A DNA stretch of 59,988 nucleotides, counting the filler, from Sanchytrium tribonematis (Eukaryota): the NCBI GenBank assembly GCA_018985235.1. It is 6 parts of 6 records of this genome, joined end to end, with 100 filler letters (N's around TTAATTAATTAA, not from the genome) between each part and the next. Parts side by side here need not be neighbours in the genome. Positions count along the whole stretch, not along the records: positions 1 to 29,507 come from JADGIG010000054.1; positions 29,608 to 35,643 come from JADGIG010000559.1; positions 35,744 to 41,741 come from JADGIG010000560.1; positions 41,842 to 47,828 come from JADGIG010000561.1; positions 47,929 to 53,914 come from JADGIG010000562.1; positions 54,015 to 59,988 come from JADGIG010000563.1. The stretch is one strand, 5' to 3'. Shown here piece after piece: positions 1-59,988 of the stretch. The notes under the pieces are model-generated. The model did no database searches, was not told the DNA's origin, and saw only the letters and a program-made list of their open reading frames with translations. Position 1 is the stretch's first letter; the number at the start of each line of letters is the position of its first letter. The position numbers and the translations under genes are program-made.

Positions 1-21
1 CTGAGCAAATATGCAGATTTT

Positions 22-1693
22 ATGGAATCTTTAAGTCTTCAACTTGAATCTAATTTATATTCGCAGATCAATCAAAAGGTCAAAATTTTAATTAATGGTG
101 AGGGCCAAGCACATGTTTTGAATGCACAAAATCAAAATTTAAAGACCAAATTGCAATATTATCAGTCTTTAAGCAGAAAAATTGCATCAAAAAAAATTCA
201 TTTTTTCAAGCGCGAAAGTATTCAAGAAATTTCTAATACTAAAAGCATTCAAGAGTCTCTTTATACATTAAAAAAATTTCTTAGAAGAATGCAACAGAAA
301 AAAAGACATTCCAAACATATTGAAAGCATCTTATCAGAAAAAAATCGCTTTATTGAAATAGAAAGAAATATAATTATAGTTGGCCGAATTGATCATGCAC
401 AATCTGTCACATATAGCCATTTAAAATGCATAAAGTCGAGAATGCTGGAATTAGAGATTGAGCAAAAGAAGAATTTAAAAAAGGTATCAACGTCCCTAAT
501 AACAATTGAAAAATTGAATAATAACAAATTTATATTGGAGAAGGTTATCAAGTTTTATCAAAATACTGCATTGAACAACTCGTCCATAGAATCTCTTAAT
601 GGCAACCTTTTAAATTTGCTCAATTTTCAAAGCTTATTAAGAAATCTAGATACTTCTTACCGTTATATGGACAGGATTCATTACAATCATAAAGATGTAC
701 CATCTATTTCGACGCAGAAATTTCAATCCGCAATGCAAAAATCCTGCCTGCGGTTTGAAAATTTGGAAAAGAAGTCAGATTTATACTTAAATACTTTAAA
801 TTCTTTACAAAAGCAAAAAAATGATATGGGCTATGAAATAATGCTAAATGAGGGAAAAGCTCGAGAAGCACAGCTCAAGCTATCTGAAATCAAAGAATAT
901 TTGGTAAAACTCCCATCAATGGGTACAAGCAGGCAAAAAATCGAACTTCGGGGCTGGGAACATATAAAAAGTTTAATTGAAAATAGTACCAAATCAAGCG
1001 TGCCCATTATAGCAAAACTTTCTTGCAAAACAGCACTTGAAATTGATACTGAAAGAATTAAATCATTGCTGCACGCAATTGAAAGCCAAAAATGCAGACA
1101 TGACATAGATTCAATTAAATCTGCATTAACTGTTATCAAATCCGATTATTTAAAAAACAAGAAGCAATTTAAAGCTAATAGAAAACTGATGAGTAACTTA
1201 GAAAATCAACTACGAGATGCGAAATTGCAAATCGAGACTTTGGAATCGAAGAAAGTAAATTTTGAGAAAGTCTCAAATGAGGACAAAGATCGCCAGATTC
1301 GAGAGCTACAAGACCAATTGAATGTCACTCAAAAAGACCTGAAAAAATCCAAGAACAGTGTTAAATATTTAACAGAAAAGTGGAAAAATGTTTTAGACGC
1401 AGAGAACAAAAACCCTAAAGAAATCGGGAAATCGAAAGCGGAACTCGAAGCTACAAAGCTGAGGCAATCCCTCAAAGAAGCTCAGTCTCGAATTATCGAA
1501 CTCGACGCAGATTTAAAAAGGACAGTTCATGAAAGAAATAGCATAGGCGAGATGTTTAAGGAATTGGTACCTTAGATTTATTTAGAAGAAAAAAACAGTA
1601 GATGCTCAGATGTACTATATTCAAAAACAAGAACAAAATATTGACCCAAATCAAACAATTAATGAGATCAATGAAAACTGCAAAGTTCAATAA
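22..1693 (+). CDS. Long coiled-coil protein, function unknown (2 exons: 22-1566, 1586-1693; may be 5'-partial)
   Basis: K/E/Q/L-rich ORF; removing 19-nt intron 1567-1585 extends frame by KKKTVDAQ...CKVQ* to 1693. Confidence 0.65.
1567..1585 (+). other. 19-nt spliceosomal intron
   Basis: GTACCTTAGATTTATTTAG; removes in-frame TAG and restores an open frame. Confidence 0.75.
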
Positions 1694-2064
1694 AGTGACA
1701 ATTCTTTTTTACTTGTAATTAGTGCCAGATAATCATCCCATTCGTTACCAGCTACAACCAGATTTTTAAGTTCGATGAGGTTTCCAGCGATGGCAAATAG
1801 ATTTAAACTCTCGCCACTTCTAAAGGAAATTTCACCTAATTTGTCTGACGATTTAACCGGAAACTTCTTCGATTTTAATTTGAATGCTTTTTCAATGGAA
1901 GGATCTATTTTGAAAGTATTGCATAGATTTGAATCTAAAAATAACGCACAAACTTGATTTGGAAAAGCATATACATGTATTGGTCCCTGGCCATACTCAA
2001 CGAGATTTCCAGTCTTATTAATGGAAAACCGGTTGCAGTAATTTTTAACAAAAGGATTTCTCAT
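1687..2064 (-). CDS. Hypothetical protein (125 aa)
   Basis: ATG preceded by AGGAG motif; fills slot between genes. Confidence 0.55.
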   Translation of the reverse strand: MRNPFVKNYCNRFSINKTGNLVEYGQGPIHVYAFPNQVCALFLDSNLCNTFKIDPSIEKAFKLKSKKFPVKSSDKLGEISFRSGESLNLFAIAGNLIELKNLVVAGNEWDDYLALITSKKELSLY

Positions 2065-2201
2065 TTCTCCTGAATCCCCCGATCTTGAAAGTGTAAATCA
2101 CCCGAATAAAGAAATTCTAATTCAATAGGCAATTGCTCCTATGACGACTTTGCATTACCGAGTTTATATTAAGAATCTGCATGATTTCATCCCTTGTAAC
2201 A

Positions 2202-2432
2202 ATGCTTATCAAGGAATTGAGATTTTTATTTAATCCTACCCACTCTCATGTTATAGATTATTTGAAGAAAGAATTGCCAAACTTAAAGAAGGAAAAATTT
2301 AGCGTTATTGCACGAGAAGGCCTAAAATGCGAGGCGAGATTAATCGCAAGGTACGAGAAAGGAATAGAAAGGGAATTCAAATTGTCTGAAAATGTTAGCG
2401 GGATTGTTGCACAAGCATTGAATAAAAACTGA
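2202..2432 (+). CDS. Small hypothetical protein
   Basis: ORF (alternative ATG 2181); ATG 2202 preceded by TCCCTTG motif. Confidence 0.45.
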   Translation: MLIKELRFLFNPTHSHVIDYLKKELPNLKKEKFSVIAREGLKCEARLIARYEKGIEREFKLSENVSGIVAQALNKN

Positions 2433-2437
2433 GTTTA

Positions 2438-2644
2438 TTATCCTACAATAATGTTGTTGATTGGAATATGAATCAGCTTAACAACGTATCCAATTAACCC
2501 CATAACCACGAAACCGATTCCTACGGCTTGTGAGATTTTGATAAATTCTCTTCTATTTGGTTTTTTGCATCTAATAAGTAGATTCTTGGAGTCTTGGTAG
2601 AATTCCGTAGGCATTTGCAAAAATTCATTAAGAGTATCCGACAT
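2438..2644 (-). CDS. SSS1: Sec61 translocon gamma subunit
   Basis: RCKKPNRREFIKISQAVGIGFVVMGLIGYVVKLIHIPINNIIVG. Confidence 0.97.
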   Translation of the reverse strand: MSDTLNEFLQMPTEFYQDSKNLLIRCKKPNRREFIKISQAVGIGFVVMGLIGYVVKLIHIPINNIIVG

Positions 2645-2687
2645 CCTTTGTTTCAAAAATTAACATCAATAATTTTAGAAACTGAAT

Positions 2688-4278
2688 ATGTTTCTTTACC
2701 TGCAAAATTTGGTCAACAGAATCTTTTTTTATTTATTTGCAATAGACAATCAATCAATGTATGAAAAACTGAAAGAAAGAGCCACAAATGCCACACAATA
2801 TAGAAATCTTGCAGTTTTGCAGTCCCAAAAATTTGCCCAGTGGAAAAAAATAGATGAATCACCAGACTATGATTACTCTTTAATACTTGACAGACACAAC
2901 AGCCTCTATACGGCTCGAAAGAATGGAAATTTATCAGACATAATGTTTCTGTTGCGAACTAGTTTAAATAGACATATCGGAAACATCCACAATCCATTAC
3001 TATATTCAGAATGCTATGGAACCAAGGATTTGATCAATTCATACATTGAGGAGGTAGCAACCTGTCTAGACTATATTGTAAATTCAAATTTGCCTCACAA
3101 CGTGAAGCAAGAATTTATAACAAATTGCCGCACGAGTTATGGAAGAACAGCTCTTCTACTGAGTGGAGGTGGCGCCCTTTCGCTCCATCATGTAGGAGTA
3201 ATCAAATCATTACACGAACACCATTGCTTATCAAGAATCATATCAGGGTCATCAGGTGGTTCGATCATTGCTGCTTATATTTGTATTCACAATGAAGAAG
3301 AATTTCAGGAGCTTTTGAGACCTGGGAAAATTGACTTGAATGTATTTGAAGAGAAGAATACCCCATTATATACAAAGTTGACGAGATTATTGGCAACGGG
3401 ATTTTTTTACGAAGCTTCTGAATTTGTGAGCACTTTACGGCGAAATTATGGCGAGGTAACTTTTCTTGAGGCTTATAACAAGACTCGCAGAATTTTGAAT
3501 ATTACTGTATCATCGAATACTAAATACGAAATGCCTTCGGTATTAAATTTTGCAACAGCTCCAAATGTTTTGATTTGGAGTGCTGTGGCTTGCAGTTGTG
3601 CTGTTCCAGGAATATTTACGTCTTTTTCTCTGATGAGCAAAGACAAAAACGGAAACACAGAACTTTGGACAAACTCTGATCACACTTTTATAGATGGGTC
3701 TGTGGACAATGATTTACCAATGCAAAGGATTTCTGAAATGTTCAATGTTAATCAATTTATTGTGGCTCAGGTGAATCCTCATGTTGTTCCATTTCTTTCG
3801 AAATCTATTGTTAAAACCAGATTCAGAACAATGTGTGAAGGCATAATGGGTCTAATATTTGAGGAAATCAAGCTCAGAGTCCGGCAGATGCAAGAACTAA
3901 CACCGCTGCCCTCTCTTATTCGAAAAATATTCTCAATATCTGATCAAACGTACACTGGTGATATCACTCTCTGTCCAAATATACCCTTTGTGGACTATTT
4001 AAAAATGCTTACTAATCCCTCGGCAGAGTAATTTTGACTTATTTAGTTTTTTGTTAAATTGCGTATTGAGAGGAGAGGAGAGTACATGGGCCCAAATACC
4101 TTACATACAAAATTTGCTCAAAATTGAGATTAAATTAGATGAGTTGCTACAGGAGTTGAGACAGCAAGTCTTCACAACACCGAAAGAAATACCCTCTAGT
4201 TTGAGTTCTTTAAGAACAACTAGGCAGATTAGTTATTCAAATCCAAACTTATCAGTATTCACTACTACAAAATCTTAA
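2688..4278 (+). CDS. Patatin-domain triacylglycerol lipase, Tgl3/4/5 family (2 exons: 2688-4027, 4047-4278)
   Basis: YGRTALLLSGGG, GSSGG, IDGS motifs; 19-nt intron joins the two ORFs in frame. Confidence 0.93.
4028..4046 (+). other. 19-nt spliceosomal intron
   Basis: GTAATTTTGACTTATTTAG; GA|T joins in frame with ORF 4051-4278. Confidence 0.9.
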
Positions 4279-4287
4279 AAAATAAAT

Positions 4288-5223
4288 TTATTCTACGGTC
4301 AATTTTTTTACCTTAGGTCCATAGATATTGCGGTATTTTAAAAAAATACGTTCAATCTCAGCAGAGTACAAATTTTGAATATTTTGGATGTCTTCCTCAG
4401 TGGGATTTTGATTTTGTGCAACTGGAATTGCCTTCCCAACAATTGTAATTAGTGGTTCCCTGTGGGGAATTATACTCCAAACATATTTTTTGAATCGCAA
4501 ACCATGGAATATAGGAATAACAAATCCGAAAGCATTCTTAATAATGCTTTGAAATTTCTCTAATGAAGGAGATTGAATGTATGTGTATATAGAATTCTCC
4601 CCAAAAGAAAAAACGGGGACTACTGGTACGCCATATTTAAATGCAAGCTTGAAAAAACCTTTTCTTTTTTTAACAATTATTCGATAATGCTCGGGATCGA
4701 CGTAATAAACTTCCTGAGCGCCCCCGATGACAATAAGCAAGCTTTTGCCTTGTTTAAGAACGTTTTCACAGCTTTTTTTCGCGCATGATTGATATCCACA
4801 GGCCATAAATAAATCTCTCACGAATGGTACGTAAAAATTAAAGTTCAAAGTAACAGGAACAATGTTTTTGATATATCGAGATATTTGATTACTTTCCGTC
4901 CCAAAATTTATATGAGTAGATGTGGCAATAATTCCATGGGGGCTAGATCCTAAAAGTAATTGTTTGTGGTTTTTAAGGCTGCTGTAATCATCGAACACCA
5001 GCTGACACGGAAAATAATCTCTAAAGTGACTCCATAGTGATAGTTTTCTAAAAAACATAAGCCTTCTTCCATTTTTAAATGCGGCTTTGTCTTGAACCAT
5101 CCATGATATATAGAATATTCCCAAGTATGGGAAATGGTATATAAATATGAAAAATATTGCTAGAGGTACGACTAAAGTGCCCGAATAAGTAATCGCAGCA
5201 AGAAGTGAATAATAGTAACCCAT
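4288..5223 (-). CDS. DGA1: Diacylglycerol acyltransferase, DGAT2/MOGAT family
   Basis: FRDYFP, SPHG (HPHG equivalent), GGAQE, KRKGFFKLA, VPVFSFGEN. Confidence 0.9.
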   Translation of the reverse strand: MGYYYSLLAAITYSGTLVVPLAIFFIFIYHFPYLGIFYISWMVQDKAAFKNGRRLMFFRKLSLWSHFRDYFPCQLVFDDYSSLKNHKQLLLGSSPHGIIATSTHINFGTESNQISRYIKNIVPVTLNFNFYVPFVRDLFMACGYQSCAKKSCENVLKQGKSLLIVIGGAQEVYYVDPEHYRIIVKKRKGFFKLAFKYGVPVVPVFSFGENSIYTYIQSPSLEKFQSIIKNAFGFVIPIFHGLRFKKYVWSIIPHREPLITIVGKAIPVAQNQNPTEEDIQNIQNLYSAEIERIFLKYRNIYGPKVKKLTVE

Positions 5224-5397
5224 ATTTTAGTGTTACGGTTTTATCCTCTTGGCGATAAAACTTTTGATAAGAGGCGTCGAAAATGTTTTCGACGTTATCT
5301 TTATTTTTCAAAGATTTTTAATTGTTTGTGAATTTAAAAGAATTTTGAGAAATCTAACGGATTTGAAAGTCAAATTCAAATATTTTATTACAAGGAG

Positions 5398-7068
5398 ATG
5401 CAATTTGAAGACATCGGCAACTTCAAAAAAGATGCCATGCACAGAGAAATATTGACTCTTAGAGATGAAATTAGAATTCTCTCTGATAGTCGGTCTTTGA
5501 GCGATGTGGAAAAGGAAAACATTAGTTTACATAAAAGAGTTAGACAATTGCAAAGCACTTATTATCAGAAAATTTACGGTCTCGAAGAAAAAAAACTGGA
5601 GGCCCCTTTGGAGGAAAGCAAACAGTCAAGTGAACCAGTCGAAAATAGCCAGAACAAAACTGGAACTTTTGACGTGGATGTTGTGAAACTGAAGGCCGAC
5701 CTGGCATATTACATGAAGTTGTGGGAGTCAACAAAAGAATCATACGTAATTACGTATGCTCAGCATACTGAATTTTCTTTCAAGAAAGAATATGAAGAAT
5801 TAAGTTTAAAGTTTGAGACTTTACAAAAACTATATGATGAAAAGCCAAAAGTTGAGCCAAAGGTGCTGCCTTATGACTTTAAGGAAAAAGAATTGATTGC
5901 TCTAAACGAGGGTCTTGCAAGAATCCGGAACACTAGAGATGCGTATAAGAAACAAATTGATGAACTAAAAGCTAATTACGCTGCGACCACTAGCCAATTA
6001 GATGACGCGAAAAACTTGATTAATGATTTAAAAGATAAACACAATCAGCTCCAGTCCCAATTTATTACGTCCCAGATGATTTTGAATAAGGATGATGAGA
6101 AGAAATTTGCGTATTGGTCACAAAGGAAGGAGAATGCTAATATTGATGTGATGGATGTGGATAATACAAATTTTCAATCTATTCAATGCGTACATGAACT
6201 CTGGCTGAAGGAATTGCAAGATATCAATATACCATCAAATGAAATTGCGCACAATGTCGAAGAATTACTTCGGAAATATGCATCACTTGCAAAGATACAT
6301 GAAAGGATGTCAGAAGATTATCACACAATGCAAAAAGGACATAACAATTTGGAATCAGCAACTTCGCAAATGTATGATCAGTTTGTCAAGGCCCAAACTC
6401 AGAATTCTGAGTTGACTCAAAAGTATCGTAAATTGCAAGGAAAACTTGAACAGGTGCAAAAGCAAAAGGATAACATAAAAAATGCGCAGATTGCAAGCGA
6501 TGCTAAGCATAAAGAATTGTCGATGATAAACAAATTGTTAAATGAAAAAGTTGCTCTTCTGGAAAGTAATATTCTAGAGCTAAAAAGCACCATTAATGAA
6601 TTAAGCAGAAACTATAGATCAAACGAGTCGTTTGATAAGTATATTTTTGACAAATTAAAGATAGAAAAAGAGGAACTTGATATGAAGTTGATCACTAACT
6701 TGACCAATCTTGATGGAGCGAAACGAGATTATCTAAAGGCTTTGAGCACTATAAAAAAACTTGAATCCAGTCTCAAAGCCGAAAAAGATAGATACAAAAT
6801 CATAAAATCCAACATTGAAGAAAGTGGCGGTAACTTTGACTACTTTCAAAATGTACAAGGGAAAGAGGCTCTTGAGACTTTGGAATATTACGAGAAACTT
6901 CTCAAGTGTACCGCTTGCCATATAAATTTTAAAAGTCACATAATGACGAAATGTTATCATATGTTTTGTGAGGAATGCATTCAACAGCGGATTGACACTC
7001 GGCAAAGAAAATGTCCTCAGTGTACAGATAGTTTTGGTATTAACGATTATCTACCAATTTATTTTTAA
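5398..7068 (+). CDS. BRE1: Bre1-like RING E3 ubiquitin ligase
   Basis: Coiled coil followed by C-terminal RING LKCTAC...KCYHMFCEECIQQRIDTRQRKCPQC...FGINDYLPIYF. Confidence 0.88.
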   Translation: MQFEDIGNFKKDAMHREILTLRDEIRILSDSRSLSDVEKENISLHKRVRQLQSTYYQKIYGLEEKKLEAPLEESKQSSEPVENSQNKTGTFDVDVVKLKADLAYYMKLWESTKESYVITYAQHTEFSFKKEYEELSLKFETLQKLYDEKPKVEPKVLPYDFKEKELIALNEGLARIRNTRDAYKKQIDELKANYAATTSQLDDAKNLINDLKDKHNQLQSQFITSQMILNKDDEKKFAYWSQRKENANIDVMDVDNTNFQSIQCVHELWLKELQDINIPSNEIAHNVEELLRKYASLAKIHERMSEDYHTMQKGHNNLESATSQMYDQFVKAQTQNSELTQKYRKLQGKLEQVQKQKDNIKNAQIASDAKHKELSMINKLLNEKVALLESNILELKSTINELSRNYRSNESFDKYIFDKLKIEKEELDMKLITNLTNLDGAKRDYLKALSTIKKLESSLKAEKDRYKIIKSNIEESGGNFDYFQNVQGKEALETLEYYEKLLKCTACHINFKSHIMTKCYHMFCEECIQQRIDTRQRKCPQCTDSFGINDYLPIYF

Positions 7069-7101
7069 TTTTGTTTCATATGTTTCTATAATAAATCGGC
7101 C

Positions 7102-9618
7102 ATGAATATTAAATTCCATTTGCCCAGTGAATCCAGACAGTTGCTAGATCCATTTTTATTAAAAATGCATAGGCACATGTTATTTAATAGTCAAGATACA
7201 CCCTTTTCGAGGGAATTGATTTCAGAAAGGACCAGATTCCTAAATTTGAATGCGAATTGTAACAATCAACACTACACTACTGAGCTACTCCAGAAAATTG
7301 TTGGTAACCAGAGTGAAACTAGTGCTGAGTATGGAATAAATGCTCTTTGGAGCCCAGATGAGATTTTGGATGCGAATTTTGATTTTTTTATAGAAATAAT
7401 TTTGGAAATCAATAATTTAAGTAAAGCAGAATCAGTCAGAAATCTTGAGCCAAAACAAGATTTGAATTTAATTCTTCTGCAACATTTCAGTATTAGCGAC
7501 ATTGATACTATAGGCATTCTGGATTGCAAACTTTTGTACAAAAAACTAAAAGACAAGCTAAAATCTCAAGGAAATAAAAGCAGCTCCTTAGAGACATTCA
7601 TAAATTACCATAGAGAGAGTAAGGAAAATGAGCAAACTCATATATACCGTATGGTAAAAAGCCTATATTGTCTCTCAGAATGTCATCGAGAACAGGAAAA
7701 TGTCGAGCCTTTTTCGATCAAATCGACAATAAGCAATCTCCTATATGGGCACATGGATCTGGAAGCGGTAGTTGATAGTATATCAGTGTTCGATAGATCT
7801 TTCGCTCAACAATTAAATTTAAAAAAGATAGTTTCAAGCCTTGTCATTCAAGGGTTTAATATTTTAGAAGAAATCCACAAGATAGATCACCAAATTCAAA
7901 GATGTTTAACTTTAGGAAAAGTAGTTCTGCCAAGTAGTGGTATTTTTGAAATATGCGCTAATTGTTGGATTAGAAGCATCAACTGTGGAACATCGACCGC
8001 TGAGTTGATGGAAGAAACTTCAATTATGTCTTATCAACTTTCTCTATTGGATTTATTGAACAAGCTGCTTGAGAGGGTCGATTGGAAAGAATCAACGCTT
8101 ATTCAAAATGTTGAATTTGTCAACAATTTTATTGAAATTTTGGCGAATATTAGAAAACCTATATTTTTCCAATTTTGTCAGAATTTCACGGAAGAAATAG
8201 AAACCAAGCTTTGTGGAATGAACGCCGGGAAAGTTAAATTATCCCAGGTTGGAATTTTTCTAGCTACAATGACACGCCTTAAAACTTGTCACATTCCCAT
8301 CCTTAAAACTTTATTCTCCATTAATGTTTTTCCATTTATTTGGCCAAATGCAGCAAAATTACTGATCAAAGCCACCAGAAAATTAGAAAGCATTGCTTCC
8401 AAGCAGCTGATGGATTATCTCAGTGATTTTTTCGAGGGTCAAAACTATTTTAATTTGGAAAAGCACCTCACATTGGTCAAATTTGAACCTTACAAAAACA
8501 AAATCTTTGAACTTTTTAATATCAGCAATTTGTCTCTTGAAATTATAAATTCTCAAGAAACCAAAGTTCTCTTCATGGAAGCGATTGCGATAAGTAGCGA
8601 CAACAATCTGGGACCGATTTTGAAAAACGAAGGCAGCATATTAAAAAAAATGAGTGGCGACATTCGAAATTATCTATCAAACAATAATTTGCAACAGCTT
8701 GTGTGCTACATATTAGACTTTATATATTTAGTCAAAAATTTAAGTAGGTCTGAAAATTCATTAGCAAATAACAAACAAAACTTTTGCTACTTGCTAAATC
8801 CAGCAATATTTTTTTTCCCAAGTGGTGGTGAATGCAGCAAGAAAATAGAAACAATATTAAATAACGTTGCCTCAATATTCAATTTGATTTCTGTAGAGTC
8901 CAGCAATCCCATTGACTTCTGGAGAAAAATCAATCATCAACTGTTTTTTGTGGCCAGCTACTATCAGATTTTAGACCTGATTCAACGGAAATTGATATTT
9001 GGAAATCAGTATTCGACCCAAACTTTAGTCAATGTACATGAATTGCTTGGGAAAGGATTTGGAAAATCAAAAGGAGGAAATGCTTTTTCTTTATACAAAG
9101 AGCGGTTTTTAAATTCGGTATTATACTACAACCAATTGTCCGTCACAAGTTATCACAAGTTTCATTCAGAGTTTTGTTTAAAATTGTTGGAGAATAATGT
9201 GGAGTCCCTCGAAAATACGGAACAAATTTTTGAGAAATCTCAGAAGCAGGACGATCTGGAGGTAGTTGAAAGATTGACTTTAGAACTGAATGAATGCAAA
9301 TCGAGACTTGAGGAATTAAAACTCTCAACGAAATTAAAATTGACTTCAGAATTAAAAAATTGCTATGTCAATTCGTTTGAGGAGTTCGAGAACATACACA
9401 CAATGTGTAAAACCGTTTCCGAAGACCATATCGAGGATGTAAGACAACAAGATTTTCTTCAAATTATTATGAAGTTGAAGTCACTTCATACATTGAAGCT
9501 TTTTAAACTTAAAAACCAAAATTTGAAGTCAGCAGCCCAAAATAGAGAGTACATTGCGTATTTAAAATCACTTTTGTCTATTAAGAAGTCCGAAAATCGC
9601 GTTAATAAATTGATCTGA
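7102..9618 (+). CDS. Hypothetical helical protein (838 aa)
   Basis: Long uninterrupted ORF; no motif recognised. Confidence 0.6.
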   Translation: MNIKFHLPSESRQLLDPFLLKMHRHMLFNSQDTPFSRELISERTRFLNLNANCNNQHYTTELLQKIVGNQSETSAEYGINALWSPDEILDANFDFFIEIILEINNLSKAESVRNLEPKQDLNLILLQHFSISDIDTIGILDCKLLYKKLKDKLKSQGNKSSSLETFINYHRESKENEQTHIYRMVKSLYCLSECHREQENVEPFSIKSTISNLLYGHMDLEAVVDSISVFDRSFAQQLNLKKIVSSLVIQGFNILEEIHKIDHQIQRCLTLGKVVLPSSGIFEICANCWIRSINCGTSTAELMEETSIMSYQLSLLDLLNKLLERVDWKESTLIQNVEFVNNFIEILANIRKPIFFQFCQNFTEEIETKLCGMNAGKVKLSQVGIFLATMTRLKTCHIPILKTLFSINVFPFIWPNAAKLLIKATRKLESIASKQLMDYLSDFFEGQNYFNLEKHLTLVKFEPYKNKIFELFNISNLSLEIINSQETKVLFMEAIAISSDNNLGPILKNEGSILKKMSGDIRNYLSNNNLQQLVCYILDFIYLVKNLSRSENSLANNKQNFCYLLNPAIFFFPSGGECSKKIETILNNVASIFNLISVESSNPIDFWRKINHQLFFVASYYQILDLIQRKLIFGNQYSTQTLVNVHELLGKGFGKSKGGNAFSLYKERFLNSVLYYNQLSVTSYHKFHSEFCLKLLENNVESLENTEQIFEKSQKQDDLEVVERLTLELNECKSRLEELKLSTKLKLTSELKNCYVNSFEEFENIHTMCKTVSEDHIEDVRQQDFLQIIMKLKSLHTLKLFKLKNQNLKSAAQNREYIAYLKSLLSIKKSENRVNKLI

Positions 9619-9642
9619 ATTTTAAAATGGCATAAATAATCG

Positions 9643-9996
9643 ATGGGCCTTGCTCGATCTTCTAACTTGAATTCAAAGAATAAGGAGATAGCTACAAAGA
9701 AAAACCCAACAGTGGAATATGATAATGCCATTCCGTGGTGGAAAAAATCATTTTTTAAAGGCAAACATTCGAAACCTGCTAAAGTAATACCTGAGCCAAA
9801 CATTTTAGCAAACAATGCGTATTCTAATTCAGACACTGAAATATATGATGCGGCCATGCAGTGTCTTTGTTTTCGATGCGAAAAATGTCTGAAAGTTTTA
9901 AATGCGAATTTAATTATCAAAGATTTAAAATCAAATCCTGCAACTACTGAGGAAATTGAATTTGTCACGATGTATACGTACCAGCTTCTAAAATAA
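9643..9996 (+). CDS. Hypothetical protein (117 aa)
   Basis: ATG-initiated ORF filling the gap; CLCFRCEKC cluster; TAAATAAA at stop. Confidence 0.5.
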
Positions 9997-10024
9997 ATTT
10001 ACTTTACGGGATCAAACAGGAGAA

Positions 10025-10798
10025 ATGGCTACTAGAACTTCTTTCGAAAATTCCGACGACGTAGGTGTTTTTGCGAAACTTACAAATTCTTACTGCTTGG
10101 TTGCAATCGGTGGAAGTGAACATTTCTATTCTACTTTTGAAAGTGAGCTTGCGGATGTGATTCCTGTGATTCATTGTACAATTGCTGGAACCAGAATCAT
10201 CGGCAGACTTGTCGTAGGTAATAAACACGGTCTTCTCGTACCTAACACGACTACAGATCAAGAACTGCAACACCTGAGAAATTCGCTACCAGATTCCATC
10301 AAAATACAACGAGTTGAGGAGCGACTTAGCGCTTTAGGAAATATTATTGCTTGTAACGATTACTGTGCAATTGTTCATCCTGAAATAGAAAGAGAAACAG
10401 AAGAAATTATCAGAGATGTACTGAATGTTGAGGTTTTCAGACATACAGTTGCTGAAAATGCGCTAGTTGGAAGTTATTGTGTTTTGTCTAATCAGGGTGG
10501 AGTGGTACATCCACAAACAACACGCCAGGATATACAGGAGCTTGCTATGCTACTGCAAGTTCCGTTGGTAGCAGGTACCATAAATCGTGGTAGTGATCAC
10601 CTTAGCGCTGGACTTGTAGTCAATGATTGGTGTGCATTTACTGGCAATGCATCCACTGCAACTGAGCTCAGTGTTGTGGAATCTATTTTTAAACTTCACG
10701 AGTTACAAGCGCCAATACATAATATAGAACAAAGCAATGCCACTGTACAATCTAAGCTGCACGAGTTATCAAATCCAATAGTTGATCAAAAATTGTAA
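10025..10798 (+). CDS. TIF6: Translation initiation factor eIF6
   Basis: [39 protein letters not shown]; highly conserved. Confidence 0.98.
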
Positions 10799-10808
10799 TG
10801 GTAATTTA

Positions 10809-11180
10809 TTAAATCGCATCAATATCGAATTCTACCTCATCTTCTTTTTCTTCCTGACCTTCTAGATCTTGAGGAATTTCACCACGTTTTGCAAGGATTC
10901 GTGCTTCTTCGGGGGTGTATTTACTCAAAACATCACATTTACCCTCTTCAAAATCTCTCAAACTAACCAGTATTAAATCGCCCGGATGAATCCAAACTCT
11001 TTTACGCAATTTACCTCTGATTAGACCAAGTCTCACAACACCATCAAGACAATTGGCTTCCAGTCTACCATTTCCAAGCATTTTAGTGACAGTAGCATAT
11101 TCTGTACCTTCTCCTTTGAGTTCTATATCTTTCTTTGAGTTTTCAAGATCGTGTTTCTGTCTAGTCTGTTTCTTCGGCAT
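10809..11180 (-). CDS. TIF11: Translation initiation factor eIF1A
   Basis: EYATVTKMLGNGRLEANCLDGVVRLGLIRGKLRKRVWI; acidic tail DIDAI. Confidence 0.96.
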   Translation of the reverse strand: MPKKQTRQKHDLENSKKDIELKGEGTEYATVTKMLGNGRLEANCLDGVVRLGLIRGKLRKRVWIHPGDLILVSLRDFEEGKCDVLSKYTPEEARILAKRGEIPQDLEGQEEKEDEVEFDIDAI

Positions 11181-11389
11181 TATTATTTCAAGGAGTTTTT
11201 GAATGATCCCTTGACGATTTTCTCAACCAGGGAATGCAAAATATATATTTTAACAAGCTTGATCACCGGCCAAAAGCATTTGCAAAATTAAATTTAATTA
11301 ATGGGCAGCTCCTATCTGTTTATCATCAAACGCTAAGCATTTTAGAGAATTAGATAAAACGGAACCTTTGACTAAACGTGAAACTAGAA

Positions 11390-12479
11390 ATGGAATACAC
11401 CTTGACTAGCTTAAAAAACGAATTCGGTGATCAATGGAAAAGTGCATTAATGGATATGCTCGAAGATCCACATCTGGAGTTGCTGAAGATACAATTGCAA
11501 CTAGTTGAAGAAACAATTCAACCAACAGGATTAAAATCTCCTACATTTGCCGCGACAGCTGATCCACAGGACAAAATAGTTATTTTTGAGAAGAGCAAGG
11601 ACCACAAGGCCCCTTCTAGATGGCAACACAAAAGTCATCATTTTGTCTATCTTGGTTCTCAGGCTAAAAAAGGCTCCGTTAAATCACATGGCTATAGTAG
11701 ACATGATTCAAAGAGAGAGGCAGCAGAGACTATTGCAGAAGCACTCGAACATTATGATGAAAAGCCGTTAAAGTATTCTAGCAATGTAAAAGTGAATGTA
11801 GTAGAAGCAGTTGAAAGTGAGGAAAAGCCCCGGAATGCTGAAGAAAGCAGTAAGTTCGGCCTGGGCTCGAAATACATTCAAGTTAATATGGAGGCATTTG
11901 ACAACTCAGACGCTTCCGGTTATATATTTGACACAGACTTAAAATTAGAAGATCTTAAATTGTCTGAGAATGATGAGCTAGTGAATGGATTTACTCATTC
12001 TAAATACGAGAAGTTCCACGATCGCTGTTTGCTCGATCGTTCCGAATATGGCAGGGACTCAGAGGTTATGAATATGCTATACTTATTTTGGAGCGACTAC
12101 TTGAAAGACCATTTTAACTTTAAAATGTACCGAGAATTCCGGGACTTATCTAATGATGACGCTGAAAATCATTACAGGTATCTTCTTTTAACTTAGAATT
12201 GGTATGGAACAGCTCTTTTCTTTTTATTTACATGGATTGTTGATAAAATTTAGACCAAAGGTGTTTCACGACTTTCAGACCAATGCCCTTCGTGATCATC
12301 GACGTGGATACGATGACGGATTTCATGCGTTCGCCATGTTTGTTCAAAACAAGCCCAAGTCACTAAATTTAACTTTACACCCTGATATCCAACACTATAT
12401 CAAAAAAACTTTGGGAAAGTCTAAAAAGCATTCATTAAATGTCAAAAATGAACAAGAATTCCCACCGTTAACTGCATAG
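11390..12479 (+). CDS. La-related protein 1-like, DM15 domain (2 exons: 11390-12177, 12197-12479)
   Basis: [56 protein letters not shown] matches DM15 repeats across the intron. Confidence 0.8.
12178..12196 (+). other. 19-nt spliceosomal intron
   Basis: GTATCTTCTTTTAACTTAG; joins the DM15 motif in frame. Confidence 0.9.
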
Positions 12480-12536
12480 CCAATAAAAAACGTCTAATTG
12501 TGAAACTTTGTTTGATATAGATAACTGAGAAATTTC

Positions 12537-13589
12537 ATGAGTCAAAACTTTCTATTAGAGTTTTTACGTACATACCCAACAAAGAGAATAGCTGCAAAAC
12601 TCTTGCAGAGAGAGACAGTAATTCTTTTGAATGCAGACAAGGTCGCGCACAAGTCACTAGCACTGGTACTTCAACATTTGGAAAAACTAGCTTTTGACCC
12701 CTTGGTAGTCATTCAATCCTCGAAGCAAAATACAATTAGAGAAAGTGTTCAACATTGCCTTTTAAAAGCAGAAGAAGTTGCTGGAGCAACAAAATTACCT
12801 ATTTTACACGGTCACTTGCATAATCATGGGGTAGTGCCATGTATAAAATCTACTGAGACTGGTTGGAAAACTGGTTGTGAAGTTAGCATCATTAAAGACT
12901 TGATGGAAAAATACAACGTCTCTAAAGTCTACAGATTCAAGGACCAAATTCAACAAAACGAAAAAAAATTTATTCAACAAGAAGGCTCTGACGATTTGAC
13001 CAATTTGCTACTGCAAGATAATACTTACAATTCTACTGTTGTTGACGTACCAGTCAAATTACCTGGAGAGGTCTTCAGACATTGTACAAATGGGAAATTG
13101 CAAAATGGTATAGAGTATAGACGAGGAATTCAAGTGTCCAAAAATGAATTTGAATCGCTTCACCTTAAACAACTTTTGGAAAATTCTTTCCAAAAGAGAT
13201 TTAAAAGTTGGAAAGAGTACGAGCAAGGTCTTAGAGAATCATCAGTATATGTTGCGGGAAATTATTTTGGGACTGCAATAGTACATAGTCTTTTGGGTAA
13301 GGTATCATATTTAGACAAATTTGCGGTACAAAAAGAACAGCAATCTTCTGGTGTCGCTGAGCTATTGTGGAATCATTTGCGCTCAAACCATAAAACACTG
13401 GCTTGGAGAAGCCGCTCGGATAACCCCGCGAATAGCTGGTATTTGGGCAAGTCAGACGGTAGCTTTTCCTTAAACGATAAATGGAAGCTATTTTGGTACG
13501 GTAATTTAGACCTTCATGGTGTTGATCACTTGCATCAATTAGTGGAAGAGATTCCATCAACGTTTTCAGAAGAAAACTTTAGTAAATAA
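12537..13589 (+). CDS. N-acetylglutamate synthase-like protein (Arg2 type, DUF619/NAT domain)
   Basis: LLENSFQKR, YLDKFAV...GVAELLW, WRSRSDNPANSWY..KSDG, WKLFWYG. Confidence 0.8.
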   Translation: MSQNFLLEFLRTYPTKRIAAKLLQRETVILLNADKVAHKSLALVLQHLEKLAFDPLVVIQSSKQNTIRESVQHCLLKAEEVAGATKLPILHGHLHNHGVVPCIKSTETGWKTGCEVSIIKDLMEKYNVSKVYRFKDQIQQNEKKFIQQEGSDDLTNLLLQDNTYNSTVVDVPVKLPGEVFRHCTNGKLQNGIEYRRGIQVSKNEFESLHLKQLLENSFQKRFKSWKEYEQGLRESSVYVAGNYFGTAIVHSLLGKVSYLDKFAVQKEQQSSGVAELLWNHLRSNHKTLAWRSRSDNPANSWYLGKSDGSFSLNDKWKLFWYGNLDLHGVDHLHQLVEEIPSTFSEENFSK

Positions 13590-13778
13590 TTTGTATAATT
13601 GCCCTGATTCGTGGATCTAAGTCGGTCTGATTGGAAGTCTGTGATTGGCCGTCAGACTTTATTGTTGTTAAAAGAGATTTGGTGATTTGCAAATTAAAGA
13701 ATGAATTTTTTTGATCGCCAATCTAATAATGAAGATATTGAATTGATGCTATATTTATGCGACTCTCAATAAATAAAA

Positions 13779-16041
13779 CTATGGCTCCAATTTTCTCTCC
13801 AGCTCTTCTGTTTCAAAATTTTTAATGTGCTCGACAGTCCAGATGGTGTTTCCAAGTTGTGCTTTTTGATCAAATGGTTGCGCCATTGTTCTAAAAAATT
13901 TTCTGGCCAATGTAATTCCCATGTCAGAAGATAAATTGATTGTGCCTTCATTGAATCCAGCATTTATCCATGCAGGAAGTTTGTTCCGCTTATCATTCCT
14001 CGCATATCTTTTGTCAGCAAAAACCATAAGACCGTAGTCAGTTTTACCTCTTAAAACTCTTCCAGCGGATTGAGCGGCGTGTCTCAGAGCATCAAAACTT
14101 AAAAAGTCATTTTCTCTGATTTGATAATTCTCTCTCAGAAATTCCAATCTGGCCTTCAATATTCTTGATTCAGTGTACTGATAAGGGATGCCAAAAAGTA
14201 TCACTGCTCGACCATAATTGTGATCAAAATCAATTCCCTCACTCACCTTTCCTCTTGCAACAGACAAAAGTATTGCACCTCTACCATTGTTACAAGCCGT
14301 TCGATAGTTCTCTAACGCCAAGCTCGTTTCCGCCGCATCTGGAGTTTCAATAAAGATTAATTTATGCTTCTACATTATTTAAAAATACCAACGCACTATT
14401 TAAAATTCCCATTTGAGACCAATCAGAAATAATAGACTCCATGTAAAGATAAGAAGGGAAAAAGCAAACCATTCCATCAGGAACGGTCTTGGCCATGTCG
14501 ATCAACAAATTTCCAAAATTCCTGACCACACTTGGATCATTTCTAATTTCATATCTTGAAGATATTGCAACTTGATCAGAGCCTCTCGAAATTACCATAG
14601 GACAAAAAGAGTTTCTTATCTGTGTCATAGGGTAAGCTTGGCTAAGAATTGGTGTAAATTGCAAAATCTTGGGATACATGTCCAATGGAGAAAGTGTTCC
14701 TGAGGTTATAATGACATTTCTAAATTTGGTAAAAACTGGTTTGATAGCAATTGATGCATCAAGGCAGCTGAGATGAAGCATCGGGTCAGGTATATCGGCT
14801 TGATCGTTCTCAAACGGTTCGAAGATTATACTAAATCCGTTGAGATACGTCGAAACGATTGTAGCAAATGTTGCTACACGCATTAGACTCGAATACTCAT
14901 CAATATCTTGAAGTTCAAGAGTACGAATAAGAGATTGCAAACGCTCAGCCGTAAATTGAAGAGGCTTCCGTTCAATCAAACAAATTTCCCTAACATGTGC
15001 CAAGAATGATAGAGGTGCTTCGACAACTACATGTTGTACCCTCATTCGTGTCTTCAAATATTCCACGAATCTCTTTAAAAATTGAACAAAGTGATCAGCT
15101 TGTCTTATATTACCAGGAACCGCCTCCGCCAAAATATCCTCAGGAAGAATAGGATTAGCCATAATTGCATCACTTTCCCTAGCGTCTGCCGCAGCCTGTA
15201 AGCCTTGAACCAATTTTTCATACTCTTTTTTCAATTTTGCTTCATCGGCTTGCTTGAGCGTTTTGACTTTCTCTTGTAGTGTGATTAGAGATTTAGCGCT
15301 ATTTTCAAGAGTAGAGCGGCCAATATCGACTGACATCGACTCGATGCAAACAGAATCAATATTGTGGCTTTCATCCATAATGACAATACTTTCTTTCGGT
15401 AAGTCTTTGCTGACTAATTCAGAAATTTTTGGATCTAAAAGGTAATGGTAACTATAAACCACCACATTCGCCATAGAAATGAGTCTTCTTGAGTAATAGT
15501 AAGGGCAATAGCCAATCTGCTTAGAGTATGATTTCAATTCATCTAAACTATAAACGCCTTCTAATGATTTAAATTCTAATTCCAACTTTTCATAATACGA
15601 ACATACATCTATACTTTGATCGCTTTTATGTTTGTCTCTCATGAACGAGGCTGTTAAATTTCTACATCTGGCATCAACGGCCTTTCCTTTCAATTTAGAT
15701 ACAATTGGGTGAACACAAAGATTTTTTCGGCTAGTTAACCCAATTCCTAGAAATGGAGTATTTGAATAACCCATTTGGTATAGTCTTTTCAGCTCTAGCA
15801 GAGTTTTCTCCATTTCATGAACAGTTCTTGAGCAATAAATTATTCGTCTATTGTGTTTCAATCCGTATGCCATGCAAACAGACAGTAGGCTGATTGTTTT
15901 GCCTGTTCCAGAGGGCATTTCTAATAATCCGTGGCCTTGACGGTCCAATACTCTCTTGATGTCTCTCATATATTTATATTGCTCAGGATATAAATATTCA
16001 TATGGAAAATAAACTTCTAATTCATCTAGAAAAAATTTCAT
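13779..16041 (-). CDS. RAD3: TFIIH helicase XPD/Rad3 (2 exons: 16041-14389, 14369-13779)
   Basis: [38 protein letters not shown]; splicing restores [14 protein letters not shown]. Confidence 0.97.
14370..14388 (-). other. 19-nt spliceosomal intron
   Basis: GTATTTTTAAATAATGTAG; restores conserved XPD sequence. Confidence 0.95.
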
Positions 16042-16052
16042 GGGGAAAAAGT

Positions 16053-16625
16053 TTATTGTAGCTTCACATTTGTAATTCCGTCAGCAGTAATTACTTGGCA
16101 TTGCCAATTTTTAAGGTTGATTGTAAATCTAGTTTTTAGTTCATGAATACATTTTTTCACAACATCGACGCATTCTTCTTTTGACATGTCCTTTTTATAG
16201 TATTTATCCATGGTAGACATGCAAAAATATTGGCTGTATCCCTGAGCACAGAAAGGAAGTTCCTGGATGCTGCCTAAATAATCTATCCAGTAGAGCTTGC
16301 CAACTTTGTCAAACCCTCCAATGACACAATTCACTTGATATGGTCTACTTCTTAAGCCTTCAGCCAGTTGTTGTTTAACGTAATGAGCACAAGCATTTGG
16401 TGTCAACTCATCATATCTAATCGAATAGAGCTCAATGTTTTTCTGAACGTAGTCAATAAATTGTCCACAGTCTCCAGGTTCTCCACCGTATGCCAAGACA
16501 GTATGATCTGTTAATTTGACAATTCTGTCGTGGGTATCTTTTAAAACTAAAATAGATCTTTGAGCATGAGTGTCTGTTGCAATGACGCAGCAATCTTTGC
16601 CTACTAAGCCGATAGTTTGCTCCAT
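16053..16625 (-). CDS. PRE1: 20S proteasome beta-4 subunit
   Basis: MEQTIGLVGKD, GEPGD, LRSRPYQVN, LYWIDYLG. Confidence 0.95.
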   Translation of the reverse strand: MEQTIGLVGKDCCVIATDTHAQRSILVLKDTHDRIVKLTDHTVLAYGGEPGDCGQFIDYVQKNIELYSIRYDELTPNACAHYVKQQLAEGLRSRPYQVNCVIGGFDKVGKLYWIDYLGSIQELPFCAQGYSQYFCMSTMDKYYKKDMSKEECVDVVKKCIHELKTRFTINLKNWQCQVITADGITNVKLQ

Positions 16626-16677
16626 GTTATGAAAAATAAATAGAAATTGATTTTTTCTAGGTACGCTGCTGAAACAG

Positions 16678-17757
16678 ATGTTAAAATTGGCATCCATTGT
16701 ACTTGTTGGTGTCATTGCCATATTGGGTGTGTATCTACAACAAACGATTAAGATAATAGGTGTATTCCGAGAAACTTATGAAAAGGGAGATTGTAAACCA
16801 TTACAACAAGGATTTTGTGAAAAAGCTGTCTCTTTTGAAGATAAGATTTATACAATATGCTCAACTTTTAAGAAAAGAAGCAAATATTATCCTACTTTGC
16901 ACGTTTTAAATGAAGATACTGAGCAACAAGACGAATTATTTGTTTACGATGGTAAATTAAGAAAAATAGAAATCGATTTTAAAAAAGGATTACTTGTTAA
17001 CGGATTTGACATCAAAAAATTTGGAAGTAAAGCCTTACTTGTAGCAACTAATGTTTTCAATCATACGGTTGAAGAGTTTGAATTGGGAGAGACATTGGTG
17101 CACAAACGAACTATCAAAAGTGATTTATTTCATGCTCTGGATGATGTTGCTATAGCTGGCAAAGGCCAATACGTAATCACGAATGATCATTCTGTTCAGG
17201 CAGCTGATAATTTGTTTTATCGCGTGTTGGAGGACACTTTTTCACTTCCAAATGGAAATGTAATTTTGTTCAAGGACGAAAAGGCATCTGTAATTATTGG
17301 TCATGTCCCTAATGCGAATAGCCTCTTATTGAAATATGAAGAAGGTTTGCAATTGTGGGTAAGCTCTCCGAGTGAAGGTGCAATTTTTAGATATAATTTC
17401 AACCCAGATGAAAATGATTACACCAATATCGATAGAATCAAATTAGACTTTCCACCCGACAATCTTTCACAACACAAAGGAGTTGTCCACATCGCTGGAA
17501 TGGTCAAAGCATTTAATACATTACAGGGAATTCTCAAACTTAGAAGCGGTGACGAGGATGCTTATTTTAAAACCGACCTAACTAGCCAAATTGTAGAAAT
17601 CAAAAATGAAACCTCGAATCAAAAATTCTTTGGGAATTTGTTTTCCAAAACAATTAAGGCGCAGTCTAGAAAATTGCATTTTAGCACTGGAGCTGTAAAA
17701 TATGAAAATGGATATCTAGTTACTGGTTTTAACACTTTGATGTTTTGCACTGAATAA
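16678..17757 (+). CDS. Paraoxonase/arylesterase-like beta-propeller protein
   Basis: N-terminal anchor, CEK, LDDVA...VITNDH, NANSL, PDNL. Confidence 0.75.
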   Translation: MLKLASIVLVGVIAILGVYLQQTIKIIGVFRETYEKGDCKPLQQGFCEKAVSFEDKIYTICSTFKKRSKYYPTLHVLNEDTEQQDELFVYDGKLRKIEIDFKKGLLVNGFDIKKFGSKALLVATNVFNHTVEEFELGETLVHKRTIKSDLFHALDDVAIAGKGQYVITNDHSVQAADNLFYRVLEDTFSLPNGNVILFKDEKASVIIGHVPNANSLLLKYEEGLQLWVSSPSEGAIFRYNFNPDENDYTNIDRIKLDFPPDNLSQHKGVVHIAGMVKAFNTLQGILKLRSGDEDAYFKTDLTSQIVEIKNETSNQKFFGNLFSKTIKAQSRKLHFSTGAVKYENGYLVTGFNTLMFCTE

Positions 17758-17930
17758 AAGAATTTATTTCTTGAAGCTGGTACTGTAAGTTGTCACAAAT
17801 CTCATCGATTTCTTCTGCTTCATTACTTCAGGTTCCACTGGCTTTACTTTTTCATTTCTTAGCCTTTCCAGTTCCTTTCGTGAAAATGAAATCATATTTG
17901 ACCTATTTTCTAAGAGGAGGAAACAAGAAA

Positions 17931-19127
17931 ATGTTGCAATGGATTATTACAATGTCGCTTCTAGGCTTTGCGTTTGAATTTTTCATCAATTATAGGCAAT
18001 ATAAGTACTTGAACATATTTCCCAGAGAGATTAAAGAATACTTTAATGAAGAAGAATACACCAAGAATAGAAACTATAAACAAGCACTAGTTCAGCTGCA
18101 TCTATTTGAACTGATTTGTTGCACCATATTTGACATTTACTTATTTACAAAGTACAATGAGATTTATAATTTCATACAGTTCCAAAGCAATTTTTTGCAA
18201 GCGATTGCCTTTTTGTGTGCAACATTTTTTTTGCATTACACTATGAAATTACCATTCGATTATTTTAAGCATTTCAGAATTGAGCAAATGTACGAATTTA
18301 ACAAAATGACGATCGGATTATATCTTAAAGATAAAGCAAAGTGGTCCGTAATGTTTGTCGTTTTGATTTCAATATTTTTGGGAATCTTGAATTTGGTAAT
18401 TGATATCAATATTTTTGTCATTTGGTTGAGTATTGTAGCATTCCAAGTCTTCATTCTTTATCTTGGACCATATATTATGGCTTTATTTAATGAATTTTCT
18501 TTGTGTAAGGATGACTTGAAAGATAAAATTAGTCATATGTGTGAAAAAGTCAACTATCCATTGGGTGGGGTGTATACCATGGATCAAGGTCAAAGAAGTA
18601 GTCATTCTAATGCGTTTATGTATGGGCTCTTTAAAAAATATATTGTACTTTTTGACACGCTATTATCTCAATTAAACGACTCTGAAATTGTAGCAGTTTT
18701 GAATCACGAGCTTGGTCACTGGTATTATTCACATGTCACCAAACTAGTTGTTCATCAATGCTTGTGGATACTCTTATTCTGTGTTGGATATCCACTATTT
18801 GTTGGATATTCTGATAGTTCATTAAAATGTCTGGAAAACAAATTGGTTGCATTTGTCATTTATTTTCAATTTTTAGGACCAATTGCAAATTTGATGCAGA
18901 TTTCTCAACATGCCATTACTAGAGTATTTGAATACCAGGCAGATAAATTTGCATTTGAGCATGGTTACGGTTTAGAATTATCGAGTGCCTTGGACAAACT
19001 TATGAGAAAGAACCTTGGTGTCTACAGCGAGTGGTTATACGCACTAACCAAAGAAAGTCATCCTAGAGTGCTTGAAAGACTATTCGTTTTGAAAGCATTG
19101 ATGTCAGAATCTAAAAAGACAAAATAA
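17931..19127 (+). CDS. STE24: CAAX prenyl protease, M48 zinc metalloprotease
   Basis: RSSHSNAF, IVLFDTL, HELGHW, EYQADKFA, SHP..LERL. Confidence 0.93.
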   Translation: MLQWIITMSLLGFAFEFFINYRQYKYLNIFPREIKEYFNEEEYTKNRNYKQALVQLHLFELICCTIFDIYLFTKYNEIYNFIQFQSNFLQAIAFLCATFFLHYTMKLPFDYFKHFRIEQMYEFNKMTIGLYLKDKAKWSVMFVVLISIFLGILNLVIDINIFVIWLSIVAFQVFILYLGPYIMALFNEFSLCKDDLKDKISHMCEKVNYPLGGVYTMDQGQRSSHSNAFMYGLFKKYIVLFDTLLSQLNDSEIVAVLNHELGHWYYSHVTKLVVHQCLWILLFCVGYPLFVGYSDSSLKCLENKLVAFVIYFQFLGPIANLMQISQHAITRVFEYQADKFAFEHGYGLELSSALDKLMRKNLGVYSEWLYALTKESHPRVLERLFVLKALMSESKKTK

Positions 19128-19140
19128 ATCCAGATATTTA

Positions 19141-19506
19141 CTAAAATAATTTTAGCAATAGCATAACCAGGAACAGCATGCTGGGATTTAATCCTGCACT
19201 ACTAGGTGCAAATCTGGGTCTAATCGCAGCAAATGTTTGAGTAGCCAGAATCTCTGTGCTTTTTCCATCAATGACTGTTTGCGTAGTCGCATAAGTAACA
19301 AAAAAATCCACAGTTTGGGATGCCGACAGACTGGTTACCTGATCAATTTTTTGTATAGTTTGCGCATTTGGGGGTGCTTGTGTTGGAAGCGGCGTAGACG
19401 ATGTGGGTGTCGATGATGATTTGGGAGGATTAGAAATTGGTGGCTGAGGGTTATTTGGAGGAGTAGTAGGCGTAGGCGGTGTTGTCGAAATAGTGTTGTT
19501 GGCCAT
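19141..19506 (-). CDS. Pro/Thr/Ser-rich small protein with hydrophobic C-terminus (GPI-signal-like)
   Basis: Low-complexity P/T/S tract; SSAG followed by hydrophobic tail. Confidence 0.6.
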   Translation of the reverse strand: MANNTISTTPPTPTTPPNNPQPPISNPPKSSSTPTSSTPLPTQAPPNAQTIQKIDQVTSLSASQTVDFFVTYATTQTVIDGKSTEILATQTFAAIRPRFAPSSAGLNPSMLFLVMLLLKLF

Positions 19507-19756
19507 TAAATTTCAATTGATTCTCCTGCTTTGTTACGATTTATCTCCAATGTGTAACGCATATGAGCCAAATATCGGACATGAGTGATTTCAAACATTT
19601 AGATTGTTTAGAAATAGGTTTCTTTGATATTCGAACGAGAAGATAGATGGACCTTGACTCTATAGGAGTATATTAATCCACATGCGACGTGGCTAAATTG
19701 AAGGGGTGAATTTTTAAATTTAAAACTCTATAAATAGCCAAGATGCCTTAATTCAT

Positions 19757-19948
19757 ATGGAAGGTAAAAAGCCTATGCGAACAGCTCATCATGTTCAAAA
19801 TAAAAGTCACTCTTCCAAAGATAAGCATGTAAAGGCACCTGAAAAACATTCTAAAGTGACAATGGATAAAAAAGAAGACGCAAATCACTTGCAAAAGCCG
19901 AATTTATTCATTGGAGACGTTTACTCCTACTATGGATCACATCAATAA
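19757..19948 (+). CDS. Small basic hypothetical protein
   Basis: ATG ORF after a TATAAAT element; ends CAATAAA. Confidence 0.35.
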   Translation: MEGKKPMRTAHHVQNKSHSSKDKHVKAPEKHSKVTMDKKEDANHLQKPNLFIGDVYSYYGSHQ

Positions 19949-20782
19949 ACTCCTATGACACCCAATTATACCTTTCACTATTAAATCTTTTTGATATTCT
20001 ATAGTCACGGGGGAGTGGTCAGGTTGTACTACCGCCCCATTAGCCTCTAGAATTGCTAAATATCCAGCAGCATGATCCCACACTTTTTCCACATAAGATT
20101 TAGGAGTTGCTCTTAAATAATACCCAACTTCGCCTCTGGCAACAATGACGTATTTGGCTTGACTATCCATCCTAACAATTTTATCTATTTTATGCTTGTT
20201 GACAAACTCATCAATGTCATGGGTATCAACATGGCTTGATTCAAACGACTGTGCCAAAGACGCGAGTGGTTTGCATTCGCATTTTAAACTATTTGAGATA
20301 TCCCATGGTTTATAGAGTGAGCTTTGATAGCAACCCTTGTCTTTAATGGCAACCATTAATGTTCCACGATCTTGGTCCGACATCGAAGGAAATCCCAAAT
20401 TAGGACAACCAATGATTGAAAACAGTACATTACCATCAAAGTAGGCTAAGCAGACCGCATATTGATCATCACGAATATAACCTTTTGTCCCATCTATTGG
20501 ATCCAAGATAAATCCTTTACTTCCTACATGCCTTTTATCAAAAATATCCCAGTTGACTTTAACGGGGGATATTTCATCTATTTCAGATCTTAATTCTAAA
20601 TTTGGTTTGCTTTCTTCTGAAATAAAATTATCGTTGAGCATCGTTGTAATGATGGCCTGACTAGTAAAATCAGCTAAAGTAACTGGACTCTGATCGGTTT
20701 TGGTATTTATTTTCTTGGGGAGCTTGGAAATGGTTTTACAAGCTACTTGAACGGCCTCAATTGCTATGCCTAATTTTTGCAT
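19937..20782 (-). CDS. MET22: 3'(2'),5'-bisphosphate nucleotidase, Hal2/Met22 family
   Basis: SPVTLADFTSQA, LDPIDGTKG, RMDSQAKY, EKVWDHAAG. Confidence 0.92.
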   Translation of the reverse strand: MQKLGIAIEAVQVACKTISKLPKKINTKTDQSPVTLADFTSQAIITTMLNDNFISEESKPNLELRSEIDEISPVKVNWDIFDKRHVGSKGFILDPIDGTKGYIRDDQYAVCLAYFDGNVLFSIIGCPNLGFPSMSDQDRGTLMVAIKDKGCYQSSLYKPWDISNSLKCECKPLASLAQSFESSHVDTHDIDEFVNKHKIDKIVRMDSQAKYVIVARGEVGYYLRATPKSYVEKVWDHAAGYLAILEANGAVVQPDHSPVTIEYQKDLIVKGIIGCHRSLLM

Positions 20783-20812
20783 GTTTGTAATTGTCTCCGT
20801 ACATATTTATTT

Positions 20813-21739
20813 CTATATTTTGCTTTTCACATTTTCTTTCTCAACATAGCTAATATAGGCATATAATAAACCACCTATCATAGCAATAGACATCCCTAAA
20901 ACATTATAAAATTCATAAATATAATCACGGAACATAAATAGACCAAAAATAAGTTGTATGTAACCTTTTACTTGGCCTAAAATAGATTGAGTTAGGGGAG
21001 AATTGATATTGGTATTGAAATATATCCCTACGTTCAACAAAAAAGAAAATAAGACACAAATAAACAAATTAAACAAAAACGCAGGGGTCATGTTATACTT
21101 CAATAAAGAATCTTGCATTCCCAAAGAAATAACCGCAGCCATTGGAAGCGATAGGATGTTGTTGTAATAAAGCAAAGTTAATGGCTCCATTTTAAGCATC
21201 TTGCCATAGTGTTTGACAAGTACAATATATAAGGCAGTCAAAAGATTCGCGATAATTGCAATAGTATATGAGAAAATATCAAAAGTCAAATCTTTCGCAC
21301 CCGCCAAGACTGTTCCAAAAATAATTACCGCAACGGAATATAAGATGTTTAAACTTGGAAGCCGCTGATACATGCGATATTCAACTAGTATTACCAGTAC
21401 GATTCCAGATCTTCGAAGTGTATTATATATTGGAATGTTGATGTACTGAAGAGCCATCAGTCCAAATAAAATATTGCTTAAATATATCATTGCTAGTGGA
21501 ATGATACGAATAAATTGGTCCTGTCTTATATTTTCAAGTTTGATAAATCCCAAGTGATGCAATATTCTAGTCAATAAAATCCCTGTTATGGATTGAAATA
21601 CAGTGAGTAATGTGGGAGAATCAAACCCAAAAGTTGCAAACATGTTTTTGTTGAATAAAACCAAAGTGATTGAAACAAACGAATAAAAAGATGCAACACC
21701 TACCTTGACCAAAGTTGTTGGTTCTTTGACTAGTACCAT
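20813..21739 (-). CDS. Nucleotide-sugar transporter (SLC35D/TPT family)
   Basis: LVLFNK, NIPIYNTLRR, LLYYNN, SPLTQSILG; about 10 hydrophobic segments. Confidence 0.88.
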   Translation of the reverse strand: MVLVKEPTTLVKVGVASFYSFVSITLVLFNKNMFATFGFDSPTLLTVFQSITGILLTRILHHLGFIKLENIRQDQFIRIIPLAMIYLSNILFGLMALQYINIPIYNTLRRSGIVLVILVEYRMYQRLPSLNILYSVAVIIFGTVLAGAKDLTFDIFSYTIAIIANLLTALYIVLVKHYGKMLKMEPLTLLYYNNILSLPMAAVISLGMQDSLLKYNMTPAFLFNLFICVLFSFLLNVGIYFNTNINSPLTQSILGQVKGYIQLIFGLFMFRDYIYEFYNVLGMSIAMIGGLLYAYISYVEKENVKSKI

Positions 21740-21781
21740 TTGATTTTTAATTTGCAACAGGGGTAATGATATAAATTTAGT

Positions 21782-22610
21782 TTAATTTATTTCTTTTGGC
21801 TGTTGATTGGAAATGGAGGGATATGCAGTGGCATATAATGTAGTTCCGAAATGGAATCTTTTGAAGCTTGTATTATTAAAGATCGATTGAATCATCTCAC
21901 CTACATTTCTATTAAATCTACATCCCCAATTTTGATTGTCGGCATTTCTGTCCAAATGATTATTTATAAATTCCCAATTTGAAGCATTGAAATCTGGTTT
22001 ATCTTTACAAGATTTCCCATGTTCTAGAAACAAAATCTTGCCATTTTTCTTAACAACACGAGACATTTCCAAAAGTGCCTTTTCTGGATTATCAAATGAA
22101 CATAACGTAAGTGTCGAAACAACTGTGTCAAAAGAATCATTTTCAAAAGGCAGGTCTTCAGAGTCGGCTTTTAAAGTTGAAATGGGAACCGAGTTTAGCC
22201 AGTATTTCCAAGAGGATTTTAATTTTTCTAATTTCGGAAAACTCTGTTCCAACATTTTCATTGAACCATCCGTCAGAGTCAGAGACTCCATTTTAAAATA
22301 CGGATAATATTTTAAATTTTTGTTAGTTCCGCTGCCTATTTCTAAAACTTTACCGTGACAATTCCACAATAGAAATCTCCGCAAGATTGGGATTCCAGTA
22401 AGTATTTCTTCGAAGTTTGTACTTTTGTCAAAATTGTCTGCAGCTCTGTCGTATATTTAATTTCTCATTTAATTTCTCATGCATATTATTACTGTTTTTG
22501 ATGACAGGCGCTGTATATGCTTCTTCCACTATTTTTTGCCCATATGAGTAACTGGTATATGTGACAGCGATACAGCCACTAATTACCAACACTGTACGAA
22601 ATCTACTCAT
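21782..22610 (-). CDS. SAM-dependent methyltransferase, Oms1/METTL7-like; frameshifted near 22455
   Basis: VLEIGSGT, LPFENDSFDTVV, ILFLEHG; the N-terminal ORF 22428-22610 is in another frame upstream of YDRAADNFD. Confidence 0.8.
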
Positions 22611-22632
22611 ACAAATTTATGACTAAGGAGTC

Positions 22633-23685
22633 ATGAAATTTAAATTAATATCTTGGAATATTTTAGCACAAACAAGCATTAAAACAGAACAATTTCCACA
22701 TATGAATCGCGGAACTTTGAAAAGAAAGCATCGGCAACCACTAATCATAAATGAAATCGTAAGAGAAAAAGCAGATATTGTAGTTTTGCAAGAATTAGAT
22801 GATCCATCTTTTATGGTTGAAAAATGTGGTTACAGCGGGTATTTTGAGAAAAAGACGCAAAGCCTAAACGGTTGTGGCATTTTTTGGAATGACAAATTCA
22901 AGATAAAGAAGAGTTTTATCCATCCCTCAATACCCTTCGAAAATATTTGGGAGCACGATAATGCTTTTCTGATGGGAGTTATACTTGAGTGTGATAAAAA
23001 TGAAATTATGGTTTGCACGACACATTTGTATTGGCATCCAATGGGTGATTTTGCCAGGCTAAGAGGTATGGTAAGCTGTTTACAATATTTATCCAAATTC
23101 AAAAAAATGCCCATTATATTCGCGGGAGATTTTAATTCCACGCCGGACACCGCAGTCTACAGACTTGCGACACATTGCGAGTCTGATTTAAAGCTTACTC
23201 GTTTACAAATTAGCGAGCTGGTGCAATCGTATGACGAAGGAGTCAAGAGAAGTCTGAAGCGAAATCCAAGTTCGAAATTTACAGAATTAGGAGATAAACC
23301 TTGGAAATCTTTCTGGATATATATAAACGATCTAATTTCTACCCAAGAAATCTTAACGCTGAAAAGTTCCTATTCACAGTATGGTCAACATATGAATTTG
23401 ATCGACTCAAAAAATCGAATTGGTAAGCCAATACATAAAATACATACCGAAAATACTGTTTTTAATATCAAAAATCAGGCCAATGAAAATCAGCATCATT
23501 ATTTTGAACCTTATTACACCAATTATTGCATCAACTTTAAGGCTTGTATAGACTACATATTTTATCATAATTTAAATGTCACTAATATTCTTGACTTGAG
23601 CTCGGAGATCGACGTCATCAATGGTCTTCCTTCTGCTGATTTTCCAAGTGATCATTTAATTTTAGGTTTAGAATTCACACTATGA
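22633..23685 (+). CDS. EEP-family nuclease/phosphatase (Ngl/Angel/Ccr4-like)
   Basis: SWNILAQ, LQELD, TTHLYWHP, AGDFNS, IDYIF, PSDH. Confidence 0.9.
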   Translation: MKFKLISWNILAQTSIKTEQFPHMNRGTLKRKHRQPLIINEIVREKADIVVLQELDDPSFMVEKCGYSGYFEKKTQSLNGCGIFWNDKFKIKKSFIHPSIPFENIWEHDNAFLMGVILECDKNEIMVCTTHLYWHPMGDFARLRGMVSCLQYLSKFKKMPIIFAGDFNSTPDTAVYRLATHCESDLKLTRLQISELVQSYDEGVKRSLKRNPSSKFTELGDKPWKSFWIYINDLISTQEILTLKSSYSQYGQHMNLIDSKNRIGKPIHKIHTENTVFNIKNQANENQHHYFEPYYTNYCINFKACIDYIFYHNLNVTNILDLSSEIDVINGLPSADFPSDHLILGLEFTL

Positions 23686-23792
23686 CAAATCAACTTCGCT
23701 CGCCTTTGTCGCCAATAAAGTAGTATTTCACTTTGTCTGCAGTCAAATTCTCCTTTATGTAATTTTTAAAAAGATACAATCCCCTTGTTTTT

Positions 23793-26145
23793 ATGGGTCG
23801 TAAGCCGAAGAAAGTAATTCAAAAAGTACAGAGCGAAAGCAGTGGCTCTGGCGAAGAAGTACCAGTTAATAATTTTAAAGCATTAAATACAAACGATAAA
23901 TCATCAACCTCTAGCGAATCTGACGCAAGGCAAAATACATTTGCTGCTTTGAATGCGTCAAATGATAGCGAATCAGAAAGTGAGTCAGAGAGTTCTTCTG
24001 AAAGTAGCTCTTCAGAAGAAATTTCTTCCGATGAAAGTATCGATAAGCCTAAAAATTTATTTAGTGCATTAAAAGACAGTGAAGAAAGCTCAGAATCAAC
24101 GGAATCATCAGATGATTCCAGCTCAAATGACGAATCAACTTCAGAATCCAGCACAGAGAGCTCTTCATCCTCTTCCTCTGATTCTAGTAGTTCCTCTGGA
24201 TTTTTCTCGGATTCAAGCGAGGAGCTGGATGTTAGTAGATGGGTTGTGATGGAAGAATCATCTGAAGATGAGGGAACCATATCGAAGGAGAAAAAAGATA
24301 CTGCTCATATCATACGGGATAAATGGCTTAGAAAGAAGGATGAAGTGCGAACTGATGAAATGGAAGACGATAGCGGGGAGGAATTTTCGGGAAGGTTAAG
24401 ATGGATGAAAAAAGACTATCGAGAGAAATTTTTAAGAGAACATGGTTTAGGCGATTTAATCAAGTCGAAAGGTGGAAGTAAGAAAAAAAGAGAACGCAAA
24501 GAAGCGGGACAAAAGAAAAAAGAAGTTAAATTCAATGAAACAATCGAAGAAAAAAAGCTCAGCGCTGTTTCTAATGAAAATGTTCTGGAAAAGCTCTCTG
24601 AACTTTTGCTAAATAGAAATCGTGTTACTAATAGCGAATACTTGAATTCACTTGAGGAAATGCTCAAATTTGCAAATAGGCCTCACGAAAAACTAAAATT
24701 ACTTTTAAATATTGTAAATGCCAAATTTGACCATGCTGGTGCATTACCAGTCACGGATATGGAAGAAAATATGGCCAATTCATCGTTCCAGTTTTGGAAA
24801 GAAGCAAGGATTCATATCAATTGTATTTTTGATATTTTAGAAGACAATCGAGATATAATAATCCATGAAATGTATGAGCCATTACCAGAAGAGGATTCTT
24901 TATTGGATGAAAACGTTTCTTACGAAAATGAAAAGCGCCTAAAAGGTAGCATCATCGGAATCGTTGAACGAATTGACGAAGAATTTACAAAATTGCTTCA
25001 AGGTATCGATCAGTCAGACATTTCTAGCTACCAAATGATTTATGGCGACGAATTCTACATCATTGAGCTATTGCTCCGAGCCGTAACTGTCTTCAACCGC
25101 CAGCAAGATCTACTTAAGAGCAAAGATAAGACTGGTTATTGTAGACTCTCCATAAGACTGATAGAAAAGCTATACTATAGACCTGCTAAAATTAATCAGG
25201 AAATATTTAAAGTCCTAATTTCATCGCACAAGTCTAAATGGACTTTTGAAGAAGACCCTTTCAAACTGATAGTCAAAGAATGCAAATTTTTGGTGGAACA
25301 AGATGATAAGAAGATTTCTGCAAGGGCCTGTCTTTGTTTGTTTTATCATTTGGCTGTCAATGATGATTTTGAGAATTCTTACAAATATTTAACGCATTTT
25401 TACTATTCTGAATATTTGACTGACATTAACATATTCGTTTTGTACAACAGGACTTTATGCCAAGTCGCTCTTTGTGCTTTTAGACATGGAAAATACGAGA
25501 TCGTAACCGAATTACTTGAAGGATTTGTTCAAAGCGCAAAAATTAAGGAATTGCTTGGTCAAACTTCAAATTCATTTTCCGAATCGCATGTCGAAAGTGA
25601 TGAATTTGAATCTACAGAAAAAAGAAAAGCGTTGCCATGGCATTTACATATTCCGGATGACGTAATCGAATCTGTGTATTTGTTAAGCCATATGATTTTA
25701 GACATTCCATTGCTCGCGATGACTCACTTTGAGACTCCTGCTACCTATTTCACTGATCTTTACAATGAATTTATTAAAAATTTAGTCAATTCTCCACCAG
25801 AAACTAATAAGGATTATGTCTTTTTAGTCACGCAAAAACTTTTACAAGGCAATTGGAAAGATGCATTTGAGATTGCAAAAACACTGCCAATTTGGGGCTT
25901 CACAGAAGATAAATCTCAAATGGAATTGATCAGGTATATCTATTTCATTTAGCGCATTTAAAGAGTCGGCTTTATTAGGATTTCTACAGTATGGCCAAAA
26001 AACCTTTACTAAAATTCCACTGTCATATTTGGAATCGAAATTCCAATTAAACGGAGGTCTTGTTTATCAAATTGTAGAAAATCTCATTCTAGATCACCAA
26101 ATCATTTTCAAACTAGACATTGAAAGCAAGTTATTAGTTGAATGA
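23793..26145 (+). CDS. NIP1: eIF3 subunit c (2 exons: 23793-25933, 25953-26145)
   Basis: LYNRTLCQVALCAFRHG, KELLGQ, LPWHLHI, PPETNKD; second exon supplies the PCI end; S/E/D-rich N-terminus. Confidence 0.88.
25934..25952 (+). other. 19-nt spliceosomal intron
   Basis: GTATATCTATTTCATTTAG; opens a 64-codon exon (AFKESALLGFL...). Confidence 0.88.
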
Positions 26146-26241
26146 CATAGATAATCAACTTGGTAATAAATCATTACTATTCCCGATCCTTTGCTTAATT
26201 TGGCAGAGAAATTAACATACTGTAAATTACCGCGATTTTAT

Positions 26242-26385
26242 TCAACGACAGCATCCACCATAAATTATAACCCAAAAAATATTCCGCTTCTCATTCCTAG
26301 CTCTTTGTTCTTGCACCTGACGAACGAATTCAGGGTCTGGTGGGTTATCAGAGGGTCGTACAGTTTTTTCACCGGGATAAGACAT
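26242..26385 (-). CDS. 47-aa microprotein with hydrophobic, Cys-containing C-terminus (CYSTM-like)
   Basis: MSYPGEKTVRPSDNPPDPEFVRQVQEQRARNEKRNIFWVIIYGGCCR; upstream GAGGGG motif; TGAATAAA at stop. Confidence 0.55.
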   Translation of the reverse strand: MSYPGEKTVRPSDNPPDPEFVRQVQEQRARNEKRNIFWVIIYGGCCR

Positions 26386-26876
26386 CCGATTGCAAAGATT
26401 GCCCCTCTATAAATTGCCGCTTTTAGCCAATCAATGCCCAAATGTCATCATTTGTGTTTTCAGCTGATTCGCATGTGACTCATTTGAGCAGTTAAAATTG
26501 TCCCTTTGGTATCTAACAAACCCACACATGTTCCATAGCGATATAAAATTAGACACTCAAACTGATAATGAAAGCAAGTACAGCGCAGGTCGCCGTCAGC
26601 TTAGAATCGTGTCAATTGCAAACGAACAGATTCCTAGATTGCATTGGTCCTCCTTTTAATGTATAATTGTATTTTGAATAAATCGAATTTTGTAATTGCT
26701 AGGCATAATTGAATCTGATTTGGGAAATCAAAATTCTGATTGGATATGTGTTCTAACATATTTGCAAACGTCTATCGCATAAAAGTCATTAACTATCACC
26801 AATGAAAATCCTTCAATCTTGGTTCTCAAATGATAAAATGCAAAATGGTTCTTAAAAGGGGAGTCAGGGTAAAACT

Positions 26877-28074
26877 ATGACAGATAACGATGTTCAATTT
26901 GATAGCAACTGGAGTGAAGTAGTCACTAAATTCGATGATATGGAACTGAAAGATGACCTTTTAAGAGGCATTTTTGGATATGGTTTTGAAAGACCATCTG
27001 CAATTCAACAGCGTGCCATTATGCCTGTCATTAGGGGACATGATGTAATTGCTCAAGCACAATCAGGTACTGGTAAAACAGGAACATTTACAATCTCTAT
27101 TCTTCAAAGAATAAACGAGAATGTCAATACTACGCAAGCATTAGTTTTGGCACCTACTCGTGAGTTAGCAACACAAATTGCTGCTGTTATGAAAGAATTG
27201 GGGCAACACACAAAATGTACGATGCATGTTTGTATTGGAGGTAGAAATTCGCGTGACGATATTGACATTCTTTCTAAAGGGTGCCATATTGTTGTTGGAA
27301 CACCTGGACGTGTTTATGATATGATTAGTAAAGGTGTACTAAGCACTGAACATCTACAATTATTTGTATTGGATGAAGCTGATGAAATGTTGTCAAGAGG
27401 ATTTAAAGATCAAATCTACAATATTTTCCAGACTCTTCCAGGTACTGTTCAAGTTGTATTATTAAGTGCAACCCTTCCGGATGAAGCAAAAGAAATGACC
27501 TCTAAATTTATGAGGGATCCTGTTAATATATTTGTTAAACGGGAAGAATTGACATTGGAAGGTATTAAGCAATATTATGTCGATTTAGGTCAAGAGGAAT
27601 TTAAATTGGAGACTCTTACCGATTTGTATAACAGCATTAGTGTTACGCAGTGTGTTATATTCTGTAATACTCGTAATAAGGTTAATTGGCTAGCTGAACA
27701 GCTTAAACAGCGCGATTTTGTAGTTTCTTTCATGCATGGAGACATGACTCAAGAAGAGAGAACTGTCATTATGCAAGAATTTAGAACTGGTTCTTCTAGA
27801 GTTCTCATCACCACTGACCTTTTAGCTCGTGGTATTGATGTTCAGCAAATCAGTTTGGTCATTAATTATGACATCCCACAATCCTTGGAAAATTATTTGC
27901 ATCGGTAAATTTCATTTATTTAGAATTGGTAGATCAGGACGTTTTGGAAGAAAAGGAACTGCAATCAACTTTATCACCACTGAAGAAAGCCCACAATTAG
28001 AGGCTATCGAGAAGCACTACAACACCAAGATTGAAGAAATGCCAATGGATATTGCTTCTCTTTTAAGCCAATAA
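26877..28074 (+). CDS. TIF1: eIF4A DEAD-box helicase (2 exons: 26877-27904, 27924-28074)
   Basis: [18 protein letters not shown]; splicing restores [13 protein letters not shown]. Confidence 0.97.
27905..27923 (+). other. 19-nt spliceosomal intron
   Basis: GTAAATTTCATTTATTTAG; interrupts helicase motif VI. Confidence 0.97.
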
Positions 28075-28092
28075 AAGCAGTGTATAACTGAA

Positions 28093-28629
28093 CTAATTTA
28101 CTATTGACAAGAGAAAGATAAAAGTCATACTTATGACGCTTGAACCACCACTTAATAATGGATTATCACCCGTCACTGCGGCTGGGGGAACGTAGATTAT
28201 AAATGGCTGTGAAACTGATATGACAAGCTTTCCATTTCCTGGTTGTACACATTTCCCAGGTAAACATGTGCTATCATACAATCTTAAAATGTAACCGTTC
28301 ATGTCTCCTTTATATTTCTTTGGATCCACAAACCAAGTAAAAGTTGTGGCACTTCCATTAATATTAGCAATGGAGAGTGGTTCTGTTTGAAGTAAAGATG
28401 GATCTAGCAAATCTAATATTAAATTACTGGATCCTTTTGACGTAAATTGGTTATCATATGTCCAAGTAATGGTGTAATTATATCCTAAGGGAACCGAAGC
28501 GGGGATTTTAATTTCACCTGTATCTCCCACATAAGTTGGTGCTGGTTTCGTAAAAACAGCTTTACCATTTGTAGTAGCAACCACCTGAGCTTGAATTACT
28601 GATAAAATTAAGATTAGAAATTGTTTCAT
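28093..28629 (-). CDS. Secreted, probably GPI-anchored surface protein (Kre9/Knh1-like Ig fold)
   Basis: Signal peptide, YTITW...FTW...YILRL...SQPFII, hydrophobic tail. Confidence 0.65.
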   Translation of the reverse strand: MKQFLILILSVIQAQVVATTNGKAVFTKPAPTYVGDTGEIKIPASVPLGYNYTITWTYDNQFTSKGSSNLILDLLDPSLLQTEPLSIANINGSATTFTWFVDPKKYKGDMNGYILRLYDSTCLPGKCVQPGNGKLVISVSQPFIIYVPPAAVTGDNPLLSGGSSVISMTFIFLLSIVN

Positions 28630-28691
28630 GTTTCAATATAGAATTCTCAATCATAATTAACAAATCAAAACACTCAAACCAATTATGAGAT

Positions 28692-29507
28692 TTATTTTGT
28701 GAAATCTTGGTTAAAATTCAGCTTCTGATATACTTCAAGTTTAGCTTTGTATTCCTTCAAGGTATCTACATTTAGATTCAAAAAGTATGTGAATTTTGGT
28801 AATTGGGCACTGCTTCTAAATGTATCTTTACTGTTGGAACTATCTGCTAGTTTAATATATCCCATCCAATTTAAAATGAGCTTGAAATTGAAGTCCGAGA
28901 CAACGTTACTTTTTTTCCTAAATTTTTTAACTGATTTAATATATTTACCGGCAGCAATATCTGCTCTTCTATTTAATCCTTCAGAAAGAAACTGCAGCAC
29001 AGACTCAAAGTTATAGTGAACACTAATGAACTCAATAGGATCCTTCATTTCGGTGAAAATATATCGATTTTCGCATGCCAGATATATCAATTCAATCATA
29101 TTAGATTTTTTTTCGCTATTCAATTCGTAAACTATTTTAAAATTTATACTTTCAAATATTTTAAGGTAGATTGCTTTAAGTGATGATTCTGCTTTAAGTG
29201 ATGATTCTAAGTCAAAATCATATGATATGGCCTTCAAAAAACTAGCCAGTCCTTCTTGAAATGATCCTTGAAATTTTTCTTCGATTGATTTTGGTTCCAA
29301 TCGATTAAAAATCATCCGCAAAAATTCACCAGAGAACTGCAAAGTCGCAACTTGAATCAAAAAATTGACTGAATCTACGTCTTCTTTATATTGTGACAAA
29401 AATTCTTCCTGCAGATTTACTGCAACTTGATTTTGAACCTTGATGCTGTAATATGAAATATCATTGTATGATTTAGGAACCTTTACGTAGTCAAGAGTCC
29501 TTTTTGT
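28692..29507 (-). CDS. Hypothetical protein, 5'-truncated at contig end
   Basis: Frame is open up to the gap; includes an 18-nt tandem duplication (ESSLKA x2). Confidence 0.55.
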   Translation of the reverse strand, partial: TKRTLDYVKVPKSYNDISYYSIKVQNQVAVNLQEEFLSQYKEDVDSVNFLIQVATLQFSGEFLRMIFNRLEPKSIEEKFQGSFQEGLASFLKAISYDFDLESSLKAESSLKAIYLKIFESINFKIVYELNSEKKSNMIELIYLACENRYIFTEMKDPIEFISVHYNFESVLQFLSEGLNRRADIAAGKYIKSVKKFRKKSNVVSDFNFKLILNWMGYIKLADSSNSKDTFRSSAQLPKFTYFLNLNVDTLKEYKAKLEVYQKLNFNQDFTK

Positions 29508-29607
29508 NNNNNNNNNNNNNNNNNNNNNNNNNNNNNNNNNNNNNNNNNNNNTTAATTAATTAANNNNNNNNNNNNNNNNNNNNNNNNNNNNNNNNNNNNN
29601 NNNNNNN
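29508..29607. other. Artificial contig linker
   Basis: N44-TTAATTAATTAA-N44; stops in all six frames. Confidence 0.98.
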
Positions 29608-29722
29608 CACGTGTCTTTCCAGTCACTCTAGACTCTTCTCTTTTGATCAAATGCATTCCAAATACTGCCACAATCCATAACATGTCATTCAATTCCATTG
29701 TGTCTTTATGTACCTGTGACAT
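29608..29722 (-). CDS. 5' end of a gene truncated by the contig end
   Basis: MSQVHKDTMELNDMLWIVAVFGMHLIKREE... open to the gap; upstream AAGGAG motif. Confidence 0.4.
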
Positions 29723-29763
29723 CCAATCAAATCAATCTCCTTGTTTTACCCTAAATTACAAAA

Positions 29764-31566
29764 TCAAATTTTATTAATCATCCCAATCACTCTCCCATCT
29801 CGTCTCTCCAACCAATGACTAGGCATCTCAATCAATCCATCTTCAAATCCCTTTAATCTCTTCAAATCCCCAATAATCAAATCTCCAAAATAGGCATGAT
29901 ACACCCCCTCTTCTCTCTTCAAATGTCCCAATGTCACACAAATAATACAATTAATCTCCATTGTATGCACTTTATCCAATACAAATGAATAAATATAATC
30001 ACAATACACCATTTCACTTTGTTGTAAATAAATGGGATATTTCCATTGATGATCCACTAAAATGGGATGATATGGTGTAATCCATAATCCATTTATAGAG
30101 ACCATTGGTATTTTAGCATGAATATTTGTTTTTAAAACACATTGAATCATGGCACCATTTTGTAAATAATCTCCTTTTTGACAATCACGCACTAATTTAT
30201 AGCCATTTAAGCAATGTACTCGTCCATTTCCATCAAAACATGGATTACTACTATTATAATATTGACTCATGTCAATTGATGAATAATTCTGTGAATCATA
30301 ACTGGGTGGTGTAGAAGGCATGGGAGGTGGTAATTTCAAAAATACTTGTTCAATTTCATCTTGTAATGATTTAAATAACATATTCCCATAATGTTGTACC
30401 CCAGGATCCTTAAATTGATGACATTGTTGTAATAAATGCGCACATTTTAAACTCAATAAATAATGTTTACCCCATTTATCAAACCAATCCAATCGACTAA
30501 TGGATTCACTCACTTGTCCATTTAAATCAGTGCGTAAATCAATTAAATACGGATTAAAAGATGGAATTTGTTGGATGTCTTTGAGTAGAAATGGGGTGCG
30601 TGTATTGGTCATTTGAGTATATGCTGTATTTATAATGGAAATGGCATGGTATCTGTGTACATCATCAAATAATAAATTGGATTGGATGGGGGTGGTAGAA
30701 ATGGAATGGGATGCAAATTGGAGTGTGGTAGATTCTATTTTACCATGAATTAAAATGGATCTAATTTGTCCATTGTAAATATTGCCTAGATGGATGGAAT
30801 AGCCATTAATTGTTTTGATACTCAATGGTGATAAAATATCAGGGATTTTACCATTTGTAACTACATTTAATTGACAACCTTGTTGGTGGATGGTGAATGC
30901 ATTGGCACATGCATTAATGAATACACTGCCTACTAATGACGCATCTGGGATAAATGCAAATATGCCATTGCCTAGAAATGCCAAATCCATTAATAATTTA
31001 GAATCTAATTGATATCCAAATCCAAATGTATTAATAGATGTATGAATGGTATGGGTATTTAAATATTGTTGTAATGCGTGTAATTCACCTCTAGGTGGGT
31101 TGATATTGGGTAATCCATCTGTTAAAATGAATAAACTTTGTTTTAAATCATTTGACTTTGTATTTTGCATACATTCTAAACCAGTGACTAGACCATCCCA
31201 TAAATTGGTACTACCACCTAATGAGAGTGATTGGATGCCATTTAAAATGGTATTTAGATCATTGGATGGTTGAATGATGATTTTAGCTTGATCATCAAAT
31301 GCAATTAATGAAAATAAATCATTTGGTGAGAGTGCATGTGCAATAGTGCGTAATGCATGTTTAACAATATCTAGAATGGATAATCCATGGGATTCATTGC
31401 CAATATTGGTTTTAATAGCGCATTGCGTACCCATGGATCCACTGACATCTACTACACAGCATATATGGGTATTAGATTTGATGGTTGAATTGGGTGGGAT
31501 GATGGAAATACGGGTATATGGGGCATGGTATTCAGCAGAGAGTTGGATTTGATTTAGATCTTGCAT
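29764..31566 (-). CDS. VWA-Vwaint-Vint (Hedgehog/intein-like Hint) protein
   Basis: VWA MIDAS DVSGSM, LTDG; FKDPGVQHYG; Hint start NPCFDG, ITPYHPI, YSFVL, CVTLGH, HAYFG. Confidence 0.9.
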   Translation of the reverse strand: MQDLNQIQLSAEYHAPYTRISIIPPNSTIKSNTHICCVVDVSGSMGTQCAIKTNIGNESHGLSILDIVKHALRTIAHALSPNDLFSLIAFDDQAKIIIQPSNDLNTILNGIQSLSLGGSTNLWDGLVTGLECMQNTKSNDLKQSLFILTDGLPNINPPRGELHALQQYLNTHTIHTSINTFGFGYQLDSKLLMDLAFLGNGIFAFIPDASLVGSVFINACANAFTIHQQGCQLNVVTNGKIPDILSPLSIKTINGYSIHLGNIYNGQIRSILIHGKIESTTLQFASHSISTTPIQSNLLFDDVHRYHAISIINTAYTQMTNTRTPFLLKDIQQIPSFNPYLIDLRTDLNGQVSESISRLDWFDKWGKHYLLSLKCAHLLQQCHQFKDPGVQHYGNMLFKSLQDEIEQVFLKLPPPMPSTPPSYDSQNYSSIDMSQYYNSSNPCFDGNGRVHCLNGYKLVRDCQKGDYLQNGAMIQCVLKTNIHAKIPMVSINGLWITPYHPILVDHQWKYPIYLQQSEMVYCDYIYSFVLDKVHTMEINCIICVTLGHLKREEGVYHAYFGDLIIGDLKRLKGFEDGLIEMPSHWLERRDGRVIGMINKI

Positions 31567-31580
31567 TGTTTCAAAAATAT

Positions 31581-32246
31581 TTATTGGTTTTTTGATTTAA
31601 TGGCTTCCATCCATTTTAAATTGATTAAGTATAGATTGAATCTACTTTGGTGCGGAATAAACATGATATTTCTATCACAAAATTCCTGTACCGCTCTCAA
31701 TTCTTTCAAAGGGACCTCTTTTGACAAAAACCAATTCGTCATGAATAGAATCGCGACTTTAATATCAGGCCACGAATGTATATTTTTAGCATTAGTCAAC
31801 GTATTTTTATAGGCTGTCATTAAAAATCTATATTGAACTTGTTCTTTGATCCTATCAACTTGCTGTTTTGATGGCTCTAGCGCAGCATAAATTATATTTT
31901 CTTTTCGTAATTGTTTAAATACATTATTCCATCTTTGCAACACATTCAAATATAACGGACTAAAATTCAATTTTTTCGCCACTCGATATTCTATCAATGT
32001 ATTAAATCCATTTAATTCATTTTCTTGCATATAATACATTTGTCGATCGTACAATATCAATAATTGATTAAATGCGCACATGGAGTTGTATTTGGCATCT
32101 TCGATGGTTGATGTAATATATCCATCTGCTATCAAATCCTTAATGCGATTCGGGTATTCACTATGTAAACCCATAATCGATTCTGTCACTTCAATCTGTT
32201 TACGAGTTGACGTTATCAATCCCAAAATGAAAGTGACCCACAACAT
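31581..32246 (-). CDS. Hypothetical protein, possible signal peptide
   Basis: MLWVTFILGLI start; AACAGGAG motif upstream. Confidence 0.55.
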   Translation of the reverse strand: MLWVTFILGLITSTRKQIEVTESIMGLHSEYPNRIKDLIADGYITSTIEDAKYNSMCAFNQLLILYDRQMYYMQENELNGFNTLIEYRVAKKLNFSPLYLNVLQRWNNVFKQLRKENIIYAALEPSKQQVDRIKEQVQYRFLMTAYKNTLTNAKNIHSWPDIKVAILFMTNWFLSKEVPLKELRAVQEFCDRNIMFIPHQSRFNLYLINLKWMEAIKSKNQ

Positions 32247-32309
32247 CTCTCCTGTTTGATGCTATTATTTTTATCTAAAATTATCCCCCGATCAAACAGT
32301 GTCATTTAT

Positions 32310-32681
32310 CTATTTTTCTTGGTCTATCTTTAAATCATTAAATTCTGTCTGTTTCAAATTTTCTCTTTTATAATAATTTAGTCGTATTGCAAAATCCATC
32401 AATTCTTGCTGACTCATAGATGTCATATGATTGTGGTATAAATCAGACAGAATATCAAATGCATTTCTGAATTTATCAAGAGATTTATGATTGCTGCTTA
32501 ATTTATCATGTAATGCCACTAATTCTTGACCTGCTTCTGCTTGTTTTAATTCCATTTTAAGACTGTGTGAAATATAAGCCCGATTTTTGTGAATAAATTT
32601 ATCAATAATTTGAACTTGACTACGAAATTCATCTATTAATTCATATGGCTCAAATAAATTGGCAACTAAAGAATTTATCAT
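32310..32681 (-). CDS. Hypothetical helical protein
   Basis: ORF with first ATG at 32681. Confidence 0.45.
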   Translation of the reverse strand: MINSLVANLFEPYELIDEFRSQVQIIDKFIHKNRAYISHSLKMELKQAEAGQELVALHDKLSSNHKSLDKFRNAFDILSDLYHNHMTSMSQQELMDFAIRLNYYKRENLKQTEFNDLKIDQEK

Positions 32682-32914
32682 TGATTGGATGCCACTCCAT
32701 GAAAGCGACTTTAAAAATCCAGTAAACAATTTGCTTTCACTTTATTGGTAAATTTAGATTACCAAACTACCAGATTACCAATCAATGGACAAGATCATGT
32801 CCAATCATCTTTCCAGTAAGATATTTACCACTTTGTAAATACTTTGAATGACTTTATGTCGCAACTAGTAAACAAAATTTCATTTATCATCCAAAAAATC
32901 TTTTTATGTAAACG

Positions 32915-33388
32915 ATGTACATTTCCATCGACCCAGGTATTAAAAATCTAGCCATTGTTATCGCGGACATTGATTTGAGTACAAACTCAATTGCAATCTA
33001 TTATCATGAGACCATTTCAATCAAGTCAAAAGATTTATTTGCAATTTATGATGAGGCAATTGAAAGCATTCGATTTTTATTTACACTTTATGACATAAAA
33101 TGCGGTATTCTGGAAAATCAACCTAGGGGAACAAAGAGATCAATTTACAATCACAATTTGCTTAACACAAATATCCAAGCTGTGTTATACACTTTTATGG
33201 GTAGCCAAGGGATCAAAGTGCATGTCATGAATCCCAAAACTTGGCATAAACTACTCTCTTGTAAACGCAAGACAATGACTAACTACAGAAGAATTGCGAC
33301 ACCCATGACTATTCAACAAAGACAAATTATCAAAGATGTTCACCAATATGATTGCATTTGGATGATTATTGCACTATTTTCGCAATAA
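32915..33388 (+). CDS. RuvC-fold Holliday-junction resolvase (poxvirus A22/Ydc2-like)
   Basis: ISIDPGIKNLA (D6), ILENQP (E), VHVMNPKTW, KDVHQYD; 157 aa with no targeting extension. Confidence 0.8.
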   Translation: MYISIDPGIKNLAIVIADIDLSTNSIAIYYHETISIKSKDLFAIYDEAIESIRFLFTLYDIKCGILENQPRGTKRSIYNHNLLNTNIQAVLYTFMGSQGIKVHVMNPKTWHKLLSCKRKTMTNYRRIATPMTIQQRQIIKDVHQYDCIWMIIALFSQ

Positions 33389-33391
33389 ACT

Positions 33392-35293
33392 TTATTGAAT
33401 TATTCTTATCATTTCCTCAATTGTCATTGTATTCTTATATCGATATGCAATCTTTCTACCATAATTTAATCCAAATGACAGATATCTCTCGATTATCATC
33501 CGCGGAACTCGCTTATTATGCAATGCGTCTATAAATTGATTAATTCTTTTTAACTGAGCGCATCTACAGGATATATTTCTAGTCAAATTACGTGCATTTT
33601 TTGACCAATGTTTGATGGGTCTCATATTTCTTGAAGAATCACCTTCATTCCAATATATTTTAGCTTCATTTATGGTGTAAATTATTGTTGGTAATTCTAC
33701 ATTTCTGTCTTCTGGTGTCAATACTCTTGTAGGTGGACTAGACGGATCATTGTTGGATGTCCTATTATAGAAATTTCCCAAGGTGGGCTGAAATGTATTA
33801 GGATTAGTATTTTCTACTAGATGGAGTCCTGGATTGGGTGCAATTCTAATATGTGTGCTTTGTTGATTCTCTGAATGAGATTGAGATGTCGAATTGGGTG
33901 TAGAATTGGATGAAAATGGAACAACTGGGGAATGTATTGAATTGGAATGAGTAAATATCTGATGATATTGGTTTGGAAAGTTTGACCATGGAGAAATGAA
34001 ATTGTGAGAAATATTATTCGAGTAAATTTGTTGATGCGTGATTATTGTTTGAAGCATTTCTTTAATTTCAATTACATTTTGCTGATTTTGATAAATGATC
34101 TCCTCTACTGGACGATCAAAATGATCATCTGAGTCTTTAAGATGGTTGTATTTGGAGTAGATTAGCTCATCAATTAAATATGTTCCAATGGTTTTCATAT
34201 CATCAGAATTGGACCAACCTGCCCAATAAAGACAACGGTCGAGGTCCCATTTTCTGTTACTATAGATAAAATGATGACGCAGTCCTCCCTTTCTAAAGCA
34301 GTGGGAAGACATGTCCGCCGAATCAGATCCAACCAATTTCAAGCATTTGCGAAGTATATCCGTATAAACACTAGCACTGCATTTAGTGGTGCTGCTTTTT
34401 AATTTGGGAAAAACAAGACTATCAGGGAACATTGGGCGATTTAAAGATGATACCAAATTGATATATTTTAAAATAAAAGGAATTGGATCTGATACTTTCT
34501 CGGATCCAAACCTGCCAATTATAAACTCACTTTCGCGATAATTCACACTTTTTCTATCATGTAAATTAACAGATAGTTTTTCGCGACCATTTTCAACAAA
34601 ATAACGAATATCACGATATTGTAAACTAAACACTTCGTCTATTCTAAAAACACAATTAAATGCAGTCATCGCAACTGCTTTAAACCATGACAATTCAAAC
34701 TCATTTTCAAATATCTCAGAAACAGATGTATCGGATATTTGCAAATCAAGCAATACCAACAAATCTTTTTCATAGATAGGTCTAGACCCGTGCGAAACAC
34801 GATTTTCTTTTTTGTCGCGTGTAAGACGTGCCTTGAGGCAATTGAAGTAATGTTGAAACTGAATATGCCGGACTGGATTACGCTCTCCCAAATATCCCTT
34901 TCCGTCATAAAAATCTAAAATTGAAGAATAAACACCGTACAAGCCATCATTGCTCAAAGTATTGCTTCGCTGATTCACTTTTATACCATATTCATTATCA
35001 TTTCCAATTACTGCTCTTAATTCAAAGTAAATTTCTAAAATCTCGTGCATATTGTCTGAGGGTGGATCAAAAGAATAAGAAGTGGATTTATAAGTGTTAT
35101 ATTGCGAAATAAATGTCTTTAGACCATATTTTCCAGTAGTATGAGACTTATAGGTTGTAGCTGTACTGGATTTGAGCCGATTTTTCCTAGTTTTCTCAAT
35201 GCTAGATGCAACAGTGTCATTATCGTGATTTGGAGTAGCATAGCTCTTGTATTTTGGCTCAGGTCCTGAAATAAATTTGGTAAACATTTCCAT
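33392..35293 (-). mobile_element. Crypton-like tyrosine recombinase
   Basis: FRIDEV (R), DRKS (K), SHCFRKGG (HxxR), WAGW, TIGTYLIDEL (Y); C-terminal WNEGD...RPIKHW domain after a low-complexity linker. Confidence 0.85.
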
Positions 35294-35643
35294 AGTAAAC
35301 AAGGGGATAAAAAATATTTACTTGTGTGTGTTAAAATGAACTTTAAATATTTAGACCCACCCCTTACTTTCTTATATAATATATTGAATGCCTGAAATTC
35401 AATTTGTTTAGTCATGAATTTCGTAATAATTTCAGTGGGTTCTACATCATCTAATACCGGAATAGGTTGATATTTTTCGCATTGGTCTTCCCACATGGTA
35501 TATATTTCATTGTATAAGGGGGATTCTAACTTGTTAATTAATTGGAATTGAATGACAATTGTGAATGGCGGCAATTTGAAAGTGTCATATTTTAAAAAAG
35601 ATTGAAGAATGGGTTGCAAAGATGGAATAATGTATTTAAAGAA
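35119..35643 (-). CDS. Possible 5'-truncated ORF overlapping the recombinase start
   Basis: Open frame from near the contig end; no motif recognised. Confidence 0.3.
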   Translation of the reverse strand, partial: FFKYIIPSLQPILQSFLKYDTFKLPPFTIVIQFQLINKLESPLYNEIYTMWEDQCEKYQPIPVLDDVEPTEIITKFMTKQIEFQAFNILYKKVRGGSKYLKFILTHTSKYFLSPCLLWKCLPNLFQDLSQNTRAMLLQITIMTLLHLALRKLGKIGSNPVQLQPISLILLENMV

Positions 35644-35743
35644 NNNNNNNNNNNNNNNNNNNNNNNNNNNNNNNNNNNNNNNNNNNNTTAATTAATTAAN
35701 NNNNNNNNNNNNNNNNNNNNNNNNNNNNNNNNNNNNNNNNNNN
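35644..35743. other. Artificial contig linker
   Basis: N44-TTAATTAATTAA-N44. Confidence 0.98.
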
Positions 35744-36462
35744 TTTTCAAACATTTGGGATAAACTGCAAGCAAATGGTAAAATGAAGAGGTAAAGATCT
35801 ATTAATTTATATTGATAGAGGGAAGTAAAGAATAAAACGTAGCTTAAGACTATTAAGACTATTGGTATTGGAGAACGAGTTGAAAATAAATTCTGATCCC
35901 GTGTTTGACTTTATTTTTGTTTATTCTATTCGTGAGAAGGACCCATTTTATTTAGATAAGATAGCTACTACCAAATATTTCAATAGCGCTACTTACATGC
36001 TTAATTGAAAGAGAGAGCAAAGATTTTGACGAAATGCCAGCCATCTGCGCAGCGACTGGTTAATCGAATTTGATGGGTGCTTCACTTTCATAAAGGTCTT
36101 CTTCAAATTTTCCATTCGTAGCGAGAGGGGGCAACAAATTTGCAAGGATCCACCGTGCAGTACTTCATTTCCCGCACAGGATTTTTTAATTTAACTGTTT
36201 AACAGTCATAACTTGCCCGTCTAATGACAAAATTACCCCAAAATTGTAAATTCCGCCATTCAATCCGAATCCCCCGTTTACGTAGAAAAAGAGAAAGAAC
36301 GAGCTCTTTAACATTTCCTGTGCGTTGTCCAACCACAGACCTGCTCAGAGTTTTCTAATACATTTTCAGACCCTGTGATTGGCAATTGTTAAACAACACA
36401 GATCTCTCGGCTCCTGTTTGCCAATGAAATTGATTTAAAAATCAAACGTCCCCCGGGTAGAA

Positions 36463-36813
36463 ATGATGATGCTTTCTTTGATTTTAACTATTTCATATGG
36501 TTCCGAATTTCATCTGTTTAAAAGAGGATCAAGCAGCGACCCCGAATTACACATATTTAAAAGAGATGCGCTACAGGCTGATTTCGGTTTAAATGCTGCC
36601 AATTTGATGGAACTTGTGACTGGAGATGGTGACTTGAAGCCTGAAGATTACATGGTGATTAAACCAGATATGGGCATAGTCAATGAGGCTCAAACGCCTG
36701 AAGGGACCACAATTATAAACCAGCCAGATACCCCTGCAGCAGGACCGACTCCAAAACCAGTGGTGCCGTTTAACCCTGCAGTAGTGGCAGGTGATCCAAC
36801 CTCGATAGCTTGA
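36463..36813 (+). CDS. Small secreted protein with two KR-terminated repeats
   Basis: Signal peptide, then SEFHLFKR and DPELHIFKR; Pro-rich tail. Confidence 0.6.
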   Translation: MMMLSLILTISYGSEFHLFKRGSSSDPELHIFKRDALQADFGLNAANLMELVTGDGDLKPEDYMVIKPDMGIVNEAQTPEGTTIINQPDTPAAGPTPKPVVPFNPAVVAGDPTSIA

Positions 36814-36851
36814 TAAATTAGAAAATAAAAGCTGTCTTTATCTTAATTTAT

Positions 36852-37398
36852 TCACAATATGATGCAGCTACTGCTCTCTTTCTCTTCCATTAAATCTAAT
36901 AATGACTGAAATATAATATCTTTGTTAAAATAAGGTACCAATATTCTTATTTAGTTTCGCAGAACTTTCAATCGCAATGCACTGTTTATCTCCAAATTGA
37001 GAAGCCAACTGTTTAGCGTCTTCAAAAGTGACTTGTCTGTTCTGTAAATCGCACTTATTTCCCACAATAACAATTGGAATACTCTCTAATCCAGTCATTT
37101 GAAGTATTTTATCACGAATAACTTGTAACATTTTAAAGGATTGTTGGGAAGTGATTGAATAAACGAGTATAACGCCATGAATATTTGCAAATTGGGTGTT
37201 GATTAGACTATATTCATCAATGCCAGCAGTGTCATGAATTTCTAATTGGAAAGATTTTGATTTGTATTTGATTAATTTAGAATATGACGCGTTAATGGTG
37301 GGTTGATAGTTATCACTGAATACCCCATCCACATATTGGATAGTTAGACTAGATTTGCCAACTGAAGATGATCCTAAAATGGCTATTCTTCGAATCAT
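36852..37398 (-). CDS. RHB1: Rheb GTPase (2 exons: 37398-36939, 36919-36852)
   Basis: GSSSVGKSSL, YQPTI, DTAGIDEYS, GNKCDL, ESSAK; splicing yields the CaaX box SSCIIL*. Confidence 0.9.
36920..36938 (-). other. 19-nt spliceosomal intron (AAG acceptor)
   Basis: GTACCTTATTTTAACAAAG; restores the C-terminal helix and CaaX box. Confidence 0.92.
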
Positions 37399-37459
37399 TA
37401 GAATTTAAAAAAAGAAATTCTCCTGTTTCACTCCAAATCAGGTGAGATCAAAACATCAT

Positions 37460-38095
37460 TTATTGATTCTCCAATAGCTTCATTACCAAATCAGACCCAC
37501 CCGTCAACATCACTTTCAATGCTGAATCATCAGACAACTTTTCAAAAAGCAACTTTCTCTCAGGATTCCATTGGATCCAGTCAGATAATTCAAATCCAGC
37601 CAATGCCAGACTTGACATGGTGATAAAGCTGTTCATCATTCCAAATTTTCTGTAAATACAGCCAAGTCCACTTGCAAATAAGATACTACCCACAAAAACC
37701 TTTTTTTTCGCGTATAATTTCTCAATGTAGTCAACATACATTTCTCTTTCCAATGGAGTCAATGGCATGGTGCATGTAATGTGACCAAAGATCACACGCA
37801 TCTCATCTGGTTCAAATCTTAATTTTCTCAACATTGACGTTTCTGCGTCCAATTCATGAAATCGCTGACTCACTTGATATCTAGCGTAAATATCAGCAAT
37901 ATGATCTGCCACTGCGTAAATCGGATACTGAATGGTCAACAATGACACGAAATTGATGGATTGACGTCTAAAAATAGTAAATGTGGCAATGAAGCCACAT
38001 GCACTAATAAGACTTTGGATCAACCATCTTTTATTGTCGAAATATCTTAAGAAATCGCGATCTTGTTGCGTAAATGGAACTCTAGGGTCGTTCAT
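37460..38095 (-). CDS. Hypothetical membrane protein with two internal hairpin-like repeats
   Basis: PFTQQDRDFL/PLTPLEREMY and FHELDAETSMLR/FEKLSDDSALK repeats, each with paired hydrophobic segments. Confidence 0.55.
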   Translation of the reverse strand: MNDPRVPFTQQDRDFLRYFDNKRWLIQSLISACGFIATFTIFRRQSINFVSLLTIQYPIYAVADHIADIYARYQVSQRFHELDAETSMLRKLRFEPDEMRVIFGHITCTMPLTPLEREMYVDYIEKLYAKKKVFVGSILFASGLGCIYRKFGMMNSFITMSSLALAGFELSDWIQWNPERKLLFEKLSDDSALKVMLTGGSDLVMKLLENQ

Positions 38096-38191
38096 GTTGT
38101 CGAATTGGAGTTGAACCTGTAAGAAAAAAGATTCAGGAAAATAACAATGATACAAACCCTATACCCCGCACATGATTTAAAATACTTTTAT

Positions 38192-38455
38192 TTACTCGAC
38201 AAACACTTGAGAATACAATGGGTCACTCTGAATACATTTCATGGTTAATTTTCCTTTCTCCAATAATTCCATCACCAGATCAATCAATTGAGTTCTTCTG
38301 ACTCCTTTACAATACAAATAAGTAATTGGATATTTTACACTAGCTGCTTTCAATGCATTTCTTATGTTCACAGATTTAGACAAATCATCAGAAATACCAC
38401 ATTGAATGGATTTCTGTTTATATAATGACGTAGATATAAATCTAGTTACTTCCAT
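38192..38455 (-). CDS. Small hypothetical protein
   Basis: ATG ORF ending TAAATAAA. Confidence 0.45.
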   Translation of the reverse strand: MEVTRFISTSLYKQKSIQCGISDDLSKSVNIRNALKAASVKYPITYLYCKGVRRTQLIDLVMELLEKGKLTMKCIQSDPLYSQVFVE

Positions 38456-38688
38456 ATGACTGCAATGAGGTAATAACTTGCTTATGAATCAACGACAAGA
38501 CCAAGTGATCCTGTTTTGCAATATAAATCATTCATTTGTGCAATTTGATTGGCTGCAAACTCATTTTTGAAATTGCCACAATATTAATGTAATCACAAGC
38601 ACCTTGCTTCATTGATTGTCGCTCTTGGAAATCGGTGTGAAATGAAAAGAAATGAAGATTAGAAATCTTGGATAAAACATCGTTTCGT

Positions 38689-40197
38689 TCAATTTGATTC
38701 ATGTTTCCCAAACAACTTTAATAAATCATGTAAATCCACATTCCTTTCAGCCACTTTATCATTCACCAAACAATTCCCTCCATTCCATCGAATATCATAT
38801 ATTTGTGAATAATCATCCTCCAATTTACCCTCTAAATTCACTCCCAAATACACTTTTCCATCTTGTGGTATCCGCGTACCTGATTTAATTCTCAATTTGA
38901 TCCCATTAAAATGCCCAAATGCGACTTTATTCTGTATTAAATGAATCATTGCGAATCCACAATGTGCATCTCCAAAATACCCCACCATATCACTATTAAA
39001 TATGATTTTGGCATCTTTTTCATCCATTAAATTGTATTTCATCAATAAACCATGTGCCATCCAAAAAGAATCCTTGTCTCCAAACATAAATTGATCAAAA
39101 TATGGATTCTCACACATTAAATAACTCATAGCTAATATTTTCATCACTTTATGCTTATTAAATGCCAGTACACTCGAATCTGCTTGTCTTCTGCTATTAA
39201 TATTCAATATTTTCATCATTGGATTTTCAGGGGAAGAAAGCCAATAATCTTTAAAAATTACCATATCTACTGATTTTAAAGCATTTAATAATGTCGTAAT
39301 AGGATTATAATCATCTTGAAATAATGGAAACGCATCAGAATCCAAATAAATGACATGTTTAAATTTCGTATTCAACATGGCAAGTGGTTTTAAATGATAA
39401 TTTCTAGAATCCTCAAATCCTTGATATTCTCTCTTTTTATAGTACTTGCTGTTGACTAAATTGACCACATCCACACCCAATTGACTTAATTTATTGACAT
39501 TTTCAACATTCAAATCATTTGCGTGAAATATCTGTATTTCCATATCAACATGTTTTAATATCCATTTAACTAATATTTCCAGTTCATTCATGATTCCATC
39601 ATATCCACATATAATAATCCCACTCGTATCTGTTTCTACGATGCTCAAATCCATCAATTTGACATTTTCTAATAATTCCGATATTTTCAATTTCATTTCA
39701 TTCATTTTCACATTTTTAAAGTTTTCTCGATCCGGTAATCCCAAATATTGCCTATTTGATGGATTAGATACATTTCTAATATGATTAATCGTATTTAATT
39801 GAAATGTAAATTTTTCAAATATCAAAAAATGCATTTTACCACACTTGACATCATCAAAACATTGAATTTGTTTATGATATGAGTCATATAAAAAGGACTG
39901 ACATGGTATAAATGCACTAGAATCCACAATACACTCTGAAAATCCATTTTCATTTAATACGAAATTATGAATGACATGCTCATGAATAAATGATTTAGCT
40001 GGTTTATCTACTGGATATGGTGATTTAAATCGTGTTTGATTTGGATAAATATGGTCTATAAAACAATTTTGGTTGATTTTTCGTGGAGTTTTAGTTGAAT
40101 TATATCTCCAATATTGGATATTATTACTATGGATGTATTGATGGCAGGAATCATGGTATAGTACCAATTGATATGCATATAAAAGATTAAAAATCAT
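38689..40197 (-). CDS. Mannosyltransferase, GT71 (Mnn1/Mnn2-like)
   Basis: YHLKPLAML, VIYLDSDAFP, IFKDYW, FMFGDKDSFW. Confidence 0.82.
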   Translation of the reverse strand: MIFNLLYAYQLVLYHDSCHQYIHSNNIQYWRYNSTKTPRKINQNCFIDHIYPNQTRFKSPYPVDKPAKSFIHEHVIHNFVLNENGFSECIVDSSAFIPCQSFLYDSYHKQIQCFDDVKCGKMHFLIFEKFTFQLNTINHIRNVSNPSNRQYLGLPDRENFKNVKMNEMKLKISELLENVKLMDLSIVETDTSGIIICGYDGIMNELEILVKWILKHVDMEIQIFHANDLNVENVNKLSQLGVDVVNLVNSKYYKKREYQGFEDSRNYHLKPLAMLNTKFKHVIYLDSDAFPLFQDDYNPITTLLNALKSVDMVIFKDYWLSSPENPMMKILNINSRRQADSSVLAFNKHKVMKILAMSYLMCENPYFDQFMFGDKDSFWMAHGLLMKYNLMDEKDAKIIFNSDMVGYFGDAHCGFAMIHLIQNKVAFGHFNGIKLRIKSGTRIPQDGKVYLGVNLEGKLEDDYSQIYDIRWNGGNCLVNDKVAERNVDLHDLLKLFGKHESN

Positions 40198-40287
40198 TTT
40201 AATAAAATCAAGAAATTGTTTTACAAGCCACAAAAATGAAATAAAGAATTAAAATGGAAGAAATCCTATTCATAGATACATAATAAT

Positions 40288-40575
40288 TTAATGAGTTTTT
40301 AAAAAGACACGATAACTTGAATTCTTATTTTCATCTTTGCTCACTCGTTGTTCATTTGGTAGCTTTCTTAGATCCCGAAAGAGTTGCCTTTTACTTGGCA
40401 CCTCACGATAATTCCAAATACAATTCTCTTTATAAACAATACAGAAAATATTTTCAAATAACAACTTATATTGTCTCCAAGACTCATTGCGAGGTTCTTC
40501 GTGTACTAATTGACGAGCTAATTTCTGTAATTCCAACTTCATTGATTCCGTCAACATCACAATTGCAGCTGCCAT
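40288..40575 (-). CDS. Stand-alone paralogue of the C-terminal module of the adjacent NYN-like protein
   Basis: PRNESWRQYKLLF...KNSSYRVFLK versus PSNESWSQYKLLF...KNSIYRVFLR. Confidence 0.6.
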   Translation of the reverse strand: MAAAIVMLTESMKLELQKLARQLVHEEPRNESWRQYKLLFENIFCIVYKENCIWNYREVPSKRQLFRDLRKLPNEQRVSKDENKNSSYRVFLKTH

Positions 40576-40793
40576 TTTGTCAACAAGTGGTAGCTCTTTT
40601 AAATATTTTTGCTCTCTTTTTATGGAGAGTTATGGTAGGTGCGAGCAAAAATTCTATTGTACCGATTGGGCTACCTGTCGTTGTCGTCTGCCTTGATCAA
40701 AACGACCTTTTTACTTTTACAGACCCTTCTGCAGAGGTAAGTTTTGTTTTGGGGAGCACCTCGCGCATGTGATTTGAAAATCAAAAGCATCAT

Positions 40794-41561
40794 TTATTCC
40801 ATTGTTCTTAAGAATACGCGATAGATGGAATTTTTAATAGTTTCCTTGTCAACACGTGACTCGTCTGACAATTTCTTCATTCTACTAAACAATTGATTTT
40901 TAGATTTCAATCTCTTATAAGTCAATTCCCGATCCTTTTTATAGACGAGGCAATTATATTTCCTGAACAACAACTTGTATTGACTCCAACTTTCATTAGA
41001 AGGAACTTTCAAATTAAATTCAGCAGCTAATTCTTGTAATTGTGATTTCTCTTCATCTGTTAGTGGCTTTGTGGGTTCCTTTTTGTCAGAATCATTGGAT
41101 TTCTTTGTTTTCTTGGCTCTCTTTTTCTTGGATTTCTTTGTCACGGTTTCAAATGTTTTATCATAAAAATCACAATTCTCGCATTCTTGACCAATTAAGC
41201 CCCAGCATTCCTTATAATTTGATTGTACAACATCACAAACATCTATAAAATCAGGATTAGAAGACGCTATAATGTATACATCACATTCAACATCCCCCAT
41301 TATAGATTTCAAGATATCCACTCCAATTTTCATATCTGTTGCATTCTTACCCACGTCTTTCTCAACCAGTACAAGTTCGGCATCTAGAAATATAGGGAAT
41401 TGATCACATTGTTGCGAAGTTAAATAAACAATTGTCTTTTTGATTTCAACGCCATCTTTCTCCATTTCTACTCGTTTCTTTAAATACAAATCAATATTTT
41501 TAGAAGTAATGGGCTGAGTGTCATAATCAATGTAGAGATGCGCCGTTTTTGCATTTGTCAT
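40794..41561 (-). CDS. Degenerate NYN (PIN-fold) domain protein with Lys-rich linker and unknown C-terminal module
   Basis: LYIDYDT, GKNATDMKIGVDI, IIASSNPDF. Confidence 0.65.
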   Translation of the reverse strand: MTNAKTAHLYIDYDTQPITSKNIDLYLKKRVEMEKDGVEIKKTIVYLTSQQCDQFPIFLDAELVLVEKDVGKNATDMKIGVDILKSIMGDVECDVYIIASSNPDFIDVCDVVQSNYKECWGLIGQECENCDFYDKTFETVTKKSKKKRAKKTKKSNDSDKKEPTKPLTDEEKSQLQELAAEFNLKVPSNESWSQYKLLFRKYNCLVYKKDRELTYKRLKSKNQLFSRMKKLSDESRVDKETIKNSIYRVFLRTME

Positions 41562-41741
41562 TTCACAAATTGACACAGTGGGGCATTTGCAATTTATTTT
41601 ATGTCGTGATTGGCTGCCAATTAATTCGCCATTCAATTTAACCAGACACTACCAGGCATAGTCATGAACAACCAAGATATCGCCATTAAAAGATTCAAAG
41701 ATAGATTCAAAAATAGACCCACAAACATCACAAACCCAACC

Positions 41742-41841
41742 NNNNNNNNNNNNNNNNNNNNNNNNNNNNNNNNNNNNNNNNNNNNTTAATTAATTAANNN
41801 NNNNNNNNNNNNNNNNNNNNNNNNNNNNNNNNNNNNNNNNN
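41742..41841. other. Artificial contig linker
   Basis: N44-TTAATTAATTAA-N44. Confidence 0.98.
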
Positions 41842-42255
41842 ACAACCAGCAACAATATTGTGGAAGTCGCACAATGTCTAGGTATTGAGGCCGCCAGAAG
41901 TACTATAATATCTGAAATTAAATACACTCTTGGTCAACACGGACTTGGTGTAGATCCTCGACATGTGATGCTATTGGGTGACGTGATGTGCTCGAAAGGC
42001 GAAGTTTTAGGAGTTACCAGATTTGGCTTAGGAAAAATGAAGGATTCAGCACTTATGTTGGCAAGTTTTGAGAAAACGGATGAGCAGCTAATTAACGCGT
42101 CTCTTTATAGCAAATGTGATTCTACAAAGGGCGTGAGTGAAGCAGTTGTCCTTGGAAAACCAGCTTCAATCGGGACTGGAATGTTCAATGTTTTAAGAGA
42201 TATAGAACCTAAAAAAATGAAACCAACTTCAACTTTTCTATTCAGCAGTCAGTAA
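41842..42255 (+). CDS. RPC1: RNA polymerase III largest subunit, C-terminal fragment
   Basis: LGIEAARSTIISEI, DPRHVMLLGDVM..KGEVLGVTRFGLGKMKDSALMLASFEKT. Confidence 0.93.
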   Translation, partial: TTSNNIVEVAQCLGIEAARSTIISEIKYTLGQHGLGVDPRHVMLLGDVMCSKGEVLGVTRFGLGKMKDSALMLASFEKTDEQLINASLYSKCDSTKGVSEAVVLGKPASIGTGMFNVLRDIEPKKMKPTSTFLFSSQ

Positions 42256-42264
42256 ATTTATTTT

Positions 42265-42609
42265 CTATACTTCATTTGGGTTCAACAACATGTTTGGGAT
42301 TCCATCTCTGATTAAAAATATATGATTGCATTTTCTACACTCCATCTGTCCTTGAGTGACTTCAATGCACATTAAAACCTTGTGAAGCACAGCTAAATCG
42401 CAATTTGCGATATCCTCAGGTAGATCAGTATTGAACAATTTAGCCATTGATACAACAACTGGATAATCAATTTTTTGCAAAACATTTTTCATAAACTCTT
42501 CACTATATTCAGACTCGACAATTTCTGATTCATTGGCTTTTAAATCCAAGGGATAGTGGCCACAATTTTTGACATTGCACATCATGATATTGTGGGTGAA
42601 TAATTTCAT
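42265..42609 (-). CDS. TRM112: Methyltransferase activator Trm112
   Basis: MKLFTHNIMMC, CRKCNHIFLIRDGIPNMLLNPNEV. Confidence 0.95.
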   Translation of the reverse strand: MKLFTHNIMMCNVKNCGHYPLDLKANESEIVESEYSEEFMKNVLQKIDYPVVVSMAKLFNTDLPEDIANCDLAVLHKVLMCIEVTQGQMECRKCNHIFLIRDGIPNMLLNPNEV

Positions 42610-42645
42610 CTAAAAGGAGACTCCATGTAAAATTTAGTCATAATT

Positions 42646-44554
42646 TTATTGTGAACGATTCATAATACGCTTAATTTCGGCAGAATCGACTGAAAAATTG
42701 TCCCAGTCGTCAGAGGATATATTAGTAGCTTCTTCAGCTGTGCGTTTACTCGGTATCTTTGTTGTAAAAAGATCAAGTGTAGTCTGATTTTTATCTTCTA
42801 AAGCTATTCTCGAGGGATCCTTGATTTCTTTCATATATGCGCCAGCAAATTCTGCGTCTACTCTTGATTTCACCCCATCCAAGCTTTGAGTTACAATGTT
42901 TTGTTTCTTATTTAACAATTTCCATAACTGAGTGTCAATTGTTCCTTTTGCAATCAAAACAATCGATTCAACTTGACCGTCTTGCCCAATCCTATGGCAG
43001 CGGTCCTCAGCTTGTTCCATGTCACTGAATGACCAAGCTATTTCTCCAAATACCACATGAGAAGCTTTTGTCATAGTCAATCCTGTATTAGCGGCTTTTA
43101 TCGAGAGAAGTGCGATAGGAATATCCGGATTTCTTTGAAATGAATCAACTAGTTGCTGACGAGTGTCTGGACGAGTCTCACCGTCGATTAATATGTATTG
43201 GGTATCAAGATATTGACAAAAAGACTCAATTTCTTTCAACATCTTCATTAAATTAAATTACCATCTGATGGTGGCAGAAAAATAGTATTCCGTTGACATT
43301 TGAAGTGACACCTTCCACTGGCTTTTCGTTTATATTGTACTTGCACTCCAATAATTCCTGGATGTAATCCTTGACAAATTGGATTTTAGCTTGGCAAGTA
43401 GCACGGTACAGATCCAACCACAAGCTACTGATATCGCTATTTTTAGAACCCATTGCTTCCCTTAGTACGTCATCATCATTTTGCTTTTTACTACTTTTTT
43501 TGAGTCTATCAAATAAAGAAGTACACCATTTTAAATCTTTCTCGTTTATCTGGCGAACTACACAGGTTCTATTTTTATCTGCAAGCTGAAGTATATCCTG
43601 CTTTTTACGCCTGATCATCATATTTTGCATAAGAAAATTGAGCTCATCTATATTCTTAGTTCCATCAAATTTTTGGATTGTAATTCCATTTACCATGAAT
43701 TGCCTTACATTTGAATATCTTGACCCAAATGCCATTTTATTTTTAAAAAAATCTGGCCTGCAAATTTTCAATTGAGTAAAAAGTTCCTCAATTTTTCCTG
43801 TAATCGGTGTGCCACTAATTAATATTGAATATTCACAATGATTTAAAATTTTACTCAGTCCCTTGTACCTGATAGTCATCTCATTTTTAACACTATGTGC
43901 TTCGTCTAGTACTCCAAAAGCGAATTTTTTTTCAAATTCCTTTGCATTTTTTGCTGCTAAATCTACAGTTACAAGAATTATTTTTTTCATGCCTATTTTT
44001 ATATTATGCAGAACCGGAATAATGTCTTTTCCTTTCCTAATTTTAACGATATTATGTCCACCAATATTGGTCCATTTTAATAATTCATTTTCCCAATTCT
44101 CAACTAAAGTACTTGGAGTTGCAATCATCACAGGGTAAGCATCAACTGCACCAATACATGCGAATGTCTGTATTGTTTTACCTAAGCCCATATCGTCACT
44201 CAACATCATTTTCTTAGATATCTTTATACACTTGCAACCAAGCCATTGGTAATTTCGCAACGTTGAAATTTTATCTGCTTTAAGAAGCTTGTTCTCTGCT
44301 TTGATGTCCTCCATTTCACTGATAGTTAGGGATTTGGGAAGTGCGGTGCATTTTTCTATATAGTTTGGTAAAGGCGTAAACTTCAGATTTGACTTTTTAA
44401 GTTTCTGATACAAATTCATTGGCATTTTGTACAATTTTTTCCCAGAATCATACTTTGCATATTGCTTTATTACATTTTCTTTTTGCTTATTCATCAAATC
44501 AATAATAATTGTAAACTCTCCCTCATTCTGCGTAATCCTTAAATTTAAATCCAT
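42646..44554 (-). CDS. SNF2-family annealing helicase, SMARCAL1/ZRANB3-like (2 exons: 44554-43262, 43242-42646)
   Basis: DDMGLGKT, DEAH, ISGTP, FCHHQM|MLK, LLSIKAANTGLT, QAEDRCHRIGQ. Confidence 0.9.
43243..43261 (-). other. 19-nt spliceosomal intron (AAG acceptor)
   Basis: GTAATTTAATTTAATGAAG; joins the two helicase lobes in frame. Confidence 0.9.
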
Positions 44555-44775
44555 AGAGAAGCGTAGGATTTGTTTGATGTGGAACGTTTCAAACTTTATT
44601 TCTTTGATAGAACTTTAAAATATAAATGATTATAAAGTCTAGAAATGAACGTTGATTCGGATTTTAAATAATAACATATTATATTGAATGAATTTGGTTT
44701 TCGTCATCTGATGGGTCGTGACCGACGACGTTGGTACGGGTATCGTATATATTGGCATAATGCCACTTGAAAGTG

Positions 44776-45611
44776 ATGTTGATTTACATTGCGCTGGTTC
44801 TCGCAGTCTCTACCTTGAAGAAACGATCTAGCAAAGTGGCAGGTAATCAGATTCGCAACTTGAAGAAGCGAGTAACACCAACGCCAGTGCCAGATTATGT
44901 ACATGTAATTTACCCGAGTGAAATCAAAAACTACCAAGTTGAACAGTGTCATGTTCCTAGCGTCTTTCCAACTCCATTGTGCCAGAAAACTTACAACGCA
45001 GAATTACTTGGTAAGAATGTGATTCCGCAACAACAAACACTCTCTCCATATTCAGGCCAAGCCACTTTCTGCGTCTTTAAGGCCGATAAGTGGATCAAAG
45101 TAAAGAAAGGAAAGACAATTGAATGGGTAAAGGAAACAATTTTTTCCAAAATTACCTATAAAGTTGACATTCCTGATATTAAGAATGTAATTGAGATTAG
45201 ATTGCACATCAGCGAAGATGGAAAGCGAGGCTTACCAGTTGCAAATTTAATTCCTCCAAAGGTATATACTAATTAATGAAGGCCCCAGGCAATACGAAAA
45301 CTAGTTATTTGAAATCTGGAACAATTCTACAAAAGAATTTATTCCAATATGACACAAAAAGATATTATAGCTTAAGGGACGTTTCTCGAGCTATCGAAAG
45401 AGGCATTGCATACGTCAGTGTCAACACAGATGACGGTTTTGATGAAGAAAATACCAAACCTGGAAACTACATCATGGGAGAATTACGGGGCCAGATCAAC
45501 AGAGATTGTGCCTCAAAATGCGAATGTGGAATCAAGCCTAATGCTGTTAATTCAATCGGCGCAGCAATGACGCTGAAAATTGGGCTAAGCGATTTATTCA
45601 GAGGCGCATAA
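44776..45611 (+). CDS. Secreted CHRD-domain protein (2 exons: 44776-45261, 45282-45611)
   Basis: Signal peptide; IRLHISEDGKRGLPVANL; GIAYVSVNTDDG...GELRGQI. Confidence 0.75.
45262..45281 (+). other. 20-nt spliceosomal intron
   Basis: GTATATACTAATTAATGAAG; joins the CHRD halves in frame. Confidence 0.82.
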
Positions 45612-45637
45612 TTAGTAAATAGGTTTGATTTATTGTT

Positions 45638-45871
45638 TCACTGCTTCATTGTAGTCATGGATGCCCTAGATTTATCCAAAGGATTATAATTTAACAATTT
45701 TTGAATTAAATCGACATGAGTTAGCAACATCCGTCTACAACAATATCTTTTTAGGTTCAATTGGTCTAATGCCTTTTCTTCTGATACATCATCTTCGAGT
45801 AGCTTTAAATATATCTCATAATATGATGCAACGACCTTTCCACAACTAAAGCATCGTACGGGAATTATCAT
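45638..45871 (-). CDS. RPB10: RNA polymerase shared subunit Rpb10
   Basis: [31 protein letters not shown]. Confidence 0.97.
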
Positions 45872-45907
45872 TGTTAGTTTAGAGGGGTTGGGTTGAAAAC
45901 AAAATCT

Positions 45908-46045
45908 ATGCAAAATGTTTTCAGCAATGATGGATCCTTTTTGGATCGCTTTAAGGTTTTGAAAGAAGAAGACATTTTATTGGCAAGACAAAAAGATTAC
46001 AACTTGTGGATGGACCAAAAAAACAAATTGAAAAATAGACCATAA
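45908..46045 (+). CDS. 45-aa microprotein with NxFxNDGSFLxxFK motif (TRIR/SUGP1-type)
   Basis: [45 protein letters not shown]; below the ORF-track cutoff. Confidence 0.65.
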
Positions 46046-46046
46046 A

Positions 46047-47828
46047 TTATTTTATTTCTTTCTGAGCAAACACAAATATTCTATCACCTTTCTCGACCAC
46101 CAACTGCCTTTGAGGATTAGGAATTGACAGATAAATGGTTGAATTTTTCACTTTAACTTTTTTGTAAATTCCAAATGCAATTGCTTGGTGAGTATCTAAA
46201 TAATGATGAAAAATGGATGCCCAAGTCTTCCCACCCTCTTGAATCTCGACCTGAATACAAGTAGAACCATTTGTTTGCTTCCCCATTACCAAGGATTTAA
46301 GCATACTGATTAAGAAAGGATTATAAAAACTTTGACATAATTGTACATCAATCATGCTTCTACTAAAGACATGACCAGCCATATAAGCTGCATGAAAAAT
46401 GTACTCATCTACAGTATCTCCAACGTCTGGAACAGGCAAATCAGTCCCTGTGATAAATGCAGAATTGTTCATGTCAAAAAAGTCTACCATCACAAAAGTA
46501 TTTTTGTTGGCCAAAGACTCTACATTTAGTACTGTGGAGATAGTAGTTGCATCGATTGTGTAATCTGTTGAGCTGACTCCATTGGCGATAAGAACTACAA
46601 CTCTGTCTGCTTCTCCAATATTTGAGCGCATTAAATCAGTTTTGATCAAAGGAGAGCCTTTTACAAAATAGACTTTTTTGAATTGCTGTAATTTTCTCCA
46701 GACAGCTGCATCACATACAGCGGGACTCAAAATGGCAATCGGAATGTCGGACTGTCTTCTAATCGCTTCCACAAAAATATCGATGGATCTAGGGAAGTCA
46801 TGAGAATTGCAACATAACACTATGTGATCGACAACTGTTCTAGGGAGTGCATTTTCTAAAACGTTGTTGTCAAATGCACTTGAATTAAATTGCTGACTTG
46901 GGATTGCCTGTTCATGTCTTTTGGTTGTTAAAATCAATCTGGAATTTTCAAAGTCGTCATTGGAATGAAAAACGGGTGAAGGTGCGCGACTGTTTTGTGC
47001 TGAATTTTGAAATACGGAAGACTCAATATGTGGAATTTTCCACGCAAAATCACTGGATGAGCTTATAACCATCAAAACATCGCCTGCTTTAAGTAAATAA
47101 TTTTGAGGATTGATAATTGTTTGGATTCTAGACTTATCTGTGACAATTTTTTCTCCAACCGCGAATACAATAGCGTTAAATTTTTGATAAATTACACGCA
47201 CAGCATCTACGAAATGAGTTCTTACTAAAATTGAGGGAATTGGAATACAGTAAAACTCTTGAGACAAACCGTAACTGTAATCTTTGTAAAATGAAATTTC
47301 TTGATCTTCATCAGCAAATTTTTGGACATTCTCTGCAACATTCTCATTCATCGATGTTGTCAACAAATGTATTAAAGTAATAAATCCTGGAGACTTGCAG
47401 TTTTGAGCTAAAAAACCCAGTTTCATTTCATCTATACAAAGAATCTTGTCGCAGATTGCTTCAAAGTGAGGCTTATTTTCCGGAACCAAACACTGTGTAT
47501 ATATTAGGCATTTGGGATTTGACTTCCTGACCGCAATACACCTCATCAATCCTTCTGAATCTAGTTCGTTTGGAGAGAGCGTTGACTCAATTAAACTAGT
47601 GGATAATATAAATACAGCACTTGCAGAATGTACTTTTGCTTTGGATAAATCTCCAAAATCGGCGCTAGATCCTTTTATATAGTAAACTTTTGCAGAAAAC
47701 ATTGGATCATTTAAAAGCGTAACTACATCTTCGGAAGGCTCTTCTGGATACAAAATTACAGCGTTGGTATTCGAAGTAGATATTCCATGATCTGCATGAT
47801 AAAATTCCCACAGGAATTCCAAAAGACT
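46047..47828 (-). CDS. BK/Slo-type potassium channel, RCK domains; 5'-truncated
   Basis: EFYHADH, YIKGS...DLSKA, LCIDEMKLGFLAQNCKSPGFITLI, DHIVLC, FVKGSPL, LCQSFYNP. Confidence 0.9.
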   Translation of the reverse strand, partial: SLLEFLWEFYHADHGISTSNTNAVILYPEEPSEDVVTLLNDPMFSAKVYYIKGSSADFGDLSKAKVHSASAVFILSTSLIESTLSPNELDSEGLMRCIAVRKSNPKCLIYTQCLVPENKPHFEAICDKILCIDEMKLGFLAQNCKSPGFITLIHLLTTSMNENVAENVQKFADEDQEISFYKDYSYGLSQEFYCIPIPSILVRTHFVDAVRVIYQKFNAIVFAVGEKIVTDKSRIQTIINPQNYLLKAGDVLMVISSSSDFAWKIPHIESSVFQNSAQNSRAPSPVFHSNDDFENSRLILTTKRHEQAIPSQQFNSSAFDNNVLENALPRTVVDHIVLCCNSHDFPRSIDIFVEAIRRQSDIPIAILSPAVCDAAVWRKLQQFKKVYFVKGSPLIKTDLMRSNIGEADRVVVLIANGVSSTDYTIDATTISTVLNVESLANKNTFVMVDFFDMNNSAFITGTDLPVPDVGDTVDEYIFHAAYMAGHVFSRSMIDVQLCQSFYNPFLISMLKSLVMGKQTNGSTCIQVEIQEGGKTWASIFHHYLDTHQAIAFGIYKKVKVKNSTIYLSIPNPQRQLVVEKGDRIFVFAQKEIK

Positions 47829-47928
47829 NNNNNNNNNNNNNNNNNNNNNNNNNNNNNNNNNNNNNNNNNNNNTTAATTAATTAANNNNNNNNNNNNNNNN
47901 NNNNNNNNNNNNNNNNNNNNNNNNNNNN
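47829..47928. other. Artificial contig linker
   Basis: N44-TTAATTAATTAA-N44. Confidence 0.98.
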
Positions 47929-50650
47929 CAAGTAAATGGAGCCATTTACAAAATTGAAAATCATACAATTTACTGTAAATATAATGATACGGAGTACCAA
48001 TATCCTCTAAATACTAGTATTAAAGATCTCAAAGTAGCGATATTTGAGCATGATATTCACCACATGGACAATACTCAAGTTTTGTTAGCGCAATCTTTAA
48101 AGGAAAATAACTACTATTTTACAAGCAAACTGTATTTTGAACTTGGGCAATATTCCTTGGGCTATGCATACGCTGATGCCCATAAAGATCCTCACGTTGC
48201 AAGCATTTTAAAAAATGAGTTCACACCTGTTGTTAATGACTTGATAAATAAGAATGAAATTGATAAAGCCGTAGAGATTTGCAAGAAATATATGCAATTC
48301 GAGTTGCTTTTTCACATTGTGCAAAAACTTAAGCTCAATATTTCGGAAATTCTAAAATCAATGCCTGGCAATGTGTTATTTTACATTGATTATTTACTGT
48401 CAATAGATCATCAATATTTGTATTTACTAAATTCATATCCTTACCAACAATATCAATGCATTAAAAAATACAGCATTATGAATAAGCCTGTAGTTTTAAA
48501 TTGTGCAGAGCAATTAGAAAAACATTCATTTATAAGTGAAGCTGCTGATCTTTATATTCTGCTTAACAGTCCTGATATTGCTAATAATTTATATATTAAA
48601 TATAAATGCTACAAGGAGTTGATTAAAAAGGATGGCCCCAAAAATTATGACTATAAATTGGAATATATACAATCTTTGATGGAGAAAAAAGAATATAGAA
48701 AAGCGCTAGATATTGCAATTTCTATAGATGATTACAAGGCATTTGAATGTGCTTTGCAACTGAACCAATTTGATGTTGTGGAAAAAATTATTACAAAAAC
48801 TGGAGATGCAAATTTAACACTCAAATATGCTTCATATCTTTACAGCAATGGTCTTTACCAAAAAAGTGCATTTATGTATTCGAAATGTAATGTAGAAAAA
48901 GCGATTCAAATTTATTGCGAGCTAAACTTATTTGACAAAGCAGTCGGCATTAGTCAAAATGTAGATTATTATAAATCAATTCTAAATGAATTGCTTGTTA
49001 AAAAGGAATTTGGGACTTACATGGACCTTCATGAAAAATTGCAAACTTTAGAACAAGCTTATGATGAATTATTTGAAAAGAAATTGTACACAGAACTATT
49101 ACAGTATTGCTCGAATAAGCAGAAATATTGTTTAAAAATTATTGAGACTCTAGAAAATGCGCATGACATGGAATACTACTTCATTTTAATGAATGATTAT
49201 AAGGGAATTATAATGAAGTATTTGCAGCTAGGGCTTTTTGAGGATGCCATGAGACTTGCTAAATACAATCAATATAAAAATCAAGTGGCTTATGTGTGGG
49301 CAAAGAAAGGAACTTTACAAAAGCAATTTTCTAAAGCCGCTTTGGAATACGCGATAGATATTAAAGATTTTCAATTAGCTATGCAGCTACTTCCTCAAAA
49401 CTTAGAATTGGAAAAAATAGTTTATTTAAAATACGCGATATATTTGGCAGATGAAAATGATGATACTTGCGTTACTTATTTTGAAAAGGCAAAAGAGTAT
49501 AAATTATTATTAGCGTTTTATTTGAGACAAAAACAGTATGATCAAGCAGTAGAACTCATGAATAGAGAAAAATTGCAAGACTTGGTAAAAGTAGAGCTGA
49601 ATAATTTAATTAAAATGAAAGAATTCAGTTTTGCGGAACAACTCAGTTTAAAGAGTAATTTTATGGTGGACGCTTTAAATGCATTTATGAGCAATAAGCA
49701 TTATGATTTTGGAATGGAATTTTGTGCCAAGTATGTACCGCATTTGTTACAAGAGTACAAACAAAAATACAACTATAATATCGTGCATTTATCTCCAAAA
49801 TTATCGAAAAGACCAAGTGTCGTAATGGAGGGAAGAAGAATGAGCGAAGAGGATTTAAAATCTACCGTGGTAAATGCAATTAAAACGGAATCTATTGGTC
49901 CATTGCTGACAAAATGGAAGCAGAGCAAGTTCACTTCAGAGCATATGAAAATGATACTATCACATGTAATAGAAAACAAAAAGTCAGAGCTGTATGGGCA
50001 ACTTGTTAAATTTTACAGAGATTATCCAATATTGGAGAATCTGTTTCAAATTGTGTTGTTACTAAATAATCTAAAAGTTGTAGAAGAATTCAATGACAAA
50101 GAATTGGTGTATAAAATATCAATCAGTCTACTAAGATACGCAGATATATTGGGGTATGAAATGATCTATTACAAAGCTGGCTTGGCAAGTCAAGTATATC
50201 TTTTTAATTTAGCAATTCAACGAATTTTATGCATTTAAGTTACTAAATTATTATCTGGACATTTGCGATGCATTTGAAGAAAAGGATCTCAAAGTAGTGG
50301 CCACATTGGACTTGGGATTACCGCATATTCGTAAGCTACCTAATCATTTGGAAACTACAACTTCCCAACGGCAGGAAATCAGAGATTATGTGCTTGCAAA
50401 ATCAGTAAGTCCAAATGTCCTTAAGCCTAAGCCAACTTTATTTTGCCAATGCAAAAAGCCATTGCATTTGCACCAACTTATTTGCTCTTGTTCAATAGAA
50501 TATGCAATGTGCTTAATAACTGGAAATCCAGTGGTGGATCAAACTAAATGCTCATCGTGTGAATATCCAGCGAACAAATCTGACTGGAATAAGTTCATCA
50601 GTCATGTACAAGAATGTCCACTTTGTCGCTCACCAGAAACATTTAAATAA
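47929..50650 (+). CDS. IFT172: Divergent IFT172-like protein, 5'-truncated (exons to 50193, then 50213-50650)
   Basis: TPR-like repeats; VAYVWAK, VYLKYAIYLADE, SISLLRYADI...YYKAG, LNYYLDICDAFEE, CLITGNPV..C..C...ANKSDWNKF...CPLC. Confidence 0.78.
50194..50212 (+). other. 19-nt spliceosomal intron
   Basis: GTATATCTTTTTAATTTAG; in frame with ORF 50297-50650. Confidence 0.9.
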
Positions 50651-50657
50651 ATGGAAT

Positions 50658-52883
50658 CTATTTAAACTTGGAGAAAGCAAATTTGTAGCCATTGTTAATA
50701 TGTTGGACTACATCTTCTGCATTGAGTGCTCCAGCGTGTATGGCTTTACAAAATTCGTGTGCAACTGAATTGTGCGTCAAATGTTGCTCACACTGACTTA
50801 AATTCCAGATTCCGTCATCGTCCGTGCTGATTACAGAAGAAATGTTATTTTCTTTTAATTTTCTAAACAAATAATTGATTTTTTCATCCATTGTATGACT
50901 GTATCTACCTGGAAGTAAAAACAAATTGCTAGTAATATTAATTTCTAATGGAATATTTTGTTGACTAAGCCAGTAGATGATGTTGCGAATTAAATAATTA
51001 TCTTTTAACGATGTGTTGTCTTCGAATAAAGAGACTCCGTGTCCTATTCTAAAAGTGACGTTTGGATTTTCTTTTAAACTATCAACCAAAACATATAAAT
51101 CTTTGAATAGAATCAAAGTATGACCAAAAAAATAGTGAGGTTGACTGATTGGAACATTTTCTGCACCGTGGATTCTAATACCAAATGAAGTGTTGCCTTC
51201 CGTCATCTTGTCACAAATTTTCTTGACCAAAACAAGGCATTTAGGTTCACTAAAATCGATTTGTGGTGCATAAAGCTCATCACCTGCCAGATCCAATCCA
51301 CAGACATATTGTCTAAAATAGAATTGTAAATGATTTTGGTCACTCATATGAAATTGTGATTGTCCGACTATATCACAAAAATTCGATAATTTTTGTAAAA
51401 ATTTGGTTGATTTTGGGTCATATTTTGAAGTTGATTTTATGCATTCCAAAAAATTATCAGAGTGCCAATTGGGTTCATTTTGTTGCCAGTATTCAATTAT
51501 TTTTGAAAATGATGAGTTAGGTTCGCAATTATTTGATCTGTTGAACGCAGCAATAAATCTTACATGCATTTTTGTCGGAAGACGTTTGAATGTGCTGACA
51601 AATTTTCTCCAAAAAGGCGTACTAATGGATTTGATTTTGCCTGAAGATGGCCATTCATTATGGGTTGATTTAGTCTGTTCTTCTTCAGAAATGGATTCTG
51701 ATTGGGCTTCCTCATTCAAAGTCTCGTCTTCATTCATATCTTCAATTGCGTTGGACTTCAACTTCCCCTTTTTTTGACTTCTCTTTAGTTCAAATTTGCC
51801 TTTAATCAGTGAGCTTTCGTATAAGTTCTTCACCAAATGTCTCCAAGCAAATACATTCAACAAATCAGTTGCGCTAATAGAAAATTCAACATAGTGCACT
51901 CCAGAGTCAGAATAATTTGAAAGTACGTGATTCAATAAAATGGAAAATACTTCAAGTCTGCATTCTAGTATGCAATCTTTTAGTGCAAATCTCTGAGGAA
52001 AAAATTTTGGGGTAAAATTAGACTGGTAAGGATGCATTGTGTGCTGCTGAGGTGTGGAGCCATCTTCATTCAATAGAGAAAATCCATTTTTGAGTTTGTT
52101 CAATAGCAGGTTGTTGTCACAGGAAGCTTTTACTTTTGAAAGTAATTCATAAATGACTTGATTAGAAATTCCGCGAACTAATTCCAACTGACCAGATTTA
52201 GAATGAAAAATGATATGAAATCTGTATAAATGCAAAAAATCATCTCTTTTTTCCAAATATCTCTTTTTCTCCAAGCTCGATGTTCTCTGCCTCTTGTTTC
52301 CTTTTTTATACTCTTCAATTTCTTCTAGACTTTCGAATGCGATTTGACTGAGGCCCTGGAAAGTTTGCTCCAGCTTGTCCAAATAAAATGGATCATTTCG
52401 GTCAATACCAAATGCATCTAGTAAAAGCGAAGACCAATATACCACATCAGAAGTGAATAACATATAAAAATCATCCTTATGTATCTTGATTCTATTATTT
52501 TCCAACACTTTAATTTGGTACATCTTTTTAACAAGTTCCAAATCATTTGGTGAAAGTAAATTAGTTTTCACCAAGTACGAATTTTCATTCATAGTTGTAT
52601 TTTCTTTATAAATATGGTAAAGTTTATTAGGGCAATTAAAATCATCACAGGAATGATCAGATATAGTGTGGTATTGTTGCTTGAATATGGAATTGATGGC
52701 TTTTTCAAATGATTTTTGATCATGAACCTTTGGAAGGTAAGACTTGTATAAATTCGGTAAATAAGTTCTCATGATTTCGTTGACCCAAAAATCTGAATTA
52801 CCCATGCCCTTTAAATGCGTATGCAAATCGGTGAGTTCTTTTTTAAGTACCGCCTTATTTAAAACCTGCTCCGCTTCGGCCAT
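50658..52883 (-). CDS. Adenosine/AMP deaminase-family protein with large insertions
   Basis: DLHTHLKG, VHYVEF, GLDLAGDE, IHGAE, RIGHG, LEINITSN, STDDDG. Confidence 0.82.
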   Translation of the reverse strand: MAEAEQVLNKAVLKKELTDLHTHLKGMGNSDFWVNEIMRTYLPNLYKSYLPKVHDQKSFEKAINSIFKQQYHTISDHSCDDFNCPNKLYHIYKENTTMNENSYLVKTNLLSPNDLELVKKMYQIKVLENNRIKIHKDDFYMLFTSDVVYWSSLLLDAFGIDRNDPFYLDKLEQTFQGLSQIAFESLEEIEEYKKGNKRQRTSSLEKKRYLEKRDDFLHLYRFHIIFHSKSGQLELVRGISNQVIYELLSKVKASCDNNLLLNKLKNGFSLLNEDGSTPQQHTMHPYQSNFTPKFFPQRFALKDCILECRLEVFSILLNHVLSNYSDSGVHYVEFSISATDLLNVFAWRHLVKNLYESSLIKGKFELKRSQKKGKLKSNAIEDMNEDETLNEEAQSESISEEEQTKSTHNEWPSSGKIKSISTPFWRKFVSTFKRLPTKMHVRFIAAFNRSNNCEPNSSFSKIIEYWQQNEPNWHSDNFLECIKSTSKYDPKSTKFLQKLSNFCDIVGQSQFHMSDQNHLQFYFRQYVCGLDLAGDELYAPQIDFSEPKCLVLVKKICDKMTEGNTSFGIRIHGAENVPISQPHYFFGHTLILFKDLYVLVDSLKENPNVTFRIGHGVSLFEDNTSLKDNYLIRNIIYWLSQQNIPLEINITSNLFLLPGRYSHTMDEKINYLFRKLKENNISSVISTDDDGIWNLSQCEQHLTHNSVAHEFCKAIHAGALNAEDVVQHINNGYKFAFSKFK

Positions 52884-52931
52884 TTGCTATGTTTCAAATT
52901 GATCCATTTATTTTAAAAAGACAAGATTGGG

Positions 52932-53914
52932 CTACATATAACTGTAAAAGTCCTTGTCCAAATCTTTCATCATTATCTTGATATTTTGGCACATCTTAAA
53001 AGGCCCACAAATTACCACTTTGTGCTTATTTTTAGATGTAATTAACTTCTTTAACAATTCTGTAGTACAGAAACCTACGCCATAGCTAACAGGCTTATCA
53101 GACATCTGACTACAATCCAACACTGGCCAAGAGAAATGCGGTTGATCCACCAATAATGTCAATTTTAATTGATCAGTGTTTAAAGCTTTGTAAATTAAAT
53201 AATCTTTGTAAACCAGTTCATTTGGTTCCGCAGCACCATAAATCAAATGCATCTTGGTTTTCAAATTTCTGTGAAAGATGGATCTAATAATTTGGATCAT
53301 TGGAGATATTCCAGTTCCACCAGCCAGTAAATATAGGTCATCATATAAACATTCACCGGTCTCACTGAATAACTCCAAATCACCCAATGGTCCTTTAATT
53401 TCCACATATTCTCCAAGCTTCATTTCATTCAAGTATTTGCTCATGCATCCCTTGTCATCTACTTTGATCAACAAATCAATTTTACCAAAATCATCAGGAC
53501 GAGAGACTGGTGAGTAGTACCGAACTGTGTCTTTATATTTTAAAGCAATGTACTGTCCCACTTCGCAACCAGTCGCACTCTTGGTAGTTGGAAGATCAAA
53601 TCTAAATAATTTTATAGCTTGTGATAAATGAAGCTTGGCTCTAAATCGAAGTGGTACAAATTCATTTTCGAATGCTGAGGTAGTACTCGCTCTTTTGCCA
53701 CATATTCTTCCGAAGACGACGCATTCTAATAAGCTGTTCCCTGCTAATCTGTTTTGACCATGTACTTTGCCAGTTACTTCTCCAGCTGCGTATAAACCAA
53801 TAATTGGTTGTTCAAAAGAATCTCCAGAATCTTGTACTTTTGTAAGTACCTCGCCCACAGCATTGATTTTAATTCCACCCATTGAATAGTGAATCACGGG
53901 AGTAATTTTAGCAA
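52932..53914 (-). CDS. Fumarate reductase flavoprotein C-terminus fused to a cytochrome b5 reductase-like FAD/NAD domain; 5'-truncated
   Basis: [38 protein letters not shown]; then [21 protein letters not shown]. Confidence 0.9.
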
Positions 53915-54014
53915 NNNNNNNNNNNNNNNNNNNNNNNNNNNNNNNNNNNNNNNNNNNNTTAATTAATTAANNNNNNNNNNNNNNNNNNNNNNNNNNNNNN
54001 NNNNNNNNNNNNNN
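53915..54014. other. Artificial contig linker
   Basis: N44-TTAATTAATTAA-N44. Confidence 0.98.
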
Positions 54015-54280
54015 TACGAGAAAAGCAAACTGAAATCAAGCCACCTACTCCAGCTACAAATGCAAATATTTTGGCAAAATTAGACGAATATTTCCAATTT
54101 AAGTAAAAGTCTAGCTACATAGTAATTTTATTACGTGTTATAACTAAAATGCTAGTTTTCTGAATATTATTAAAAGAATTTCTTTTTTTACTTCCCTTTG
54201 CGTTATAGTTTTGCTTTTAGAATGGCGGGATTTGTTAATTTAATAGTCCAAAATAAATTAAAATACCCCTTTGTTTCTTG

Positions 54281-57179
54281 ATGCAACGACCAAATCGACC
54301 TTCTGATCAATTTAAGCCTAGACCTCAAGCACACTCAAGACCTGTACAACGAGCTGCCAGCGGCGCACAGCCTCAGCCAAGGCCCTTAGGGTTTGATAAT
54401 TCAAGAAGGCCTCCATCTAGCAACTTTGCTTCGAATGGAGGCTATCGTCCAACAGTGCAAAATGCCCCAGCTTTGCCAAATAATGCTCCTACTGGAACTC
54501 CACCGTTTACAAATCGTTCTGGAATACAGAGTTTTAGCAATCCTGTCGCTCGCCCTCAAGTTAATAATAATCCAGGAAGTCAGTTTTCAAGTACAAATGC
54601 ATCGCCATATTACCCAGGGACTCAGCAACAGCTCCCTTCTCCAATCAATCCTGTTAATCAGTCTCGTAAAATTGATCCAACTCAGGTACCATCTCCTTTA
54701 ATTGTGGAAAGTTTAGATAGTAGAGATGAATTTATATCTACTTTAGATCCAAAACAGCAACATTCTATTAACCCCGTTAATACAGACAGGTCTAATACTA
54801 TTCCATTGACTACTACCATTTGCCATATGTCAGATCAAGGAAATTGCATCCCTCGATTTATGAGAAGCACAACAAATATTCCAATCAGTGATGAATTTCG
54901 AAATGTCTGCAATTTGCCTTTTGGCGTCGTTGTCCATCCTTTGGTCGACTCTGAATATGATGAGGACGTTCCTTATGTGGATACGACTAAGTTTGGTGGA
55001 CCAATACGTTGCTCAAACTGCAGAGCATACATCTGTCCGAGAATGACTTTTGTTAACGGAGGTAAAGCATTTGTTTGTGGATTTTGCTTATCCCAAACAG
55101 AAACCCCTACACCTTATTTTTGTAATTTGGATATGAATCATGTTCGAATGGACATAGCAGAGCGGCCGGAACTTTGGAAAGGAACTGTAGATTTATCAGT
55201 TAGCGACGAATATATCGGTGATAGTGCTCCCTTGCCCTTAGCTATACTTTTTGCAATAGATACCAGTGTTCATTCTTGTAAAAATGGTCTTTTAGGTGCA
55301 GTTTGTGCAACACTTATTAGGGTTCTATATGGTTCCAAAGCTATAAATGTATCTGAAATTAATGACGCAGAGGAGGTATATGTAGAAGGGATGATGAACG
55401 GAGGGATTGATCCAGAGCTTATAGATGGACAAGAAGGAGATGGAATTGTTGGTAACATGAATTTCCAACTACCACCCGGTGCTAAAATTGGTTTTTTAAC
55501 TTTTGATTCTAATGTGACCTTCTATGCTCCTGCTTCTGGTAAATTGAGTGCATTTGTTGTGTCAGATACGTTAGATGTATTTAATCCAACGTCAGACATC
55601 TGGTTGGATCCAGGTAAAGATCAGAAGCAAATACTGGATTTTTTGAATAGCTTACCAAAATTATTCAGTTTTGATAATGGGTCCTCCTCTTTCTCGTGTG
55701 TTGCCGCAGCCATCCAAGCGGCATCTTCTGCACTTTATGAAAGAGAAAAGGCCGGAGGTAAGATTGTTTTGTTTCATACAATAATTCCCAATTCTGGCCC
55801 GGGTTGCTTGAAAACTAGAGACCACCAAGGAAAGTTGGACTCTGATAAAAAAAATCCATTACTTCTACCTCCTGATGACGGGTTTTGGCAAAATCTAGCG
55901 AAAGAAGTAGTTAAAAGAAATGTTGTATTTGATTTGTTTTCCTTCCCATCGGCTTATATTGACCTAGCTACTCTTGGTCATGTGTCGTCAAAAACTGGGG
56001 GAGAAACTAACTTTTTCCCGGGATTCAATCCTTCGGACATTTTTTGGCTTTTTAGCGTTCTCCATCGAAATTTAACGAGACCTTTTGGCTACCAAGGATT
56101 TATTCGTGTTAGAGCTAGCAAGGGAATTTCAGTACGAAATTACATGGGTTCAATCCATACGGATGATGATGTGGAAGCTAGGGTTTGTGGTATTGACTCA
56201 GACAAAAGCATCGCCGTTCTTTTGTCACATTCTTCTAAGTTGGATGACAAGCTTCCAGTCTACATTCAATGTGCCTTATTGTATACCTCGGCAAATGGGA
56301 CTCGGAAAGTCAGGGTACAAACTTTAGCTGTCAATGTTGAGTCATCTGCCTCTTCGTTATTTAAGCATTCGGACTGTGACACTTCTATATCTGTAATGGC
56401 CAAATTTTCCGTATATAATGTGTTTAACTCCTCCTTGAAAGAAGTAAGGGAGCAAGTGACTGATAAAGCCGCTCAATGTCTAGCGTCATATCGTAAAAAT
56501 TGTGCTCCAAGCTCTCCTCCGGGACAATTGATTTTGCCAGAAAGTTTGAAATTGTTGCCTCTTTATGCCCTAAATATTTTAAAATCAAAGTCATTTTCAA
56601 CTTCCAATGTCCCAATAGATTTTCGTGTCGAAAATATGAGATTTATGCTTTCAGCAAGTACAGAGATCCTGATTCCTTATTTATACCCGCATGTTTATAG
56701 AATACATGATATGGAGAGCAAGGTTGGTAATTTTGATCAAAAAGGGCACCTTATTTTGCCGCAAAGAATCCGATCTTCCATGGAAAATTTTGATCAAAAC
56801 GGAGCCTATTTAATAGAAAATGGTCAAAGAATTTTTTTATGGGTAGGTAGAAATATTAATACGGGAATTTTAAGTCAACTTATTGGCTTATCTAGCATTG
56901 ATCAAATTGATCCAATGCACCATTTTGTTAAAAAAACAAACTCTCTGTCCAACAAACAACTCCGTACTTTAATCGGGTCTATATATCGAAAATATAGAAA
57001 ATATATGCCGATCTATATTGTAAGAAGTCAAGTTGACCCACTTGAAAATGAAGTGAAAAACTTGATGTATGAAGACAAATCCTTTGATGGGCCTTCTTAT
57101 GTTGATTTTTTAATCAGTCTCCACAGAATAGTGCAGCAAGAAGTACATTTCGTTAATTTAGTTAAAAGGAAGTAGCTAA
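54281..57179 (+). CDS. SEC24: COPII Sec24C/D-like (Sfb3-type) subunit; probable last exon 57162-57179
   Basis: DQGNCIPRFMRST, zinc finger RCSNCRAY..CGFC, GQLILPESLKLLPLY, SYVDFL..LH. Confidence 0.93.
57143..57161 (+). other. 19-nt spliceosomal intron (predicted)
   Basis: GTACATTTCGTTAATTTAG matches the consensus; gives QQE|LKGSS*. Confidence 0.7.
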
Positions 57180-57338
57180 TTCAGCCTCATACTTTCTCAA
57201 CGTCTCTTTCCAAATCAATAAAATTTAATAATTTTTAACAATTGCAAAAAGCCGCGAATATCTTTAAAAGATGTAAGTGAAATAAAATGCCATCGAGAGA
57301 TTTTTAATTTTTACAAATATACCCAACCCCCTAAAACT

Positions 57339-59120
57339 ATGGACAATTTTTTTGATCAATTAGAAAATGAATTACAAGATTTGATGATAGACAATAATCC
57401 AGCAGCAAAAGATCTCGATATCGTTACAAAAAATAGACGGGACCCTTCAAAATTTGATCAGTTTATTTCCAAGGGTGAGGACGATTTGATGACACCAAAT
57501 GACAGTATAGAATTACTGCAGAAGGATCTTGATAATACCCTGGATATGCTTAATCAGCTAGATTCAGCCGAATTGGAAACAAAGCTTAGCTTTACTCCAC
57601 CCAAAAAGAAGCTCGCTGAAGATTGGTCAACCTTATTCCCCATTAGATCTATTCCAAATGGACTATATAAGCCACCTGAAAGCTTTTTTGAGGTAGTTAC
57701 AGAACTTCATGATCATATTCAAAAACTCGCACTAAAGATTTTTATTTACCATCCTCAAACGCATGCCAAATCACTTATAATAAACCAATATACAACAGCA
57801 CTGTGGATCATAAATCACGTCATCGAAAAATGTGTTCTTCCTTGGGATGGAATGATATCAGACGAAACCTATAGCTATAAAATTGTCGACCTTGGTTGGA
57901 CCCTAATAGAAATCAAAGATAACATATTCAAACCAATAATGCCTTATGATTTAATTTCAGAGACTATGTCCTCATGGCAAAAACAAGATGGAGATATTTG
58001 GATGATTCCCGTCCGACCTATCGAAATTCATAGCGATTTAAATTCGCTATTACAAGGATATCCTAAGATGTTGGGATTTTTAACAATAGAAATTATAACG
58101 AATCAAGACTTGAACGATTTAAAATCCCAAGATAAAATTAAAAAAAGGAAATCCATGTTTCGAACTCCTAGTAAAAGCAAGAAGGCGTACCGATATTACT
58201 GTAAAGTTGATATTGATGGATTTATGATTAACATGGAAAAAAACAATGACAAAAAATTTTTATGGAAAGATTATGATCTATATAGCCATGTAGCTGAATT
58301 AACTGGTGTTTTGCCTCAATTTTTACTAGAATCAGAAAGAACTCCTATTTCTGGAATGTCCAACGATTCGCCTAAAAAACCACAATTTACCTTCTTAAGA
58401 AAATCTGATTGCCAACTAGAATCAGATGCTGAAAAAATAATTTGTTATGTTGAAGGCGCGGAGAAACTTCGTGACTGGAGTATCAGTATAAGAAGTGCTG
58501 TGGCACAATGGGATGTTTATCAAAATCCTCAATGGTTTTGTGACCCAGGCAACATCAATTTTGATCCAAACTCAATCAGCACTCAAATCGTCACCTTAGA
58601 AGATGACTCTATTACAGTTCATGCAAAAGATTTCATTATAAAGAGATCTCTGGTCATGCTTTACAATAACTATGACAGACTTATGTCAGAAAAACAGCTA
58701 AAAAAGCAATCTAGAGGGCTTTCTAGCACTAAAGAAAAGCAGCTACACTCATCTAGTCCTGCATTAGGTCATTTTAGGATAAACCAAAGTCAGACCAGAA
58801 CAGAAACTGGTCCTAATCTAGGGCGATCTCCAAGTGTTGGTAATACTCTATATCACCAAGTAGACGATAAGTTACGTCAAAAATTAAAGGAGCAATATCC
58901 TGGCATAAATAATGAGGGACCATTTATCCAATTGAACTCAAATTTATCTCGTAGTGCTTCTAACAAATCCACAGAACCAATATGCCCACCTCTTATTCCC
59001 AATTCTACGTTGTACGATCAACTGGATCAGAAAAAAAAGAGACCATCATCCTTAAGCAGTGGAACTCTCTATGATGCGATTCAGAAGCACCAAGGTGACG
59101 AACCATATCACAAAATTTGA
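57339..59120 (+). CDS. Putative Ras-association plus PH domain adaptor
   Basis: LKIFIY...KSLII...W...E (RA-like); DYDLY...FTF...EKLRDWSISIRSA (PH-like). Confidence 0.55.
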   Translation: MDNFFDQLENELQDLMIDNNPAAKDLDIVTKNRRDPSKFDQFISKGEDDLMTPNDSIELLQKDLDNTLDMLNQLDSAELETKLSFTPPKKKLAEDWSTLFPIRSIPNGLYKPPESFFEVVTELHDHIQKLALKIFIYHPQTHAKSLIINQYTTALWIINHVIEKCVLPWDGMISDETYSYKIVDLGWTLIEIKDNIFKPIMPYDLISETMSSWQKQDGDIWMIPVRPIEIHSDLNSLLQGYPKMLGFLTIEIITNQDLNDLKSQDKIKKRKSMFRTPSKSKKAYRYYCKVDIDGFMINMEKNNDKKFLWKDYDLYSHVAELTGVLPQFLLESERTPISGMSNDSPKKPQFTFLRKSDCQLESDAEKIICYVEGAEKLRDWSISIRSAVAQWDVYQNPQWFCDPGNINFDPNSISTQIVTLEDDSITVHAKDFIIKRSLVMLYNNYDRLMSEKQLKKQSRGLSSTKEKQLHSSSPALGHFRINQSQTRTETGPNLGRSPSVGNTLYHQVDDKLRQKLKEQYPGINNEGPFIQLNSNLSRSASNKSTEPICPPLIPNSTLYDQLDQKKKRPSSLSSGTLYDAIQKHQGDEPYHKI

Positions 59121-59132
59121 AAGGGGAAGGAG

Positions 59133-59714
59133 ATGTTTGACTACCAGAAACCAAGTTTTTGGCAAGCTGTCTATTGCATTGTATTCAATCCTTTATTTTG
59201 GAATATAGTCGCGCGCAACGAGTACAGAAATAAGACTTTGTCTAAAGTACTTGGCCAAAGAAATGGTTGCTACGTCTTAGCAGTAACAATCTTTTCACTG
59301 GGCATCTATCGAGATATAAAATATCACCAAGCCATAGATGATCAAGCTAAATATTCAATACTACCTTTTCAACTTTTAGGTGGCGTTTGTTTTGCGATTG
59401 GCAACATTTTAGTGGCCACAAGTATGTATAAACTTGGCGTAACTGGCACATATTTGGGTGATTATTTTGGTATTCTTATGAGTGAAAAGGTTGTAGGGTT
59501 TCCATTTAGCATCACATCATCACCGATGTATGATGGGTCTACTCTAGTGTTTCTGGGTACTGCGTTGTGGTATGGAAGTAAGGTTGGTCTTTTATTAACA
59601 ATGCTGGTTTATATGTGTTATCAAATTGCACTCAGATTAGAGGATCCTTTTACGGCTGCAATATATGCCAAAAATGTTAAATCAACAAAAATGAATAATA
59701 AAAAACGAGATTGA
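59133..59714 (+). CDS. OPI3: Phospholipid N-methyltransferase
   Basis: FNPLFWNIVARNEY, LGVTGTYLGDYFGILM, GFPF...PMYDGST, EDPFTAAIY. Confidence 0.96.
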   Translation: MFDYQKPSFWQAVYCIVFNPLFWNIVARNEYRNKTLSKVLGQRNGCYVLAVTIFSLGIYRDIKYHQAIDDQAKYSILPFQLLGGVCFAIGNILVATSMYKLGVTGTYLGDYFGILMSEKVVGFPFSITSSPMYDGSTLVFLGTALWYGSKVGLLLTMLVYMCYQIALRLEDPFTAAIYAKNVKSTKMNNKKRD

Positions 59715-59727
59715 TTTTTTTGAAACT

Positions 59728-59988
59728 ATGTGCGATTGTCTGCACTCTGATACTCCGTTTGAACCGAACCAACATCAAAATTTGGTTCCTTATATTGATA
59801 TTGGTAATTGCAAGTTTCTGAACATTGTTGAAGACGGAGATTTAAGTAGAGTTTTTTCAAAAGAAAATGAAAGGCCTCTGCAGAGCGATGCTGACGATAC
59901 TGCTATTTTCCATATTCCTTTTAACGCCCCTGTGAAGATCTTTGAATTGCATCTGAATTTTACTAAAAATCAGTCCAAGCACGTATTG
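59728..59988 (+). CDS. PITH-domain protein, 3'-truncated
   Basis: NLVPYID...LN...LQSDADDTAIFHIPFNAPVKI; not in the ORF track because it has no stop. Confidence 0.8.
   Translation, partial: MCDCLHSDTPFEPNQHQNLVPYIDIGNCKFLNIVEDGDLSRVFSKENERPLQSDADDTAIFHIPFNAPVKIFELHLNFTKNQSKHVL

What the first reader, a model, noticed from the sequence alone, without database searches (positions are those of the whole stretch)
1567..57161. Near-uniform 19-nt spliceosomal introns with a fixed-position branch A
Seen: 11 introns at 1567-1585, 4028-4046, 12178-12196, 14370-14388(-), 25934-25952, 27905-27923, 36920-36938(-), 43243-43261(-), 50194-50212 and 57143-57161 (all 19 nt) and 45262-45281 (20 nt). All begin GTA and have T at -8, A at -6 and a pyrimidine at -5, ending TAG or AAG (GTA-N8/9-TNAYNWAG). 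Removal restores invariant motifs (eIF4[21 protein letters not shown], Rheb CaaX). Known: introns this short occur in chlorarachniophyte nucleomorphs and heterotrich ciliates such as Stentor, which also have a branch A six nt from the 3' end; fungal introns are normally longer. Inference: a fungal-type lineage with a ruler-like minimal spliceosome (13 nt before the branch A). Gene finders with a minimum intron length of 20 nt or more would miss most of these.
Basis: partly seen in the sequence, partly recalled or inferred. Interest (0 to 1): 0.88.

Follow-up and report, generated by a model that had tools for sequence, protein, structure and literature searches.

The report
19-base introns in sanchytrid fungi
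In an alga-parasitising fungus of the sanchytrid group, eleven genes are each interrupted near their end by a 19-20-base segment that is likely a spliceosomal intron, shorter than the fungal introns in the papers searched and left unspliced in the public protein set.

Summary
Real. All 11 segments are at the stated places (ten of 19 nt, one of 20 nt). Each starts where a long reading frame breaks. The window is from a sanchytrid fungus: eIF4A is 86% identical to Amoeboradix gromovi, clade support 100/100. Removing 19 nt restores eIF4A, XPD, IFT172, LARP1 and Rheb; intronless sanchytrid XPD genes match the joined protein without a gap. Relatives' open reading frames also run into GT at the same eIF4A, Sec24 and IFT172 sites, with inferred lengths of 19-22 nt and again A at -6. 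So branch-to-AG spacing is the fixed part; the 13-nt 5' 'ruler' is only nearly fixed. New here: all 11 lie in the last 40% of their gene. Splicing, the branch point and a 'minimal' spliceosome are inferred; there is no transcript evidence. Comparable introns are known in heterotrich ciliates, mikrocytids and nucleomorphs. No paper found reports them for sanchytrids. This scan earlier noted 26-30-nt Rozella introns, not these.

The parts
1567..1585 (+). 19-nt intron candidate, phase 0, in an unidentified coiled-coil gene (5' end cut by the window edge)
   Evidence: Motif; 522 open codons upstream; unspliced tail 2 aa, spliced 35 aa. No homologue test.
4028..4046 (+). 19-nt intron candidate, phase 2, in a patatin/DUF3336 lipase (2688-4275)
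   Evidence: 449 codons upstream; tail 1 aa against 77 aa spliced; Pfam for exon 1. Exon 2 has no Pfam hit.
12178..12196 (+). 19-nt intron, phase 2, in LARP1 (11390-12476)
   Evidence: LARP1_HEAT profile positions 10-78 on the first ORF (last 4 matched residues are read-through) and 75-144 on the second: continuous across the junction.
14370..14388 (-). 19-nt intron, phase 0, in XPD/Rad3 (16041-13782)
   Evidence: Best of all stop-free deletions of 1-60 nt against 5 homologues; A. gromovi P0131 and unnamed P0130 are intronless here and colinear with the joined protein.
25934..25952 (+). 19-nt intron, phase 2, in eIF3c (23793-26142)
   Evidence: Exon 1 matches eIF3c up to yeast residue 702; exon 2 supplies PCI profile 30-81. 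Exon 2 alone gave no eIF3c hit in PDB.
27905..27923 (+). 19-nt intron, phase 2, in eIF4A motif VI (26877-28071)
   Evidence: Top deletions are 19 nt and this is the best GT-AG one; four sanchytrid-type relatives and a non-sanchytrid locus L001 break at the same site.
36920..36938 (-). 19-nt intron, phase 1, in Rheb (37398-36855)
   Evidence: Exon 1 is Rheb to residue about 154; removal adds the last helix and a CIIL CaaX end.
43243..43261 (-). 19-nt intron, phase 0, in a SNF2-family helicase, SMARCAL1-like by recall (44554-42649)
   Evidence: SNF2 domain on exon 1, Helicase_C on exon 2; removal joins them in frame.
45262..45281 (+). 20-nt intron candidate, phase 0, in an unidentified protein (44776-45608)
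   Evidence: 167 codons upstream; tail 4 aa against 109 aa spliced. No Pfam hit at E<=1.
50194..50212 (+). 19-nt intron, phase 0, in IFT172 (47929-50647, 5' end cut at a piece boundary)
   Evidence: Joined protein aligns across the site with full-length IFT172-type proteins; score 143.1 against 70.5 unspliced; unnamed relative P0249 ends AAK|VA* at the same site.
57143..57161 (+). 19-nt intron candidate, phase 0, five codons before the stop of Sec24 (54281-57176)
   Evidence: Homology cannot decide (102.6 against 102.1). Relatives P0303 and P0304 read QQE|V at the same site with tails that admit 19- and 20-nt introns of the same pattern.

Best explanation
Eleven 19-20-base GT-AG segments break the reading frames of genes in a sanchytrid fungus, and they are likely introns removed by the major (U2-type) spliceosome, with the A six bases from the end predicted to be the branch point. 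Shown: the segments, their consensus GTAnnT...TnAYnWAG, the frame breaks, the restoration of conserved proteins, and the lineage. Inferred: GUA and U+6 are read by U1/U6 although G+5 is gone; U2 pairs loosely with a degenerate UUAAY version of the fungal CURAY branch motif; the acceptor AG is set by a fixed two-base gap after that motif, with no polypyrimidine tract; the lariat loop would be 14-15 nt with a 5-nt tail. At least three introns (eIF4A, Sec24, IFT172) are inferred to be inherited positions that shrank towards a working minimum during genome compaction, while most other introns, and all 5'-proximal ones in this window, were lost.
For: Length spike at 19 nt at ORF ends with no length prior: 10 at 19, 1 at 20, at most 3 elsewhere in 12-120. 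Unselected T at +6 in 11 of 11 against 10 of 41 chance matches. Homologues demand a net 19-nt removal in eIF4A and XPD and a +1 frame change of about that size in IFT172; LARP1 profile continuity; Rheb CaaX. Intronless XPD of A. gromovi and of an unnamed relative is colinear with the joined protein. Four sanchytrid-type eIF4A ORFs read into G-TAY at the same site; back-translation forces A at -6 and Y at -5 for 19 nt (P0005), 22 nt (P0003) and 20 nt (P0121, where 22 of 25 exon-2 residues fit only at length 20). A non-sanchytrid fungus-like locus L001 has a 26-nt GT-AG segment at that site. No second, full-length sanchytrid-type eIF4A appears among the 120 best hits, so an essential gene needs the removal. 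Contigs of run X1 carry 6 of 6 segments checked unchanged and show no joined form (X1 may be the source, so this speaks only against a local assembly slip). The relative's annotation lists core spliceosome proteins. Same branch geometry in Stentor, Blepharisma and Yarrowia.
Against: No transcript, lariat or snRNA was seen, so excision and the branch point are inferred. Four of 11 (1567, 4028, 45262, 57143) have no decisive homologue test; for Sec24 spliced and unspliced score alike. For IFT172 a 28-nt GC-AG cut and several non-canonical 19-nt cuts score higher than the proposed one. Relatives' intron lengths come from back-translated protein tails, not DNA, and two assume that the stop codon is TAG. 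A. gromovi eIF4A fits only 16 nt (with the motif broken) or a longer intron. The XPD intron is absent from two sister sanchytrids, so not every position is shared. The sample is 60 kb.
Confidence: 0.9

Rival explanations
1. They are true introns but mostly retained, as in microsporidia: a small spliced fraction supplies the protein, and some of the weaker cases (Sec24, 1567, 45262) are rarely or never spliced.
For: In Encephalitozoon cuniculi 30 of 37 introns of 22-76 nt were spliced in under half of transcripts (PMC3629993 passages); Mikrocytos 16-nt introns were spliced at 63% (PMC10245619 section 7). Sec24 is nearly complete without splicing.
Against: eIF4A, eIF3c, XPD and Rheb lose essential parts when unspliced. 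The motif is as strong in Sec24 as elsewhere (leave-one-out 20.4 bits, the highest), and relatives keep a compatible pattern there. This rival is compatible with the best explanation and differs only in efficiency.
Confidence: 0.25
2. Assembly or amplification artefacts, or decayed genes with frameshifting insertions.
For: The assembly is fragmented, and one other gene in the window has a frameshift with no GT-AG explanation.
Against: Eleven insertions of 19-20 nt sharing one motif; unchanged in separately built contigs at 6 of 6 sites checked; same sites broken in other sanchytrids and in L001; downstream exons remain conserved.
Confidence: 0.02
3. Non-spliceosomal removal or recoding: an IRE1/tRNA-ligase-type cut, or ribosomal bypass or +1 frameshifting over the segment.
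For: Ten of 11 lengths are 3n+1; IRE1-type introns of about 20-26 nt exist in fungi (recalled, no call).
Against: All have GT-AG ends and a branch-like A; one is 3n+2 and relatives give 19, 20 and 22; homologues leave no room for six extra residues; the sites coincide with GT-AG intron positions in other fungi.
Confidence: 0.03
4. Recent mass insertion of a tiny introner or transposon footprint created the introns.
For: Uniform length; the XPD intron is missing in two sister sanchytrids, which could be a gain.
Against: Internal positions differ between copies; eIF4A, Sec24 and IFT172 sites are shared with relatives, eIF4A also with a non-sanchytrid. Terminal repeats and target duplications were not searched by a dedicated call.
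Confidence: 0.05

Closest known systems
Heterotrich ciliate tiny introns (Stentor coeruleus, Blepharisma undulans; PMC9505925 section 5 and passages, PMC13685798 passages)
   Same: GUA start, AU-rich body, putative branch A six bases from the end whatever the length (position 10 of 15, 11 of 16), mostly one intron per gene, about a fifth of genes.
   Different: 15-16 nt and mostly 3n there, 19-20 nt and frame-breaking here; Stentor introns are 5'-biased, these 3'-biased (the heterotrich Fabrea salina is 3'-enriched); unrelated lineage; confirmed by RNA there, not here.
Chlorarachniophyte nucleomorph introns, 18-21 nt, and Mikrocytos introns, 16-17 nt (PMC10245619 section 7)
   Same: Same narrow size class in a compacted genome; Mikrocytos introns also sit in gene-expression and DNA-repair genes.
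   Different: Nucleomorphs are intron-rich (over 800 in about 300 genes); here about 0.2 per kb. Mikrocytos has a strongly reduced spliceosome; untested here.
Yarrowia lipolytica fixed branch-to-AG spacing (PMC2483917 passages)
   Same: Fungal; no polypyrimidine tract; two bases between branch motif and AG, which puts the branch A at -6.
   Different: Yarrowia introns are long (median 204 nt) with a strict ACTAAC; here the motif is degenerate and the intron 19 nt.
Microsporidian and Rozella short introns (PMC3629993 and PMC6349667 passages; scan notes e1-7125510, e1-7126381)
   Same: Short GT-AG introns in reduced parasitic holomycotans; E. cuniculi branch hexamer TAAYTT resembles the TAATTTAG ends here.
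   Different: 22-76 nt in E. cuniculi (37 introns, many 5'-biased), about 26-30 nt in Rozella; sanchytrids are true fungi on a separate branch.
Myxobolid and dicyemid introns (PMC13644364, parts 1-2 of 3 of the text)
   Same: Convergent shortening in parasitic opisthokonts; 5' signal reduced to GTa.
   Different: Median 22-27 nt; the conserved A's move away from the AG as length grows, whereas here A stays at -6.

Membership tests
U2-type spliceosomal introns | GT-AG ends | tested here: met
   11 of 11.
U2-type spliceosomal introns | Removal restores the conserved reading frame | tested here: met
   Met against homologues or profiles for eIF4A, XPD, LARP1, IFT172, Rheb, eIF3c and the SNF2 helicase; undecided for 4 of 11.
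U2-type spliceosomal introns | Branch adenosine in a U2-pairing motif, forming a lariat | tested here: inconclusive
   A at -6 in T-n-A-Y in 11 of 11 and forced in 4 of the relatives' candidates; no lariat or U2 sequence seen.
U2-type spliceosomal introns | Segment absent from mature mRNA | not testable with these tools
   No transcript data could be laid on the window.
U2-type spliceosomal introns | Spliceosome (snRNAs, Prp8, Brr2, SF3b) encoded in the genome | tested here: inconclusive
   No genome held; no snRNA in the window. The A. gromovi annotation lists BRR2, SF3B1, a second SF3b subunit and a U2AF subunit (11 of 23 places read, file cut when stored).
U12-type introns | Strict 5' consensus RTATCCTT (recalled) | tested here: not met
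   0 of 11 have it.
Heterotrich/mikrocytid-type fixed-length tiny introns | Genome-wide length confined to 1-4 values | tested here: inconclusive
   19-20 nt in 60 kb; 19-22 nt inferred across relatives; whole genome not available.
Introner elements | Near-identical copies at lineage-specific positions | tested here: not met
   Copies differ internally; three positions are shared with relatives.
Sanchytriomycota (host lineage) | Proteins group with Amoeboradix gromovi | tested here: met
   eIF4A 86% and XPD 76% to named A. gromovi entries, against at most 70% and 61% to other fungi; eIF4A tree clade 100/100 on a long stem (25 of the fetched rows). Species not assigned.

The most novel reading that the evidence does not exclude
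A whole fungal phylum splices the shortest introns known in opisthokonts (19-22 nt). It keeps only one per gene, next to the poly(A) site, because such small introns can be removed efficiently only with help from 3'-end processing, and its spliceosome fixes the acceptor by distance from the branch A and has an altered U1/U6 reading of a donor without G+5.
Probability: 0.3. Interest if true: 0.88.

Novelty: new variant of a known kind. Interest (0 to 1): 0.73.

Why it matters
It would add a true fungus to the few lineages that reached the lower size limit of spliceosomal introns, below the 22-nt minimum quoted for E. cuniculi and the 22-nt median of myxobolids. That gives an opisthokont comparison for how a 14-nt lariat loop fits the active site. 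It also has a practical cost: the public sanchytrid proteins were called as plain ORFs, so eIF4A, eIF3c, XPD, Rheb and others are truncated or split in EukProt, and gene-content or gene-loss claims for this phylum need re-checking. If the window is typical (11 in 59.5 kb), a 10-11-Mb genome would hold on the order of 2,000 such introns (extrapolation). The 3' bias is the reverse of the usual pattern in intron-poor genomes and is testable genome-wide.

Tried and rejected
Whole-genome scan: no genome held. Sequencing runs: no RNA holder listed. Rfam: nothing at gathering score or E<=1 in the window; no tRNA. A U1-like stretch at 40742-40646(-) was rejected: no Rfam U1 match at E<=10 and folding z -1.1. 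A coding-model search for GY-AG introns of 12-150 nt without motif was uninformative; it mostly joined neighbouring genes. A position-weight scan of lengths 14-60 found no twelfth intron at a frame break among the top 60 rows, and motif counts at 18 and 21 nt are at chance, so no hidden in-frame class with this motif; introns of another pattern, or in-frame ones without it, are not excluded. The single metagenome scan required a GAA codon and a GTA donor and returned one non-sanchytrid locus, so no DNA of a sanchytrid relative was obtained. PDB search with eIF3c exon 2 gave only chance hits. The protein atlas gave no answer. The idea that 47929-50647 is an IFT-A protein contradicting the published loss of IFT-A was rejected: it is IFT172, and IFT172 is in the published A. 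gromovi table. Sec24 homology test was neutral. The internal-position control (0 in 1000) is biased low because it samples open frames only. Contamination by a ciliate, nucleomorph or mikrocytid was rejected by protein identity and tree.
Full report
Observation. All 11 segments are present as written. The motif GTA...TNAYNWAG occurs 11 times at 19 nt (expected 1.84, maximum 7 in 100 simulations), 5 times at 20 nt (expected 2.19) and at chance level at the other lengths from 14 to 40. Each listed segment follows 155-962 open codons and leaves an unspliced tail of 1-14 residues; ten other motif matches examined do not close a long frame in this way. With no length prior, GTA...A(-6)...AG starting in the last 15 codons of the 43 ORFs of 150 codons or more gives 10 at 19 nt, 1 at 20 nt and at most 3 at any other length up to 120. 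The window is six assembly pieces joined by spacers, 34.3% G+C, 88% covered by ORFs of 100 codons or more.

Whose DNA. eIF4A exon 1 is 84-88% identical to three clusters of close relatives, one named Amoeboradix gromovi (86%), and at most 70% to other fungi. XPD is 76% to A. gromovi and 61% to the next fungi. Sec24 is 56% to a EukProt entry whose organism was not shown and 42% to named fungi. In a tree of 25 chosen eIF4A rows the window, A. gromovi and three unnamed sequences form a clade with 100/100 support on a long stem. The window is therefore a sanchytrid other than A. gromovi; the species is not assigned. Sanchytrids are algal parasites with 10.5-11.2-Mb assemblies of 34.6-36.3% G+C (PMC8371127 passages).

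Do the segments behave as introns? For eIF4A (28 homologues of 30 taken) seven of the eight top-scoring deletions are 19 nt and the proposed one is the best GT-AG cut. For XPD (5 of 30 homologues matched the anchor motif) it is the best of all cuts. A. gromovi XPD and an unnamed relative have no intron there and run colinear with the joined protein. The LARP1 profile continues from about position 74 to 75 across the junction. Rheb gains its last helix and a CIIL end. The SNF2 helicase regains its Helicase_C domain and eIF3c the end of its PCI domain. The gene at 47929-50647 is IFT172: the proposed cut scores 143.1 against 70.5 unspliced, though a 28-nt GC-AG cut and non-canonical 19-nt cuts score higher, so homology fixes the frame change but not the exact ends. 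Sec24 is neutral by homology, and 1567, 4028 and 45262 have no homologue test. Contigs of run X1, which may be the source of the window, carry the 6 segments checked with no difference and no joined form.

Relatives. Of 126 stored eIF4A-type proteins with the motif, 112 continue HR-IGR; all four sanchytrid-type relatives instead read HR-Y, that is into G-TAY. Back-translation of their tails allows 19 nt for P0005 and 22 nt for P0003 if the stop is TAG, with T-8, A-6 and Y-5 forced by the amino acids. P0121 reads through, and only length 20 fits (22 of 25 exon-2 residues, next best 12), again with A-6 forced. A. gromovi eIF4A admits AG only at 16 nt, with T-8 and Y-5 broken, or beyond its stop; 21 nt is the shortest length that fits the full pattern (inference). 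Sec24 relatives P0303 and P0304 read QQE-V and admit 19 and 20 nt. IFT172 relative P0249 ends AAK-VA at the same site. The one metagenome hit, L001, 68% identical to the window and outside the sanchytrid clade by identity, has a 26-nt GT-AG segment at the eIF4A site. These are inferences from proteins except L001. They point to inherited intron positions, a length range of about 19-22 nt in the group, and a constant branch-to-AG distance.

Mechanism. Most likely the major spliceosome. The 3' half reads T-T-A/T-A-Y-n-W-A-G, a degenerate form of the WCTRAYN branch consensus followed by two bases and AG. That is the spacing of Yarrowia (PMC2483917 passages) and puts the A where Stentor has it in both its 15- and 16-nt introns (PMC9505925 section 5). 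The lariat loop would be 14-15 nt, larger than Stentor's 10-11. The donor keeps GUA and U+6 but not G+5; U6 ACAGA pairs with this region and stayed invariant across 240 yeasts and outgroups despite donor changes (PMC10581693 passages), whereas Entamoeba changed U1 (10.1101/2022.06.08.495308, abstract only), so either outcome is possible here. No snRNA lies in the window. The A. gromovi annotation lists BRR2, SF3B1, a second SF3b subunit, a U2AF subunit and cactin (supplementary file 4 of PMC8371127, 11 of 23 'splic' places, file cut when stored, file 2 unreadable). A spliceosome is thus present in the group; whether it is minimal is open.

Each gene has one intron, and all 11 lie in the last 40% of the coding sequence, 15-594 nt from the stop (mean 0.82; P about 4e-5 against uniform placement, a post-hoc test; two genes are cut at their 5' end, which understates the bias). 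The window-wide motif scans would have shown 5' copies and did not. Intron-poor genomes usually show a 5' bias; the streamlined heterotrich Fabrea salina is a reported exception with preferential 5' loss (PMC13685798 passages). The cause here is unexplained.

What is in print. The sanchytrid genome paper called proteins with TransDecoder on assembled contigs (section 18), and 'intron' occurs in its main text only in a reference title; the same holds for PMC10459994. Of 12 unspliced window fragments looked up, 11 are verbatim in EukProt; the miss is the 5'-cut IFT172 piece. Searches listed no paper on sanchytrid introns; subscription journals and most supplements were not searched. Short introns found in print: E. 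cuniculi 22-76 nt (PMC3629993 passages; PMC6349667 passages), myxobolids median 22-27 nt (PMC13644364, two of three parts), Cryptococcus mostly 40-100 nt with a small, poorly spliced group of 20-40 nt (PMC11913375 passages), Mikrocytos 16-17 nt and nucleomorphs 18-21 nt (PMC10245619 section 7). The fungal survey PMC8476143 (passages) lists no sanchytrid clade in the table rows seen. This scan's own notes hold no finding with the word sanchytrid and none for this genome or look-alikes.

Verdict. It is a new variant of a known kind: a further independent arrival at near-minimal intron size, this time in a true fungus, with a 3' bias and with direct consequences for the public proteins of the phylum. 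Interest 0.73.

Noticed in passing
window 1567-57161: All 11 introns lie in the last 40% of their coding sequence, one per gene; phases 0/1/2 = 6/1/4.
   Followed up: partly
window 22610-21785 (-): A methyltransferase gene has a frameshift near 22455-22480 beside a 12-nt tandem duplication; no GT-AG or GC-AG cut repairs it. X1 contigs show the same letters and a second variant nearby.
   Followed up: partly
window 40742-40646 (-): The only ACTTACCT of the window, with an Sm-like site about 90 nt on; Rfam and folding give no support for U1.
   Followed up: yes
window 47929-50647 (+): A divergent IFT172 with a terminal zinc finger on the second exon; an unnamed relative of 1161 aa stops at the same intron site.
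   Followed up: yes
window 40291-40629 (-): Looks like a partial copy of the C-terminus of the neighbouring NYN-domain gene 40797-41648 (by eye).
   Followed up: no
window 32912-35317: A Pox_A22-like resolvase hit (E 3.6e-4, below the curated cut-off) next to a 641-codon ORF with a weak integrase hit (E 0.018); possibly a mobile or virus-derived block.
   Followed up: no
window 26143-26876 and 35910-36438: Two gaps of 500-700 nt without a clear gene in an otherwise very dense sequence; no Rfam match.
   Followed up: partly
L001 1420-1445: A 26-nt GT-AG segment at the same eIF4A site in an unidentified fungus-like metagenome contig (cluster of P0008): another short-intron lineage.
   Followed up: partly
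P0022 (Paraphysoderma sedebokerense eIF4A): The public model lacks five residues of motif VI at this same site, suggesting a mis-called intron there.
   Followed up: no
window 46050-47828 (-): A BK-type calcium-activated potassium channel fragment.
   Followed up: no
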